From: Octopus vulgaris | Taxonomy: Eukaryota | Direction of reading: 5' to 3' | Assembly (NCBI GenBank): GCA_951406725.2 | Contig: OX597822.1 | Location: forward strand, 5,084,001 to 5,148,000 | DNA length: 64,000 bases | Shown here: positions 1-64,000 of the stretch, one piece after another | Layout of the letters: every line of letters begins with the position of its first letter | Numbering within the stretch: the stretch's first letter is position 1 | Translations under genes and position numbers: made by a program | The notes under the pieces: model-generated | Seen by the model: the letters and a program-made list of their open reading frames with translations, nothing else | The model's database searches: none | What the model was told of the DNA's origin: nothing

Positions 1-189
1 CCTACCCATGGCCAGACGTGTTTTCATGGAGGGTTGCAAACACATGACATGCTTGTGGCACCCATTTTCAGGTATCACATGACGTTGAGTCAAGGAGACA
101 CAAATACATATGCATTCATATACTTCCACTGTGTGTGTGTGTGTGTATATATATGTATGTGTGTGTGTGCATGCATTTGTGTATCTGGA

Positions 190-800
190 CTCCCACCTTT
201 GTCATGAACAGGAATTAATCTTCTCTCTTTCACTCCTTTGCACCACATGGGTTCAACTCCCCTCCCCTCTTCATCTGACTCTCCTCCTCTTCTCTCTTCA
301 TCTAACACCTAACTCTTCGCTTCACTCCTACCCACCTTCTCTCTTCATTGATACCCCCTCCATCCACCTCATCCCCACACAGCTCACTCCAACATACCCC
401 ACCCCATCTTCACATCCCCACACCCACTGTCATCTACACACACACACATACCATCATCAACACACTCACACATTACAGACGCACACATTCACACATCAAA
501 GTCACTAGCCTCTATCCAAACACACGTACTCTCACATACACACATGCATGCGCACCTTTTTGGGATCACCAGTACTTTATTATCTCCTCTTCTTCCTAGT
601 TCTTCTGTCAAACTATTTTTCCCAACCAATCACCATGACTTATCACTAAATCCACAAGGTTTTTTATTCTCTCTCTGTTTATTTCCTCTTATTCCTTTCT
701 GCTGAAGAGCGTAGGCTTGAAACGTAAATATCAAACTAATTCAACAGCTTGTTGCTCATACACCTGTCTTCATCTTTTCTTTTTCTGTAAATTTCAACTA
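190..800 (+). mobile_element. 5'-truncated 3' end of a Penelope-like (Neptune-type) retroelement, same family as 36700-37905
   Basis: Colinear with ~37150-37905 (catgaacaggaattaat...caactcccctcccctcttcatctgactctcct, pyrimidine/(CA)n 3' region, then hammerhead motif). Encodes the last GIY-YIG residues HEQELIF. The 3' end abuts (TA)n. Confidence 0.85.
694..729 (+). ncRNA. Degenerate minimal hammerhead ribozyme motif in PLE 3' end
   Basis: cttt-CTGCTGA-A-GAGC gtag GCTT-GAAA-CG-TA. The 3' strand of helix I is damaged by a deletion relative to the other copies. Confidence 0.45.
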
Positions 801-1032
801 TATATATACGTGTGTGAGTGTGTGTGTATGTATATGAGTGTGTATACATATGTGTGTGTCTGTGTATATATATATGTATATATTGTATATGTGTGTGTGT
901 GTATATGAGGGGTTCACTGGTGATCTAAATGAATAGGTATGCTGAGTAAATGCTACAATTGGTCATCCGTTAGGTTCCAAGTTCACAGCTGAAGCTGGAG
1001 CTAAGGATCTGTATTAGGCTTCTGATTATCAG

Positions 1033-1258
1033 GTATATATTGTATTAGAGGAAAAGGACAACAAACCAAGGCAGGACAAGTATCATTTAGAATATTTAAT
1101 TAAGGTAAGGTGAATTTGAAGTCTTACAGCTGTTTCTAGGATATCTCAAGTGATAGGCTAGCATGTCTGTACATGTACCCTAATTAAATATTCTAAATGA
1201 CTTAAGATATTTGCCCTTCCTTGGTTTGTTGTTCTTTAACCTCTAATATAATATATAC
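1033..1258. mobile_element. Fold-back element with ~75-80 bp imperfect inverted arms, inserted at TA repeats
   Basis: 1033-1107 (gtatatattgtattagagg...acaaaccaagg...tcatttagaatatttaattaaggta) is the reverse complement of 1176-1258. The spacer holds gtcttacagctgtttc, which reads GAAACAGCTGTA on the minus strand. Confidence 0.75.
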
Positions 1259-1301
<43 letters not shown>

Positions 1302-1330
1302 CATATATATATACATATATACATACATAT

Positions 1331-1686
1331 ATATGTAACATGGTATAATTATAAACAGGGCAAATTTTAACCATTTCTCTGCAGATTGAAAAGATAATGA
1401 AGAACTTTAACTGATTTTCCAACCTTATTGGGTTCTCATCAGAAGAGTCTACATTATTCTGACAGTCTCCAGAGAAACAAGCAGCCAAACTGTTTATATA
1501 TTCAATAAATGCAGCAGTTGCTCTATGAAGGAATCCTTAGTTTGCATGCTGAAAGTGTGTAACACTATAATTACCAGCGGACTGTCAATGGAGATCTTAG
1601 TTCAAACAGTAACGAAGTATGGTATAATAAATATGTAACATATGGTATAATTATAAATGGCAAATTTTAGCCATTTCACTGTAGAT
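1331..1686 (-). mobile_element. 300-bp-period element with 56-bp terminal direct repeat and an internal hammerhead (retrozyme-like or non-autonomous PLE)
   Basis: 1331-1386 matches 1631-1686 (atatgtaaca..tggtataattataaa..ggcaaatttta.ccatttc.ctg.agat), offset exactly 300. Both sides are flanked by (TA)/(TG) repeats. Confidence 0.7.
1401..1450 (-). ncRNA. Type I hammerhead ribozyme motif, decayed
   Basis: Minus strand: AGActCTT-CTGATGA-GAACC caataa GGTTG-GAAA-ATCAGT-TA-AAGtTCT. CUGAUGA and GAAA are intact, helix II is AACC/GGUU, helix I is CUU/AAG plus AGA/UCU. Helix III fits a decayed AACCGGTT palindrome. Confidence 0.65.
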
Positions 1687-1732
1687 ATATATGTACGTGT
1701 ATGTGTGTGTATATATACACATATATAATGGA

Positions 1733-1862
1733 TTACTTTCAGTTTTCATCTTCCAGATTCATTCTCAAAGATTTACTCTGCCTGGGGCTATAGTAGAAGA
1801 TGCTTGCCCAAGGTGTCATGCAGTGGGACTGGCCCCAAAGCCACACAGTCATGCCTACACCT
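1733..1862 (-). mobile_element. Decayed tRNA-derived SINE head/CORE (family of 54851-55262)
   Basis: tttcagttttcatcttccagattc...ggctatagtagaagatgcttgcccaaggtgtcatgcagtgggact matches 55105-55200. Confidence 0.75.
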
Positions 1863-4697
1863 GATATTCGCAAACATGGTCTACTTCACAGATGCACTAA
1901 AGTTACTCCAAGTAACATATAACCCATAAAAGTTAAGACATTAAATTTGGGTTCCCCAACACCTCAAGTAGAAGAAAGTGTTTCTTTTTTTTTTGATAAT
2001 TGAACGGATTCAGATATCTTACTTGATGATATATTTCTAAGTTCAACAAAATAAAACGGAAGGGTTAAAACTGGTGAGAATGAAATCCATAAAATGAAAT
2101 AATAAACCAAAAGGAAGTTTCTCCATTTACTGTTTCACTTGTTGGATGCAACAGTGATAAAGTACATTTCTCAATTTGTATCAGTGGACTTCATTTGCAT
2201 TTCCCAATCGTATTGTTGGCAGACAATAAAGCAGCAGTTGCAATCACATGCAAATATTAAAATTCACAGAACCACGTTAGGAATAGGAGAACTACGTTTC
2301 AAAAAATAAAAATCGAAAAAAGCTGATGAAAATGAAAACCTTCTCATAATGGTGCCAGTGGCCACTTCTTGAAGAATCTTTTTTTATTTTTCTCCATTTT
2401 TAGCCAGCATGAAGAGGACATAGAACATTTTGTGAATCTGGGAGAATCTGTCCTTTTTCTAGTCACTGACTATGGCTTGAAACAGCAAAACAATGCTCAC
2501 ACAAAATGCTTATATTTATTCATGAAACTAATAACTAATGTTTATGTCACCTGACTGAATATTTTAGTGGGAAGCAATATCAGAAATATAGTTGTTTTTC
2601 CCCACCACCCTAGCATAAATGTTTCCCTTTTCAAAACAAATCTCTTTTCGCAAGCCTAGCAGCAAATATTCCATGCAGCTATTTTATTGTTAGCACCAGT
2701 TTGCAGTGAAACAGCCTTCTATTCTATATTTTTTCTTTTTAATCATTGTCATTAAGTCTAATATCAACGGCAATGACAACAATAACAACTGCATTCAGCC
2801 TTCAAAATGTTCTCACCTGAGAGAGGATATGATATATTAAGATTAAAAAAACAAAAACCTAAAAAAAAACACAACTACTTTTAAATATTCATTGCTGCAA
2901 GCAGCCAGAACTTTCATCCTTTCTAACTTCTACCTCTGTAGAAAAACTAGGTAATGACAAACACACACACAAAAAAATTTAGAAAAAAAACAATCCCAAT
3001 AAAATCAGATGTAATAAACAAGTAAAAGAGTAACATAGCAGTAATGTGAATAACAGACGTATTAGGTGAGTAACGAGCTTCACATAACGAAGAAATACAC
3101 AAAACTTACATTTAACATTTTATATATCTTTGTATAATTTTATATTTTACAATTTCAGAATTTGAGGAACATGATAGCTACCATTTCTATAATTGTTTTG
3201 CCTTTTGTTAGAAATTTATTTCTTAGAAATAAATAAGTATGCAAAGATTCAGTTGCATTGAGTTTTCTTTTAATTTTAGTTTATATTTATAGATTTTTTT
3301 TTTTTATATTGAACATATTTGATTTCAGAACAACTTGGCAGAAAATTCTTCACCCAAACTACAGAACACTTCAGCTGTCATTAGAAACAACAAGCAACAA
3401 AATTTAAAAAAAAAAAAATATATATATACATATATAAAAGACAAATATGAATAAAATTATAAATATATAAATAAAATAGTCACAAACAACTCTGTAAAGG
3501 TGAGAATGGGATGGACACAACACCTGCAACTGCACACCCACACCCATGCATGCCCTCACACACATACACACACACACAGAATTGTGTTTTATATTCCAAA
3601 AAACTAGTCAACCACATCTTGTGAACATGTCAAGTCCATTATGGATGTTAAAGAGGAGAAGGAATTTATTATTCTCAATACTATAAAATTTCTTATCTAC
3701 TCTTGGTCAGAGAAGTATTAATTTTTGTTTTATATTTTACTTCATTTCGTTTGCTATTGCTAATGGAGCAGATTTTAATGTTCACATTGCAGCAAAGCTA
3801 TGTGGAGTTATTATTCGCAGCCATTTTTTTATGTTCTCCATATTTCTTTCTATAGGTCAACTCACCTTAGCTATAATAAACTGCAGCTAAATGTTTTATC
3901 ATACGTTTTTATATGTACAGTACCAGATTTCTTAGTTTCAATACATATATAGATTCATTCTGCATATTTCCAAGACAAAGAAAAAAAAGAAAAAAAAAAC
4001 AACAAAAATTCCATGTATGCACATACATCCAAAAATTTGTAAGGGCATAAAAACATTCACAACCATATGGTATTTAGGTATACAAAGCAACTGTTGCTTT
4101 CTGCACACATACATACATACATACATATGCGCACATATATGGACATATGTGTGTAAATACAAGTATGTTTATGTGTGTACATATCAATTCTATAAGCAGA
4201 ATATATACTTGTGTACAGATTTTCAATTCTTACATAAAGGCTATGAATTCTTATGCAACTCTTCACACCATACGTACAAATAGACAAATGTACATGCACA
4301 CAAACCCCAGCCACAGCATATATACACACACTCATACATACCTAGACACATATGCTAACAAACAGAAATTTCGAGAGATAAGCCTCTTTATATACTTTAA
4401 AAGTTTAACTCCAAAAATAAAATGAAATAATATCGACTGCCAAAAAACAGGGAAAAAAAAAACTTAAAGAGATGAAAAATCACTGTAAGTTGAAGATGGC
4501 ATTGCCTGAAAATTTGGAACAATATTCAAAGTGATCACTAGCATTAATTTCCTATTGTCTTATCAGTGTTTGAAGATAACTAGTTCATCACATAAATGCT
4601 GCGATATCTTAGCAGGAGGTTTCATACATTAGTTTCTTCATTTTTTTTCCGTTTATATTTTCAACAGATAAAAAAATTCAAATCAAATGAAATCATA

Positions 4698-4865
4698 CAG
4701 GTGCAGATGTGACTGTGTGGTAAGAAGTTTGCTTCCCAGTCACACGATTCTGGGTTCAATTTTCCTTTGTTTGGCACCTTCGGAAAGTGTCCTCTACAGT
4801 AGCCAAAGGCTGACCAAAGTCTTGTGAGTGGATTTGGTAGATGGAAACTGAAAAAAGCCTGTTGA
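4698..4865 (+). mobile_element. tRNA-derived SINE head/CORE (family of 54851-55262)
   Basis: aggtgcagatgtgactgtgtggtaagaagtttgct...gggttcaat (A/B boxes)...gtgagtggatttggtagatggaaactgaaa, the reverse complement of 55100-55262. Confidence 0.8.
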
Positions 4866-4988
4866 TTGTGTGTGTATGTCATCATTTAACAGGCATTAAA
4901 TGATGACAATGACATGTATGTATTTATGTGTGTGTATGTATGTGTGTGTATATATGTGTGTATGTACGTACATATGTGAGTATGTATG

Positions 4989-5019
<31 letters not shown>

Positions 5020-5409
5020 GAGGGTGGGTTGAGAAGTTTATAGGCTGAATATGATGCAGTGATACTGAATGGGAGTATAGTACAGAGGGAAGCAGCTTTA
5101 AGCTATAGGATGAAGAGTTTAAGTGTGAAAGAATGAGCCCAGAACAAGTTTCTTGCAGTATAATAAATGTATGGCTGTCTTGCATTATACAAGAGAGCAA
5201 TTGTGGTGGAATGGTAAAGAGATGAAGTTGGTGGTTATTAGATGTCAGGATGGATCCCGGGGACAAAAAAAGAAGAACAGGTTAGTTGGGTAGGTGTATA
5301 GGAAGAGCACAGGATGATTAAAGATAAAGTGGAAGTGTGGGATGCAAATATAATAAATGGTAAACAAGGATTGAAGAGTGATCGATCTATAATGCCTTGG
5401 GCTGTTGGA

Positions 5410-5600
5410 GGTCATTTTGAAATATATTGTTTTGAATTAATCATGCATTATCTTGAAGCAATAAAATTTCAATGCTGTGATTCTTTATTTTTTAAAATGA
5501 CATTGTAGATTGGATGTGAGAGGCCAGATCTGGTAAGTCTGAACATAGAACAGGTAGAATATTTGGGCCAGATATAGCTGACTGAAATACCAAAGAGAAA
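5410..5600 (-). mobile_element. Partial copy of piggyBac-like MITE (family of 39477-39692)
   Basis: ttttgaattaatcatgcattatcttg...gtgagaggccagatctgg...gtagaatatttgggccagata is the reverse complement of 39500-39650. Confidence 0.65.
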
Positions 5601-5779
5601 AAGTTCATAATGGAGATGATGCATCATTATGTCTGGTAAAGCTTTACAGGTAGCAGGAGATGCTTTTTCTTACACCAGCCAGCAGCTTACCAAGGCATGA
5701 GGTAAGAGTCTGAGTAATGTACAATGATTGATAACACTTTATGCCAAATTGTAGTTGCTTCCACATTATCTCAACAGTG

Positions 5780-6110
5780 AGGACGCATGGCTTAGTGGTT
5801 AGGGCATTCGGCTCATGATCGTAAGGTTGTGAGTTCGATTCCCGGCGACGCGTTGTGTCCTTGAGCAAGACACTTTATTTCACGTTGCTCCAGTCCACTC
5901 AGCTGGCAAAAATGAGTTGTACTTGTATTTCAAAGGGTCAGCCTTGTCACTCTCTGTGTCACGCTGATTATCTCCGAGAACTACGTTAAGGGTACACGTG
6001 TCTGTGGAATGCTCAGCCATTTGCACGTTAATTTCACGAGCAAGCTGTTCCGTTGATCGTATCAGCTGTGACCCTCGTCGTCGTAACCGGCGGAGTCTTT
6101 AAAGTCTTTA
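5780..6110 (+). mobile_element. Full-length tRNA-derived CORE-type SINE with 12-bp TSD
   Basis: A box tggcttagtgg, B box gagttcgattcc, CORE-like gtgtccttgagcaagacacttta. TSD atctcaacagtg at 5768-5779 and 6111-6122. Confidence 0.92.
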
Positions 6111-7010
6111 ATCTCAACAGTGTAAAATGAAATGGGAAAGACAAGGAGAAATGTGCACAAAGTCCCTGACTGGACTCAAACTAGGGATCTTTAAGTCACT
6201 TATTACCCTTTTGTTTAGATAAGAAGGTTCTTATTAAAAATCTAATCTGGAATTATGAACTAGCTCAAGAACTTGAGAATCAGGGATATTACTGAAAGCA
6301 GTGTAAAACTGATATAAATACTTAAATAAACAGCCAAAAGTAGGGGATAACAAATGTCAATCTAAATTGTCTAAAAATTCAGAATCTTACTGATAAGAAT
6401 TTGTCTGGGGTGCTTAGATATTTAAGAAATTGTGATATACATGCATTTCTGAAAGACATTAGCTATGAAACTCCAATAAAATGTTTTGAAAAAAGCTTGT
6501 GAGCCACATTCTTGGAGAACTTCTCTTTACTTTTCAGAATTCAATTGTTAGCAACAGCAATAACAACAAAAATAACTTCATCTTTGACAGAAAAGGTTAT
6601 CATTTTTCATTCCATAATGAATTGTTTTCCAATCAGAATATAATTTATCATCATTAGTTATTTTGTGTCAATTTTTTTCCCCCTCGTTTTGCCAAGATTT
6701 TGATAGGTATACATAGATAAACATATCAAAATAGTGATTCATTTTTGAATAGGCATGGAGCCAAGTTTTATAGAGGCAGGCTAAAGTTAATTGAAAAGAA
6801 ACCAGCATATAACTAGCAATTATACTGTATGGCAGTAAAGCAAGATGAAAAGTAAAATCAACAATGTCAACGTGGCAACATTTGAACTAAAAACAATGAA
6901 GTAAGTTCTAAAGTAAATTTAGTCTTGTATTGAAACTAGCATTGTGCTACCTCAGCATTGTTAACACATTCTGACATTTAAAAAAAAAATCTTAATATTT
7001 ATTACAAGTA

Positions 7011-7421
7011 AAGGCAGCAAGCTTTACTTAGCAGCATTTCATCCATCTTTACGTTCTGAGTTCGAATTCTGTTGAGATCGACTTTGTCTTTCATCCTTTC
7101 AAGGTCAATAAAATAGGTACCTGTTGAACACTGGGTTTGGCATAAAAGGCCTTACCCCGTCCCTTGAAACTGCTGGTTTTGTGCCAAAATTTGAAATCAA
7201 TATTCATAACAAGTAAGGTGGTGAGTAGGCAGAATCATTACGAAGCCCAGTCTAATGCTTAGCAGCATTACATCTGTCTTTATGTTCTGGAGTTCAAATT
7301 CCACTGAGGCTGACTTTGCCTTTCATCCTTTTGGGGTTAATAAAATAAGTTAATATGGGATTGATGTAATCAAATAAGCCCCCCTCTCAAAATTGCTGGC
7401 CTTGAGCCAAAAATTGAGATC
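7011..7421 (+). mobile_element. Two tandem SINEs with MetaSINE-like central domain (7011-7198, 7215-7421)
   Basis: Each has a B box (gagttcgaattc / gagttcaaattcc) and the domain gactttgYctttcatccttt..ggtYaataaaata.gt. A 16-bp repeat separates and flanks them. Confidence 0.8.
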
Positions 7422-7883
7422 AATATTTATAACAAGTTACAGAGTTTAGGAATTAACATGTTTTGCAAATGATATTTAATCCCACCAACTACAACTGTTC
7501 ATGGGATCCATATTCAATTATATCCAATAGAATTGTACTATTTTCAAGGAACAGTGGAACTTGTGAAACTGCATACAGCTTTACATACACACATCATATG
7601 TATAGCCAAAAATACTGTAAATAAGTCTAACAACAGAATCTTTGTCATTGCAGTCAAGATCAAAAACTGCTGTCTAATGAATTTGTATTCAAAGCTATAC
7701 TGTGATAAATCCTTTTAAAATTGATGCCTGTTGCTCTAAGTGAAATAGAACTGATCCATTAAAAAACACACACTTACATACACACAAACATGGTTATATA
7801 CATTTATATAAACTTACACAAATACATATATATATCCGTACATTATGTATATATGCATATATATATATATACACACATACAAA

Positions 7884-8215
7884 TACACACACACATATAT
7901 ATACATATACACATAGACATGTGTGTGTATACATACACACACATTCACACATATGCCTATACAAACACACACACACACATAGATATACATATACACATAG
8001 ACATGTGTGTATACATACACACACATTCACACATATGCCTATACAAACACACACACACACATAGATATACATATACACATAGACATATGTGTGTATACAT
8101 ACACACACATTCACACATATGCCTATATAAACACACACACACATAGATATACATATACACATAGACATATGTGTGTATACATACACACACATTCACACAT
8201 ATGCCTATACAAACA
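7884..8215. repeat. ~80-bp minisatellite (about 4 units) built from CA/TA microsatellite
   Basis: The unit catagatatacatatacacatagacatRtgtgtgtatacatacacacacattcacacatatgcctatacaa(ac)n recurs about four times. Confidence 0.85.
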
Positions 8216-9330
8216 CTCAACAACTCTTATATTAATGATGCACACACACACATTCACACATACTTACATACACACTCAACAACACTGCTTATATTAGTGA
8301 CACACACTAATATATAACTGTCATATAGAGAGATTCTGCCAGAACATGCATTGAACATGCATATTTAAAACTGGTGACATTACATACATATCTGATCTGA
8401 AAGCACAGTATTTTCCTCATGAAAATGAAGATTAATGTAATCTCCCCACCCCCACATTTTTTTTTGGTTCTGATATATATATATTTATATGTATAAAAGT
8501 TATTTTAAGAATCATCACATTCACATACATTTACAAAGCAAATATTAAAAAAATGACATTTGTTAAAGATGCTTATTAATACTATTCAATTCATTTCAGA
8601 TTTGTATTTACAATTTTCTTAACCTGCACTATAAGAATTCCATGCCATTTGTCTTAATTTCAAATGCCTCCACATATTTTCTGTGGTTCTTTATCTATAT
8701 TATTTTAAGAACCACTTCCAATAACAGAACCACAACACCAGTTTAATATCTGTTCCAATTTGTGATTATTGTGCAAAAATGTAACCTTTTCTTTACATTA
8801 CCATATTCACACACATCCTCCCCTAAGGTCACATGCTCTAAATACACACAGATAAATTTTAAAGCATTTGTCATGTGACCTCTTTTGAAAATTCATATAA
8901 TATTTGCATCAAAATATTCTTCTGTTAAATTCTGTTAGGTCTGTCAAGCCAAGTGAGATAGTAATCATGGCCAATGCTGGTATCCAACCTATGCCAGCAT
9001 GGAAAACGGACATTAAATTATTATTATTATTATTATTATTATTCCATTTCATTCCTATCAGAATTGAAGATTTTATTTTTTGTGAGGTAAAAATAAGACA
9101 TTGTTTATTCAACAAGTGTCAATGGGGTCCATTTTCAATAGCCGTCAGATTTTTAAAGTATAAATGATGCACAAGGAAACCCCCAAAGTCACTGCAAATA
9201 GAGGGTCTCATTATCCCATGATAGCTTTACATACATAATATTACCAAAAATAATCATAGAACTAGGTTCCTCTTTGCAGTCAGAAACAAATACAATTTTG
9301 ATAGTTGCTGAATACAAAGTTCAGATAAAA

Positions 9331-9672
9331 ACATGTTTAATGGGGAGCTGAGTGATATAAACATGTATTTAATGGGTTGATTAAGTGATAGGAACACATG
9401 TTTAATGGGATGAAAAGAGTGGTATGAATTCATTTAATGGTCTACAAAGTGAAACCGGTATGTATTTAATGGGTTGAGAAGTGGTACAATTACATGTTGA
9501 ATGGTCTGCAAAGTTATATAAACATATATTTAATGGGCTGAGAAGTGATATGACCATACTTTTAAAAGGCTGTGATGTGGTATATATATACACTTAATGA
9601 GTTAGAGTGCTATGATCATATATTTAATAGCTGCAAAGTGATACCATCACAGGTTTAATGAGCTGAGAAGTC
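9331..9672. repeat. Diverged ~32-bp minisatellite, ~11 units, with TTTAATGG core
   Basis: Units start tttaatgg/ttgaatgg/cttaatga at ~30-33 bp spacing, e.g. tttaatgggctgagaagtgatatgaccatact. Confidence 0.85.
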
Positions 9673-10624
9673 AGTCCTTAACCCATCTAACCAATGCACT
9701 CACCTCTCCCAAAATTTAATATAATTCACTACATGCTACAAAGAGTATTAAAATTGTCACTAATTTAAAGTTTGGATGTTTTAATAACGATGTTAAATTA
9801 CTATGTTTAGAAAGTACAAACTACATTCAGATATAATGATTTATTTACTTATTTAATTAATTAGTTATTTATTAATTTATCTTTTGCACTTAAATGAAAA
9901 TATCTGTGATACAATAACTGCAGGCTTGTTCTCTTGCAAGAGTTCTAAACAAAAGCAACACCTTTCAAATAGAAACAGTGAAGATGCGAGGGCGAGTTTG
10001 ATTTTTTTTTTAAAAAAAAAACAAGAAAAAAAGAAAAGATAAAAGAAGAAAAAAGTGACAAGAGAGAAGGAAGAGGAAAAATAATAATAATAGGACAACA
10101 ATAAATATAAACATGAAGAAGCAAACTTGTTTTTTTTTAAAGTGAATCATAGAAAATGGAGAAGTTAATTTTATTATGAGTGTGGGTGTATTTGAGTGGG
10201 TTAGAACAGGTGTGTGTGTGTGTGTATGTGCATGTACAAATGTGTGTACATGTTCTTTTGCTTATGGATATTTAATTACAGGATGTAACAGAATAGTTTA
10301 CTCTAAAATTAATGGTTTCCTTAAACTGACTCAAAACTGTAAATTAATAAATTATGAACCCACATACATGAATGGTTCTTAGTTCAATGACATCCAGATT
10401 AGAAAAATAAAAAAGTAAAATCTTAACCTGACTTGAACTCTATATACACTTGACAGCAAAAATAAAATGCCAACACAGGAAAAATAAAGGCAAAATTGGA
10501 GGACAGCAGGATTTGAACTTGGAATGTAATAAGCCAGAAGAAATACTGCAAGGGCTTTTTTTTTTCAATGCTCTAATGATTCTCATCTCATCTCAACTCA
10601 TCTTTTTTGCCTATTTATTCTTGA

Positions 10625-10857
10625 GAGGCTCATGGGGACAAAATCCTTAAGCACAACTTTCACATGGTTTTGTTAGAAGAAACCACCTCCAATTGACTCA
10701 GCTAAATCCCCAAGCAAGACCAGCTGAGTGCATGAATGTTTATCCAACCATCTTGTTTGTGCTCTATTTCTGGGTCTTCTGCTGGTTGGTTTTTGCCTGT
10801 AAAACCTGTCTAGTAATTCTTTCCTGAGACATTCTTACATGTCTTTACTATTGTAGC
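10625..10857 (-). pseudogene. RTE-clade LINE 3' coding remnant
   Basis: Minus strand reads LQ**RHVRMSQERITRQVLQAK...RRPRNRAQTRWLD, resembling the RTE C-terminus LRW.GHV.RM...R.P...RPRGRP.TRW.D. Confidence 0.7.
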
Positions 10858-10864
10858 AAGTAGC

Positions 10865-11271
10865 AGGGCTATTTGATTACACTCATTCTAGTGTTCAACT
10901 GGTCCTTATTTCATCAACCCTGAAAGAATGAAAAGCAAAATTGACCTTGGTGGAATTTTGTACTCAGAACACAAAGACAGATAAAATGCCACTAAGCATT
11001 TTGTCTGTCCTGCTAACAATTCTGCTCGTTCACTGCATTATTCTGTCAAATAAATATGGGTTTCAAATTTTCAGCATAGGGTCAGCAGTTTTCACAGGGA
11101 GGTGAAAGTAGATTACACTGATCCCCTGTACATGACTGGTACTTATTCCATTGACCTTGAAAGGATGAAAGACAAAATTGACCTTGGTGGAATTTGAATT
11201 CATAATGTAAAACCAAAAGTGCCACTGAGCATTTTGTCTGTCATGCTAACAATTCTACCAGCTCAACACCC
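10865..11271 (-). mobile_element. Two tandem MetaSINE-like SINEs (10865-11038, 11060-11271)
   Basis: Both contain tgaaaRRatgaaa.Rcaaaattgaccttggtggaattt. tattcYgtcaaata at 11039-11052 and 11272-11285 forms the TSD of the second copy. Confidence 0.75.
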
Positions 11272-11699
11272 TATTCCGTCAAATACTAATATAAATATAA
11301 TAAACGAAAAGAAAATAACTAATATAAAAAAATATAATAACAGGAGAGCATCCCTGAATGACTTTGAGATTGAATATAATATTATCTAGACATTTTGGTA
11401 ACTCATAGCTGACAGTGAACTACTATTAATCTAATTGTGTAAACAGTGAAGAAAAGTGTTACACCATCAGCACACTAGTGTTGAACCAATATGTACTAAC
11501 ACAGAGTTCACACATGCATAGACATGTAGAGAGATACACTGATAGACATACAGACATGTACAGTGGCAATATCAGATGTGGGTGAAATATAATAGAGAGA
11601 AAGAGAGGACAAAAAGATATGAAAGGAAGAGAAAAATGTGCGGTGTAAAAAAAATGATAAATACTATATATAAAATGGTGTATATAACAAAAAAGATAT

Positions 11700-11930
11700 G
11701 TATTTGTATTCACATGCACAAAAACATACACGCACACATATATGCATACATAGATAAAAACATATACATAAACACACACACACACACACACGCACATGTA
11801 TATACACATATACCTATATACATATATATACCTATAAACATGCATACACCTATAAGCATGCAAACATATACCTATAAGCATGTATACATATACCTATACA
11901 TATATGCATACATTATATATATATATACAT

Positions 11931-11962
<32 letters not shown>

Positions 11963-12120
11963 ATATACATTATATATATATACATTATATATATACATTA
12001 TATATATACATTATATATATATATACATTTTATATATATATATATACATTATATATATATATATACATACACACACATACATACCTGTATACATATGCAC
12101 ATAGACACACACAAACACTC

Positions 12121-12154
<34 letters not shown>
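11700..12154. repeat. Compound (CA)/(TA)/(tacattata)n/(GA)n microsatellite
   Basis: Direct reading. It accounts for ORFs 11459-12313. Confidence 0.9.
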
Positions 12155-12158
<4 letters not shown>

Positions 12159-12307
12159 TGGGGTCCTAAAGAGACAGACATGAAGAGGAAAAATAGAGGA
12201 ATAGGCAAAATTAGGTAGAGATGCATAAAGAAAAATGAAGAGTAATTAGATAGAAAGATAGATAGGTAAATGGAAAGAAAGAGAGTGACGCAAGCAGAAA
12301 TAGAAGG

Positions 12308-12345
<38 letters not shown>

Positions 12346-12474
12346 TTTTGTTTGCATATATTTTTATATTATTATTATATGTATATAATATACATACATA
12401 TAAAAATATAGATCATACATCTATGTGTAAATGTGTAATAAATGCATGAATGTGTGTGTGTATATGCATATATA

Positions 12475-12529
<55 letters not shown>

Positions 12530-14438
12530 AAGCCATTCATATTGATCAGACTTTCCACTGTGACATTGCTTTTCTCATTTTCTCCCTCCTTTCCCTTATC
12601 AAAAGGAAATGGTGGAGGGTGAAGTGGAAAGCAAAAAAATTATCCAGCTCTTGTAGCCAGACAGACTGATGCCAGGAAATTTACCAAACTAGGAAATAAT
12701 TTACAGATGACCTGAATGATAGATCTACACCAATCAAAGATGATCAATTGATATTACACATCAAAAGCTTTGCTTAGAAAACAGACACAGCGCACACACA
12801 CACACACACACACACAAGATAGCACACTCTCACACACACACACACACATATATACAATCATACACACAGATATGTATGCAGATAACTGAGGTGGTTAATC
12901 CTGGATCTGTATGGATATAGCTTAAACAATAGGGATATATGTTTTTGTGTGTGTGTACACGTATATAGACACACATACATACCCATACACAAACATATAC
13001 TCCCTCATATGCATACATACACACACATACAATATATATATATATATATATAGATATTCACACACACATGCACACATGTGTGCGTACACATACACACACA
13101 CACGCATGCATGCACACATACACGTGCGTACAGACACACATACACACATATAATGAAGAACCGAAAGGGAAGTCGCCAAAATTCAATTCTTTTTCAAAAG
13201 TATGAGACATGTAGATGGCAATGTTTTTGGCATCAAAGATAAGAGATGAATAGAGTTTATTGATTTCATTATTTATCTCATTTCATTCTTTTTTTCCACA
13301 TTTTTTAATCCTTTGTTATTTCTTTTATTTAATATATATTTTTTTTTTGTCTTGCGTAAAAACAACTAGCCTCACCAAAAATGGAACAACACACAACCAA
13401 CAAAGACAAACCAAAATTCTTCACCACCAGCACCATCTCATAAACAATATGCAAAAGAAAAAAAAAGTTTTAAATTTCTTTTATTTTTTTCAGTGGGGAG
13501 TGGGGAGAGAAAAGAGAATGAACAATTTTTATTTGTTTGTATAGTTATTCTGAATGGCTGTAAGGGGGGAAAATAGTAAAAAGTAAACAAGAAAAATTTG
13601 GAAAAAAATATAAAAAAATAATAACAATAAATCTATCCTTTAGCTGTCTGCAGACAAGAAGAATAATAGTTTTGGTTTTGTATTAAGTCACAGAATAACA
13701 ACAATTTTTGTTGTTGTTATTCTTCTCTTAACATTTTATTTTATTATTTTTTTGTACTGAATGAAAGCATATGAAATAAAAAAAAAAGAAATCTTTATGG
13801 GATAGTTACAGCTAGATAATGATAATATTTGTAGTCATAGTAACTGATATAACAGCCAAACAAAAAAAAAAAAGAAAAAAATGATTAGAATAACAATGTA
13901 AAACAACTAACAATAATAACAATAAGGAATATTAATAATGATGATGATAACAATAATAATTTCTAGCAATGGTAAAAAGTCACAAATTTTGGAAGAAAGG
14001 AGGATTGATGCAATCAAGCCACAACACCAGCGTTTGACTGGTGTTTCTTTCAATTGACTCAGGTCTCAGGTAGGACGAAAGGCTAAATTAACTCCAGTCA
14101 GTTTTGAACACACAACATAAAGACAGCCACTTGAATTTTGTGAAGTATTATTTAGACCAGCACTCAGTTATTTAAGCCACATCAATGTCCTGACAATAAT
14201 GATAATGATAATTAATTGTTAAAGTACTGAGCCAACATTTCTAGGTTGATCGATGCTCACCTCCCAATCCGAAAGAATTTGAAACAAACACGTTTAACCC
14301 AGTCTTCATTTGTCATCATCAGTTTTTTTATCCACTTTATTTACAGAAACAACGAATATATTACAAGTCACATAAACATATAAAGAGAAAAATATTGTCA
14401 GATATTATTCTATTGACAGTCTTTTTCTCATATATGTA

Positions 14439-14470
<32 letters not shown>

Positions 14471-14471
<1 letters not shown>

Positions 14472-15715
14472 TAGGTAGTTTTGAAAATAATGGCTGCTCT
14501 AAATGTTGTGTTTTGAAACACAATTTTATCATAGTATTTTAATTATATTTTAGGTGAATTTCAACATACTTCATAACTGTTGTATGCTCTTTAATAATTT
14601 TCTACTTATTTCAGACAGAAAACATTCTTGAAGCATAGGCGCCCTTAATTGCTTACTTTTCTTGCATGAGTTCAAGCTTGGGCACAATGCCTCCCAAACC
14701 ACTGCCAACATCAACAGAGCATGAGGAGAGGGATCCACAAGTGATCGCACAGTACAAAGGTGGTTTCAGAAATTCTGTTGTGGTGATGAGAGCCTTGAAG
14801 ATGAAGAAGGCAAAGGATGGTCATGTAGTCTTGACAATGAACAATTGAAAGTAATTGTTGAACAAAATTCACATCAAAGTATCAGAGAAATGTCTCAGGC
14901 ACTTGGTGTTGGTATTGCAATGTTCTCACACAATCTGCAGAAGATTGGTAAGGCGAAAAAGCTCGATAAATGGGTACCGCATGAACTCAATGAAAATCAT
15001 AATGTTCAGCATTTTGAAGTTTGCTCAATGCTCTTTCTGCAAAACACCAATGATCCTTTTCTTGACAGAATAGTCACTTGTGACAAAAAGTGGATCCTTT
15101 ATGATAACCATAAATGATCGGGTAATGGCTTGATTGTGATGGGTCCCCCAAACATTTCCCAAAGCCAAAGTTGCATCAGCAAAAGATTATGGTGACTGTC
15201 TAGTTGTCTGCAATTGGTGTTGTTTATTACAGCTTTCTAGAAGCCAATCAGAGCATTACAGCAGAGGTTTACTGCAAGCAACTTGCTGAAATGCATACTC
15301 ACTTGCAAAAATGAGACCTGCATTGGTGAATCAGCATGACCCAATTCAGCTCCACAATAATGCAAAGCTACATGCTGCAAGAATGACACTGCAAAAACTC
15401 ACAAACTTGGGATATGCGACTTTACCACATCTTCCATATTCTCCTGATCTTTCACCCACTGACTACCATTTTTTAAAGTGTTTAAACACATTTTTAAGTG
15501 ATAAAACTTTCAGGTCCAAACCAGGGGTGGAATCAGCTTTCAAACATTTCTTAGTATCAAAGCCAATACCTTTTTATCAACGAGGCATAAATAAACTCGT
15601 TGATTGATGGCAGAGATGCATAGATGTTCTTAACTCATCAAAACATTTCTGGTGTTGATTTTTCCAGAATAAAATTATATTTCTGAAATCAGCCATTATT
15701 TTCGGAACAACCTAA
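14471..15715 (+). mobile_element. Full-length inactive mariner transposon (Hsmar1/cecropia-like), ~1.25 kb
   Basis: Left TIR ttaggtagttttgaaaataatggctg after TA at 14469-70. Right TIR cagccattattttcggaacaacctaa ends at 15715. Transposase remnant lies inside. Confidence 0.93.
14630..15630 (+). pseudogene. Mariner D,D34D transposase pseudogene with stops and frameshifts
   Basis: HEFKLGHNA...RWFQKF..GDESLEDE, KWVPHEL, IVTCDKKWILYDN, LHNNAKLH (second D lost), PHLPYSPDLSPTDYH. Confidence 0.93.
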
Positions 15716-16020
15716 AATATATATATATATATATATAGTGCCAGTGTCATATAGAAAGCACCCAGCAATAGAAACCAAGCCAAATCAGACTGGAACCTGG
15801 TATAGCTTTCCAGCTTGCCAGCATGGAAAACAGATGTTAAAGGATGATGATGATATATAGTTAAAATTATGATTATATTTGGGTATAAACCTTGTAGGAT
15901 GCCATGTAAAGTATGTCCACAGATATTGGCAGCCTGATGTCAACATCAGTAGTGATGCAAATGCTACTGGTTTTATTTCAGGAATTTCTTGCAGTTCATG
16001 TAGTTTATATAAATAGACGA

Positions 16021-16377
16021 GAGACAGAAAAACAAATTCATGAGATTCTTTACTCAAATCCACTGCAGTTGTTTTGACTCATCCTGTATCTCTAGCTCAC
16101 AGGTGAGATGCTGTACAATCAATTGTCTTGCATCACAGGTACAGGTAGGTTGTGTCTCCTTAGATGACTTTTTAACTAAGTACCTGGCTTGGCTGAAATG
16201 GATAGAAGAAAGAGCAAGATGCTTGTTTCAAAAGTCACCGGAAGAGATACAATCTGCACCTGTGATGCAAAACAATTCATTTTACAGCATCTCACCTGTG
16301 AGGTACAGATGCACGATGAGTTGAAACAACTGTAGTGAGTTTGAATAAAGAATCTCGTGAATTCTATTTACTGTCCC
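16021..16377. mobile_element. Fold-back element: ~150-bp inverted arms with ~57-bp spacer
   Basis: 16021-16172 is the reverse complement of 16230-16377 (about 85% by eye). The right arm has gatgagttgaaacaactgtagtg followed by aataaa. Confidence 0.85.
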
Positions 16378-16427
16378 TGAACTATATATCTATATAAATA
16401 TCTATCTATCTATCAATATATATATAT

Positions 16428-16640
16428 AACGGGAAGCTTTATGAAAATAAACAAAAGATGAAGGCAGGTGGAAAACAAACGAACAATTGTATTAGTATGG
16501 TGCTCAGGAATATAAATAAAACAAGTCTTTTACGTTTCGAGCCTACACTCTTCAACAGAAAGATACACAGAAAAGAAACACGGAGAGAAACAAGGAGAGA
16601 AAAAAAATGCGTGCAGAAGCTAGCTATTCAACAGAGCGAT
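16428..16640 (-). mobile_element. Solo PLE-type 3' end/pLTR fragment (same family as 18826-18977)
   Basis: Reverse complement matches 18826-18977. Carries a hammerhead motif, and the 3' end abuts (TA)n. Confidence 0.85.
16526..16563 (-). ncRNA. Minimal hammerhead ribozyme motif (CUGUUGA variant)
   Basis: Minus strand TCTTT-CTGTTGA-A-GAGT gtag GCTC-GAAA-CG-TA-AAAGA. Confidence 0.6.
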
Positions 16641-17069
16641 TCTATGCACATACACACACACACACACAAATATATCAAATGAGAGAGAGATTGTATCATC
16701 AGACAGTATATGTATTAACTAGGTACAGAAAAGAACAACCCTTTATTATTTATATATAAATTATATTATCAAACAGTGTATGTACTAACTAATAACAGAC
16801 AGAACCAGCCTTCAATGGAACTCGTATCTATCATCTCTCAGATGTCTGTGTTATCAACTTCTCTCTGTAAAATTAGGTATAGGTGTTTTACTTATGATAT
16901 ATATTAATACTTCAATACTTTTGTTGTTTAATTTTACAGAGAGAAACAGAATAGTTGCTATATGATCTAATTATTAATACAACGGCCTAGAACGTTACAA
17001 GGTCTGAGTTCTGCTGGATTGTGAGTTCTCTTTTCTGACCCAAATTGGTTCTTATAATGTCTTTATCGT

Positions 17070-17330
17070 CATCATCATCATCATCATCATTTTAACATAC
17101 ACTTTTCCATGCTTGCATGGGTAGGAGGGAGTTTACTGAGATGAATTTTCTACAGCTGAATGCCTTTCCTATCACCAACCCTTACCTGTTTCCAAGCAAG
17201 TTTGTATCTCCCCATGACCAAACATGTTTTCAAAGAATACTTGAAATGAATGACACTTGTTTACAACTATCATATCATGACAAGACAAAGAGATGCTCAC
17301 ATATACAAACTTACACATTACATACACACA
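17070..17330 (-). mobile_element. SINE/LINE-tail repeat ending in (GAT)n (related pieces at 1-100, ~53865-54130, ~62650-62830)
   Basis: (cat)n then cttttccatgcttgcatgggt...tgcctttcctatcaccaacc, the reverse complement of the (GAT)n-tailed family, plus a shared cccatgRccaRa motif. Confidence 0.6.
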
Positions 17331-17397
17331 CAAACACATGCCAGTGTATCATATATCGCAAAAGAAGCACAATCTAAAGCATAGAGCAGTAATACAT

Positions 17398-17610
17398 TTA
17401 TATGCAGTTAAGTATATGTCCCATGGACGACTTGTCAGACTTTGAAGCCGAAAACATATAAGGGACTGTAACTCCCAGCTAGAGTTGAAGGACCGTAACA
17501 GATTCCTACCCACCAGATTTGAAGAATTATATGCCTTCGGCTGACGAGCCATCCATGGGACTAAACCCTTTATGGATCTGAAACCAGGATATATACTTAA
17601 CTGCATGTAA
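17398..17610. mobile_element. Small nested fold-back element with hammerhead-like core
   Basis: Outer IR ttatatgcagttaagtatatgtcc / ggatatatacttaactgcatgtaa. Inner IR gtcccatggacgacttgtcag / ctgacgagccatccatgggac. CTGACGA...GAAAC at 17541-17584. Confidence 0.65.
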
Positions 17611-17618
17611 TGGAGATA

Positions 17619-17827
17619 AGGCAGCAAGATGGAAGAATCGCTAGAACACTGGACAAAATGCTTAGCAGCATTCTGTCCATCTTTACATCCGCAGGTCAAA
17701 TTCAGCTGAGGTCAGCTTTGCTCTTCATCCTTGGGTGGGTGGATAAAATGAGTAGTGGAGCAGTGGGGTCGAAGTAATTGCCTTACCCCAACCCTGGAAT
17801 TGCAGGCCTTGTGCCAAAATTTGAAAC
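17619..17827 (+). mobile_element. MetaSINE-like SINE copy
   Basis: aggcagcaagatggaagaatcg...gaggtcagctttgctcttcatcctt...ggccttgtgccaaaatttgaaac matches 7011-7421 and 59246-59460. Confidence 0.75.
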
Positions 17828-17893
17828 ATCTATCTATATATATATATATATATATATCTATATATGCCAGTGGCATATATATATATATATATA

Positions 17894-18173
17894 TGCCAGT
17901 GGCATGTAAAAAGCACCATCCGAATGTGGCCGATGCCAGCGCCGCCTTGACTGGCGTCCATACTGGTGGCATATAAAGAGCACCAACTGATCGTGGCCGT
18001 TGCCAGCCTCCTCTGGCACTGGTGCTGGTGGCACGTAAAAAGCACCCACTACACTCACGGAGTGGTTGGCGTTAGGAAGGGCATCCACCAGTAGAAACAC
18101 TGCCAGATCAAACCCCAGTTGAACCATCCAACCCATGCTAGCATGGAAAACAGATGTTAAACAATGATGATGA
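17894..18173 (+). mobile_element. (GAT)n-tailed SINE 3' portion
   Basis: aaagcacccactacactcacggagtggttggcgttaggaagggcatcca...acccatgctagcatggaaa...(gat)n is near-identical to 29575-29750. Confidence 0.8.
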
Positions 18174-18186
18174 TATGTATATATAT

Positions 18187-18810
18187 AAATAGTGCAATAC
18201 AAGAATATTGTTTTCCAGTAAAATAAAGCACCATATGGTTAAAGTATAAACATAAATATAGAATGGTGGTACAAGAATGTACCAATATCTACTGGAAATA
18301 AAAGTTGATAATATACGACGCTATAAAAAAGCTTCACTGTATATACTGGCAAAGACGTATGCAGGTGGCAAACATAAGAAATTTCATTTTACCTGTATGA
18401 AGAACATTAGATAAATGTCCAACTCTTGCATTGCACTATTTAAAATTTTTCTTTGAACTTTTTTCCCTGTTCTTGCTTCTGTTAGCAGCTAGGTGTTCAA
18501 GCGAGTATACTGGCATTGATGTGGCAACAATTGAAATTTTGTTCTGGTAAATCTAGCTGAAGGGAACTAATCAAGTTTATGCTAGCAAACATATCTTGAA
18601 GAGTTTGAAACCTAGGTCCTAGATTATCCACATCTGGGTTGGACATTTATCTGATGTTTTTCATACAGGTAAGACGAAATTTCTTATGTATGCCGTCTGC
18701 ATATGTCTTTCCCAGTATATACAGTGAAGCTTTATTATAGTATCATATATTATTAACTGCTATTTCCAATAAATATTGGTGCATTGTTATACCACCATTC
18801 TAAATTTCCA
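18187..18810. mobile_element. Nested fold-back element with 165-bp inverted arms enclosing a hammerhead ribozyme
   Basis: 18259-18423 is the reverse complement of 18638-18802. A second IR pairs 18187-18204 with 18424-18441 (17/18). TA repeats flank both sides. Confidence 0.88.
18550..18625 (+). ncRNA. Type I hammerhead ribozyme with extended helix II and palindromic helix III
   Basis: AATCTAG-CTGAAGG-GAACT aa TCAAG...CTTGA ag AGTTT-GAAA-CCTAGG-TC-CTAGATT. Helix I is 7 bp, helix III is the palindrome ACCTAGGT, the triplet is GUC. Deviations are A9>G and C11.1>U. Confidence 0.75.
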
Positions 18811-18825
18811 TATATATATATATAT

Positions 18826-18973
18826 GTTTCTTTTCTGTGTATCTTTCTGTTGAAGAGCGTAGGCTCGAAACGTAAAAGACTTGTTTTATTTATATTCCTG
18901 AGCAGCATACTAATACAATTGTTTGTTTGTACTCCACCTGCCTTCGTCTTTTGTTTATTTTCATAAAGCTTCC

Positions 18974-18977
<4 letters not shown>
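18826..18977 (+). mobile_element. Solo PLE-type 3' end/pLTR fragment inserted in (TA)n
   Basis: Matches 16428-16580 (reverse complement) and is related to 37760-37905. (TA)n lies on both sides. Confidence 0.85.
18842..18879 (+). ncRNA. Minimal hammerhead ribozyme motif (CUGUUGA variant), best-preserved copy
   Basis: TCTTT-CTGTTGA-A-GAGC gtag GCTC-GAAA-CG-TA-AAAGA. Perfect 5-bp helix I, 4-bp helix II, ACGU palindromic helix III, GUA triplet. Confidence 0.65.
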
Positions 18978-19009
<32 letters not shown>

Positions 19010-19022
19010 TTATTTATATATG

Positions 19023-19075
<53 letters not shown>

Positions 19076-19169
19076 ATATACATATATATACATATATACA
19101 CACACACATGCACACATGTACACACACACACATATATATACACACACACACATACAGATAGACAGACAC

Positions 19170-19308
19170 AATGGGCTTCTTTCAGATTGTGTCAACCAGA
19201 TCTAAGGCTATAGTGGAAGACACTTAACCAAGGTAACAGAGGCAGTGGAACTGAACCTGAAAACACATTTTGGGAAGCAACTGTCTTAACCATAGGGCCA
19301 TATCTGTA
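19170..19308 (-). mobile_element. Decayed SINE head (family of 54851-55262)
   Basis: gggcttctttcag...aggctatagtggaagacactt...cagtggaactgaacctgaaa matches 55100-55215. Confidence 0.7.
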
Positions 19309-21984
19309 TCTCATATCAATTATATTATATTTAAATCTCAACCATGAATTTAGAATTATTCATATGCTCAGGCCTGATCATGGTCTGAGCACAATTCTAG
19401 ACAGTATGTTGGACCCTCTCATACTGATGCCAGATGAGGAGGAGAAGATGATGACTATGATGACAAGCAAAAGCTACAAAGATAACAATGAGACAGTATG
19501 AAAATAGAATGGCCTATCCACAGGGCATTAAGCAAGCAACAGATTTATATCGGAAATATGTGATATTTATGTTAGTTTTAGACAGAGAGAGAGAAATAAT
19601 GAGTACCTTGTTTAATCAGTGTGATGGTTAACCAGGACGTGGTATTTACAAGGTTTGATTCTTGTCAGAAGGTGTTTTTTTTTCTTTCTTTTGTTTCAAA
19701 ATTGTGTTTATAATGTCATCTTAGTAATTAAATAATAGTTGTGTATATAAATATACGCACATGCATAAAATGCAAATATTAGGGTAACTCCAGAAAAATG
19801 TCAATCTAAGATCTCTCTACTTCGGTTTCAGCCATCCCAGCTACTCAGTATATTGATGTTCAAAATGTAAGGAAAACAATCAAATGTAGTCCCCTGTAGA
19901 TATGTCACAAACTTGACAGTGCATGTAGCAGGTATACTGTGTTGACTGTTTGGCAACAGTGACTGAATAGAATATATAATACATACATACACACACATAC
20001 ATACATATATATATCTATACACACACACACACACATTGGCATATCAACAAATAGGATGCCATGAGTGGCTGGGTGCTTTGTATTGAGCTCTCAATAAGGT
20101 AAAACAACTTTTAGTTGTCAGTCAGTTGTATTGGCAGTAAACTGTGTGTGTGTGTGCGTGTGTATATACATTCATACATTCATATAAATGGAAAAATGTA
20201 TTAAAAAAATGAAGTAAAATGCACTGAATATGAAAACGAATTGGTGGTCACCTTTTCAGTGTTGATGATAAAGTATCCTTCCCATGTGGTGAACTGAAAG
20301 AATTGTGAGAACATCAGACCACATACTTTCCAGTGTTTGTGCACTGAGTTCAAATCTTGTCATGGACTACTTGGATGGTAAGCATAATCTGTTGTTCTGT
20401 ATATAGGCACCAACTGGCGTTTTAAGTGCTTTTAGCAAAGTCTATTATTCTATTGGAAGCACTCAGACAAGATCTTCTCCGTCAAACCCACTCATCTTAG
20501 AAATCCTCTAAGGGGTCATGGACACTGCCTTTGCTCCCAGACAAAAATATTTAAAAAAAACAAACAAACAAAAAGGCAAAAACAAAAGTGAAAGGAGTTT
20601 CTCATCAAATGCAGGCAACACTGCATAAAAGGATTTTGACTAACACTTTTATGTAAAATTAGCATCAGAAGGCAGACACTAAACAGAAGCCCATTTATAA
20701 AATGGCTTTAATAGGAGTAAATGCATATACCTCAAAGCAGACTATGAAAAATTGCAGCAGATAGCCAGCAACCATAGAAAAAGAAAATACACAACAAATG
20801 TTAAACACCACACTTGCAAAATAGTTGTAAGCATATAACCTTTGGGAAAATGGTTACTGTTCTAAATCTAATATCCAGTACATAACCTCATTCTTTACTT
20901 CTGCCAATAATTTCAATGATTTGAACAAACCATAATAGTGATCACCATACTGGAGTATGTCACTTCTATACATTTAATTGGACTTTGGGTGGATTACTAT
21001 TCTGGTTGCTTTTTCTTACATAAGCATTTTGGAAATTCTTCAAATTTTATTCTTTCCCCCCTTTTTCTATTGAATGCTTCACTAATTTATTTAAAAATGC
21101 ATTCATATTCCATCAGGAAACTAACAAAGATATGAACAGTTAATTTTCTATATGTCCAAATGCTTTTTCTACAGCATCATCATGATCATCACCATCACCA
21201 TCATCATCATCCGCATCCTCACTAACAATATCATTAACAACTTCATCATCATAACTAACAGCATCATCATCAACTTCAAGTTCATTGTACAGAAATAAAT
21301 AAATAATAAGTACAATCTTACTTAGTGTTGTATTGATTTTTTCCCCTTTCCTTTTTATTTTGCTTCTATTGGTCACTTTTGTTTCTTGATACAATAATCT
21401 CTTGAAGCGCCAAATCTTGTTAAAAATATCTTCTCCGTCTAGAAGAATGATCTACAGCACTTTTTTTTTCAGCTTGCAATGCAAAACTAATTTGGTTGAA
21501 AGCAAGTGATGATGATGGTAATGCTGGTGGTGGTGACGATGGTTCTGATGATATCAATAACCCATTTAATTTATTTCATTTTTTTTTTGTATTTTGTTTA
21601 ATAATATATTTTTTATAAATGGGACAACTTTCAGTTAAGTATATCAGTAATACTCAAAGCTAAAAAAAGAGTAATTGTAATTTAAACTGACCAAATGAAA
21701 GATTCCCTTTCATCAGGTCCATTTATGGAAGAATGAAAATTTCTTAAGAAAATCCTTTTATTTTTGTTATATTTCTTACATCATTTATTTTAAGTGATTG
21801 AAGAAAGAAGCATTGTATGACATGCATGTGTATTTGTGTGTGCACATGTAAACGCTAAGCTATTTACTCCCCATTTTTACTTTAGATAATGTTTTCAAAA
21901 ATAGCATGTTATTGCTGAGATGTTAAATAAAATGGAAGAACTTCTCATAAGGTAAGGGTATGCAAAGGCTCAATTGCACAAAGT

Positions 21985-22345
21985 AGTCCTCTATACAGAG
22001 CTGAGACTTTGACAATGAAGAAGGAGCTAGAAAATCATTTTGGTGTTATGTACACCAGACTTCCTACTAAGACATAAAACATCTTATGGCATAAATACAT
22101 GACCAAAGAGGAGATTTATGGACACAGTTCACCCATTTCTATTAGCACTAAACATAGGGCAGGCTTTACTGGCCACTGCTATCATGCTGAATACTAACAA
22201 GCCATACCAGATGTTACATTTTGAAGATTTCTGCACCCCAGAGGACAAAGACCACTGGACAACATTGATGCTAATGGCAGAGAAATTAAATATGAAATTA
22301 AGGAGCTTCCAAAGCTAATGAAGGGTAGAGATTCATGATGTATTG
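21985..22345 (+). pseudogene. RTE-type LINE ORF C-terminal remnant
   Basis: LYRAETLTMKKELENHFGVMYTRL...NILWHKYMTKEEIYG..PIS...GFTGHCYH...RPLDNID...LMKGRD, resembling LYG.E.WT....E..LDG.YTR..NI.W..H.T..ELYG...FAGHC. Confidence 0.75.
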
Positions 22346-25300
22346 CAATGAAGTGCATCTTGGTTGCAGCCACGTGAAGAAAATATATCTAACAGTTGAA
22401 GTGAGGCTTCATTTGATGAAAGAATATAGTAATTTGTTTGAAGTTTTGCAATATGTGTAAATGAAATAAATGCTTGAAGAAACCTTTGAGCTATGCAGGT
22501 GAGAAATTAACCAAAATATGTAAAGTGATGACAATGAATGCAACAAAGAAAAAAGACACCTTGCATAGGTTATTTATTGATCCAATAATATTTCAGGAAA
22601 AATTTCCTTTTTTCAACTAGAAGAAAGAAAATAATCAAAGAGTTCAGGGTTCAGAGAAATGTGCTGTTAGCAACAGGCCATTAATACAATATCTTTTCTC
22701 TTTGTTTTCATTCACTGACATCACTTTATATATTTTGTTTAACTCCAAAGGGATTTTTTTCAAGTATCTTATTTAAGCTTTATTTGGTGCAACACATAAC
22801 CTGCTTGGCTTATCCATTAACCTAAAATACTGATATACTGAATATTAAACTTAAAAGGGACAAACTAAGCCTGGTAGCCTCTTCATGAATGAATGAACAC
22901 AGAACCTTTATGATCTGTAGAGACTATCTATCAAAACAACAAACTCCTTGGATGAGGAACTCTTAAACTTATCCCAGGATATCTAAACACATGGTCAGAT
23001 ACATAATATTTCTGCTGTTGAAGCTATGCTTACTCGTGATACAGATTTATAGTTTGGTAGATTGCTTTATTGAAAATTAAATTATTTTTCCAGGAGCTTA
23101 GTGCAGAAATATAATGAAATCACTGTTCAAGATTATTAAAATGAACCATTAATATGATTAGTGATGGCATGAACGACCTTTTCAAACTATATTTCATGAA
23201 GATGTTGAACGTTTATTAATTTGCTTTAAGGTTCAACAAAAATTTATATTTTGCATTTAAAAAGATTGCACATCTGTGGCTGTGGGTTAAAAAGTTCACT
23301 TTTGCAAGTATTTCATGTTCTACTCTGACAGCATGGCATCTTGGGCAAGTTCCTTTTCAGAATGACCAAAACCTTGTGGCAGAAATCTTGTACCATGGAA
23401 ACGAGTGAAGACCACTAAGAGGATCATTCTTGCTGTTAGGGGGTGGACTTAATCTGCCAACCATGTAACACTGCCTTGTGGCCTAGGGTCTACTCTGCTG
23501 AAAGCATTCAGACCAAGTCTCTAGTCTGAAAGTAACATCTCCAATAGATTATGGAGGTCCTCAAAAGAGTTATGGGCACTGCTTTACTCTCTTTGAATAA
23601 ATCCATTGAAAACATCTACCACTGGTTACTCATTTAGATCATAAAAATATGGTGACGGGCTTGGCATGTTGCAGGGGTTATGCTTAAGACATACATTTCC
23701 CAAGTTAATGAGGATCTAGTTAAATTAAATGTTAGACTTAATGAAGCTGCTGATCTTTCCACATAAAAAAAAACTTTTGGTAAAATAGGCTGGTCAGTGT
23801 TGAATGCTTAATGTCTCTTAAATTATGAACTGCACCTTATGAAAAAGAGGAGGATGTTTAAAAGGGGAAGATAAAATTTGATTAGCAAGATTCTAAAACA
23901 GGACAACATCAATTTCAAATTTTTGTTACTTGAAATCAAAAGTGCCCCAACCCTTCCAAGAGTCCAATACTGTTCACATTATTCCAGCAATTCTTTTAGC
24001 AGCAAATCTGTATTGATACTTATATCATTCTTGAATTATGCATGCCAATGTTGTAGAGAAGGCAATATTTTTTGCATGGACAACAGTCAACGCTCAATAC
24101 TTACTATGACCTTTTTCAAGGCCTCCATGATAGGACAAGTGATAGTGTTAAATTGGATGATGGATTAAGTCTACAACAAAAATGCTTCTGACAGGCCTTC
24201 ACATACTTTCCAGTTACAAAATTTCAGTCACAAGGGTTTAGTTACCCTGAAAAGACACTTGACCAAGGAGCCACACATTGGGATAGAACCAAAATGATAT
24301 AGGCTGCAAAGCAAACTTCTTAACCTCACATCTATGGATGTACAATTTTTTTAATGCAAAATACTATCAGCTGAGAAAGTCTATGTTCTTGCAATTAAGC
24401 CTCAAGTGAAAGTCATAAATGTTCAAGAATGGTGAGTCAAATCTACTTGAAATATTACATATGCTTCATGACGTACTTTCAAAAGGTCATTTATTCCACC
24501 ATTGAACATTTTAATGGTTCATTTTTAATAACCTTGAGCAATAAACTCATGTTAGTTTTGCCATTGATTCAGATATAAAAAATTCCAAAGAAAAAACAAC
24601 TACTATTTAAAAACTTAAATTATCTTTCTGCAGACAGTATAAGGGTAAAATGGTAAACTATGTTAATGAGGTCTCCTTTATATTGCTGCAGTGAGTGGTG
24701 GGGTTATATACACATAGAAAGAGGAGTGAAAGGGAGCTACATGATGACACAAAGTACAAGGGAAATATGCCAGTAGTTGAGAAATATAGAGAGGCAGAGA
24801 GACACTTTTAGAGAAGGAAGTAGAGGAAATATGAATATTTAGTGAAAAATTTAATTTTAAAATTTTGACAGAGGATGACATAAAAAAAATTTATTATGAA
24901 AGACAGGCCATGTTATTTTGTTGCCATTTCTCTCAATTAGAAACATCATTATCATCAATTATAAACATCATTATCATCAATTACAAGCATTATCATCAAT
25001 TACAAGCATTATCATCATCTGTAATTTAATATCTACAGTTCTGTGCAGTTGGCATGAGTAAGATGAACGTGATTCCATTTGTTTACTTCAAAATATGCTT
25101 TTTAAAATCTTTATGATATAATGTATCATTTTCTACACAACTCTTCAATTACTTTAAAAGAATAAAATGTAATAATTCTCCTCCTCCTCCACTTCTTTCC
25201 CCCCTCTTCTCCTTCCTCCTCCTCCAGCACCTTTTTCATGTATGTATAAACATGCAAGTTTGTGTAAAACTTAAATTTTACCTTTTGTAACTGACATGAC

Positions 25301-26399
25301 TTCAAAATATCTAAAAGAAGCATGACTAAATTCTATTTACTTTAAGGCATTGCTTTAAAAAAAAAGCAACAACAACAAAACAGAAAAGAAATGTAGTGTA
25401 TATGCTAGAAGTAAAATATAAAACATCAACAGACACATCTCTTGTAATTCTTTGAGAACAATCAAAAGGATCTTGTTTTCTCTCTTCGTCTTTTTTTTGA
25501 AGACATTGAACCTGTCATTTGTTTACAGGTGTGATATGACAAATTAATAGGATAAGTCTTCGTTGTAAACCTCAGTCCATTTATTTAAAGTGAGGGTAAA
25601 TGGCTACAGTATCACTAGTCGTCATTATTTCTAAATCAAGTTTACTCAAGAAATCTTACAACTTATTTCGCAATTACAAGTTTAAACATATTTTCAGTTC
25701 CAACGATCTCAAGAATGTCATATTCCCACTCACCTTCCTTTTGTTATTTGAACATGTTATGCAACAGCTTGTGTCTTCTGGCATAGATTGAATAAATTAC
25801 ATCACATTTAGATGTGTTACTTATGAATAAACAGCGGGGAGGTCAGTGACTTACATCCTGTCACTGACACACAATGTTGGTGGTAAAATATAACAATTTT
25901 GCTATCTTTGCGAAATGTAATGTTATAATTTCACATCGTTAACAATGCCAATTCTGACAACTTACATAATTAAACAGTTTCATAACACTGAAGTGTGTTC
26001 TGTAAGAAAAGCAACAGCCAATTCGCTATTTTACTTTCATATATGCAGTCAACTTCTTATTTCATTGTTCCATGATTGATAAAATAAGTACGGGACTTAG
26101 AATTGATTACACTCCCCAATAAATTTGATACAGTGTCAAATTGAAGAAATATTGCTATTATCATTATCATCATACTTTCAACAGTTCCATACAAATTCAT
26201 ATTGTACAAACAGGTGCATTTCAATACTCATGCAGTGTATGCAGCAATGCCTTCTGGGAATATGATGCTGTTTGTATACTATCTCCTTTTTATTTTGTTA
26301 TGGGATTTAGTTTGTGGTTTTTAGAGTTATTTTAAAGTTTTGTCTGTTGTATTTAATATATGCAATGTAATATTTTCTTGGATGATTTTGTCTTTTTTT

Positions 26400-26880
26400 C
26401 TCTTATGAGCTGTGTGACTGGTATTAAGCTTTGAGTGTCAGGTTTTACAATAGAGCATTTAGTTAGTGTAGCATTTAGAATTAATGATTTGCAGTCGTAG
26501 AGAATATGTATTATGTAAAGTATTGGTGCTATAGTGATGGACATCTGTAATATAAGAATGAATGTTATTTTATTGGCTGTTGATAGTGTAATGCATGGGT
26601 TGTTTAAATTGTGTTATTATACTGGGTTGCAATACTTAACAGTGCTTCCAATGTCCAGGAATGTGGAAAGCTATCAAATGATTTTCTGTATACCTATTGC
26701 ATTATTTCAAATGCTTTGACACACATAGTGCAATCATGTTATTTTATTGGTTAGTGATTATATAAGTAGTACTCCTGTTGACATTGGTATTGTTCTTACT
26801 TTTATGCCCACATCACACTAACATCAATTTCAAGATCCTTGTATTTTGATAGTTTCTCCACCTCCCTATGGTTTATCTGT
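26400..26880 (-). pseudogene. R4/Dong-like (RLE endonuclease) non-LTR retrotransposon fragments
   Basis: Minus strand: EVEKLSKYKDLEIDVSVMW (~26800-26865, RLE endonuclease region), YRKSFDSFPHSWTLEAL (~26640-26691, RT motif DY.KAFDS.PHSW), and ILQMSITIAPIL (QGDSLSPLLF-like). Confidence 0.72.
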
Positions 26881-27880
26881 AACCGATGATGGTTTCATTC
26901 CACAGAATTGCTGATGGAATCAGTGTTTAGAAAAACAATAGGAATAATGAGTTACTCAGGAAGATTCCTTTTTTTATAGTTACAGGATTGGCTTTAAAAC
27001 CCTTTAGCATTCAGATAACTCTGTCAAATGTAATGCTTAGTTATTCAGAAGTCACAAATTTAGGGGAAGAGTTCAATCAATTTAATATGTTCCAGTGCAA
27101 AAGTTGGACTTATTTGAACAACCTTGAAAAATGGAAGGGAAAGGTAACCAATTGTGATTTGAACTCAGAATATAAAGAAATGCAACACCATATAGCAAAA
27201 TATTTATCTAACATTCTATTATTTCTGCCATCCACCATCTCCACCATAACAACAACAACAACAATAATAATAATAAAAGACAAAGGAATGGAATGACATC
27301 AAAATGTTAATATGTGTACATTTGTGTTTGTATACAGACTGTATGTTTGTGTATGAATGTAAATGAAAGGTAATTTAGGGTAAGGGTAAAGAAGTGAGAA
27401 ACTAGCAGATTCTGCATGAAATGGCTTCTGATCAATTTAGGGAATATGATTAGTAATTTTTGGTGCCAAGGCGACCAGCTTTATGCTCGGTGATATTGCA
27501 TCAGAGAAATGCTTTACAAAGTATGATAAATGAGAGACAATTAGATGACTTGTGCATTTATACCATTTCTATTTATTGCATAGTGCCAGAAATCCTTAGT
27601 TTATGAGTTAAAACATATCAGCTTCTTGTCTCCAGTACATGATTTTTGAAGTCTGAATGCATTTAGTTTTAGCTTCCTGCAAATTTCTTTTGAGCTAATC
27701 ATGTTCTTTGCACATAATGTATGTGCACACATACAAATATTCTTTAAACCAATAAAAAAGGTAAGTTATGCACAAGTGCACACAAAAATACAAATGCTCA
27801 ATGGAAGCAAGGCCGAGAGCATGAGTTAGATTAGGGACATACGCACACAACCATACACGTTTGTGTGCATGTATGTATAT

Positions 27881-27915
<35 letters not shown>

Positions 27916-27966
27916 CATACATACACATACATATACATACATATGTATATACGTAAATATACATAC

Positions 27967-28007
<41 letters not shown>

Positions 28008-28890
28008 TATACATACACATACATGTCTATGTATATATATACATGTATATATACACATACACATTTGTATATATAATATATAGAAAAAGAGAGAAACATG
28101 CACACACATTTTCATAAAGGACGAGATAGTGTAATTTAAAAAAGGAAAAAAGACAAAACAAATAATGTTTCAAAACATGCATGGCTGATAATTAATAAAA
28201 TTAGAGACATCAAGATTAAAAGTGTGAAAATAATATTAATAAAAAAAATTAGAATGAAAACACTAGTTATAGTAACCAAGATATCCAATAATTTGTCAAA
28301 TTTTATGAGTAAACATGAAAACTCTGACAAAATCACCAAACTAACAAGAATTGGAAATTTCTGATAATTCTGAAGTTCATTAATTCATTAATGAACTTCA
28401 GAAATAATCAAAGTTCTTTTCATTTCTATATAATGATGCTTTCATATACACACATATTCTCTCCTCTCACTCCCTTTTCCCACACTGGGTTGAATATTTC
28501 AATTATAATAATTATTCAAATAGTTCCTGTGAGTAAAAAGGGCTTTTTGTAACGTTAGCTGCAATATTAGACATTAAGTTATACTTTTGATCAAGGATGC
28601 AACTCTGTTTTGAGGCGCAATTTGAGAACATGTAACATATATGGGTATAATTTTATTTCTAATACCACTGCCTTTAAAGAACATTTTATTGAAGTTCACT
28701 TGAAATACTACATAAATCTAATTATGGGCAGAATACTAATCCATTACAAATGTAGGGAAATGTTTCAATATTAAGTAATTTATTGTCCATAAATTTCTGA
28801 AATGCTTAGATATTACATTTTATTTCAGTATTTATGTGTCTTTTAAGAGTGGGAAAGAATGGTAGAAAGTTGGACAAAATACTTCATAAT

Positions 28891-29277
28891 GGACTGGAAA
28901 CACTCCGTCGGTTATGACGATGAGGGTTCCGGTTGATCCGATCAATGGAACAGCCTGCTCGTGAAATTAACGTGTAAGTGGCTGAGCACTCCACAGACAC
29001 GTGTACCCTTAACGTAGTTCTCAGGGATATTCAGCGTGACACAGAGAGTGACAAGGCCGGCCCTTTGAAATACAGGTACAACAGAAACAGGAAGTAAGAG
29101 TGAGAGAAAGTTGTGGTGAAAGAGTACAGCAGGGATCACCACCATCCCCTGCCGGAGCCTCGTGGAGCTTTAGGTGTTTTCGCTCAATAAACACTCACAA
29201 CGCCCGGTCTGAGAATCGAACCGCAATCCTTCGACCGCGAGTCTGCTGCCCTAACCACTGGGCCATTGCGCCTCCAC
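28891..29277 (-). mobile_element. Young full-length tRNA(Arg)-like SINE with 11-bp TSD
   Basis: Minus-strand head GTGGAGGCGCAATGGCCCAGTGGTTAGGGC...GGTTCGATTC. TSD tacttcataat at 28880-28890 and 29278-29288. Near-identical to 47848-48235. Confidence 0.93.
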
Positions 29278-29539
29278 TACTTCATAATACTTAACTTCAT
29301 ATTTCTACATTGTCTGTTGAAAGTATACCTTTCATTTCTTTTGTGGTCAGATCATATTTATTATGATATGGAATAGTGTGGAGCTTTAAATCAAAATTCA
29401 TGTAAACATTACTGGTACAAAATATGACAACATAATGTCCAAAACTATGAGTAAGCCTCTATGTGGTAGCTTAACATGGTAGAAATAACAGCCAAATTTC
29501 CACAAATACCTTGTAGTTTTAGTAAAAGATATATATTGA

Positions 29540-29752
29540 AGCACCCACTACACTCATGGGTGCGGGTGGCATGTAAAAAGCACCCACTACACTCACGGAG
29601 TGGTTGGCGTTAGGAAGGGCATCCAGCCGTAGAAACACTACCAGATCAGACTGGGCCTGATGCAGCCTTCTGGCTTCACAGACCCCAGTTGAACCGTCCA
29701 ACCCATGCTAGCATGGAAAGCGGACACTAAACGATGATGATGTTGATGATGA
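29540..29752 (+). mobile_element. (GAT)n-tailed SINE 3' portion
   Basis: Same family as 17894-18173, 52705-53110 and 63330-63585. Confidence 0.8.
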
Positions 29753-32700
29753 TATATTGAACAATGTAATTCTACAGCATCCTCAGAATATGAGGTGTCA
29801 TGGTTGGAATGCCTTTGGACAAAAAACATACTTTAGAGTTGACCCAAAGCTAAAGAAAAACAACAGAGTATTATTGGTAAAGATAATTCTGAATGCGTGA
29901 AGTAGCAAGTCTTCCAGATGGGAAAACTGCTTTGAGTAAGTATATGACATACACATCATCTGTGAGTAACGTTTGAAATCATAAGAAATATGGAGTTAAA
30001 TAAATGTAGTTCCCATTAGGAAAGGAAAATAATTGACATTTCAGGCTCAGACTCTTTATCAAGAAAAGGAAGCAAGGAGTATTTTCCATCTGGGTGTAAC
30101 ATTAGTAATGGAGGGCAGAAGTAGAGAGACAGAATATGGCTTCTGAGGCAAGAAGAATGGGAGTAGATGATGAGCAAAAGGTCAGCCATGCAAAGGAATG
30201 ACAGTCAACGATTCAGCTAATGCCTGCATCTGTGTGTGTGTATGTGTATGTGTGTGTGTGTGTGTGTGTGAGTGAGTGTGTGTGTATGTCTGTGTGTGTG
30301 CATGCGAGTGTGCATGCATGTTGTGGTGGATATTCAGGTTAAATGTGTAACCCCAAAATTCAATTTAAATACAACACTAGTTTTACCATTACACCAGAAG
30401 AAAATCACATCATATCATTTCTAACACTGAACTTATAATTGTCCCCACCGCTCTTCTTCTAACCATCTTATTGTCCCTACATGTTGCATAACGTACTTTA
30501 TAAATTCCTTCATTTTGACTTCTGCTACTCAGAGTAACTTTTTCCTAGTGATGAAAATGCTAACTTACAGTGCTTACAAGATTTATTATACCAATCTCAC
30601 ATAATTTTCCAGTCTTAGAATTCTTTTTTCTATCGACACTGACTCACTTTGAATATGAACTATGTATTTATGTGCCAACAAGAATGATTCTATGCTATTG
30701 CTTCAGCCTACTAGATATAGTGGTCAAATCTTCCTTAAATCACACTCCACTATTAAAAATTGGGACGGTCACTGAAGTAGCGTTTTTAATCATAAGTTTA
30801 TTTAATAAGAGCTGAGGTGGGGCTAAACAACAACAGCAACTCATTAATTAACATTCTTCATGTTTAAATAGGTGGGATGTCTTTTGGCTGCAGAAACTGC
30901 TTTTTACAGTTGGATGATCTTTCTATTGCTAACCCACTGAATCATGAAGAAGTTGTTGTCTCAGGCTTGAACTTACAGACACTGTACTGCAAGTATGAAG
31001 CATATTTTACAGCCCCTTAAAACTATGCTACTACAGAAGACAAATGAGAACTGTAGATGGTTGAATAAATTGGTTTTTGGTAAATGGCTAGTTCAGTACT
31101 AAGTCTATATCCAAGAAATTTCCACCAGGATACTTGTAGCTAAAATGCCAAAGTCATGGGATATGGCTTAGCAGTGACTATGCTTATTTATTTATGTTAA
31201 AACCATGTTTTACTATTTCTTTTCCTGGTGGTAAGAGAATTAGTTAAAACAAAACTACAATGATTTCTTCTATTAAGGCTCAAAAAAAAAAATCATTTCA
31301 GCTGTGTTTAAAACTAACAAAGTATCTGTCAGCTTCTCAGTCTGAACTGCATGCATCAATGAACTGCATCTCTCCATGGAGTTCCACAAATATGGCAGTA
31401 AAACAACGAAACAAATGAATGTTTTCAATGCCTTGAAGTGAACAAAATGGATCAATGCTTAACTTAGGTTTCATTGCATTAAGCAGCCGAAGAATAAATC
31501 TTATTTGGAATAAGACGTCCATCACTACAAAGTGACATTCCTATGAGGTTTGGGACCAAATATTGATATATGTGGAATTAATAGCTCCATAGTTTCTCAG
31601 ATATACATACCACAGCGCTTGCAGTTGATTATGAACCCAAGACCTATGAGTTGGTAATATAATACCTTATCTATTTGGACAGTTTTGCATTTATAGAGAA
31701 AAAAGTAAGAAAATAAGGAAGAAAGTAAATGTTAGTAAAGCATCACACTAACTGTAAACCGTTCCATGGTTTGAAGATTTACAGTAAAGAGATTTAATCT
31801 TCATGAACAAGAATAAATAAATCAAATTTTTCCCCAACCATCTTCTGGCCCACCACCCATATTTTCAATCATACTGATAGATCCAAAAAGGAATACATAC
31901 ATATACATATATATATATGTATATATATATATGAAATGTGCTCACATATCCCTCTCCTGCCTCTCACCAAAAACAACCAAACACGACAGTGTTCTGTGTT
32001 GAAATAGTATTATACGAGACATAATATTCATTGTCTTCTTATTTCAGCTGTGAGGTCAACATAGACAAACTAGAATATTACAGGAGTTAAGTGCATGTTC
32101 ACTTCTAATACAGCTTCCATAATCATTCTTCTGATATCAGAGATTAACTTTAAATCAAAAGCAACGTTAATGCTATCAGCTTGTTTTCCATTTCTTGTCC
32201 ATCTGGGGGATTCTTCCTGCATTGCAATGCATACTTCTTCTAAGAGATTGCCAATACATTATTTCCTATCTCCTTACTTTTTGGTTTGAGGAAATACACG
32301 TACTCATACATACACAAGTTTGGCTTCATTCTTTATTTTAAAATTATGCAATTCTTTTTTTATTTAATCCTTCTTTTATTCATATTATTGTTTTATTCAG
32401 TTTCTTTCCATCAAAATAATTGGAATTGTGCAGAACTAGAGTCTTAGAGCTTTCTTGCTTTTTTTTTTCCCACTTCTGATTATAAATTTTTAAACAGTAT
32501 TAAGAACCATTGTTCACCAATGTCTCTTATGTCTTTCTCTATCAAGCAAGCAAGCAAGCAAGCCAGGAAGCTTTGGAAAAGATAATGCAAACTAAATACA
32601 TGTTTGCTAATACTCTTCTATCACTTTCATTTCTCTTATCTTTCTGACTTATCAATCAATACTTTACCAAGTGAGAGTTTTGGTAGGCTTCAATATACCT

Positions 32701-35700
32701 CACTCGTATAAAAATATATGCGTGCACATAAATGCAGACCTTAAATAGATTTATATATATATATATGCACAGTTATAATATATTAAAAATACATAGATTG
32801 ATGACAATACAAGCAACAATAAACCCCCTTAAATATATATACATACTCTCTAAAACACAAAAATATAAGAGTTGGTTGTATATGTGATCCACTCAGCCAT
32901 TTTATCTTTACTTTTTCCATTTCATTATTTTTTTTTAAAGGGAGATGTAAACATGGTAAATCACTGGATTAATTACCTTAGAGTAATTAGTAATGTGACT
33001 TTTACGTTATGTGTTCAGACCATTAGATTCAACTTAACACGCTATCTACTACCCAGGGACAAACTTAAAAGTACTAATACATAATATACTAGGCTCAGTT
33101 GAATTAGCTATACATTTAGTCAGAAAATGTTGTCCTCTTGCCATTAAATACTTAATACTGTTTTGTTTCTTAATTTTATCCCAACAGTCATTTCAAATTA
33201 GATGGTAATTATGCCAGCATGACAAGAAATATGATGGTTTAAAATCCTCATAAAAAGCGAAAGATACTTCATAGCAACAGCACCTCAATGCTTCCAGCAT
33301 CTTGCAATGCTATCAAATATCAGAGGCTACTTTATGCTTCTTTCTTCAACTATAAACAGCGTTTCTTCTTAGAACAACATCAATCATCACCGTCAACATC
33401 ACTACCATCGTTGCCCCCCCCATCTCTATCATCAGTCATGACCATGATGATGATGATGATGATGATGATGACCATCATCATCATCATCAACATCAGTACA
33501 ATACTGCAACAGCTAATATCTGCCAGTATAATCAACGGCTACACATGAGCATCTGTTTTAATTATCACTAACGCTAACATTAAGCAGTACTTTTATCTCA
33601 ATCTATTGGAAAATTTAAAAGCTACCGGCCACGTTTACTCTTTGGAAGCAGGAACCTTTATAGTTCCCCTATTGCAACAGCTCTTACGGTCATCTTTCAT
33701 GCTGCAGTGCTCAACACAAGAAATAAATTTCACTGCCATGCACTGCTGTAATTTTTCAGTAATCTTTGAATGAAAAATCTTTTTATGTTCATTAGCAGTA
33801 GAATCATTTCAACTTGCCCATAGACACTTAAATGTAAATCACAGACAGTTTTCAATATCTTAAAACTGTCATTAAAATATTCCTTTTATCACCATGGCTC
33901 TCTGCAATTTAGAAAATCATTATTTCCTTAGATTCTCCTTGACATCGGATTCTTTAAAGACATGTAAATCTGTAGCCCTCCACTTTTACTGACCAAGCTG
34001 TTAGAATGCCATTTCATGGTACAAAAATCAAGTTCTTAACAAGCAACAACTTCCTTTGACTGCATGAGAAATACAACTAAGTCGAAGCTGGTTCATTAGT
34101 GAGAAACAGCAACTACCAAAAGACTCCCAAAGTAGATTTCAGAAATAAAAAAGTAAATAAATAGAATTTTTATATTTTATTCAAGTTGCAAATTTTTCTA
34201 CTCTTAAATGCAATAATATTTAGACCTCCCCACATATACACACACATTTAAATACATACATATATAACATACTTTCATAAATAGATTTTCTTGTGTTTTG
34301 CTTTTTTTTTATCATGAGACATATGTGAAAATCAATTTCTCTATATTTGTAGCTCTTCTCATACATTTTTTCTTATCAATTACAGATTTAGTAAACATAG
34401 CAATCAGTGATTGGGAAGCTTCAAGCTAACTTCAAAATCATTGGTGGTATATTATGTATGTGTGTATATACATATACATTGTGTGTGTGTGTATATGTAC
34501 ATACAATGTGTATGTATGTGTGTGTACATATGTACACCTACACACATACATGAACACTCACTCACACACACACACATGCACACACAAACACACCCCTGCA
34601 CTAAAACCTCTCCATATCTATCCTCTTAGTCTCATTTCTCACCCAAACATTTCCTTCGGTTTTCCTTACATTAAAACACACCCTAACAATCAATATTTAT
34701 TCCACACATATCATTCCCCCTTTCAACTTCATCTATATCTTCTTCCACCTCAGACTTAACAAAAAAAAAAATTATTATAAAACGGAAGTTGTGATATGCA
34801 TCCTGTTTAAATAAATATAAGTGAAGAGATCAAACACATGCAAAGCAGGTTGTAGTATGTGTATAACTGATAACCAGCTATTATACTAAGAACAATTATC
34901 TAAAATGACATCTTAATATAGGCACAAAGTTTGAAATTTATCGGGGGTGAGGGGGGAAATATGTAGTGCTAAACAGGTACTTTATCCTATCAACCCCAGA
35001 TGGATGAAAGATAAAGTTGACCTTCGAAGAATTTAAATTCAGTATGTAAGCAGCAGGAAAAAATACTCTAAGGTATTTTGTTCTGCACTTTAACAATTCT
35101 GTTGATCCAAAAATTTACTTCTTACACCTGTATTGAACCTTAGAGTTTATAGAAATAGCAGGCAATGAAACATTCATGCCTTTCCAAAGGATAACTATGA
35201 TACATAATTAAGCAATTCTAACTGTGAAGTGAATCTTGAAATTTCAAAAACGAAGGAGATAGAAATTTATAATACTCTTGTCTTTTGTTAAGTCATCATT
35301 GAACATGAATTCATTCTAACAGTGAACTGCAAGTTGGCTACACAATATAGCTGTTGAGATTTAATAACTATCATTGACAAAAATACTACTTCATCTTAAT
35401 GGAAAGAAAATTGCATTAAGTAGAAAATAATATGATCTAACATTTTTTTGCTTTTATGAAGATCAGAATAAATATGTAAATACGTAAAATCTTGCAATTA
35501 GAGTTTTATGCAAATTATTCTAAAATTTAATTCTAGCATTTTAAAATGATATAGATGACCTGGTCAACAACATGCACCTGGCAATATGCCAAGCAATCGG
35601 CAGTTCATATTCTATTAGTGTGTTGTAACTCATGGTCTAGACATTTTTTTTTCTGGTCAAGTTCACCAAATCGTAAGTCAGTATCACAATCTAATGAAGT

Positions 35701-36769
35701 GATGGTTATTGACATAAGATTCTATAATGATGAAAATCAAAGAGTACCAGACTTGATAGTAAGGGATATGATGTCTCCTGTTAGAAAACATTTCATATAG
35801 TGATGAAGGTCACTTAGAAATCTGTGATCCATGATACCGTAATCAGTTGTGTATGTCAGTCATTAGACATTGATTACATATGTGGAAATAATACTAATTT
35901 TGTCCTTGGGCAGCAACTGTTATTTCCTATTAGCTAACCCCTAGAAAGTATGAAAAACAGCTAATATTTCCTTCAAACTTTGGTTTTTATCACATTTATT
36001 CAAACTCCAAAGAATCCTTCTCAACACACAGCTATGATGCTTCCCCACTACTCCTGCTCATGATCAGAGATGCACATATCATCAGCCACTAACAGACAAG
36101 CAAATCTGTGGTATTGAGCAGAATATTTGATATAACAATATTTCTGCTTCAGTAGCTCAGTAAATCTGTCTGAAAAGTAATGGAAAATAGGTCAGTTTCA
36201 AAACAAGTCCAGGTCACAAAAGCAATGTTTGAAGGGAATAGTAGTAATTTCTTTTGATTTCTAGATAGAAGCAAATAGAAAATAACACTTACTAACCAAA
36301 GACAAAAAAAAAAATAAATAAATGTTACGCAGTGTAATTATAGACTTTATATTTATCATGATACTTTCCATCTTGCATTCTTAGCATAATATCAAAAGTT
36401 ATCCTCCTTAAATCACAAGGATCTCTATGACCAATTTGTTGTTTAGGTAATATTTTACATGGATTAAGGATGAATTTTTCACGGCGTACTACCCTAGACC
36501 ACTGCTTTATTACTGATGGAAAACTGAACTTATTATTGAAAGCCAATGGATTAGTTTACATAGATTTATTACTAATTCACTGGCTTCCAGTGTTTCATCC
36601 TTCATTATCAAACTTAGTATTCCTGGATTTTCTAGGGTACAGATCTTATGTCAATTATCGTAACTTCATCCCTTGCTTGTCCATTCATATGAAAAATGAC
36701 CATAACATCAACATGTCCATCCAACCCCTCCACTTCACACATCTTCCCCAACATACTCCTCCCTCCTTC

Positions 36770-37239
36770 AACCTATGTGGCCTCTTGGTCCACAGTTTCT
36801 TCCCTAACCCCTCCTTCCAACCTGGATTATTCACCTGCTCCCACCCGTGCAGCCTACTTGCCCCTACCTCTCCAACACCACCATCCTCACAGGCACCCAT
36901 CATTGTCCCTATCATATCACTGACTCCTTTACCTGCATTTCTAGCAACATTATTTACTGCATCACCTGTTCTTTCTGTCCTTCTCTGTACATTGGTCAAA
37001 TGGGACACCACTTGACTGACCAGTTCACGGAGTACCTCCAAGACATTAGACTCAGCAATGACACCCCGATCTCACACCATTTCTGCTCTACCAGTCATTC
37101 ATTACAACACCTGTCTGTATTTGGATTATCTTTGCATAGGAGCCATCCGGACACTCGTCTTCACCATGAACAGGAATTAATTTTCTTTCTTCACTCCTTT
37201 GCACTACATGGGCTCAACTCCCCTCCCCTCTTCATCTGA
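36770..37239 (+). pseudogene. PLE linker zinc-finger plus GIY-YIG endonuclease remnant
   Basis: NLCGLLVHS...PGLFTC, frameshift, then TCPYL...FTCISSNIIYCITCSFCPSLYIGQMGHHLTDQFTEY...PISHHF...EQELIF...HGLN. The catalytic Arg region is mutated. Confidence 0.9.
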
Positions 37240-37772
37240 CTCTCCTACTCGCTTCTCTTCATCTGACACCTACTTCCTCTCTTCAGTCCTACCCACCTCT
37301 CTTCTCCTCTCTTGCCCTGACACCTACTTTCTCTCTTCACTCCTACCCAACCCCCTTCATCGATACCCCTCCATCCACACAAATCCTACTCCCACATACC
37401 TCACCTCTACCCCCACATACCTCACCTCTACCCCCACATCCTCACCCCACCCCTACCCCACCCTCACACCCCCACACTTAACACCGCCACACCATCTTGC
37501 ACACACTAGCACTAACCATTTTCCAGCACCCACACCATCATCCACACACACACACACACACACATTACAGACACACACATCATCGTTACCAGCTGCTTTC
37601 CACATGTGCACACACACACTCACATACACACACACCTTTTGGTATCACCTATACTTTATTATCTCCCCTTCTTCCTAGCTCTCCTGTCTAACTACCTTTG
37701 TCCAGCCAGTCGCCATGATTGACCACTAACTCCAAAATTTTTTTTCATTCTCTCTGTTTATTTCCTCATGCT

Positions 37773-37810
37773 CCTTTCTGTTGAAGAGCGAAGGCTCGAA
37801 ATGTAAAAGA
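37773..37810 (+). ncRNA. Minimal hammerhead motif (CUGUUGA variant) in PLE 3' end
   Basis: cCTTT-CTGTTGA-A-GAGC gaag GCTC-GAAA-TG-TA-AAAGa. Confidence 0.6.
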
Positions 37811-37943
37811 CTTTCTTACCTTCCCAAGCATCAAACTAATACACCTTCTTGTTGCTTATACACATGTCTTTGCCTTTTGTTTTTCTGTAAAGTTCAACCA
37901 TATATATATTGTTTGATTTGCGAAATAGTGGTTTTGTCTCGAA

Positions 37944-37976
<33 letters not shown>

Positions 37977-39476
37977 CTTTGGCATCTTTACGTAAGGACC
38001 TGTACAAGATGGATCATTCAGCAGTAAGGCTCCTTTATGATGATGAACTGATGCTGAAGTCATTGTGATTGACCTCATGGTATTTGCTCTACCTACTAAC
38101 TGAAAGCTTTCCCTTCTACCAAGCCAGTAAAGATTAGTTGCTTTGAAAGTTATTTGTCATGCATTCAGGAACTGTAAGTAGACCAGTACAGTTGGGGGTC
38201 CGCAGGCAAGAGTGTAGATGCTAGGCAATATTATGCAACTGAAATGGTCAGCGTCTGGAGCCTTGTCTCACCAATGAATTTTGTCTACACAATTCAAATG
38301 AAATCCTTTTGACATACTTACTATAAATAGTTTACTTCTCATTGATATATTCCATTAAAGCCAATCAAACAAATTATGCAATTTTTCAGTATAATATTGT
38401 TACCCATATCAGCAAATGCCATCAAACCAGTCAAATTACTCAATGAATATCTGGCAGTAAAAACAAATATAAATTTGTTTTCAAAAAGAATTGATACCAT
38501 CTGTAATTTTATGGGCAACATCCAGGGCCGTCCTTGCAATATTATAACTAATGGCACTCTGTCGATTATGATGACAATAGTTCCAGTTGATCCAATCAAT
38601 GAAAGAACCTGTTCATAGATTTAACATGCAAGTAGCAAAGCACTCCACACCCTTAACATATTTCTCAGAGAGATTCAGCATGAAAAGGATGGCCATTTGT
38701 ATTACAGTTACTACACATTTTTGCCAGCTGAGTGGAAGGTGATTGGCTTAATGGCTAAGGTATTTAGCTTACAATCATAAGGTCATGAGTTCAGTTCCTG
38801 GTGGCATGTTGTGTCCTTGAGCAAGACACTTTATTTCACATTCACTCCAGCAACATTATAAGTCCCTGGGAAAATCAAAGTACTGGACCCTATAGTATTA
38901 ATTTAATGACAGCATGCAACAACATACATACATTGGAACTCTCCAAGACTCATAAGGCCATTGGGCAACTGTCCAGTGTGCTCATGCCTTAAGGCATTGG
39001 CAACAACCAAAATAAAAAGGTTTACTCATGTAACACACATTAATACTCACAATTCTAAGCATTGCCTCTGAGATACTTCACTGTCAATAATGTCAAATTT
39101 TCTCAACGTAAAGTAGATTTCTTTAAAGTACTGGAAATGTTTAACCTCAAGAATACTAATGACACTTTACAAAACCTAAATACGTCTTTGAATGGAGTAT
39201 TGTTATCATAATTATTATGTTAATCAACCTCAGAGCATTGCTGCTATTGACTGAATATAAAATACGTAATCTCCTCAATAAATCTACCATTACTGATAAC
39301 CTTCCATCTGTGTCATGACATTGCAGCAAATCCGATCATTGATTCTTCAGTAGCTTATTATCATATTAGATTTTGCTGTTCAAAGTAGCTTGGTTAAACT
39401 CTGCTTATATTCAAAACTAATTTCTTGCATTCTGTCCCTTCACACAAAGCCCAGGGAAGAAGAAAGACACACACCA

Positions 39477-39692
39477 TTAACTCTTTAGCATTTAAACCAG
39501 TCGTATCAAGCCCAAATATTCTACCAGTTTTATGTTCAAAGTGGCCATATCTGGTCTCTCACACCTACAGTACAATAACATTCTAAAAGTACACAATTAC
39601 ATCATTAAATCTCAAAGTTATGAGATAATGCATGATTAATTCAAAACTATGTGAAGAAACAAGCATTACATTTGAGAGACTAATGTGAATGT
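39477..39692 (+). mobile_element. piggyBac-like (TTAA) MITE
   Basis: Begins ttaa-ctctttagcatt. The opposite-type end ccctttagcattcagataactctgtcaaatgtaatgc occurs at ~27000-27040. Other copies at 5410-5600 and 59945-60165. Confidence 0.6.
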
Positions 39693-41249
39693 CTGCAGTA
39701 ACTAAACTACAAAAAAATGTTGAAATAGACTGAATTTTTGGTGAGGAATCTAATAGTGAAAGTCACCACAAGATTGATGCCATAAAAAGAAAAATCTTAT
39801 TAGGCAAAAACTGGTCAAATTGGAGGTGGATTAATAACTGATATTGTATTCAAATCATTATATATATGTTATTTTAAATGACAATTTAATATAGTTCAGA
39901 TTTCTTAAAAGATCTAAATGAGAAGAATCTAAACTGAAAACTGCCTCAAGGTGGTGCCACTGAAAAAACAAAACCCAGTAAAGTGACAATCAAGCGAAAT
40001 TTCTTCAGGTTTTTCCTTGAATTTTAAAAGATACACTTCGGTTTTGTATAGCATAGGAAGTCACCAGTCTGATTTCTTTATTTCTATCTCTCTTATCCCA
40101 AATATTTCTGCATTACTCAGATCTTTAACTTTTCAACCGATCATGAGCAAAGCAAATTATTTAGACATAAGAATGAAAAGAAATCTCAGAATATAAAGAC
40201 ATTTAATTTTCCTCCATTTAGTATCAACATTTCATGCCTGTCATTAAAATTAATAATTATGTTTTAAATTATATATAATTACATATTATTTATTCTGAAC
40301 TTTATAGCTTGAGTCTCTTGAGACTAAAACTTGGTGTGAACTTTTGGAAATATGCTAAATTATAAAACTTCGGAACCATAAGAAGTAAGAAGTATGACAA
40401 GACATTATAGTAACGACGACAACAAATGTATAAGTGTGTGTGTGTGTGTGTGCGTGCATGCGTGTACGTGCATAAGTATATATGTGTGTGAAGGCTGGAA
40501 TGTAAGTATTAATGTTCAGAAATAAAGTAATGTGAAATGTAAAAGATGCTTTTGAGAATATCAAGAATTAATTAGTTCTTGATATTGTTGAAATGTTAAA
40601 ATTGAAAAAAAATATATTAAAGGAAAAAGAGAAAAGGAAGAAAGAACAATCTGATCAATGATTAACCAATCAAATCAGAGTATTGACCCAAACCTGACCT
40701 TTAACACAATTTCATAAAAAAAAGAGAAAAACAAGCATGTTCCGCTCATTATCTACATGTGTGTTTGCATATGTATATGAAGTACTGAGTCTGTGACATT
40801 GCAGTATGTTAGAATCCAATTAGATAGTTGTCAGAGCCCTGGCAGGTAACATACCTGCTTACTCTCTTCCTCTCACTCTCTCTTTTTTTGATCCTCTTTA
40901 ATTATTTGAAAATAATTGTAAAAAAATACTAGAAAGGGTAAGGTCATGTAGAGCACAAAATGTTGGGTAAATTAGCAGTAATGGCAAATGAGAAAGACAA
41001 GAACTAGAAAAATAGAAGATAGAGTTGAAATTTGCTTACCAGGAATGAAGAAAAAAAATACTTCCTGAGTTATTAATAGTAAAAACTAATTTCATTTTGG
41101 AATATTTTTACTCATTTTTAAGCATTTAGTTTTGTATATAAGTCATGTTTGCACAGGGCCTCAGCATCTGCTTAAATTGCAAATGATTGCCATTTAAAGG
41201 CCAATAATTACTTCCACATGGTAAAAAAAACAAAAAGAATCAATGAAAG

Positions 41250-42335
41250 TACTAGAGGTTGCCATGGAAATCAGGATGAGCTCCAGCTATGTTGACTTGT
41301 GAGTCGGTAATGCTGAGATCCATATCTTTTCTCAGTTCACTGAATTTGGTCCAAATTTATATGGCCATTATATTGGCACCATCAAACTCACTCTTGTTTC
41401 ATTTTCCTCATCACCTTTGTCAACTTTTTCTTACCCCACCTAATAACTCACTTACACCATCTCCCCAACTTCGGTCACCTTCCTAAACATTTCCATTCAC
41501 CACCCAATTTTACTGTTGCCTTTTCAGTTTTCCTCGAAATCACCAACTCCTCCGGCTACCTTGATTTTACATCATCCAATCCTGTTCCACTTTTAACAAA
41601 CTTGCTAGACCTAATCCCAATGTCTTCGCCTCTGCAGCCATGACCCTAACTTTAAAATTCACTCTCAATATATGGTGCATCACTTTGTCCAATATGCTGA
41701 ACTGTAGTCAACACTGCCCACATCAGCTCCCTCACACTGACCACATCTTGTCCAGTGTCTCATCCACCATCAACTGCTTACTTTCCCTTCACTTACAGTC
41801 ATCACATCACCTTTCCAGTGAACAATATATGTCAGTGCTGGATCTTCCAATTCTCACCTCCTCACTCACTCCCCTCCTGTAGATGTACTAGCAATCTGCA
41901 TCACTTACTGGTTCTCAACTCCCCCCAGCCTCCCACACACCAAATGCAGATCCATCTTTTGCTTGTCCTCCATTAACGGTGTATATTCCTCCGGCACCTA
42001 CCATCCTCACAGCACCTAGCAACTCCTCCTTCCATGCCATGGACCAATTTATGTGTACTGCCAGGAATCTCATTTATTGCACCAAATGCTGACCATGTGA
42101 TCAGCTGTAAGTAGATATCTAGTCAACAGGTTTCATGAATACCTTCAGGATGTCCAACATTACAATGCTGGGTCACTAGCAACCTGCCACATTCATTCAC
42201 TTTACCTATTTCTTTGCACCTCTCCATCTTCAATATTATCCCTCATCACAGTTCCGGGTTACAATGTAAACAACTTATTCTCCACCTCAGAACAACACAA
42301 CCACATTTGGATTAAGCAATGAACTTGCTTTCCTC
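41250..42335 (+). pseudogene. Old Penelope-like (Neptune) RT plus GIY-YIG remnant
   Basis: EVAMEIRMSSSYVDL (GVAMG.RM.PSYA), PNLYGHYIG (LY.RYIDD), LRLCSHDPNFKIHSQYMVHHF, TILTAPSNSSFHAMDQFMCTARNLIYCTKC*PC. Confidence 0.78.
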
Positions 42336-43369
42336 TAACTACATACATTCACACATACACTCCAATGTACCAACACATACCGATATACATGACACACTAT
42401 GTTGTTCCATTTTTAACACCTATGTACAAACCATGTTTCACTGCATATGTCGCATCTAATGCATGTGTGAGTGCATACATGTTTATGTATGGGTGTGTAC
42501 ATCTGTATGTATGAGTGTTTATATGAACACCAGTTAATATTAAAAAATGGGGTTAGGTTTATGCTGAATCCCTTTATGTTTTACAACTTTGCAGATAGAG
42601 ATGGATAATATACCAGACTACAGTAAGTATTGGATAAAAACTTGAAAGAAGGTGCCCCAGCATGGCTGTGGTTCAATAACTGAGAATAAAAGAGTGAATA
42701 TAGTCTTCTAGTTATTTTTATTTACATATCAACGGAGAAATAACTAAAATAAAATGGAAAGAGAGAGAGATGGTTTATAGGTGCTTCAAAGACTTTTTAC
42801 TCGGAGTGAAAGTTTAGCTCTGGTTTCATGATATTAGATAAGAGATAAAGCTCTCATTGGACAGTCTATCATAGGCAATAATTCCTCCTGACAGCTAGGG
42901 AAAGCACAATAACATGCATTACATGAATCAATCTATAATCTAAGATTTTATTTATCTATATGTAGATATTGAGGCCTACATGCATATATAGATGACTGAA
43001 TATAAATATACATGACTGTATGTGGCTGAAAGTAATTGTGGAAGTAATTTCCTACAAAAATACACACACACACACACAAAAAAAAATTTAACCCAGTCAG
43101 TACATAATAATTAGTTTAATTTTATACTTTCTTAAAATTATTCGTCAGCTAAAGAAATGTCGTCTGCATGACTAGTGCAGTTTCCAGTACTGGTCATGAA
43201 CAGACTGGGTACTTACCCAAGGTGACTCATGGATCTAGGGACCCAATGCTAATCTGCTGTGACTAGCTGGCAATAAATAATTGTAGGGCCCTCTTTGCTT
43301 TGCTTCTATTACTGTTAAGAAATACCTATTTCTTTATTACCCAGAGGGGACAAACAAGGACAGACATAG

Positions 43370-43497
43370 GTAGTAAGTCGATTACATCGAACCCAGTGCG
43401 TAACTGGTACTTAATTTATCGACCCCGAAAGGATGAAAGGCAAAGTCGACCTCGGCGGAATTTGAACTCACAACGTAACGCAGACGAAATACCGCGA
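43370..43497 (-). mobile_element. Young MetaSINE-like SINE, partial
   Basis: ctggtacttaatttatcgaccccgaaaggatgaaaggcaaagtcgacctcggcggaatttgaactc, with CpGs retained. Confidence 0.8.
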
Positions 43498-43514
43498 ACT
43501 ACTGCCCATGAACT

Positions 43515-43715
43515 ACTCAGCTAAAGCGCTCCTATGCCAGGCACTGTTGAAGGTTTTGGTGATGTCAAGTTTTGTAACAACGTTTTTAAAGGTAAGAAAA
43601 TATTGATGCAGGACGTAAAGAGAGCAAATGTCTTGTAGACCTGGCTCAATGGAAACAGCACTGGCAGTCATTGAAAAGGGAAATGCAATGGTAAGAATGA
43701 TGTGCACTCAATTAA
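43515..43715 (-). pseudogene. CR1/Jockey-like LINE reverse-transcriptase fragment
   Basis: QCCFH*ARSTRHLL (QYGFR..RST.DLL), frameshift, then KLDITKTFNSAWH (LDISKAFD.VWH). Confidence 0.72.
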
Positions 43716-44212
43716 TTCAGTCGTTAACATATTGTCAGTATTTATGTTAACAGTACCAGCTGTATGAAAAGCAAAACAAATTTATCCCCCGCTCTCAGTC
43801 AATTGTGAAACTAGAATCACAAATTAATGCATCTTGGCTCAATTCTTCATCACCGTCTGCTGCAGCAATTCCACCAACCCTGTGATTTACATTAACATAT
43901 AATGCCAAAAGCAATGGACCATTATAATGTGCTAGACAACAGATTAAGAGATAGCGTTTGATATATTTTACATAAACACACAAACACACAAACATACATA
44001 TATACATATGCACATATGCATATATATATATATATATACATATATATATACACACTATGTGTTTCTAGTGAACTGAGTATAATAGATGCTTTAATTAAAA
44101 ACTGAATAAACACCACTTCAACAATAAATAAACAAACAAAAGACAATAGCACATAAAACAGCCATAGAAGACATGGTTGATTACTCAACAGTTAAAATAC
44201 TGAAGACAAAAC

Positions 44213-44246
<34 letters not shown>

Positions 44247-45148
44247 ATCTTTAATGGTTCAGAAAGAACTTCTTTACTAAAGGGTATAATAAAATCATAT
44301 AGTTTACAAATAAAAGGACACTTTCATTGCTGATGCAGAAAGGTGTGAGGTAATTAGTGTAAAAAGAAAATGTTTTCAAGATAACCACAAATGTTAGATG
44401 TAATATAAAATAATAAAAGTAATTTAATAGTGAATTATATTGCAGTTTCAGTTGAGATATTAAAAATGAGATGACTGACTAAGTGAATGAGTGGTTTTAT
44501 CTTTGGAAAAGAACCTCAAATTAGTATTCTGTCATAACCATTCCATTGGTATTTTAATCAGAAGAAGTCAAATGTCTGCAAAGACTTAACTGGTAAAAAA
44601 AAATCCAAAGTATACAAAAATACAATACAATAAGAGGGGGTAATATTGATGGAAACTATACAACTAATTAAAAATGAGGGACGGATGTGAATGCATCTTC
44701 ATTTGTAAGGCATTATATTTACAGAGTAAAAGATACAGATGAAGACAGAAATAATAAAATGAGAAGTAGAGAAAAAAAAACGAACAAGGAAAAAATAATG
44801 GTTAAAGTTGGATTGCAATTACACTTTTGTTATTTGCTTCTTCATCTCTTTAGCAGCTGTCAGTTAAGATGAAGCTTGGAAAAAAAAAAACACAAAAAAA
44901 CCCCCATTCATGTTGTGTGTATAATATCGTATTAAATTCACACATGTATGCTTTTACAATGTTTACAAGTTCTGCAGCTTCTACAATTTAAGTTTTGAAC
45001 ATTTACATTGTATGTTGGAGGATATAGGTTCGGAGAAGGTAGTGAGGTAATGTCTAGATAATGCTATAGTTATTACAATAATACTGTGTTGCAAACATAC
45101 ATATTTGTGCATGTGTGTGTGTGTATAAAGACAGATAGATAGATAGAT

Positions 45149-45185
<37 letters not shown>

Positions 45186-45197
45186 AACATCTACTCT

Positions 45198-45520
45198 ATG
45201 GCACTCTATTCTGTTGGTTATGATGATGAGTGTTCCAGTTGATCTGATCAACAGAACAGCTTGCTCATAAAATTAACATGCAAGTGGCAGAGCACTCCAC
45301 AAACATGCATACCTTTAATGCGGTTTTCAGGGAGATTGAACCTGACGCAGAATGGGACAAAGTCAACTCATTGAAGTACAAATACAAAACATTTTTGTCA
45401 GCTGAGTGGACTGGAGCAACAGGTTCAGGGACACAATGTGCAGCCAGATATCAAACTCATGACCTTACATTACAATTGTGAACCAAATACTGTAACCACC
45501 AAGCCATGAGCCTTCACGTA
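45198..45520 (-). mobile_element. Decayed copy of the 5780-6110 SINE family
   Basis: ggcactc...ttccagttgatctgatcaacagaacagc...gcagagcactccac...gctgagtggactggagcaac...taaccaccaagccatg. Confidence 0.8.
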
Positions 45521-45544
45521 TGATATAGACACACACACATACAC

Positions 45545-45628
<84 letters not shown>

Positions 45629-47294
45629 AGAGAGAGCAAGAGAGAGAAGGGTGGTAGAGAGACTCAGAAATGAAGTAAGTATTTATGAATTGACTGATTT
45701 GGTAAATGAAATGAAGTGTCCTGTTTTGATGAGAGTGTCTGGCCAATACTTTCCCCATCAAAAAAAAAAAAGATAAAAAAAAGACTTGGTATATCTTCCT
45801 AATTATGTAAATTAAAATAACTTAGAATAAAGAGACCTATCAAGAATTAAAACGAAACAGCTGTATCAGATTGAAAATTTCAACAATAAGTCATCAACTT
45901 GTACATTTTGCTTCTAAATACCCACATATACTCTACCCTTTATGCACATGTATATATATATATATATGTTTAGTGCTGTTGTTAGTTTTGTACCATGGCT
46001 TCATTCTTGTGTCTAGATATCTGAACAAAGTGATCTTAGAAGCCTTTCACATTAAACACATATACACAGTGTTCTAAATCATATCCCATAACTATGTCAA
46101 GCACTTTGTTTTACATACACACACATGAATAAAATCCAGTATCCCAAAACACACTTTATTCCATTTGTTCATGTATTTACATCTGTTTCTCCATGACAAC
46201 CTGAGTTAGGTGAATATATATTATTTAGACATAGTTTTACTGATGGATGGGCCACCAATCTTTGTTTTTCATATATTTTCTTCAACTTTTCCCTGAAGAA
46301 ACTTTTGTAAGAATGCGCAATGAGACCACAAAGTCTGCACCAATGGGGAAGATGAAGACATATCCCAGAATGTGATTTCTGACAGGTGTTGTGCAGCTTC
46401 CAACTTACAGAGATGACTGGAGCACAATTTCATCTCTGAGACAGGAAACAGATACTCAGGAATTGTTATCTTGTACATATTTGTGAAAACATCAACTTGT
46501 AATTAACCTGCTATCAACCTACTTAGGCAAGTGGCACTAACTGTGAGAACAGATAAACATCAATATTCATAAGGTACACCAACAATCATGACATCCTCTC
46601 ACCATCTTCCATTCAAATTCATGCAATAGATATATTTCTATGATTTTTCTACTAGACTGATGGCATTTTTCATCAAAATCTCTGGTTTCTAACTGAAAGA
46701 TTTACATAGAGAAAAAACAGCAGAAATTTATGAGTTAAATCACTGCAGTCAAGTATTTTCTAAACACAGTAGGAATACAACCAACAATGAAAATACTGAA
46801 TATTTTTCTTATATCTGAAAAAAGTTATATCAACATAAGTGAGATAAAAACATGCCAAAAATCAAATGAGATATCTGTTTGTTATCAGCTCTATAGAGTT
46901 CTTACCAGAGGGGAAGCTCGTGTTTTTCCAAGCATACTAACAATGTCAGTGAAAGAAAACTGTTCCAAGTAATATTCAAAACTAGATTGCCAAGAAATTA
47001 CTGCTCTGCCATATAAATAATCTAGAATTTATATAAATGTTATGAATGTACAGACATAATACAGCAAAGACAGAATGACAGAAAGAATATATATATGTTA
47101 TATTTATATAGATAAAAACTAATACAAAATTTTAAAAAATTGTTCTTAAAAAATAATTTCTGAAAAAGCACAAACATATACAACTAAACAAACAAAAAAA
47201 GTCAGACAACTACTGCACTGCTATAACTTCATTAAAATACTTATTGTCAAAGAAATAACATAATCAATATTAATATCCAATTAATAACAAAACT

Positions 47295-48791
47295 TGATGA
47301 GAAAATTAGAATTGACAATCAATTCTCACAGTTTTATCTTAATAATAAAAACAAATCTCAAAAATTAGACGATAATTTGCAAACTGAACAATTTCTAAGA
47401 CTAAATTAACCTTATATGTCTGTATTTCTAAGACAAGTTATTAATAGCCATACTAAGCATTGATTGGACTATTAACCTCCTCTTTTTCTTTTTCTTGTGC
47501 TTTTTTTTTTTTTGCTTTCAATTTATACTACATTTTAATCAATATCTTCTCCAAGCATCTTTAGGAGCCATACTATTACTCATATTCATCCATACATTTA
47601 CACACACATACATGTGTGTTTATTGCATCTAAAGATTGTGAGAGGATATAGTGATTGGGAAAATGTGTGAATAGAAACACCGAATATGAGCTGAATAACT
47701 TGGCCAAAGTGACAAAAGTCAATTGATTCTTTAGTTCCTTTAAACCAACCAACTCGGTTAAGGTAGCAGAATGCTGTTGATGGATTGTATAACATAAAAG
47801 ACATTACAGTCTGTAAGATTTTTGTTGAGAATATTTATTTCAAACATGGATGGAAGCACTCCGTCGGTTACGACGATGAGGGTTCCGGTTGATCCGACCA
47901 ACAGAACAGCCTGCTCGTGAAATTAATGTGTAAGTGGCTGAGCACTCCACAGACACGTGTACCCTTAACGTAGTTCTCAGGGATATTCAGCGTGACACAG
48001 AGAGTGACAAAGGCCGGCCCTTTGAAATACAGGTACAACAGAAACAGGAAGTAAGAGTGAGAGAAAGTTGTGGTGAAAGAGTACAGCAGGGATCACCACC
48101 ATCCCCTGCCAGAGCCTCATGGAGCTTTAGGTGTTTTTGCTCAATAAACACTTATAACGCCCGGTCTGGGAATCGAAACCACAATCCTATGACTGCGAGT
48201 CCGCTGCCCTAACCGCTGGGCCATTGTGCCTCCACTATTTCAAACATAGAGACCAGATAATATGCTTGTAATGGTTCAACTCACTAATGATACAATATGT
48301 AAAATTCCATGAAAATGAAATCATTGAAACAAAAAAAGAACAAAAAGAAAATTATATTATGTATCTCACACACAAAAATACACACAGCATATGTATTCTG
48401 GTTTTTCAAATAGATACATGCATCCCTTCACATTGTCACAGGTGACTAAAAGAATTAGCACCAGAAAGGGCATTCGATCGTAAAACATTGCCTCAAAAGA
48501 ATGTTATCTAATCTTTGTCAGCATAGAAAAGCAGGCATAAAAATAAGGATGATTTGGTTAGATAAACACACACACACACACAGATGTGTGTGTGATGTAA
48601 TGGCAGTCTCTTGTAGTCTGAGAAAGACAGTTCTGCAATTTCTTGCTGAACAACCTAAACCAATGATGAGAAAATTAGAATTGACAATCAATTCTCACAG
48701 TTTTATCTTAATAATAAACAAATTTCAAAAATTAGACGATAATTTGCAAACTAAACAATTTCTAAGACTAAATTAACATAATATGTCTGTA
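47295..48791 (+). repeat. ~130-bp direct repeat pair (47295-47424 and 48664-48791)
   Basis: tgatgagaaaattagaattgacaatcaattctcacagttttatcttaataataaa...atttctaagactaaattaac...atatgtctgta occurs twice with few differences. Confidence 0.9.
47848..48235 (-). mobile_element. Young full-length tRNA(Arg)-like SINE with 12-bp TSD
   Basis: TSD tatttcaaacat at 47836-47847 and 48236-48247. Near-identical to 28891-29277. Confidence 0.93.
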
Positions 48792-48996
48792 ATCAACCTG
48801 CTACATTAGCTTACTCTCTCCATCAAATCAACGTCACCTGTACAGGTGCACAGTGTACCACACATCAAGTATCAAAGCAATCACAGAGCAAGGTGAAATG
48901 AGGTGTTTTGCTCAAGAATGCAACACAGTACCTGGTCCACGACCTGAAACCACAGTCTTGTGATTGTGAGTGCAACATCCTAAAGACTACACCATA

Positions 48997-49292
48997 TGCC
49001 CTGCATGGCTCAGTGGTTAGAGCGTCGAGCTTACGATCGTGAGGTTGTGAGCTCGAATCCCGGACCGGGCTGCGTGTTGTGTTCTCGAGCAAGGCACTTT
49101 ATTTCACGTTGCTCCAGTTCACTCAGCTGTAGAAATGAGTTGCGACGTCACAGGTGCCTTTCCCTTGGAGGCCGGTATGCATGGGCGACTGCTGGCCTTC
49201 CATAAACAACCTTGCCCGGACTTGTGTCTAGGAGGGTAACTTTCTAGGTGCAATCCCATGGTCATTCATGACCGAAGGGGGTCTTTACCCTT
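48997..49292 (+). mobile_element. tRNA-derived CORE-type SINE with an alternative 3' tail
   Basis: A box tggctcagtgg, B box gagctcgaatcc, CORE-like gcaaggcactttatttcacgttgctccag. It diverges from 5780-6110 after aaatgagttg. A decayed head-to-head copy lies at ~48820-48995. Confidence 0.85.
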
Positions 49293-49337
<45 letters not shown>

Positions 49338-49635
49338 ATAAGTAATACATACATATATCTATACATATATACTTGTATCTATACATATATACATGTAACT
49401 ATACATACATACATACATACATACATACATACATACATACATGTATATATATATATATATCATAATGATATGAGGGAATATCATTCCAAACTTACAGGGA
49501 AAAATTCAATTTAGAAATACTATATCAAATTTCACAAACTATAATATAATATATATATATATATAAATTAGAAAAACCCCCACCTTTTATCTATTCAATA
49601 CTGAAAAATTAAATTATACCACTAAATTACATACA

Positions 49636-50173
49636 CAGTCTGGGGAGTTAGGTGACCAGATGTTAGGGGTGATGTCGTTGCAGAAATTGTCTAACTGCCA
49701 TGACTAGGTTCTCCAGCTTGTGTGGCATGGTGTAGTGTCCTGTTGCCAGACATAGGGTTTTCCAGAAGTCACCCTCTTGACTCAGGGCAGTACTATCTCC
49801 TCCTGGTACTTGGTGTAGGCCTTCATGTTGAGTCTGAAACTGTGTGGGGAAAATCAATGGAGGCAGAATGTCACCATCAATAGTGATCACTTCAAACACC
49901 ATGATGTTGACTGGATGTTTGATTTTTATCACTTTCAGTGCATGCCCTCAGATTGCGCTGTGAAATGTTCGCATTGGAGCTTCCAGCATGAATGCCAAGC
50001 AGTACAGCATGTCATTTCCAAATTTTTGGCAAAGTGAATTGCATCAAGGTGCTGTTTTTCTCACAGACAGTGCCCAGCTGACCCTACTATACTGTGTAGT
50101 CAACAAAATCAAAAACAATGCACATGTGTGAAATTAGAAATATAAATGGCAACTATTTACCCATTGCACCCTG
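49636..50173 (-). mobile_element. Internally deleted, one-ended Tc1/mariner (DD37D/maT-like) transposon
   Basis: Minus-strand TIR TA-CAGGGTGCAATGGGTAAATAGTTGCCAT. Transposase remnant KHPVNIMVFEVITIDGDILPPLIFP...YVWQQDTTPCH...IWSPNSPDC. Confidence 0.82.
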
Positions 50174-51319
50174 TATATATATATATATATGGAGGGTGGG
50201 GGAGAAATTGGTAATGTGAAAGAGAGTACAAATGCTGACACTCTTGAGATTAGCTGATGTTTTCAATGGGAAATAAAGATGGAGAGAGAGTTGTACCTCT
50301 TGCGGTGCTTTTATAGCCTCTCTAGGTTATATATTTTGATTAATATACTTATTTACCGGCTTCAGTTATTGAACTGAGGCCATGCTGGAGCACCATGTTC
50401 AGAGATTTTAGCCTATGATAGCCACTTCAATCCTTATTTTATCAATGTGATTTGTATAGCAGATGACTTCCACAAAATTATTAGTATTGTTGATGGAGTG
50501 AATGAGTAGTTATCAAGAATCCAGATTGGATTGTTCATTTATTTTATCAAGACTTCTCTCACTACAGAATTTCCTAAAAGAAGCAAACATTAAATTTCTC
50601 TTAGAAATAATTTCTTTCAGCTAGACAATAGCATCCTCAATACAAGGCTGTGCCGCTATCTTAATCAACTCTAATGTCTTACAAAGAATTATTTCATAGA
50701 TTCATATGAGAAATAAGTTCAGAATAGAGAGACATGAAAAAAAAATGATGATGCAAAGAATTTCAACTATTCCTCTATCGACTGGTTATCAGTTAAATAA
50801 TTAACAATATCCAGAGAAACAATTTCTCAGCAGAAGACAGTTTTCTTAACTCATTCATATTCTTTTTCTAGTTTATTTATATTTTTGTGTGTGTGTGTGT
50901 GTGTGTTTAAAATGTATGACTGAATATCACAGTCAATTTATCTAATATCACTGGAAGCACTTGTTTTAGTCACTCTCAAATGACAACAGGCTAATGTTAA
51001 AATCATCGAAATTCATAATCCATGATAATTGAAAAAAATATGGTCTAAAATCAAACAATGTCTCCTTTATACACACACACATATACTTATGTGTGTGTAT
51101 GTATATATGACTGAAACCGGTACTGAAATGTTCTTTATAAAATTATTTTAGCATTTTCTATCTTGACTTGTTTTTTCATATATATCAACTCGTGTGTTCC
51201 TTTTCACCCTTATACATATACATATATATATATACACACACATATATACATATATATATACACATTTATACATACATTTATATGTACATATATATATACA
51301 TATATACACATATCCATAT

Positions 51320-51360
<41 letters not shown>

Positions 51361-52156
51361 TACATACATACATACATACATACATACATACATACATACA
51401 TAAACTATACAATCCAAATGAAATTGAGAGAAAACTGAGAGAAAAGGACTTTATTAAAAAATTCAAACCCAAGCTTAATAAACAATGATAAAAAAATAAA
51501 TTTTATTTAAGGTTTAAAAGTCTTATCCCCATATCTAAAAATTAAAAATCTCTAAAAAGTACTGCTGTCATTGTTTCTAAAAATAAACACTGAAAAATGG
51601 TATGGCATCATTTCTAAAAGTAGCAAAGCAACTACTACTGCTGTCCACAAAGGACAAAATTAAACCAATCAACCACAGTTGAAACCAATGAACACAACTG
51701 TCACTACAACAATATGAACCTGAAGGTTGCATAAATGTAAGAAAGTATACTAGGTCAATAAGAATGGACATTTGATATTTCATTTGTTCAATAAGAATAG
51801 ACAATTAATACTTCATTTCGTTTCTTTTTACCATATTATTTTACATCTTATATCAATAAGACAATAAATAAAACGTGAAAAACAGAGTTGGAATTCCTTT
51901 GAATAGAATATTCTTCTATACACAATCATACAAACCCCTTTGTATATATATATATGTGATGATGATACATATATACACATATATATATGTATTTATACAT
52001 ATATATATATATACACACACATACTTATATACACACACACACACACATATATATATATATGCATATACACATGCACATATATATATATACACACACATAT
52101 ATATACACATACTTATATATACATATGTAAATATATATATATAAATACACATACAC

Positions 52157-52207
<51 letters not shown>

Positions 52208-52558
52208 CACATGTACACACACATATATATGTATGTATAACAAAGTAAAGTTGTAAGGTACCGCACGAGTGGAAATATATATGAAAGAAGGTTTGAAAAT
52301 GCAATTTTAAAGATGTTTATTCACTTGACCAGTTTCACCTTTTTAGAAAAAGATTGTCAAACGTAAAATGTAAAGCTTTAAATAAGCTTTGTTGTGTTAA
52401 GTACTGGTTGTCACAAAAGTTTCAAAATACAGATATAGGTTCTTTGATAATAATAAGAAAATATTAAAAACAGTTTACAAGAAAGTTATCTAAGAAAGTA
52501 ATCAGAACGGGACTCCAAAAAGCATTTTGAGTTCAATGAAAATCATGTTTGTTTGGTA

Positions 52559-52603
<45 letters not shown>

Positions 52604-52704
52604 AGGAGATATATTTAAGAATTTACAAAAAATTGTAGAGGAATAACTGACCTGTCTTTCTGGCATTTTGTTTTGTGTGTAGCTAATATATATATGCACC
52701 AATT

Positions 52705-53110
52705 ACACTATTGGAGTGGTTGGTGTTCGGAAGGGCATTCAGCCATAGAAACCATACCAAATCAGACTGGAGTCTGACGCAGCCTCAGCTTGTAAGCACT
52801 AGTCAGACATTTCAACCCAATTCAGTATGGATAATGGTCATGAAATGACGATGATGCTGATATATATATACACAAATATAAGACTTAGCGGTGTAGCTAG
52901 TGCCATATAATAAGCACCCATGCTGGTGCCATATAAAATGCACCCAGTACACTTTGGAAAGTGATTGGTGTTAGGAACGACATGAAGTCATAGGCACCAT
53001 GTCAAAACAGGCAATTGGAGCCTGGTGTAGCTCTCTGGCTTGCCATCTCCTAGCCAACTAGCCAACCCATGGAAGAAGGACACTAAATGGTGGTGATGAT
53101 GATGATGATG
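52705..53110 (+). mobile_element. Two decayed (GAT)n-tailed SINE 3' portions
   Basis: gagtggttggtgttcggaagggcattcagccatagaaac and gtgattggtgttaggaacgacatg, each ending in (gat)n. Confidence 0.7.
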
Positions 53111-53722
53111 AATGAGTCAGTATTTCTTCTGATTCTACATTGTGATTTCCAATCCCACTTAGTTCAACCTCGATTTTCATCCCTCGATGGGGGATGAAAT
53201 AATATAAATAAATCAAGTACCGAAGTCAAAGAAATCAAACACATCCTTACCACACCTCTACCGAATCAAAATTGGTGGCCTAGTGCCGAAATTCAAAGGT
53301 ATTATTAATAAAAATATATCATTATTATAGTTGTTGTTGTTATTATCATTACCATTATTATATTTTGATATTGTCAGAGTATGATAACTTTTTATTATAT
53401 TTTTTTTGTCATCCAGCTTATCTTTTCATCAGTAAGTGATTGTAAGACACAATGGCTTGATTGAAGCTCCAAAAAAAGATCAATACTATATACTTTGCCA
53501 GTAGGAGTTACATTGAACTTACTATTCTGTGTTAAGTGTCTAAGGTATTAAATTTCTGGGAAAAAATATCTGCACAATAACAAAGAAAAAGGAGAGAAAG
53601 AGAGAGAGAGAGTGTGTATGTATGTCTGCATGCCAGTGTGGATGTAAATGACAAAGTGTATGATTTCAAAGATTATACAACAAATATACTCTGTGTGTGT
53701 ATGTACACGCACACACCCACAC

Positions 53723-53776
<54 letters not shown>

Positions 53777-54232
53777 TTATTTCTGTATATATATATATAT
53801 ATATGTATACATACACACACACAAACTAACTCACACAACATACACACACAAACACATATATTTTTGTTCATTCAATATCCATTTTTCAATGCCTGCATTG
53901 GGTTGGATAGGGCTGTAAAGGTTGTATCTGAGGCAGGACTTTAAAATCAGATGCTCTTCTTGTTGTTAACTCTAGCTTGCTTTTCAAGCAAAGGATTTAT
54001 TTATTCCACAAGCATCTGAAAGCTCAGAGCAACTGGTCATAATGTTGACATGAAATGCAAATTTATCACTGTTTTTAACCAGGGAAACCAAGGGATATCA
54101 ACATTCATGTACAAACACAAAGAGACATACATGAAACCTGACAGGAAAAAATTGTACAAAGCCTGCTGGTCATGTGTGTGTGTGTCTGTGTATAGATGCC
54201 TGTGGAATAAAGAGATCCCTTGCTATACATAA

Positions 54233-54276
<44 letters not shown>

Positions 54277-54850
54277 GTATATATATATATGTATATATGA
54301 AGCAAGGGAGTGAGTATGTGTGTATGTGTGTGAGTGTGTGTGTGTGCGCGCACATGCACACATTTAGATGTATTACTACTACAGTATGAGTTAGAGGTCC
54401 ATGTAGATTATCATTAATCAGTCAGCTTCCAGTATAGTGGTTAGTAAACGACTATACTTAGCAGAACCACCAGTTATGATATACAAAGCATACGTAGTGG
54501 AAAATTAAGATAAACACCAATATGAATATTTCATTCCTATATATATTTCACCAATGCAGTTATTGAACCCTAACTCAACATTGGATGTCCCAGGAGCATT
54601 TTGGATGCCTAACTGCAAGGGATCATTACATTAACACACACACATATATATATATAAGTGGCATGTTGCATTCTCATACACACACATACGCAAGATGGGA
54701 TTTACTTTCTACCTACCAAATTCAATCAGGCAGAGAAAACTGAACTTGAAATCACATAGTACCAGAGTGAATTTTTTTTTTATCACACAGCTATGCTTAT
54801 GCCTATAATCAACATAACATAATACACACACACACTAACACATATATATA

Positions 54851-55262
54851 TACTCTTTTACTTGTTTCAGTCATTTGACTGTGGCCATGCTAGAGCACCG
54901 TCTTTAGTCGAGCAAATCGACCCCGGGACTTATTCTTTGTAAGCCCAGTACTTATTCTATCAGTCTCTTTTTGCCGAACTGCTAAGTAACGGGGACGTAA
55001 ACACACCAGCATCGGTTGACAAGCGATGGTGGGGGGGACAAACACAGACACACAAACACACACGCACATACATATATATATATATATAGATATATACGAC
55101 AGGCTTCTTTCAGTTTCCGTCTACCAAATCCACTCACAAGGCTTTGGTCGGCCCGAGGCTATAGCAGAAGACACTTGCCCAAGATGTCACACAGTGGGAC
55201 TGAACCCGGAACCATGTGGTTGTTTAGCAAGCTACTTACCATACAGCCACTCCTGCGCCTAT
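54851..55262 (-). mobile_element. Full-length tRNA-derived SINE with internal (TA)/(TG) microsatellite
   Basis: Minus-strand head ATAGGCGCAGGAGTGGCTGTATGGTAAG...GGTTCAGTCCC, CORE-like CTTGGGCAAGTGTCTT, microsatellite at ~55040-55095, tail ...CAGTCAAATGACTGAAACAAGTAAAAGAG. Confidence 0.85.
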
Positions 55263-55303
55263 GTATAATATATATATATATATATATACATATATAATAT
55301 ATA

Positions 55304-55543
55304 CAGTAATCCCAAGTTCACCTGTCACGGTTCACCTACTTTTGTTTACCTATCGTGGTGTATTATTTAAGCTTACATTGATTCCTCTGTGGAGTTATTT
55401 TACATATATAATAAAATAAATATACACAAATTAGAGAAATGATAAAAAAGAATTTACAGCACAGTACTGTTTCCACCTTGCAAATTTTCACCTTTCGTGG
55501 GAGCATTTGGAATGTAACATCCGCAATAGTCGAGGGATTACTG
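55304..55543. mobile_element. Tigger/pogo-like MITE
   Basis: TA-CAGTAATCCC ... GGGATTACTG-TA terminal inverted repeats with TA duplication. Confidence 0.82.
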
Positions 55544-55544
55544 T

Positions 55545-55575
<31 letters not shown>

Positions 55576-56008
55576 CATATAATACACACACGTGTGCATA
55601 TATATATAATACATACACACGCATGCATATAAGATATATATATATACATATATATATAGATAGATAGATATACATATATATATATATAGATAGATAGATA
55701 TACATATATATATAGATAGATATACATATATATATAGATAGATAGATATACATATATATATAGATAGATAGATATACATATATATATATAGATAGATATA
55801 CATATATATATATATAGATAGATATACATATATATATATAGATAGATATACATATATATAGATAGATATACATACATAGATAGATATACATATATATATA
55901 TAGATAGATATACATATATATATATATAGATAGATATACATATATATATATATAGATATATATATATATATATATACATATATATACACATTACATGCAT
56001 ACACACAG

Positions 56009-56060
<52 letters not shown>
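55545..56060. repeat. Compound (TA)/(TAGA)/(CA) higher-order microsatellite
   Basis: Unit tagatagatataca(ta)n repeated more than ten times. It explains ORFs 55363-56208. Confidence 0.9.
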
Positions 56061-56817
56061 GTATGAAGGCAATACTGTAGCATGCCTTAGCCATTATTAC
56101 AAAAACCACACTAAAGAATATATTGACCTGAAAGAAGAAAAAAAAAAACTGAAATACAGAATTCTGAAAGCAAAGCGATACAAAAGTACGACGACCAACC
56201 ATTTGCAATTGAAATCATTAACAGCATACATGAAGCAGTTTGAAATGGCTTTGGAAACTGGTTTACATCAGAAATTCATAAAAGCATGCACATGCAAGCT
56301 CAAGCATGTACACATGCAATGTCATATAAATGAACATTGTGCAAATAATCCTGTTTCTGCACACCCCTCTCTCTCTCCCTCTCCTACCTTACCCTACCCT
56401 ACTCTGGCTACACGTCAGTTCCATCCACCATCACTTCGTACATACTTGGATGCCTAACAGCCAGCATGGGTGTTCACTGCAACACACGCACACACACACA
56501 CACATTCGTATATATACACAGTATATGTATGTATATATATGCACGTATACGTATGTATAAGTATGTATGTATACATGTATATATGTGTGTATATATATAT
56601 ATATATGTGTATGTGCATGCATATATATATATATGTGTGTGTGTGTGTGTATATGTATATATATGTGTGTGTGTATATATATACATATGTATGTGTATGA
56701 GTGTGTATATATATATATGTATGTATGTGTATATGATGATGATGATAATGATGTTTATATATGTGTGTGCGTATATATATATATGTATGTGTATGTATAT
56801 ATATATAACTTTCTCAC

Positions 56818-56871
<54 letters not shown>

Positions 56872-57298
56872 ACATATGTGTTTAAATATGTGTGTGTATG
56901 TGTGTGTGTGTGTGTTTATATATATTCATATATTTGTTGCTTGCTGTATACTTGCATTATAAGTTAGTTCTGACTGGCCTTCATTATGCTCTGGAAAGTG
57001 CTTTCAACGTTTACAAGAATATTGTGAATATCATTGCCGCAGTATAACGTTTTCTTGACAAATCAGTTTTCAGGTCGGTGACTCAGTTTTAATTTTCTAC
57101 CTGGTCAGCTTTTTGCTTGTGCTAAAAATCCATGAGTGTGAATACTCCTCATTTTCTCTCCCTTACAAATCTAAGATGTCATGTTTGACATGCACTAAAG
57201 ATGGTTCAATTAACTATAGCTCTAATCTTATGGGATTTGTACAAAAATGACAAATTATTATTATTATTATTATTATTATTATTGTTGTTATTTATTAT

Positions 57299-57490
57299 TA
57301 TTACCACCACCTTAGCAAAGGCAGGGGTATTGTCTTCAGTTATGTTTGTTTGTTTATCCATGGACAAGTTATCTCAAGAACCACTGGATGGATTTGGATG
57401 AAACTTTTAGGGATGTTTGGCCTCATGACTGGCATGAACTGATTAGATTTTGGGATCGATCCGGTACCAGACAAGGATTCTGGATTATTT
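57299..57490 (+). mobile_element. Helentron-associated (HINE/DINE-1-like) non-autonomous element, 5' part
   Basis: ttaccaccaccttagcaaaggcaggggtattgtcttcag start with short hairpin, (gttt)n, then atctcaagaaccactggatggatttggatgaaactt. Inserted in (tta)n. Confidence 0.55.
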
Positions 57491-58074
57491 GTTATAGTTA
57501 CTTTATATGAAGTATTACGATTTTACATTGACTTTCAAGTCTTTCTTTGATTATCTCCCTTGAAAACACACCTATGGTTTCCATGTAATTTATGGCGGCA
57601 TTGGTGTTTCCAAAGTTTAATTTTCATTTCTCTATTATTAATTTTACTCGTGTCTCTATCTTAGTAGAAACTGATGGATAAAGAAATCAAACTACATAAA
57701 CGAATGGCAGCAAAACCTTTCAGAAATTAAATAACACTAACATATTCAGTAACAATAATAAATTTTATTTATCCTCGACAATTTCTAGTTTTGCCAATTT
57801 TGAATATATTGCTCCTGTTTAAAACCTCTTACCTACTTGACAATTGCATTTCTAGCTCTGAGCTCAGATTCAGCCAAGGTCAACCTTTCCATTTGTTCTT
57901 TTAGAGTCAATAAAATAAATCTTCCTACCATAGCACGGTGCTTCATTTTGTCAACAACAGAAGGATGAAAGGTCAAGTAGACCTCAGCAGGATTTGAACT
58001 CAGAATGTAAAGATATGCAAGAAATACTGTTCTAACAATATTGCTAATTCATTACTTTTACTGCTGCCCCACCC

Positions 58075-58110
<36 letters not shown>

Positions 58111-59245
58111 ATTATTATTATAGTAGTGATAATAATACTGATGGAAGTCTTTGTGGAAGTGGATTATTTTACCGTTTTGAATCTCAATAGCTTCATCATT
58201 TAGCCTCATCATTTTACATCTGATTTTCCATGCTGAATCTGAAAAGCAGGCATTATTAGATACTTTGTTTTTCCAACTAGAATTGCTGATTTTCCAGTCA
58301 CAAAAGTAGTGGTGGTGGTGGTAGTGGGTGGTGGGGATGGAAATCCATGCCCAACAGCAGTTGTTTGCATTCAGTAAACAATAGCTATGTTATCACGTAG
58401 GGCGTAATCTGTTGGCATTGAAGTCGCTATGATGTTATGCAATCCTATCACATGAAAAGATCTAACATAGAATAAATGATGAGAATATTTTGATGAAAAA
58501 TTATCTTCCCATCGTTGATCCAGCATCGAAAAGGTATATCGTGTTATTGCTGTTTGTTGTGTGTGTGTGTGTGTGTCTGTGTGCATGTTTGTGTGCATGT
58601 GTGCACGAGTGTACATGTGCATACATGTACACATGTTCAAACATGTGCACATATTGACATATGACAGCATCACATGAGTGAAACAGCAATATTATGCTTA
58701 TATTCCTTGTCAAAATTGTGGCCGGTCACTCTGTGCTTTTGAAGACCAGTTGAATAAAAACGAAATCCCTTACTTGAAAAACTGGTAAGGGCTGAAGACA
58801 GTTGGAGCTTACTTGCTTCAAGTAAGTCTCCATCCAACCCATGCTGACATAAAATAGATGGATGTTGAATGAACATACAAAAAAACCTTGAAATATCAGA
58901 ATTACATTTTCTTCTCTAAACACAGTCATTCATTCCATGACTTTTACTAAACTCATCTTCTTGGTAGGGACCATTAAAAGTCTCTTAAAATTACTTTGGT
59001 GCCTTTAATATTTTCTTGCATATTCTTATTATCATAACTTTAAATTTTTATTAAATAATTTTGCAAAATAATTGAGAATTCTTATCTCAATAATTTCATT
59101 TACTAATTAATATCTTTGTAGAAGGATATGAGTTCCACAACTTTGTAAGCTCTCTCTCTAATAAAGTCAAAGCTTAATTTTCCTATAAGATACTACCTTA
59201 TGTCTATGTCATAAAAGATATTACTATTATTATCATTATTATTAA

Positions 59246-59460
59246 GGCAGTGAGCTGGCAGAATCTTTAGCACGTTGGGCAAAGTGCTTTGTAGTATTTT
59301 ATCTATCTTTTCATTCTGAGTTCAAATTCCACTGAGGTTGACTTTGCTTTTCATCCTTTCGGAGTTGATAAATTAAGTACCAGTGAAACACTGGACTTGA
59401 TGTAGTCAACTATTCCCTTTCCCCGAATCTCAGGCTTTGTGTCAATAGTAGAAAGGATTA
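59246..59460 (+). mobile_element. MetaSINE-like SINE, near full length
   Basis: aggcagtgagctggcagaatc...gagttcaaattcc...gactttgcttttcatcctttcggagttgataaattaagtaccag. Flanking tatcattRttattaaggcagt is duplicated. Confidence 0.82.
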
Positions 59461-59944
59461 CTATCATTGTTATTAAGGCAGTTTTGATTAACCAGTATAT
59501 GAGGAACATAAATACAGTTTACTAGCAGTAGCACTTTAAGTGATATGGATTTTCTTAGCTATATAACACTGAGTTTAAAACATGACAGCAATGAAGTCAT
59601 TAGGATATATTCTTCCTAGAAGATGGATCCATTTTCTTCAAGTTTTCTATAGGTGCATTCACCCATTAATGGATATCTTGGATATAGAAGAATTTGAATA
59701 ACAATGTTATAAATTTTGTGGAAAAAAATTTTTTATGAAAAATTAGTGATTCTGTCTAATAAAGAAACGAACAAAAGAATAATTTTTATATCATTATTAA
59801 AATAAATAATTCTCTCACTGGATTTTGTAGTAAATATATAAAGGAGATTTATCCATTTTAAATCATACCATATTTGATACTTCATCACCTCTACCTCACT
59901 GCCTTAGTATTCTCAAGAGTTCCACAGTTTAGAATATTAAATCC

Positions 59945-60165
59945 TTCAATATTTAAACCTGCAACGTCCAACCAAAATAGTCTACTAGTACCAGCTTTAT
60001 GTTCCAACTGGCCAGATCTGGCCTCTCACACTTGCCCTACAAAGCCATTCTAAAACTAAACAATCACATCAAAGTCTTGAAGCTACCAGATGATTTATGA
60101 TTAATCCAAAACAATGTAGCTAAACAAGCATGACATTTGATAGATTAATCTGAATAATAAAGAGC
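59945..60165 (+). mobile_element. piggyBac-like MITE copy
   Basis: tttatgttccaactggccagatctggcctctcacac...atgattaatccaaaacaatgt...aagcatgacatttgatag matches 39530-39690. Confidence 0.65.
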
Positions 60166-60190
60166 TGAAACATTCCATAAGTGAATTATT

Positions 60191-60345
<155 letters not shown>

Positions 60346-62085
60346 AAGACATGTCTGATCAAGCATGTAATTCTCCATTAGATCTCACAGATCACACTTT
60401 GGGTAAGCCACATGGGTAGAATTTGGGAGGGAGAAGATTTTGGAATTTGGTGTGTGTGTGTGTGTGTGTGTGTGTACTGGTTAAGTGGCATACTGAGATG
60501 CTTTACTTAACTATAAGAGTAACTTAACCATTTGATATTTAGAAATCAATAGAATAAGTGCCACACCCAAGTGAGTACTGGTGTTGACAGGTTTGGTTAG
60601 AAGACCTCAAAGGTAGAACCCTAGCATGGTTACAGTTCAATGATCAAAACCAGTTAAAAAATATATGAGAGGAAGAGTGAGAGAATAGAAACAGTGAGAG
60701 AAAAGCAACGTAATGTTAAAGAAGAATGACAACTAGTCATTATGTGTCGGCTTCTCCAGTTCGGAACTACAAGTTTGTATCTTATAACTGCTATTTTGCT
60801 CTCAGAGCACTAGACACAGTAGCAAAACAAATTTGGGTTTCATGCTTAGCAAGAACAGAGTAGGTAAGGACAGGAGTGGATGTGAGAATTAACTGCAAAT
60901 TGGTTTGATGGTTTATGATATCAAGATTAATTTTCCTAAAACATGAACAGATTGGAATGGAATAGAGAAAAACTGGCAGTGAAAAGAGAAGAGACAGAAA
61001 AAATAAAAAATCAAAGAGAGTTTCAAAAGTCTAAGAAAGAATGAGAGCGGGGTAGGTAGGGTGTCCAAAGAAAAAGTATTTGAAGAAATAAAGTGAGTGA
61101 AATCTTGAATGAGAACAAAAGTGAAGTCTACAGTGAAAATGATTGTGAGCTTTGAAGACAGAAGTAAGGTTTGGTGAGAAAGGGTGAAGTTTTGAGGTGA
61201 GAAAAGGAATGGGATAAATAGAGTGGGGTGTGAAAGAAATAGAGTATAAGACATGGTGAGACGAGAGGAGGAGACAGGGAAGGGTCGATAGAGAAAGAAT
61301 TTATTTTCCCTTATGTGTTTTTCTTTTAGCAAGACTGTAACCAATTATATTGCATAGATTTATACAGCATTCGTCTGCTAAGTAGTCATTTATTGTCGGA
61401 ATATCAGAAAGTTACGACGTATTGTGATATGACAGCAGCCAGAAAGATGGCAGATAATCAATATTAAATACAATCCAAGTTGTGATGGTGGTACGGAGGT
61501 TATATAATATTTATTCCAGTCCTGACTATTACGTTAAAATAATTCCATTCCCACAGTTACTCACCCCAACACTACCACAACCAATGTCTCATCATATGAC
61601 CTTACACTACCCACACTCCATTCAAAAAAGCATTAGGATAGCTGTACAAGTCAAAATTGTATTCAAGGACTGACAAAACAATCTATCTAGCAGTGAGTTA
61701 TTTCCTAAAAATAGACTGCTGACCAAGAATATTTAAAACAGTTGCATGATTTCACATTTTAGCCTTTGCTTTAGGTTTCCACTTCTATAACAGTCTTTAT
61801 TAAATATCAGTAGATTTTCATACACATATAGAAACATATATATATATGCACAATCATAAATCCTAGTTTACTTTATCTTTAATAAAAACCAATATCAAAT
61901 TTATAGTAAACAGCATCACTTTCCAAAATCTATTGAGAGTTGATTCAATTCACAATGAAGTGTGTAGAAATAGAAATTTCTAAACATTTCATATATGTGT
62001 CTGTGTGTGAGTGTGTGTGTGTGTGATTGGATCAACTGGAATCTTTATCATTGTAACCAACAGAGTGCCATTATTTATTTATTTA

Positions 62086-62134
<49 letters not shown>

Positions 62135-62165
62135 ATATATATATATATATATATAAATAAATAAT

Positions 62166-62481
62166 GGCACTCTGTTGGTTACAATGATAAATATTCCAGT
62201 TGATCCAATCAACGGAACAGCCAGCTCATGACATTAAGATGCAAGTGGCTGAGTACTCCACAGACATGTCTACCCTTAATGTAGCTCTCAGGGAGATTCA
62301 GTGTGACACAGAGAGTGACAAGGCTGGCCCTTTGAAATACAAATACTACTCATTTTTGCCGGCTGAGTGGACTGGAGGAACGTGAAATAAAGTGTCTTGC
62401 TCAAGGACACAACACATCACAAGGAATTGAACTCACAACCTTATGATCATGAACCAAATACCCTAACCACTAAACCACATG
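62166..62481 (-). mobile_element. Decayed full-length copy of the 5780-6110 SINE family
   Basis: gtgaaataaagtgtcttgctcaaggacacaac...ggaattgaactcacaaccttatgatcatgaacc...ccctaaccactaaaccacatg. Confidence 0.85.
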
Positions 62482-62551
62482 GAAAGCTATACAAGTCAAA
62501 TAGTGACATTTATAGCTTTCCATTTTGATAACACATTGCTTGCAGCGGTCT

Positions 62552-62605
<54 letters not shown>

Positions 62606-63129
62606 TATACAATCATTGTTCCAACTTTCCTGTTTCCGGCCTGCAAGTGTCAGACAGAATTCATCGAAGCACACTTTTCTATGGGCAGCTGCTCTTCTTT
62701 TTCCAACTGTTACTTGTTTTGAAGCAAAGCAATATTTTGCCCATGGCCAGATATATCTTCACAGACAACTGGAAACAAGGGACTGTTTCCTGTGATAGTG
62801 ACCCTCATTCACAACTATCTGGTGATATAAAAAGAAAGAAACAGAAACATACATGCATACACACACACACACACTATAGGCTTTATCTGCTTCATGCACA
62901 CACAAGGCTCTGGTTATCCTGGGGTTACAGTAAAAAACATTTGTCCAAGATATATAAACTCTAGATTGATTTTAGATAATATAACAAACAATACTAAACA
63001 GAAATAAAAACAAGAAGGGATAAGAACAAGTATTTGACTCTGATGGTGGGTAGACATCAAGAACTACAAATATATGCAACACATTTGGCTGATTGGTCCC
63101 ACCCATGCTAGCATGGAAGGTAGATGTTA

Positions 63130-63162
<33 letters not shown>

Positions 63163-63329
63163 AATGACTCAAGTGGTGATCTGTGCAAAAAAAAAAAGTG
63201 CAAGAAATGATTATCTGTTTCTTCTTCTTCTTCATCTTCTTCACTCTCTCTCTCTCTCTCTTTCTCTCTTCTCTTGAGGTAGCCATGGTTCTCTTCTAAT
63301 GCAAGACACCTTTTCTGTCCCTCAATACT

Positions 63330-63585
63330 ACTCCCACCAGTTAAAATGTCTTGTCCTGCAAGTTACTTGGTGACCTCAATGCTACTGGTGTCATATAAAA
63401 GCACTCAGTATACTGTGTAAAGTGGTTGGCATTAGGAAGGACATCTAACCTTAGAAACCATGCCAAACAGAGAGTAGAACTTGGTGCAGTCTTTTGACTT
63501 GCCAGTTCCTGTCAAACCATCCAATCCATGCGAGCATGGCAAATGGACATTAAACAATGATGACAATGATGATGATAATGATGAC
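63330..63585 (+). mobile_element. (GAT)n-tailed SINE 3' portion
   Basis: agtggttggcattaggaaggacatc...ccatccaatccatgcgagcatgg...(gat)n. Confidence 0.75.
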
Positions 63586-64000
63586 TCATATATATGGCAA
63601 ATTCTGTACATGTCCACATCAAGCAAATTAGCCAGAATTCCTCACAACCTGAGTTCAAATCCCACCAGGGAGTTGATAAAGAAACAAAAAAGAAAAATCT
63701 ACAAATCCAGGGTGGTGAAGTGGTGGAACTGTAAGAATGCTAAACTAGATGCCATGTGGTATCTGTTGTGGTTCTTTGTGTTCAAAGTTCAAATCACACC
63801 AAGGCCTACTAAGGTGATATACTGAATCTGTCACTCTTTATCAACACTATCACCTGGCACATTAGGTGCTGCCCACCCTGTAGCAAGTTTTTGGGCTGGG
63901 CCTCTAGTTTGACGATATCTTCCTATTTCCCACCAATCTTGGTGGCACAGTAATGGGTCAGAGATACTGCGATCTTCCCTGGCTTACAGTATATGTGTGT

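Follow-up and report, generated by a model that had tools for sequence, protein, structure and literature searches.

Background

The phenomenon described here is mostly known: TA-targeting, hammerhead-bearing PLEs and a PLE origin of retrozymes have both been published. Neptune/Nematis-type PLEs combine a C-terminal GIY-YIG endonuclease with CCHH residues, a Cys linker, microsatellite targets, and 5' truncation (PMC4209133; PMC8557442). Close to the 3' end they carry a minimal type I hammerhead in which a single unpaired base precedes helix II and helix III is palindromic. In the Hydra clade, Hydra-1_Obim of Octopus bimaculoides carries a hammerhead and inserts into (TA)n (PMC8557442). The same source records inverted 5'-truncated copies (one of them noted for Penelope-13_HM), 30- to 40-bp tails, a (TA)n bias, and non-autonomous PLEs, and it names the origin of PLE inversions and tails as an open task. 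PLE insertion in vitro involves cleavage and extension of both strands and two internal RT start sites, and is not reduced by catalytic hammerhead mutants (PMC11167929). Non-LTR retrozymes, which lack ORFs, span a few hundred bases, and carry a type I hammerhead (PMC7229834), have been proposed as non-autonomous PLE derivatives (PMC7229834; bioRxiv 10.64898/2026.07.22.740005); the sample of the preprint covers 31 vertebrates, three insects, one coral, and no mollusc.

We analyzed a stretch of 64,000 nucleotides from Octopus vulgaris (the window), where sequence comparison supports hammerheads of several unrelated types, oriented toward (TA)n, as real. Our main reading, to which we assign a probability of roughly three in four, is that these hammerhead ends are insertion products of several PLE families, truncated, inverted, or miniaturized, at (TA)n.

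Hammerhead motifs in the window

A scored scan for type I hammerheads, with descriptors tuned after inspection of the data, returned seven matches scoring at least 15, against a mean of 0.45 per shuffle; none of 300 block-wise dinucleotide shuffles of the window reached seven. Complete-type motifs thus exceed dinucleotide-shuffled sequence, as the preliminary description of this DNA had required. A first strict descriptor found no match in the window because it omitted the unpaired base before helix II, while a second version found three against 0.3 to 0.85 expected. The expected number per shuffled window was lowest for the match at 18557 (<0.003), followed by 18847 (0.003), 16558 (0.01), 51720 (0.027), 37778 (0.10), 1442 (0.25), and 699 (0.42).

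CUGANGA, GAAA, and UH together with three helices, with at most one core change, are present in a family of PLE 3' ends (family A), in the elements E5 and E2, and at 51720. E3 shows this arrangement only with a 77-nt helix II and E4 only via a paralogue; E1 and the hammerhead halves lack it. Complete motifs are those of family A (four copies) and E5 (18187-18810). All elements listed earlier were found at or near the coordinates given for them, and the claim of at least five unrelated hammerhead types holds in that about seven, complete or damaged, can be told apart, although the halves as a class do not exceed chance. Several of these hammerheads are variants not picked up here by Rfam models: no hammerhead occurs among the 150 of 285 Rfam matches listed for the window, nor in either of the two rows for 18440-18900. 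Six hairpin-like repeats without TA flanks gave no match with the scored scan or the 77-nt-helix-II descriptor. A 32-nt tandem repeat at 9351-9671 contains GAAA-palindrome-UA once, in one of about 10 units, which we take as chance.

Family A and its endonuclease remnants

The remnant at 36700-37905 (plus strand) comprises a Cys linker, a GIY-YIG endonuclease with CCHH residues (36853-37236), a hammerhead (37774-37807), and a tail running into (TA)n. The CX2-5CxxC linker, a Neptune/Nematis trait, is present at about 36830-36860, broken over two frames here and intact in homologues. A second endonuclease-linked copy, 5' truncated (190-800, plus strand), retains the last endonuclease codons (203-256 matches 37165-37217 at 91%), the 3' region with a hammerhead at 695-728, and a tail that reaches (TA)n at 799. 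Two short copies carry complete hammerheads: one of about 200 nt at 16429-16640 (minus strand; hammerhead 16529-16562), whose 5' flank differs from that of the endonuclease-linked copies, and one between two TA runs at 18825-18976 (plus strand; hammerhead 18843-18876). All four copies stop at one aligned point against TA. The hammerhead and tail of the family lie directly downstream of the GIY-YIG remnant, and the short form at 16429-16640 is likely non-autonomous and of very high copy number. Contig depth for family A is 2e4 to 6e4 times single-copy, a measure of depth and not of copy number; pattern scans of metagenome, viral, and prokaryote contigs returned no loci.

A HMMER search with the endonuclease remnant retrieved 426 matches at E ≤ 1e-10, with invariant C36, C39, H76, H82, YIG, and R102. 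The homologues are RT-endonuclease proteins of about 900 aa, the full-length ones having RVT_1 followed by GIY-YIG. A word-based homologue search with the remnant found none, and Pfam reported no GIY-YIG on the remnant itself. Homologue searches yielded no intact partner ORF, and identity to the best full-length homologues is about 42 to 43%. The preliminary description had placed GIY-YIG/RT remnants at 190-800 and 36700-37905. Endonuclease sequence and the same kind of (TA)n-abutting 3' end are indeed found there, but neither truncated copy has a telomerase-like RT ahead of the endonuclease in its ORF; RT remains lie instead at 41246-41698, with a decayed match to the RT region (41255-41506, E 4e-7). 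They belong to a third, more decayed remnant (41246-42340, plus strand) with RT-region and endonuclease matches, in which neither a hammerhead nor a TA end was seen.

Family A resembles Neptune/Nematis-type PLEs in its C-terminal GIY-YIG with CCHH, Cys linker, microsatellite target, 5' truncation, and minimal hammerhead of type I toward the 3' end, which has the unpaired base ahead of helix II and the palindromic helix III; it is a candidate member of the Neptune or Nematis clade. It differs from them in its broken ORF remains and in a non-canonical core position 6, which is U or C in all four copies (C in 190-800). An alternative register, in which the core would be UUGAAGA and helix II only 1 bp long, was dropped for CUG(U/C)UGA because helices I and II then become contiguous. 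In two other hammerheads, A6C strongly reduces Mg2+-dependent cleavage (PMC7151607), and this most abundant family, judged from its core, may cleave poorly. The position-6 variants or the motifs of the window may already be listed by Lunse et al. among PLE hammerhead variants, and the families themselves may already figure in the Octopus vulgaris repeat library (Zenodo) or the supplements of the bioRxiv preprint.

A putative second endonuclease end

At 51402-51942 (plus strand), a region absent from the earlier list, 28 codons and a stop (51402-51488), patterned like a GIY-YIG C-terminus, are followed by a candidate hammerhead (51716-51757) and a 190-nt tail that runs into (TA)n. The pattern 230 nt upstream of a hammerhead occurs once in the window and in none of 150 shuffles; the peptide itself was not significant by profile comparison (0.4%). 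We take 51402-51942 as the probable 3' end of a further PLE family.

Short ORF-less units

E2 (1331-1686, minus strand) is a partial tandem of an ORF-less unit of about 300 nt, with a near-complete hammerhead at 1405-1445 and 52-nt direct repeats (1335-1386 and 1635-1686) identical at 46/52 positions. E5 (18186-18812, plus strand) is a hairpin with a complete hammerhead (18551-18624) that has a 7-bp helix I, a palindromic helix III, GUC, and G at position 9. Its arms (18245-18423 and 18638-18816) are identical at 153/179 positions, and only the left end bears an extension of 58 nt, above the published 30 to 40 nt. The last 19 nt of this extension recur at 18424-18442 with 18/19 identity, a score equaled by none of about 5,000 random 36-mers; this recurrence implies an E5 unit of about 425 nt. 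An E5 pattern scan of metagenome contigs returned no loci.

These two units and the high-copy form of about 200 nt look ORF-less, and the short length of E2 and E5 could reflect a one-off deletion. They resemble non-LTR retrozymes in their few hundred bases, lack of ORFs, and type I hammerhead. Retrozymes are, however, defined by tandem arrays and circular RNA, whereas the window contains no tandem array of at least two hammerhead units but dispersed partial tandems of 1.0 to 1.2 units, some fused to an inverted copy.

Hairpins and hammerhead halves

E3 (16006-16392, plus strand) is a TA-flanked hairpin with arms of about 185 nt. A hammerhead parse (16235-16338) requires a helix II domain of 77 nt, which is not stable as a predicted fold; matches to this post hoc descriptor are expected at 0.007 per window. 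The single core mismatch, at 16240, is replaced by the canonical base in most of the contig depth of four of four runs (613/724 in X1). Depth is 15 to 60 times single-copy over the arms and about 1 time at the center; the arms are joined at other points in other contigs, and the junction is private to the 16006 locus. E4 (17398-17610, plus strand) is a hairpin with a CUGA box in each arm (17541, plus; 17438, minus) and deletions that differ between arms. It has neither helix I nor a cleavage triplet in the window; both are supplied by one paralogous contig only.

Such hairpins resemble Tc1/mariner-type MITEs in being short, with terminal inverted repeats and TA flanks. As an alternative, the hairpins may be MITEs of DNA transposons, flanked by TA target duplications, that took up PLE ends together with their hammerheads as passengers. 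Long terminal inverted repeats and the existence of TA-targeting DNA transposons (PMC4486113) agree with this. The arrangement of the elements makes it improbable: a MITE should have a fixed structure among copies and symmetric termini, but the E5 ends are asymmetric and the E3 junction is absent from paralogues, which have other junctions. Moreover, the ribozyme lies inside the E3 arms, which reach almost to the center, and the hammerhead is directed at the TA end in every case. An ORF at 14725-15607, which we take to be a mariner transposase remnant, would suit the MITE origin.

E1 (1033-1258, minus strand) is a TA-flanked hairpin of a direct copy and an inverted 80-nt tail copy. The direct copy (1125-1165) has a helix II-like hairpin, GAAA, a palindromic helix III, and UA; no CUGANGA box is recognizable, and we read this partial motif as one whose core box is decayed or lost. 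Among the three 3' halves listed earlier, that at 45830-45951 (plus strand; motif at 45853, (TA)n 85 nt further on) has the helix III of E1 and a 12-mer in common with 1033-1258 (0.008 expected). The half that begins a 73-nt insert between TA runs (51110-51180, plus strand) is not above chance alone, and the weakest item is a possible half with an imperfect palindrome and a TA run about 45 nt on (52283-52345, minus strand). What speaks for these two (51113 and 52325) is their TA flanks. As a class, GAAA-palindrome-UH halves number 12 against 11.7 by chance (reached in 101/200 shuffles), or 8 against 7.4 in a second count (133/300); only those with 6-nt palindromes are enriched (5 versus 1.7; 7/200). 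A resemblance between 51113 and 52325 was not recovered on re-examination.

Could the motifs outside family A be chance matches in AT-rich, microsatellite-rich DNA? The chance level of the halves, the Rfam results, and the unremarkable predicted folds of E1, E2, and E3 (z -0.4 to -0.6) point that way. Against it stand the expectations for E5 and E3 and the paralogues that restore the core base of E3 and supply the missing half of E4, and we consider chance highly improbable as a general account; 51113 and 52325 may nonetheless be chance matches.

The 3- to 4-bp helix III arms of E1, 45853, E3, and the E4 paralogue, together with (TA)n insertion, are like those of Hydra-clade PLEs, from which the window differs in having no linked Hydra ORF. 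The helix III motif of Hydra-1_Obim is absent from the window, and a Hydra-like half at 55461-55473 was rejected (G at the cleavage position, frequency at chance level).

TA flanks, tails, and the number of enzymes

With element ends placed by hand, TA adjoins 11/13 homology-defined ends, which bears out the earlier statement that most elements end in or beside TA; E4 does not pass the (TA)3 test at either end. TA is commoner there than at SINE-like 3' ends (7/20; p = 0.011), but the latter are also enriched over the 7.8% background (p = 5e-4). Target-site duplications were not discernible at the elements of the window.

The preliminary description had envisaged unrelated, independent ribozyme parasites, which here would include fixed hairpin families, all moved by one TA-targeting PLE enzyme. 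Short ORF-less units (E2, E5, and short family A) do exist, family A has great contig depth, and PLE RT in vitro can start at a template site non-homologous to the cut DNA (PMC11167929). Tails, however, show no significant similarity across families (best p 0.012 among 91 pairs), and the E1 and family A tails, once considered alike, are not significantly so (p 0.014 of 91 pairs). The two endonuclease C-termini also differ (Neptune/Nematis-like at 36853-37236, a shorter pattern at 51402-51488), several helix III types resemble different PLE clades, and the E3 junction is private. Because the tails are unrelated and there are two endonuclease ends, we favor several PLE enzymes over one, and the single-enzyme account is unlikely. 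The further link drawn there from microsatellite abundance to ribozyme spread is speculative; SINE-like ends are TA-enriched too, and PLE insertion in vitro did not drop with catalytic hammerhead mutants (PMC11167929).

A proposed insertion scheme

Under our preferred reading of several PLE families, their GIY-YIG endonucleases would nick TA repeats, and their reverse transcriptases would copy RNA from a point 25 to 190 nt past the ribozyme. Synthesis of cDNA that stops early would leave halves and short 3' ends; priming on both target strands would set two truncated cDNAs head to head as a MITE-like, TA-flanked hairpin; and differing priming sites would extend the tail at one end, as in E5. 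Thus 5' truncation and inverted copies, which are routine for PLEs, would account for the halves and hairpins. The window contains such signs of PLE insertion in the partial tandem of E2, the inverted copies of E1, E3, E4, and E5, and the one-sided tail of E5. No ORF is physically linked to E1 through E5. Some families without an ORF may persist as non-autonomous, retrozyme-like units of 200 to 425 nt (E2, E5, short family A), presumably moved in trans by a PLE protein that most likely comes from their own parent family. If the hammerheads work at all, they are predicted to act as dimers or with protein help.

A further-reaching proposal, which we regard as doubtful, is that ORF-less hammerhead RNAs of 200 to 425 nt form dispersed mobile families of their own, routinely inserted as fold-back duplicates that may be filed as MITEs or SINEs, with one U6/C6-core family at tens of thousands of copies and some moved by the enzymes of unrelated PLE families. 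If so, a sizeable part of the repeats labeled MITE, SINE, or unknown would be PLE-mobilized ribozyme RNAs.

The value of the present observations is mostly for annotation, in indicating that PLE insertion by-products may take the form of MITE-like hairpins if both cDNAs are short. With U or C at position 6 in a very abundant family, one could also ask whether PLE hammerheads must cleave. E5, finally, holds within 630 bp the two RT start sites predicted here together with a structured 3' end, a compact template for studying the origin of inversions and tails.

Hammerhead motifs in the window

The window holds a real cluster of hammerhead-bearing ends of the Penelope-like element (PLE) type, the members of which are best filed under known kinds. 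No hammerhead occurred among the Rfam matches listed for the window (150 of 285 rows) or in the 2/2 rows for 18440-18900, and a first descriptor returned 0 matches in the window. In PLE hammerheads, one base between A9 and helix II stays unpaired (PMC4209133). A second descriptor, allowing this base and one core change, retrieved 3 complete motifs (0.3-0.85 per shuffle), and a scored descriptor retrieved 7 matches at ≥15 (0.45 per shuffle; reached in 0/300 shuffles), figures that are somewhat optimistic because the descriptors were adjusted after the data had been seen. The preliminary description had proposed complete or partial hammerheads of several types, and the scored matches largely bear this out; that these are chance motifs is very improbable.

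Four of the seven belong to family A, the PLE 3'-end family (695, 37774, and 18843 on the plus strand; 16562 on the minus strand). The others lie in E5, a hairpin-type element (18186-18812, +); in E2, a partial tandem (1331-1686, -), which has an exact core and a weak helix III (0.25 expected alone); and at 51720, a new candidate hammerhead (0.027 expected). Hairpin-type element E1 (1033-1258, -) holds 3/4 of the hammerhead parts. Partial motifs had also been named at 45853, 51113, and 52325. As a class, such halves (GAAA-palindrome-UH) are at chance level (12 versus 11.7; in a second count, 8 versus 7.4). Individually, the half at 45853 gains support from a 12-mer in common with E1, while those at 51113 and 52325 have no comparable support from sequence likeness.

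TA tracts at element ends

Element ends were placed by hand from alignments, and four elements with ends defined by TA itself were left out as circular. A (TA)3 run starts within ≤12 nt of 11/13 homology-defined ends (8/9 elements, with hairpin-type element E4, 17398-17610 [+], as the exception). Among other repeats, which we take to be SINEs, TA was found at 7/20 3' ends, against a background of 7.8%. These controls comprised 10 ends of one family plus those copies of two further families that extended to the 3' terminus of the query (3 of 7 and 7 of 11, respectively); a fourth family was excluded, its 3' end being undefined. Hammerhead ends differed from SINE-like ends (Fisher p 0.011 and 0.014). 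Thus, the proposed TA enrichment at hammerhead ends is real, but it is not exclusive, because SINE-like ends also exceed background (p 5e-4). At 62024-62209, a single (TA)n tract lies between two SINE-like tails that point towards one another (97.7% identity over 44 nt), a TA association without a hammerhead.

Six hairpin-like repeats without TA flanks gave no hammerhead match in the scored and long-helix-II scans. The hairpin or inverted-repeat elements at 48886-49114, 35898-36307, 22507-22742, and 23103-24561, which have neither TA flanks nor hammerheads, are probably ordinary MITEs.

PLE remnants and family A

A GIY-YIG domain is encoded at 36853-37236 (2471 matches at E≤0.001), and its full-length relatives are ~900 aa, with RVT_1 followed by GIY-YIG. 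Aligned with 18 of the 150 listed matches, its CCHH residues are invariant. The Neptune/Nematis CX2-5CxxC linker is present in the 36700-37905 (+) remnant, broken over two frames, whereas only the last endonuclease codons persist at 190-800 (+). Both loci had been described as GIY-YIG/RT remnants; the endonuclease part holds, but RT is absent from both. The RT region and the endonuclease are both matched at 41246-42340 (+), a third, decayed remnant that lacks a hammerhead and a TA end. The search for a partner ORF, intact or close, was negative (best, ~43% identity).

A 28-codon stretch at 51402-51488 closes with an R-x3-E-x3-I-x4-P-x-LN pattern and a stop, which we take to be a GIY-YIG C terminus of a shorter type. 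The pattern occurs once in the window and 0 times in 150 shuffles; profile comparison with the Neptune-like alignment was not significant. It sits 230 nt upstream of the candidate hammerhead at 51720. With 33 nt of its tail duplicated in tandem and its end at (TA)n, 51402-51942 (+) is likely the 3' end of another PLE family, not listed in the preliminary description.

In the family A hammerhead, helix II is 4 bp long, and a palindromic helix III of 2 bp lies between GAAA and GUA; helix I measures 5 bp in the two best copies. Core position 6 is U in 3 copies and C in 1. An A6C change lowers Mg2+-dependent cleavage (PMC7151607), and no A6U test was found among the literature matches listed. In family A, the most abundant family, a change of this cleavage-lowering kind would speak against the ribozyme as a driver, as does the unimpaired in vitro insertion by catalytic hammerhead mutants of a PLE (PMC11167929).

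Paralogous contigs came from DNA runs of four coded organisms, sharing 30-75% of the words of 14500-24000; the contig-depth stretch left out E1, E2, and E5. Family A depth reached 1.4-3.8 million in run X1, up to ~16640; because depth summed over contigs does not equal copy number, abundance is given only to an order of magnitude (1e4-1e5), a figure that includes several subtypes visible as loose ends. The two short copies (16429-16640, -; 18825-18976, +) agree in their 5' flank and differ there from the endonuclease-linked copies, and in 6 contigs of run X15 a loose end reaches TA 12 nt further; these data suggest a ~200-nt ORF-less form. Contigs at 16416-16523 show other tail lengths for family A, and in them at least 2 further tail/flank subtypes accompany the same hammerhead. 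Each short copy adjoins a hairpin element with only a TA run between (16429 versus 16392; 18812 versus 18825), which suggests repeated use of the same TA tracts.

Hairpin and tandem elements

E5 combines a 7-bp helix I, an 8-nt palindrome, and GUC. Its arms, 179 nt each, agree at 153/179 positions. Only the left end is prolonged, by 58 nt that fold together with the sequence before them (-25.8 kcal/mol, without a shuffle control). The final 19 nt of this extension occur again, in sense orientation, 110 nt upstream of the hammerhead, implying a putative ~425-nt circularly permuted unit without an ORF. The tail (18638-18730 [+] and its inverted copy) has 5' and 3' splice-site-like motifs ~47-56 nt apart in both arms; introns occur in PLE terminal repeats. 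E2 is a ~300-nt unit with a 52-nt terminal repeat. E5 matches, point by point, published PLE insertions, which are described as 5'-truncated partial tandems, often accompanied by an adjoining truncated copy in inverse orientation and by a one-sided tail of 30-40 bp (PMC8557442), and it likewise matches the in vitro PLE reaction (PMC11167929). Capture of PLE ends by MITEs is an improbable source of the hammerhead-bearing hairpins.

For hairpin-type element E3 (16006-16392, +), the hammerhead parse needs a 77-nt helix II (0.007 per window with a post hoc descriptor), a domain with no convincing predicted fold. At 16240, the only core mismatch, most of the contig depth in all four runs carries the canonical base, evidence independent of the scan descriptor. 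Depth is 950-3800 in the arms and 79 at the centre. Because the latter is near the single-copy flank (~60-64) and other contigs join the arms elsewhere, the hairpin junction is private and not a family trait.

E4 has a CUGA box in each arm and lacks helix I and the cleavage triplet. One contig of run X4 (depth 51) links 17421 to 17550 via 23 other letters, which on the minus strand start with CGAAA and continue as a near-palindromic helix III to GUC; the insert ends with the complement (one mismatch) of the bases preceding the left-arm CUGA box. Since this contig, read by eye, supplies the missing part, the E4 arms appear to descend from a complete hammerhead by different deletions.

One enzyme or several families

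The preliminary description had envisaged unrelated parasites served by one TA-targeting PLE enzyme. Cross-family tails do not resemble one another significantly (best p 0.012 of 91 pairs), and helix III types differ: the E1/45853 arms and the helix III of the E4 paralogue resemble those tabulated for Hydra-clade PLEs, and the endonuclease linked to family A is Neptune/Nematis-like. A single shared enzyme is therefore unlikely. The simplest reading, to which we assign a probability of roughly three in four, is that several PLE families target TA and that each has left behind truncated, inverted, and miniaturised ends; we infer the steps of nicking, priming, cleavage, and trans-mobilisation.

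Hammerhead-bearing, (TA)n-targeting PLEs and PLE-derived retrozymes are already in print. Naiad and Hydra clades target (TA)n, Neptune has a microsatellite bias, an Octopus bimaculoides Hydra-1 element inserts in (TA)n and carries a hammerhead, and non-autonomous PLEs are described with the remark that hammerheads may parasitise PLEs (PMC8557442). A PLE protein cuts AT-rich DNA on both strands, extends both, and starts at two positions within the RNA, which set the limits of the tail (PMC11167929). Earlier work also reports PLE-end hammerheads, single motifs that truncated PLEs have left dispersed, and opposite-strand pairs (PMC4209133), as well as retrozymes as PLE derivatives (PMC7229834; bioRxiv 10.64898/2026.07.22.740005; review PMC6765202). 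A squid genome has 235 counted hammerheads (PMC6962438). Curated Octopus vulgaris annotation assigns 6.83% to Penelope-like elements (190 families), and a search of its supplement found no mention of hammerheads (PMC13282606). Outside subscription papers, Repbase, and the Zenodo library, no paper was found that describes dispersed hammerhead units without an ORF, or PLE hairpins of MITE-like form, in cephalopods. It is doubtful that dispersed fold-back ribozyme RNAs constitute an unrecognised repeat class.

Other features of the window

GC content is 33.8%, and TA/CA microsatellites are abundant (97 tandem-repeat rows). The repeats resemble those of octopus. No host gene was identified from the ORF list. 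A broken ORF at 14725-15607 (+) resembles a mariner transposase. A 32-nt tandem repeat of ~10 decayed units lies at 9351-9671, and a CA/TA-rich 82-nt unit repeated four times at 95% identity (7885-8216) is a recent higher-order microsatellite duplication.

Follow-up and report, generated by a model that had tools for sequence, protein, structure and literature searches.

A dispersed ~305-nt non-coding element with a predicted hammerhead in Octopus vulgaris, likely inserted by PLE enzymes acting in trans

A stretch of 64,000 nucleotides of Octopus vulgaris DNA (contig OX597822.1, positions 5,084,001 to 5,148,000; hereafter the window) carries near its start a short sequence that is repeated after 300 nt and contains a hammerhead-like motif on the minus strand. 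What kind of element is this, and how did it come to span more than one unit? A reading made from the letters of the window alone (the sequence-only reading) had proposed a retrozyme with an exact 300-bp period and ~1.19 copies. The direct repeat is real: positions 1327-1386 align with 1627-1686 at a spacing of 300 nt (local alignment score, 78; best of 500 shuffles, 33), at ~85% identity and with two 2-nt indels that cancel out. The family unit, however, is 305 nt long, the element amounts to ~1.17 units, and the terminal redundancy, put at 56 nt, was measured as ~51 nt (1635-1685) of only 85% identity. As had been noted, the element lies between (TA)n tracts, with (TA)n at 1246-1334 and TA/TG-rich sequence beyond 1686, and it is non-coding, in that no open reading frame of 110 aa or more overlaps it. 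The hammerhead had been placed at 1401-1450; its minus-strand orientation, intact CTGATGA and GAAA, and bulged helix I stand, whereas its true span is 1458-1394. The features of the locus are as follows.

1335-1685, minus strand: entire insertion, ~1.17 units of a putative hammerhead-bearing, non-autonomous PLE-type element (retrozyme-like), with the 3' end at 1335 and the 5' truncation point at ~1685.
1335-1634, minus strand: complete terminal unit, 300 nt in the window copy and 305 nt in the family majority, from comparison with family copies.
1635-1685, minus strand: 5'-truncated upstream unit (unit positions ~253-305), a pseudo-LTR-like terminal redundancy of 51 nt, 85% identical to 1335-1386.
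1394-1458, minus strand: predicted type I hammerhead including the distal helix I, from the window sequence read against family copies; no Rfam match.
1442-1436, minus strand: hammerhead core CTGATGA, read in the sequence.
1435-1420, minus strand: hammerhead helix II, its closing G-C broken in the window copy, from the sequence against family copies.
1419-1416, minus strand: hammerhead GAAA, read in the sequence.
1415-1409, minus strand: short hammerhead helix III, its palindrome lost in the window copy, from the sequence against family copies.
1408/1407, minus strand: predicted hammerhead cut after UUA, from the sequence.
Within 1394-1458, minus strand: bulged helix I, part of the hammerhead, from the sequence.
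1373-1478, minus strand: predicted long stem around the hammerhead (~1478-1463 pairing with 1388-1373), from the majority-unit fold and RNAalifold; a structure prediction without covariation.
1629-1644, minus strand: unit junction, where a small hairpin is weakly predicted (-3.7 kcal/mol for 60 nt) around the 3' end that is fixed in the family, a candidate internal RT start site by analogy to PMC11167929.
1246-1334, no strand: (TA)n/(CA)n tract adjoining the 3' end of the element, the putative insertion target, from the sequence and its enrichment in the family (50/102 versus 8.8% background).
1686-1730, no strand: TA/TG-rich flank at the 5' junction, in which a target-site duplication is not distinguishable.

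The genome (2.80 Gb in 227 contigs) was searched with the window element, and the best 40 of 1,686 first-look candidates were scored. Full-length non-self matches among these 40 showed 81-86% identity to the window element. A column-majority sequence built from 30 loci of this search, 305 nt long with a GC content of 37.7%, serves as the yardstick for unit positions (u1-u305; the predicted cut follows u229), and the window copy (1335-1685) is 87.8% identical to it. A 23-nt motif from the 3' end has 183 exact matches in the genome, while its reversed control has none. By capture-recapture, in which 12 of 92 sites found through an independent motif carry the 3'-end motif exactly, the family has roughly 1,400 end sites, scattered over most large contigs and not arranged in arrays. 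These data bear out the suggestion of a multi-copy, ~300-nt, non-coding, low-GC element with a type I hammerhead. Segments differ from the majority unit by 7.7% on average (3.4-19.6%; n = 190, with imperfect deduplication), and no young copies were seen, the best non-self match to a near-majority copy being 92% among the best 40 scored. The family is probably extinct. Core and layout are the same in older relatives at 72-85% identity (8 of 30 loci). Those at L402, L405, L419-L421, and L429-L431, 72-83% identical to the unit, retain its core and palindrome; the older relatives would be successive waves of one lineage. Part of the unit is also present in the DNA of several organisms.

We found no published description of the family in the literature on cephalopod retrozymes; repeat libraries (Repbase, Dfam, and the library of PMC13282606) may carry it under another label. 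The words retrozyme, hammerhead, and ribozyme do not occur in the available portion of the PMC13282606 main text. For the giant squid, 235 Rfam hammerhead-1 loci are listed in PMC6962438, without description in the available portion of that paper, and the survey of bioRxiv 10.64898/2026.07.22.740005 sampled no mollusc, according to its available text.

In the majority unit, all core positions of the hammerhead, the G10.1-C11.1 pair, and helices I to III are present, as judged by eye. Helix II is GAACC/GGTTC with a 6-nt loop, helix I contains an internal loop, and helix III consists of 2 bp inside the palindrome AATCGATT, which takes the place of AACCGGTT or AACCGGUU as first read. The core together with the palindrome has 306 matches in the genome versus 1 for the control. 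By its sequence, the family hammerhead appears to be the canonical metazoan type I form, and because its helix III is short and palindromic, it would likely cut best as a dimer; in the available part of PMC4209133, the canonical metazoan type I hammerhead folds best as a dimer. As a predicted circle, the majority unit folds at -80.7 kcal/mol versus -63.0 ± 5.2 kcal/mol for 100 shuffles (z = -3.4). An Rfam search, as had been suggested for the consensus, gave no match to Hammerhead_1 or any other hammerhead family for the window copy or two better-preserved copies, even at E ≤ 10, so that the hammerhead call rests on the by-eye reading of conserved features. RNAalifold on family copies gave no convincing covariation in the hammerhead and stem pairs (2 of 16 pairs, one sequence each), as expected for copies that decay neutrally from near-identical sources. 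A sister hammerhead module has the same core and helix II and its own distal helix I, which lends the call some support. Decay is advanced: the core is retained in 93 of 207 segments spanning the hammerhead, and the core with the proximal helices in 26 of them. In the window copy, the lowest-energy fold differs from the hammerhead (fold z = -0.96), a G replaces C11.1 so that the G10.1-C11.1 pair is lost, and the palindrome is gone. Because of these two losses, the window copy is probably inactive as a ribozyme and as an element, as the sequence-only reading had supposed.

Several further observations concern the same region. Within the window hammerhead (1394-1458, minus strand), two double-sided changes in helix I, C-G to U-A and G-C to A-U, preserve pairing, possibly by chance; the C-G to U-A double change is rare in the family (2 of ~160). 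In the helix I loop, u187 (window 1450) is a non-CpG A/G site, ~55:45, in a UAG context. A-to-I editing was considered for this site and set aside, because the strands show no overall bias (A>G amounts to 2.6% once u187 is left out, T>C to 3.0%) and the G is linked to a subfamily; a source variant is more likely, with editing confined to this single site as the lesser possibility. On the 5' side of the hammerhead, the majority unit has what we take to be an octamer-like motif (u90-97; window ~1545, minus strand) and a TATA-like motif (u137-144; window ~1495, minus strand), which could possibly form an internal promoter.

The ends of the insertions were then compared copy by copy. All 30 loci of the window-element search, a sample that favors window-like copies, stop at one common point or slightly short of it, without continuing into another unit. 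Two motif-anchored samples, 88 loci with the 3'-end motif (183 matches, 100 of them listed) and 90 loci with a u258 motif (112 matches, 100 of them listed), yielded a census of 171 distinct 5' junctions, in which one duplicated locus is counted twice and one copy is shortened by an insertion. The 3' end fell within -6 to +18 of u305 in 153 of the 171, the slack being TA flank that resembles u1-13. Anchoring at u22-43 makes no assumption about the end; in the sample taken that way, 23 of 30 copies end at u301-u18, a 23-nt window in which ~7.5% would be expected. The remaining seven rows end at u277 (twice, the same locus), 281, 286, and 147-150 (three). The last three, L134, L136, and L139, end directly after the TATA-like stretch, either through later breakage or at a second end site. 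Tails, extending 18-37 nt into the next unit, are present in 6 of 171 copies, the shortest being hard to separate from TA flank.

At the other end the picture is one of scatter. The 5' ends in the census lie 24-503 nt from the 3' end; the longest directly joined copy measures 554 nt, and one locus reaches 2.4 units with a later insertion. Sixty of the 171 copies exceed one unit (~26% after length-bias weighting), and 24 cross the cut site twice (~8% after the same weighting). No tandem arrays were found among the loci examined, and one locus has two full units (best 40 candidates per search). Purine-pyrimidine alternation characterizes the 3' flank of 50 of 102 scorable copies versus 8.8% of random flank positions, as well as the 5' flank of 46 of 171 copies, and clusters of 5' ends near u242-248, u130-138, and u54-77 sit at T-rich or TA-rich stretches. 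An inverted pair at L061, the one pair looked at, is a larger inverted duplication with shared flank. The features of PLEs given in the available text of PMC8557442 are 5' truncation, partial tandems (pLTRs), tails, and microsatellite targets. By analogy, the ends of this family carry PLE hallmarks and would reflect PLE-like target-primed insertion. Mobilization by PLE enzymes, which had been proposed from the window, is thus probable, given that the copies have a fixed 3' and a truncated 5' end, partial tandems and tails, and microsatellite at their flanks.

A candidate source of such enzymes is present in the genome. The GIY-YIG domain (PF01541) has at least 148 matches (150 scored of 6,136 candidates), many of them in 781-aa open frames that encode an RT followed by a C-terminal GIY-YIG, with a CX4CxxC linker. 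This linker is attributed to Neptune and Nematis in the available text of PMC8557442, and by its linker the intact PLE would be of the Neptune/Nematis type; a protein search returned RT/GIY-YIG relatives and no informative clade. The young PLE at L209-L216 (e.g., L212:344-5560), with 98-99% identity between copies, partial tandems, (TA)n targets, and an optional ~28-nt tail, was probably active recently. Its copies end in (TA)n, and a hammerhead variant that has a U3-A8 core and a palindromic helix III lies ~65 nt before that end (20 of 30 loci); this core variant has been described in PLEs, according to the available part of PMC4209133. The intact PLE shows that machinery of the right kind exists in the genome, and its layout equals that of the unit, whose cut lies 76 nt from the end. 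Since the unit shows no homology to the ends of GIY-YIG loci (30 of 148 sampled) and the PLE is far younger, the intact PLE is not established as the partner.

Other PLE- and hammerhead-related sequences were encountered in the course of these searches. The sister hammerhead module was tried as the pLTR of an autonomous partner and rejected: it sits in a ~20-copy composite non-coding repeat, and no PLE ORF was found within 8.5 kb upstream. This repeat (L227:6969-8592 and L231-L253) has a fixed 5' end, the module within it has its own 3' end, and tRNA-like sequence often follows (L187:1834-1904; Rfam tRNA, 41.5 bits). Downstream of a PLE, a repeat contains yet another hammerhead-like motif, one with a long helix II (L210, minus strand, near 769; also L160). 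The window itself contains broken PLE endonuclease-like fragments at 36808-37239 and 51141-51488, the latter ending like the L217 ORF, and at 14725-15117 a fragment presumably resembling a mariner transposase.

Other origins of the copies were weighed. Random priming on a circle would leave circularly permuted insertions, as the sequence-only reading had expected, and the single window copy, being longer than one unit, fits that picture. With the 3' end fixed in 153 of 171 census copies and in 23 of 30 mid-anchored copies (23-nt window, ~7.5% expected), and with 5' truncation that varies, the copies are not permuted, and we regard this origin as scarcely credible. Length beyond one unit, which had been taken as a sign of a circle, is an ordinary PLE partial tandem that by itself shows no circle, according to the available texts of PMC8557442 and PMC11167929. 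The copies might instead be mere 5'-truncated ends (pseudo-LTRs) of an autonomous PLE and not an element of their own. Their layout is that of the pLTR of the genome's intact PLE, and PLE insertions are mostly truncated (bioRxiv 10.64898/2026.07.22.740005, available text); yet throughout the census u1 is preceded by u305 of another unit or by unique flank, never by a common ORF, and PLE ORF remnants occur in 7 of 312 unit-match loci, at least 190 nt off, in mixed orientation, and none joined, all of which makes this origin improbable. Equally improbable, in our judgment, is that LINE enzymes or DNA-level duplication spread a SINE or satellite whose hammerhead-like motif arose by chance. This origin would suit the missing Rfam and covariation support and the fold z of the window copy, whereas the majority unit has a full core, the closing G-C, a short palindromic helix III, and a bulged helix I, and the same core recurs in the sister module, combined with another distal helix I. 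Moreover, no tRNA match was found over 1331-1686, the family 3' ends adjoin microsatellite and have no A-rich or poly(A) tail, and the copies lie scattered across most of the large contigs and form no arrays.

Thus, we hold with good confidence that the window carries a decayed copy of a dispersed ~305-nt non-coding element with a predicted type I hammerhead, likely inserted by the RT and endonuclease of a PLE in trans. The observed part of this reading comprises the size and age of the family, the 3' end that is fixed and the 5' ends that are truncated, the partial tandems, the tails, the microsatellite at the flanks, and the chimeras described below. Judged by its sequence, the element appears to belong to the animal retrozyme/non-autonomous PLE class, of whose retrozyme features it has most, with the hammerhead as a predicted one; PLE enzymes probably mobilized it.

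Which RNA served as the template for these insertions? Of the copies that reach the first cut (u230), 0 of 153 stop within 3 nt of it versus 5.2 expected from the mean rate, and of those that reach the second cut 2 of 25 do so versus 0.8 expected. These counts show no 5'-end pile-up at the hammerhead cut, such as a template of cut linear monomers would leave, which fits a circle or an uncut multimer. One circle as template would give units that are identical at insertion. Positions u172 and u178 mark a linked subfamily (P = 2e-7 among 1,358 tests). There are 79 directly joined unit pairs, of which 23 cover both positions in each unit. The major haplotype stands in both units of 12 pairs and the minor in both units of 2; 4 pairs are mixed at both sites, and 5 show other single changes. 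Under one template, 4 of 23 mixed at both sites has P = 3e-4, with double mutation set at up to 0.7% per unit. At u187, 5 of 24 joined copies are discordant and 19 concordant, a level above mutation alone (P = 0.02) and below random pairing (P = 0.004). Units of one copy share 21 rare variants versus 11.0 ± 3.1 for random pairs (2 of 1,000 draws). The numbers behind the chimeras are small, and the sampling by design partly favored long copies and the minor haplotype; gene conversion could also yield chimeric tandems. For the most part, then, a tandem derives from a single source variant, and a minority combine two. Since 4 of 23 tandems join two haplotypes, copying round one monomeric circle is not the whole story. 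A few copies end at the cut (L291 and L296 at u230; L184 at u232), which would need cut linear RNA; L105 and L376 also break there and then resume after an insertion, so the cut region may be a target for later insertions.

The main competitor keeps the same element and enzyme and has as template a hammerhead-made monomeric circle, with one fixed priming site, more than one round of copying, and template switches that yield chimeras (the model of PMC4209133 and PMC7229834, in their available parts). We consider it possible, though on balance doubtful. The missing 5' run-off at the cut, the 24 of 171 copies that cross the cut twice, the strongly self-paired predicted circular fold, and the mostly concordant units within a copy all speak for it. 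It sits less well with the 4 of 23 tandems that differ at two linked sites, the 5 of 24 that differ at u187, and L291, L296, and L184, which end at the cut, where a circle has no end. Nor was abundant one-strand RNA seen in two raw runs (~6% of each), in which 178 of 12.9 million and 196 of 12.0 million reads matched the unit at 82% likeness. The matching reads represent both strands, 74% of them continue into unlike sequence, and their starts and ends do not pile up at the cut; this sparse RNA resembles passive read-through transcription across old copies. Both runs could derive from a related species, and small or non-polyadenylated RNA could have been lost from them, so that they are compatible with a circle. 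Within the PLE reading, we would give a linear multi-unit RNA, uncut or partly cut, roughly an even chance and rank it slightly above a monomeric circle with frequent template switching, which keeps a substantial, lesser share; cut linear monomers with forced jumps seem improbable, and any other template still more so.

Comparison with known systems was made against the available texts of the papers concerned. Like the animal non-LTR retrozymes of Cervera & de la Pena 2020 (PMC7229834) and Li, Clavereau & Pollet 2026 (bioRxiv 10.64898/2026.07.22.740005), the family has a ~300-nt non-coding unit (class, 150-450 nt), a GC content below 45%, an apparently canonical type I hammerhead with a short palindromic helix III, a predicted self-paired circle, and PLEs in the same genome. 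Unlike them, it is dispersed as partial tandems of 0.1-1.8 units (one locus, 2.4) and not in arrays, is old and apparently inactive with no abundant RNA seen, and has insertion ends that can be read copy by copy. With MRC1 (Chlamys), a non-autonomous PLE (Craig et al. 2021, PMC8557442), it shares non-coding content, 5' truncation, head-to-tail partial tandems (pLTRs), tails, and microsatellite targets; in contrast to MRC1, it bears a predicted canonical hammerhead, and 3' homology to an autonomous family was not found (30 of 148 loci). Fixed ends with a tail and AT-rich targets are also known from the Poseidon PLE of the green anole (Frangieh et al. 2024, PMC11167929). There, RT starts in vitro at two internal stem-loop sites that define end and tail, and insertion proceeds without hammerhead cutting, which is dispensable. 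Poseidon is autonomous and was tested in vitro, whereas the mechanism of the present family is deduced from genomic copies alone. As in the intact PLE of the same genome (L209-L216), the 3' end lies in (TA)n, with a partial tandem and an optional tail. The hammerhead of that PLE, with its palindromic helix III, lies ~65 nt from the end, and the cut of the family 76 nt; unlike the family unit, the PLE has a U3-A8 core, shares no sequence with it, and is much younger (98-99% between copies).

In the mechanism that we propose, a source locus with more than one unit would be transcribed, and the GIY-YIG endonuclease of a PLE would nick a TA/CA microsatellite. RT would begin internally at one site, the unit-junction hairpin, 76 nt 3' of the hammerhead cut, and a second start slightly further downstream would produce the tails. 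The RT would then pass the hammerhead site and the junction and halt at a variable point, often in TA-rich microhomology.

For insertions longer than one unit, two models compete, according to the available texts: rolling-circle copying of a hammerhead-made circle (PMC4209133, PMC7229834) and internal priming on uncut multi-copy RNA (PMC11167929). The mobilization of retrozymes is listed as unresolved in the available text of bioRxiv 10.64898/2026.07.22.740005. Known retrozymes lie mostly in arrays, and their insertion ends are hard to read. In this family, each insertion has both ends preserved, and some have two units that carry subfamily markers; simple counts can therefore test the models. 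The insertion record rejects permutation and bears on the question of circle versus multimer; as the class is already known and the family apparently extinct, the surprise is limited. It is a tentative proposal, somewhat short of an even chance, that the ~1,400 insertions preserve, like fossils, the work of PLE RT in trans: priming would be fixed at the junction hairpin, the hammerhead would be read through, and different source variants would be joined in a sizeable share. If this is true, animal retrozymes would move via multi-unit or template-switched RNAs, and a circle would not be a required intermediate.

Follow-up and report, generated by a model that had tools for sequence, protein, structure and literature searches.

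Hammerhead motifs are near-universal in the pLTRs of Penelope-like elements (PLEs), yet they are poor cutters and dispensable for insertion in vitro. This raises the question of what purpose they serve. The window, a 64,000-nucleotide stretch of Octopus vulgaris DNA, offers a natural experiment: a multi-species family has lost a near-invariant base of the hammerhead core, A6, and kept the rest. If the U6 form cuts with protein, the core tolerates more than the mutagenesis of free RNA implies. If it does not cut, the element uses its hammerhead for something other than catalysis. The initial annotation had framed this as a tolerated core variant against a recognition signal, which is the right pair of readings.

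Four minimal type I hammerhead motifs are present in the window, each where the initial annotation had placed it (Table 1). As it had claimed, position 6 is U in three of the four, drawn from two subfamilies, and C in the remaining one; the A6 of the CUGANGA core is absent. The register can be followed in the 18842 copy. The 5′ strand of helix I (18842-46) leads into C3 (18847), U4, G5, U6 (18850), U7, G8, A9 (18853) and an extra A (18854). Helix II pairs 18855-58 with 18863-66 around the loop GUAG. G12 (18867), A13, A14, A15.1 (18870), C, G, U16.1 (18873) and A17 (18874) follow, and the 3′ strand of helix I occupies 18875-79.

C3, U4, G5, G8, A9, G12, A13, A14, A15.1, U16.1 and H17 are kept in all four copies, which includes the previously noted GAAA (G12 A13 A14 A15.1), and one extra base follows A9. 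Helix II is indeed intact throughout, by way of wobbles in 16526 (terminal U-G) and 694 (G10.1-U11.1); its closing pair is G10.1-C11.1 in 3/4 copies and G-U in 1/4. Helix I had been assigned to three copies. These have 5 bp (both subfamily-1 motifs) and 4 bp (37773), but 694 has not lost the helix altogether and retains 3 bp before its deletion. The 15.1-16.1 palindrome is ACGU in the expected three copies and AUGU in 37773, where it self-pairs via wobbles. The 694..729 motif is probably a decayed copy, C6 staying below 1% in the family.

Table 1 Hammerhead motifs and associated element remnants in the window.
Feature	Position	Strand	Details
Subfamily-1 motif	18842..18879	+	U6=18850; predicted cleavage after A17 (18874); model R1 34.8 bits
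Subfamily-1 motif, second copy	16526..16563	-	U6; terminal helix II pair U-G; model R1 30.9 bits
Subfamily-2 motif	37773..37810	+	U6; loop GAAG; palindrome AUGU; helix I 4 bp; model R1 24.9 bits
Subfamily-2 motif	694..729	+	C6; G10.1-U11.1 wobble; deletion trims helix I to 3 bp; model R1 25.4 bits
Decayed C-terminal GIY-YIG endonuclease, probable Neptune-type PLE	36808..37239	+	Cys-rich linker remnant upstream; 2248 matches at E<=0.001
Second subfamily-2 3′ fragment	183..808	+	End of endonuclease region and pLTR; 66% alike to 37145-37916
3′ tail of 18842 copy	18880..18976	+	Copy end 102 bases past predicted cut site, in (TA)n
3′ tail of 16526 copy	16429..16525	-	Ends in (TA)n

A descriptor with positions 6 and 7 free found three window sites when helix I was required and four when it was not, against 0.01 and 0.03 sites per shuffle in 100 dinucleotide shuffles of the window. 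An alternative register, which takes the second CUG/UUG as the core and would make 694 read CUGAAGA, leaves neither helix II nor helix I; it is also contradicted by model R1 (below), which aligns 4/4 copies in the first register. No hammerhead family appears among the best 150 of 334 matches to Rfam covariance models. Judged from its letters, the motif resembles the PLE minimal hammerhead in all but A6, and its cleavage is a prediction.

The minimal hammerheads (min-HHRs) of metazoan PLEs have the consensus CUGANGAH and cleave weakly, only as dimers (Cervera and de la Pena 2014, PMC4209133). According to the available text of that study, they share with the octopus motifs the type I fold in the pLTR, a U-rich 5′ flank, a short helix I, an extra base between 9 and 10.1, G10.1-C11.1, a palindromic 15.1-16.1, the lack of loop III and the NUH triplet. 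The extra A before helix II, which the initial annotation had pointed out correctly, thus belongs to the published consensus and is not unusual. The ACGU palindrome has been published too, as has the weak helix I; U6 alone departs. The consensus and the supplementary alignment rows examined have A6, whereas the octopus family has U6, together with A17. In its available parts, PMC4209133 describes U3-A8 as the sole family-level core variant and contains no Octopus entry. A natural U6 (A6U) hammerhead family was not found in the literature searched, a scope that leaves Lunse 2017 and supplementary file 1 of PMC4209133 outside. The string CUGUUGA in PMC2704196 was discarded as a hammerhead core, being a dengue target arm instead.

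The coding remnant upstream supports placing the motifs, as a putative minimal hammerhead, at the 3′ end (pLTR) of a PLE that is probably of Neptune type, in line with the earlier placement at a PLE 3′ end. The stop codon of the GIY-YIG remnant lies 539 bp upstream of C3 in the 37773 motif, and tblastn of the relative P0121 matches the remnant at E 1e-20. Its long relatives are proteins with both an RT and, at the C terminus, a GIY-YIG domain; P0109 and P0121 carry RVT_1, a CxxxRCxTC linker and the C-terminal GIY-YIG, of which the window itself has the decayed linker and endonuclease only. The Cys-rich linker is common to Neptune and Nematis (PMC8557442). The single named protein match is from Octopus bimaculoides (69% identity over 64% of the query), in keeping with an octopus host. 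The decayed endonuclease gives no direct match in Pfam, and a near-length protein search found no match. Elsewhere in the window, the heavily decayed stretch 41258-41698 weakly matches the RT region of P0121 (tblastn E 2.4e-4).

All four copies terminate in a TA run, and the three without the deletion end about 90-100 bases past the predicted cut site. The interval 16428-18977 consists of two short 5′-truncated ends (~170 and ~150 bp, 92% alike) that point outward, with other repeats between. The 16526 and 18842 copies lie on opposite strands, and a dimer of the two within one transcript is impossible.

We tabulated position 6 across the family from sequencing-run contigs aligned to 18826-18976 at 80% likeness, counting differences of at least 1% of depth. 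The three runs come from three studies with organism labels A, B and C, and contributed 12,269 (X1, possibly from the same source as the window), 20,499 (X3) and 8,655 (X4) aligned contigs. In none of them does a letter besides U reach 1% of depth at 18850, a figure that weighs contigs by depth rather than counting copies and leaves uncounted those less than 80% alike or clipped near the motif; one long contig piece is clipped just before 18852. The variant table for 18826-18976 has 25 rows, none at 18850 and none with A6. Depth in the bin containing position 6 is 77-87% of peak, so U6 would be in the majority even were all the missing depth A6. U6 is the family norm, not decay. The tabulation suggested by the initial annotation thus gives no A6 consensus, and its inference that the variant spread while the family was mobile agrees with a U6 that makes up more than 99% of depth in three runs and is common to the subfamilies.

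Relatives elsewhere nearly all have A6. Leaving positions 6 and 7 open, we scanned metagenome contigs for this shape and obtained at least 119 loci, several of which, among those listed, adjoin PLE coding remnants. Among the matches listed, A6 is found in 118/120 matches and in 75/77 distinct motifs, and position 7 shows all four letters. This bears out the near-invariance of A6 asserted earlier, though not as an absolute, given a natural A6C ribozyme (PMC3088659 and PMC7151607, in their available parts). H17 is A in 7/120 of the matches listed, as in the octopus family. Helix I, left free in the pattern, covaries in 47 of the 75 A6 motifs among the matches listed (0.312 vs 0.124 shuffled, 0/500). 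Model R1, built from the listed metagenome relatives, picks out the four window copies and no others, at 24.9-34.8 bits with the next best at 12.4; the match is partly circular, the search pattern having used the helix II of the window.

Two metagenome loci, L022 (C6) and L106 (U6), were rejected as non-A6 lineages. They are singletons whose nearest relatives among the loci listed have A6, and are read as decay. No locus matching the octopus family flank is present among those listed. Prokaryote genomes gave seven matches to the shape, none with the helices of the family, and no exact motif. Viral contigs gave two matches to the shape. There, both helices occur in 0/120 listed matches to the U6 pattern and in 1/120 listed matches to a pattern excluding U6, a C6 sequence likely due to chance.

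Between subfamilies, the motif is identical at 35/38 positions and the 3′ flank at 60/90 (p=0.0016), so conservation exceeds overall copy identity, the point on which the initial annotation had made its reading depend. The excess is seen in all four between-subfamily pairs (p 0.002-0.023) and not in the two within-subfamily pairs (p about 0.36). At flank divergence, the chance of 14 core letters staying identical is ~0.003, and that of the free positions staying identical between the two subfamilies is 0.13. Across the three runs, variants of at least 1% affect 3/38 motif positions vs 17/54 in the adjoining flank, the latter after removal of two changes private to the 18842 copy (p=0.006). Set against the whole 97-base 3′ flank, the contrast is not significant (3/38 vs 17/97, p=0.12), because the last 43 tail bases are invariant too. 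In this tail (18934-18976) no position varies at the 1% level in any of the three runs, and depth peaks a second time; it is a candidate reverse-transcription start region, or an alignment edge effect. The best-supported loose ends in all three runs, at 18843-44 and 18882, coincide with the motif edges, where the subfamilies part, and the motif is covered 4-7 times as deeply as 18902.

Within the motif, C3, G8, G12, U16.1 and the non-G at 17 are needed for hammerhead chemistry and unpaired in the predicted rod (below). At the 1% level they do not vary in any of the three runs, and neither do U4, G5, A9, A13, A14 and A15.1. The changes 18858 C>T (5.9/3.3/1.3% in the three runs) and 18871 C>T (6.4/7.7/3.8%) keep their pairs as wobbles; pairing is lost with 18878 G>T (3-6%) and with 18871 C>A (up to 1.4%). 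At the partner positions, G>A would disrupt helix II or the palindrome; these changes stay below 1%, as does C11.1>U. G16.2>A, which would give a better rod and a broken palindrome, is not seen at 1% in three runs. The excess of wobble-compatible C>T may arise simply from C>T being commoner than G>A; in the flank, 5/8 C vs 2/7 G are changed. No compensatory change or covariation was found within the octopus family. N7, loop II and the identity of helix pairs, all free in a ribozyme, are as invariant as the catalytic positions, a pattern that sequence-specific binding or module exchange would explain just as well.

An 8-base palindrome (18915-18922) lies ~35 bases 3′ of the motif in subfamily 1, and loose-end consensuses differ in its middle letters. 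At the corresponding position (about 740-754), copy 694 carries a hairpin or near-palindrome. The subfamily-1 palindrome could serve as a protein site or assist the formation of dimers.

In the isolated 18842 motif, U4-G5-U6-U7 are predicted to pair with A14-A15.1-C-G (probability 0.98), giving a closed rod of -10.2 vs -7.8 kcal/mol for the open junction, a gap of 2.4. In flanking context, the predicted probability of helix I is 0.52 with U6 and 0.03 with A6. With longer flanks the predicted fold is lost in 3/4 copies, and helix II, predicted with a probability near 1 in the three isolated U6 motifs, weakens or disappears once flanks are included. Among predicted dimers, the hammerhead form does not have the lowest energy (-14.7 vs -26.8 kcal/mol, tertiary contacts being ignored). 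Pairing of G5 with C15.2 is predicted in 0/81 A6 relatives from the metagenome matches listed. A unique closing of the core by U6 is ruled out, as 62/81 of these relatives are predicted to close in another register via G5-H17 (median gap 3.4 kcal/mol). Closed monomers are thus common. In the octopus family, where A17 precludes the usual register, U6 is predicted to restore one, which is no evidence of function. The G5-H17 rods are strongest with C7 and C17 (median gap 6 kcal/mol, L010-L128 among the matches listed). Self-closed monomers may be a general feature of minimal hammerheads.

Two published systems are close to the octopus case. The phage Bcep176 has a natural A6C hammerhead that is slow in Mg2+, at <0.1/min (Perreault 2011, PMC3088659). 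It cleaves well in Mn2+, and A6C shifts the preference to Mn2+ in two hammerheads; cellular Mg2+ is far above Mn2+ (Naghdi 2020, PMC7151607). As far as the available parts of these papers show, it shares with the octopus family the natural loss of A6 with the other core letters intact. It has C rather than U, is one phage sequence with a full helix III, and was assayed as active, whereas the octopus family is a high-copy animal retroelement, minimal and putatively dimer-dependent. The PAc (Poseidon) hammerhead of the anole cuts only in the presence of the added protein of the element, and insertion in vitro persists in its catalytic mutants; the region bound by the protein was mapped to the ORF's first 172 nt rather than specifically to the core (Frangieh 2024, PMC11167929, available text). 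Both elements have a hammerhead upstream of the ends of genomic copies, and inserted copies derived from uncut RNA. In the anole, which represents another PLE clade, cleavage is demonstrated and protein-dependent, whereas the octopus hammerhead is predicted; the anole ORF starts in stem II, and no start codon is evident in the octopus motif. Further background is given in PMC6765202 and bioRxiv 2026.07.22.740005, each available in part.

Our best explanation, to which we give an even chance, is that the family-wide U6 minimal hammerhead of the pLTR is an attenuated ribozyme, cutting rarely, as a dimer and with the element's own protein. For PLEs generally, inserted copies have uncut templates. 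All copies in the window extend across the predicted cut site and continue for ~100 bases, so the templates of these copies were uncut at the 3′ motif. U6 would lower the chemical rate. The monomer, according to the predicted fold, would be a closed rod hiding the palindrome, and the RT-endonuclease protein would open the rod and join the two pLTR copies of a tandem transcript. By analogy with the anole, an efficient cut at the 3′ motif would part the element from its reverse-transcription start. Weak cutting might be tolerated, perhaps favoured, because reverse transcription would have to start downstream of an uncut 3′ motif; with a slow, conditional ribozyme being cheap or useful, a lineage could fix A6U. 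That C3, G8, G12, U16.1, H17 and the palindrome have been retained suggests a continuing role for some cutting. Several results argue against an attenuated ribozyme. In the available text of a mutational scan, every single change in the CUGA turn gives low activity without rescue (PMC9901934), and A6 in 118/120 of the relatives listed indicates that it is normally selected. Compensatory changes are lacking, free positions and the last 43 tail bases are as invariant as catalytic ones (whole-flank p=0.12), and 18878 G>T and 18871 C>A break pairs. The rod is also not special in energy, the median gap of the listed A6 relatives being 3.4 vs 2.4 kcal/mol.

Almost as good a fit is a dead motif that is read by a protein, since the free positions are equally invariant. 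U6 would have ended catalysis in the common ancestor, and the 38 bases would be kept as a sequence or fold read by the RT-endonuclease of the element, or by splicing or promoter machinery in the pLTR; we regard this as possible but somewhat unlikely. It would account for the invariance of the whole module, loop II and N7 included, without covariation, and for a U6 predicted to fold the junction into a closed rod with helix I retained; a G5-C15.2 pair is predicted in none of the listed A6 relatives. Cleavage is dispensable for insertion in vitro (PMC11167929, available text), and Naiad PLEs thrive without canonical hammerheads (PMC8557442). A pyrimidine tract lies 5′ of the motif, and a D. virilis intron ends at helix I (PMC4209133, available text). 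However, C3, U16.1, A17 and G16.2 are kept though the rod needs none of them, the anole protein binds elsewhere than specifically at the core, and identity of the free positions between two subfamilies is not unlikely (0.13). It is improbable that U6 is a neutral relic, fixed by one successful master copy, with recent expansion or module exchange feigning conservation. PLE expansions are reported in octopus (PMC13282606, in whose available text the word ribozyme is absent), and the lack of covariation and the invariant tail would suit such a history. But in three runs the conserved island goes no further than the edges of helix I, the identity of 14 core letters has a chance of ~0.003, and the variants of at least 1% are mostly wobble-compatible. 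Full activity of an adaptive U6, in a special condition (Mn2+, low temperature) or via a compensating contact unseen in 2D folding, is very improbable. The Mn2+ preference of A6C and a position 6 that varies by <1% would agree with it; the great excess of cellular Mg2+ (PMC7151607, available text) and the lack of any compensating double mutant for the CUGA turn (PMC9901934, likewise) speak against it, and with 35/38 positions equally invariant, the invariance of U6 is not specific evidence.

More speculatively, a cephalopod PLE lineage could have exchanged the CUGA turn for CUGU and stayed mobile, with the U6 helix locking the monomer and protein or Mn2+ unlocking it. We consider this rather doubtful. 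If true, U6 hammerheads would here have their first natural family, one that acts as a protein-gated ribozyme switch. Descriptors that fix A6, as in cuganga-based searches, are blind to U6, and PLEs scored as lacking a hammerhead may in that case hold such variants.

The sequence 18826-18863 has a pyrimidine tract followed by AG dinucleotides, the last of them in the invariant loop II (UAG then G). This is a possible splice acceptor overlapping the motif, comparable to the D. virilis intron.

Other remnants are found around the motifs. A Tc1/mariner transposase remnant with a weak Pfam HTH_48 match lies at 14725-15607. A second inverted repeat (18245-18423/18638-18816, with 179-bp arms that are 85% alike and lie ~215 bp apart) adjoins TA runs and is MITE-like or the end of another inverted element; it holds a CUGAU...GAAA look-alike with an incomplete core. 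On the minus strand, 1413-1442 contains a CUGAUGA...GAAA look-alike with A6 and a 4-bp stem (model R1 8.8 bits, E 2), which is either a decayed hammerhead of another family or a product of chance.

Follow-up and report, generated by a model that had tools for sequence, protein, structure and literature searches.

What kind of element carries a hammerhead ribozyme in the loop of a long fold-back? This question is raised by positions 18187-18807 of the window that we analyzed, a stretch of 64,000 nt (1-64,000) of AT-rich, microsatellite-rich animal DNA. The original prediction was that the locus represents a non-coding mobile RNA that folds into a rod whose loop holds the ribozyme, an architecture outside the standard SINE and MITE classes. 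Our findings lead to a different reading, in which the locus is likely a decayed copy of a ~432-nt unit with a single hammerhead, a non-LTR retrozyme moved in trans by Penelope-like elements (PLEs), and in which the fold-back likely arose from this particular insertion. The features of the locus are listed in Table 1.

Table 1. Features of the fold-back locus, with positions in the 64,000-nt window
Feature	Position	Strand	Basis or remark
Left TA tract, tail of the neighboring dispersed repeat; putative insertion target	18178-18187	.	
Inverted, 5'-shortened unit copy, 237 nt	18187-18423	-	Self-comparison; 5' end abuts the sense copy at 18423/18424
Tail-like 3' extension of the inverted copy past the end of the sense copy, 67 nt	18187-18253	-	Self-comparison, family contigs
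Nested 18-bp repeat, outer half; same unit sequence as 18424-18441 (17/18)	18187-18204	-	
Left arm	18254-18423	-	170 bp, 87% alike; 16 transitions and 6 transversions relative to the right arm
Sense copy, 384 nt, bearing the hammerhead and the right arm	18424-18807	+	
5' half of a putative 11-bp stem, paired with 18673-18683, that would close the hammerhead domain of the unit	18533-18543	+	
Type I hammerhead	18545-18630	+	Helix I has a 2x2 internal loop and 3 more pairs
Right arm	18638-18807	+	Self-comparison; contains the chance "second vestige" 18651-18679
Right TA tract, putative insertion target	18810-18825	.	

The ribozyme itself was described accurately. Helix I is perfect (18550-18556 with 18619-18625, 7/7 Watson-Crick pairs), the GAAA box occupies 18607-18610, helix III (18610-18617) is self-complementary, and a GUC site is present, with cleavage predicted after C18618. 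Helix II (18564-18606) is, as had been claimed, unusually long and interrupted, with 5+5+4 pairs and a length of ~43 nt. The two substitutions said to separate the motif from the canonical one were both found: in the core (18557-18563), G at 18563 stands in place of A9, and U at 18606 leaves a G18564-U18606 pair closing helix II where C is expected. The second change is indeed of the CpG type, since the expected C would sit in a CpG. The copy at 18187-18807, which carries these two core-breaking changes, is predicted to be catalytically dead. With its native letters, the hammerhead fold is predicted at -17.0 kcal/mol, 4.9 kcal/mol less stable than the best fold (-21.9). A strict descriptor that was chosen after the match was known (helix I of at least 7, helix II of at least 4, and at most one change in the core) gave one match in the window and one in a set of 150 shuffled windows of 64 kb; no match in the shuffles had a palindromic helix III. 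A looser match is found at 47443 on the minus strand (helix I of 5, helix II of 4, palindrome), and 5 such matches occur in 150 shuffles. The motif was not called by Rfam at the gathering score in the whole window, nor at E ≤ 10 for 18550-18625 within 15500-19600, where the 43 matches were microsatellite noise only. Within the element 18187-18807, there is no minus-strand hammerhead. Scanning metagenomes with a 19-base stretch of the motif gave 0 matches, as did a search of viral contigs with a two-core-box pattern. The same pattern matched 17 loci in metagenomes, which we rejected as relatives because helix I is 0-3 bp in 17/17 and none resembles the element; these are chance matches. A bacterial promoter scan was at chance level and is irrelevant for animal DNA.

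The inverted arms are also real and flank a 214-nt loop, a second estimate giving arms of 179 nt at 85%. The locus amounts to 1.4 units, in the form of an antisense and a sense piece whose 5' ends meet at 18423/18424 and whose 3' ends face the TA tracts. The 5' end of the inverted piece corresponds to 18638, which is 19 nt downstream of the hammerhead cut site, and its 67-nt extension consists of 48 nt exclusive to the inverted piece and an 18-nt overlap. This layout accounts for the nested 18-bp inverted repeat to which attention had been drawn: the repeat exists (18187-18204 with 18424-18441, 17/18), but it is the overlap of two unit pieces, since the antisense piece ends with the same 18 nt with which the sense piece begins, and we rejected it as a separate terminal repeat. 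No direct repeat longer than 17 nt was seen inside the element among the 20 of 22 repeat families listed, and motif search and self-comparison revealed no second copy of the element within the 64-kb window. Self-priming at a junction palindrome was rejected since there is no palindrome at 18423/18424. The element sits in the tail of a dispersed SINE-like repeat that ends in (ATG)n followed by TA (17860-18186, plus strand); other copies of this repeat lie at 29559-29757, 52696-53109, and 63387-63577. Further upstream, 14725-15607 (plus strand) holds a broken mariner-type transposase, with a weak match to the Mos1 HTH (E 0.0002).

Other copies were studied through assembled contigs from 4 of 24 listed sequencing runs, of which three were DNA runs of three organism labels. 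The results below are from the 40 of 134 letter rows, 15 of 60 joints, and 24 of 498 loose ends that were listed, and summed depth was not taken as copy number. Contigs matching the element numbered 497, 580, and 435 in the three DNA runs, about half of them less than 90% alike to this copy, which indicates an old multi-copy family; most are less than 95% alike and decayed. The fourth run, guessed to be RNA, gave 15 contigs with one across the cut site, and is uninformative for expression or cleavage. Both core positions are mostly canonical in other copies, and the check suggested with the original prediction was thereby passed. A is found at 18563 in 86-93% of summed depth (955/1109, 5958/6593, and 843/902, from 17, 18, and 27 contigs), and C closes helix II at 18606 in 59-72% (1677/2863, 11510/18773, and 1109/1545, from 32, 37, and 28 contigs). 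The long helix II is kept in the loose-end majorities, where it is longer than the 5+5+4 pairs of this copy: 18575/18595 is a compensatory pair, A-U there and G-C here, and 18576/18594 is Watson-Crick there and a mismatch here. The diverged contigs among the loose ends have A at 18564, and the base of helix II may take another register in them; this A may be the unpaired base that occurs in PLE hammerheads, as described in PMC4209133. When 21 family letters were placed on the fold of the sense piece, 4 strengthened a pair, 6 weakened or broke one, and 11 were unpaired. Outside the ribozyme, the family has C at 18543, so that the 11-bp stem gains a G-C pair in place of a G-U. One copy, seen in two runs through a joint between 18537 and 18644, has lost the whole hammerhead (18538-18643) and has six other letters instead.

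The same contigs argue against the second hammerhead vestige that had been proposed in the right arm. At 18651 most of the family has T (53-64%), and at 18653 most has A (76-89%), away from CUGAUGA. The left arm also has A at the position equivalent to 18653, which makes the G in "CTGATG" a change that the right arm alone carries. The GACGAAA of the supposed vestige lies in 18673-18683, which pairs 11/11 with 18533-18543 flanking the ribozyme. A second hammerhead in the arms was thus rejected: the motif is not restored in the family, and its GACGAAA is part of a flanking stem.

How does the family sequence continue beyond the ends of this copy? Beyond 18186 on the left, 12, 10, and 8 contigs carry letters in which the reverse complement of 18440-18471 is recognizable by eye, and at least 3 of the 15 listed joints link 18186 to 18461, 18495, or 18538 on the opposite strand. 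Family contigs cover 18187-18253 and then continue into the T-rich stretch that follows 18441, and further contigs connect the loop with the arm and the arm with 18186. Together, these pieces show the family sequence closing into a unit of ~432 nt, made of 18424-18807 plus 18253-18206 (minus strand). The unit has 432 nt, 32.6% GC, and one hammerhead; its longest ATG frame is 51 aa, no tRNA was found in it or in the element, and the element has no reverse transcriptase or GIY-YIG frame. Since the closure rests on overlapping pieces of different copies, we can only infer head-to-tail arrays from it, and none of the contig pieces listed holds two head-to-tail hammerheads.

The existence of a unit bears directly on the rod, that is, on the idea that the whole 620-nt fold-back RNA is the mobile species, with the ribozyme in its loop, and is copied as such. 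Its predicted fold is very stable, with z = -25 for the whole fold-back RNA as opposed to z = -1.29 for the sense piece alone, which folds no better than shuffles. In the loop, helix II persists with a pair probability of 0.98-0.99 and helix I in part, at 0.49, and the letters common to both arms could be read as co-variation. Among the 23 listed letters at which the arms diverge from the family (one duplicate row dropped and one minority row left out), 10 are common to both arms and 13 are private to one, from which we conclude that a single template or subfamily gave rise to both arms, which drifted afterwards. The 22 mismatches between the arms are not skewed on either strand toward G-U pairs (9 vs. 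7), and contigs continue past 18186 in unit order. The junction tells the same story. The bin at 18423/18424 has a summed depth of 285, 927, and 117 in the three DNA runs, against 1579, 7399, and 1048 for the hammerhead core, and only pieces near-identical to this locus cross the junction among those listed, with 0 differences, or 2 in another organism label. Head-to-head junctions as such are frequent, at 4 of the 15 joints listed out of 60, and yet they lie elsewhere: at 18337/18517, ~18299/18576, 18235/18751, and 18479/18519, the first and the last each present in two runs. One of them begins inside helix II, and the 18479/18519 locus has the hammerhead region in both arms, its halves differing unequally from this copy (33/206 vs. 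10/211 letters). These varied junctions indicate that the fold-back is a frequent outcome of insertion with no fixed shape, and the rod, largely refuted, is left as highly improbable. What endures of the original prediction is a multi-copy, non-coding element with a conserved hammerhead; the rod with a loop ribozyme as the architecture of the element does not.

Two other explanations of a fold-back with these properties were rejected. MITEs and fold-back DNA transposons are short, non-coding, and AT-rich, with long inverted arms and TA flanks, and the locus resembles them in all these respects. It differs in that its ends and junction vary among copies, its left arm is not terminal, and the family continues past its left end; the fixed terminal inverted repeats of such an element are absent, since contigs run past 18186 and junctions vary. 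A viroid-like rod with hammerheads in both polarities was set aside because there is no minus-strand hammerhead, the second motif is not restored, and the junction is not conserved.

The unit corresponds most closely to the non-LTR retrozymes of animals, which are described in PMC7229834 as low-GC tandem units of 150-450 bp with type I hammerheads and with linear and circular RNA. Units of 51-972 have also been reported, and the origin proposed in bioRxiv 10.64898/2026.07.22.740005 is PLE ends. Like the published retrozymes, our 432-nt unit is non-coding, has a GC content below 50%, and bears one type I hammerhead, and its copies are dispersed and decayed in a genome that also has PLEs. Its short palindromic helix III resembles that of the axolotl HHR_Amex1, which cuts as a dimer; weak hammerheads with a palindromic helix III cut in this way, and mussel retrozymes also do without most of the tertiary-contact bases (PMC7229834). 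There are two differences from the published descriptions: a helix II of ~43 nt instead of 4 bp, and an arrangement of 1.4 units split head to head, a layout absent from the text consulted. Helix II is 4 bp in canonical hammerheads and 6-8 bp in those of PLEs, according to PMC4209133. Because helix II (18564-18606) far exceeds the canonical ~4 bp, we filed the element as a variant; most likely it is a non-LTR retrozyme that is set apart by the unusual length of its helix II. The claim that the element is neither a standard SINE nor a MITE was correct. A class outside known kinds is not supported, the unit being a ~432-nt repeat with a single hammerhead. No cephalopod retrozyme was found in the literature searched, although some published supplementary lists may contain cephalopod or long-helix cases. 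The term "ribozyme" occurs 0 times in the text searched of the Octopus vulgaris repeat annotation (PMC13282606), and the match for long helices II in the literature, in PMC4209133, concerned helix III in the part consulted.

Could the family have spread at the DNA level, with the hammerhead as an inherited relic? Satellite-like spread by unequal exchange, replication template switching, or MITE-like capture would suit the decay of most contigs and the copy that has lost its whole hammerhead. Published work points in the same direction, in that one PLE inserted in vitro without needing a hammerhead (PMC11167929) and 8/9 predicted frog retrozyme dimers were uncut (bioRxiv 10.64898/2026.07.22.740005). 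Against this, dispersed single insertion into TA tracts, variable 5' junctions, and one-sided extension fit reverse transcription, and the core and the long helix II are kept, with a compensatory pair, across three organism labels. We consider such spread very unlikely.

If the unit is a retrozyme, which machinery would have inserted it? The locus shares with endonuclease-bearing PLEs an inverted, 5'-truncated copy placed head to head, an extension at a single end, and a TA/AT-rich target. Insertions of PLEs often carry an inverted 5'-truncated copy and a tail at one end and use TA targets (PMC8557442), head-to-head being the commonest arrangement of PLE copies (PMC3846280); in its purified form, one PLE protein cleaved AT-rich DNA on both strands, extended both, and started reverse transcription within the RNA (PMC11167929), and octopus Naiad PLEs with a TA preference are listed in a published supplement. 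The palindromic 15.2-16.2/loop 3 feature is likewise shared with the hammerheads of PLE pseudo-LTRs. Compared with the PLEs described, there is no reverse transcriptase or GIY-YIG frame, the hammerhead is not of the minimal type, the extension is 67 nt instead of the usual 30-40, and the junction lacks the palindrome of rotifer PLEs. These features bring up the alternative that the locus is itself the pseudo-LTR end of an autonomous PLE, formed by two 5'-truncated head-to-head cDNAs, the 18-nt match being the start of a downstream partial-tandem copy. Such an end would explain the layout, the tail, and the TA target. Truncated PLEs show hammerhead pairs on opposite strands 100-700 bp apart in the data of PMC4209133, and the diverged contigs may have the unpaired base after A9 that is typical of PLE hammerheads. 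The family closes after ~432 nt, however, which leaves no space for an ORF, and the hammerhead, with its full helix I, internal loop, and helix III, differs from the minimal motif that the window's PLE remnant carries. We regard an autonomous PLE end as quite unlikely.

The window does contain PLE remnants. A GIY-YIG-like frame is found at 36808-37239 (plus strand; feature score 0.96-0.97), with no Pfam match in that frame, and the region 3' of it, up to 37900 (plus strand), has a minimal hammerhead core and is a Penelope-like remnant. Ends related to this remnant lie at 443-808, 16383-16580 (minus strand), and 18825-18972 (plus strand). No resemblance in sequence was seen between the ~432-nt unit and this remnant, and a PLE partner did not come to light. 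The PLE 3' ends 16383-16580 (minus strand) and 18825-19020 (plus strand) are 92% alike, face outward 2.2 kb apart, and enclose 18187-18807, each with a minimal hammerhead core bearing one change (at 16555 and 18850); they represent a single inverted insertion, filled by others afterwards, or else two insertions. An unrelated fold-back at 16006-16392 has 139-nt arms (82%) between TA tracts, with homologous inner ends and a weak hammerhead-like core, and is probably another Penelope-type inverted insertion. Further close inverted pairs, identified by self-comparison, lie at 22507-22742, 23103-24561, 35898-36307, and 55808-56933.

We propose the following course of events for a retrozyme moved by PLEs. 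Source copies would lie head to tail and be read into a multimeric RNA, in which two hammerheads would pair their palindromic helices III and, in a dimer-dependent manner, cut after GUC, releasing a unit-length RNA that may circularize. A PLE reverse transcriptase/GIY-YIG endonuclease would then nick both strands of a TA tract, and both nicks would prime cDNA on an RNA exceeding one unit in length, at the position of 18807 in one case and, further upstream, at that of 18441 in the other. Once joined, the two cDNAs would amount to 1.4 units in which the upstream part is inverted and 18 nt overlap, in the manner of twin priming, and the inserted copy would then have decayed by about 6.5% per arm. 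Several observations weigh against this scheme: the listed contig pieces hold no head-to-tail pair of hammerheads, the PLE remnant of the window is dissimilar, helix II is far longer than those described, the sense piece folds no better than shuffles and family letters weaken more pairs of its fold than they strengthen, the tail is long, the junction has no palindrome, and a single template does not account for the unequal halves of the 18479/18519 locus. The twin-primed 5' inversions of L1 elements, as reviewed in PMC9148063, are alike in that an upstream part of the RNA is inverted and meets the rest near an internal priming site. They differ from this locus in having a poly(A) tail and L1 hallmarks, neither of which is found here, and in their template, which here would be multimeric and built of a short unit, so that pairing between the inverted and the sense parts is possible. 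A retrozyme fold-back with the inverted, tailed, TA-targeted layout of PLEs supports the proposed dependence of retrozymes on PLEs.

A more specific version of this scheme is a rather unlikely but possible one, namely that in a lineage with a long helix II cleavage created the template's 5' end and both nicks primed one partly cut multimer. The inverted piece would then stop 19 nt short of the cut because ribozyme cleavage set the template 5' end. The rough chance of an inverted end 19 nt from the cut site is 0.04, and that of a piece starting 18 nt from the sense start is 0.09; the 18337/18517 locus seems to share this start-overlap geometry, in record coordinates that leave the true start of the contig uncertain. 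A general piling up of inverted ends at the cut site was rejected, since it is seen at 1/5 junctions and the four other inverted pieces end elsewhere.

Short hammerhead repeats are known as a class and are common in animals, including mussels. The novelty of the present family is modest and lies in its conserved helix II, which has roughly three times the usual length; the host is probably an octopus, to judge from the style of the dispersed repeats in the window. Such fold-backs may be taken for MITEs or viroid-like rods. If the more specific scheme of a partly cut multimer is true, the many junctions of the family would offer a direct genomic test of the part that the hammerhead plays in Penelope-type mobilization and of the way in which head-to-head copies form.
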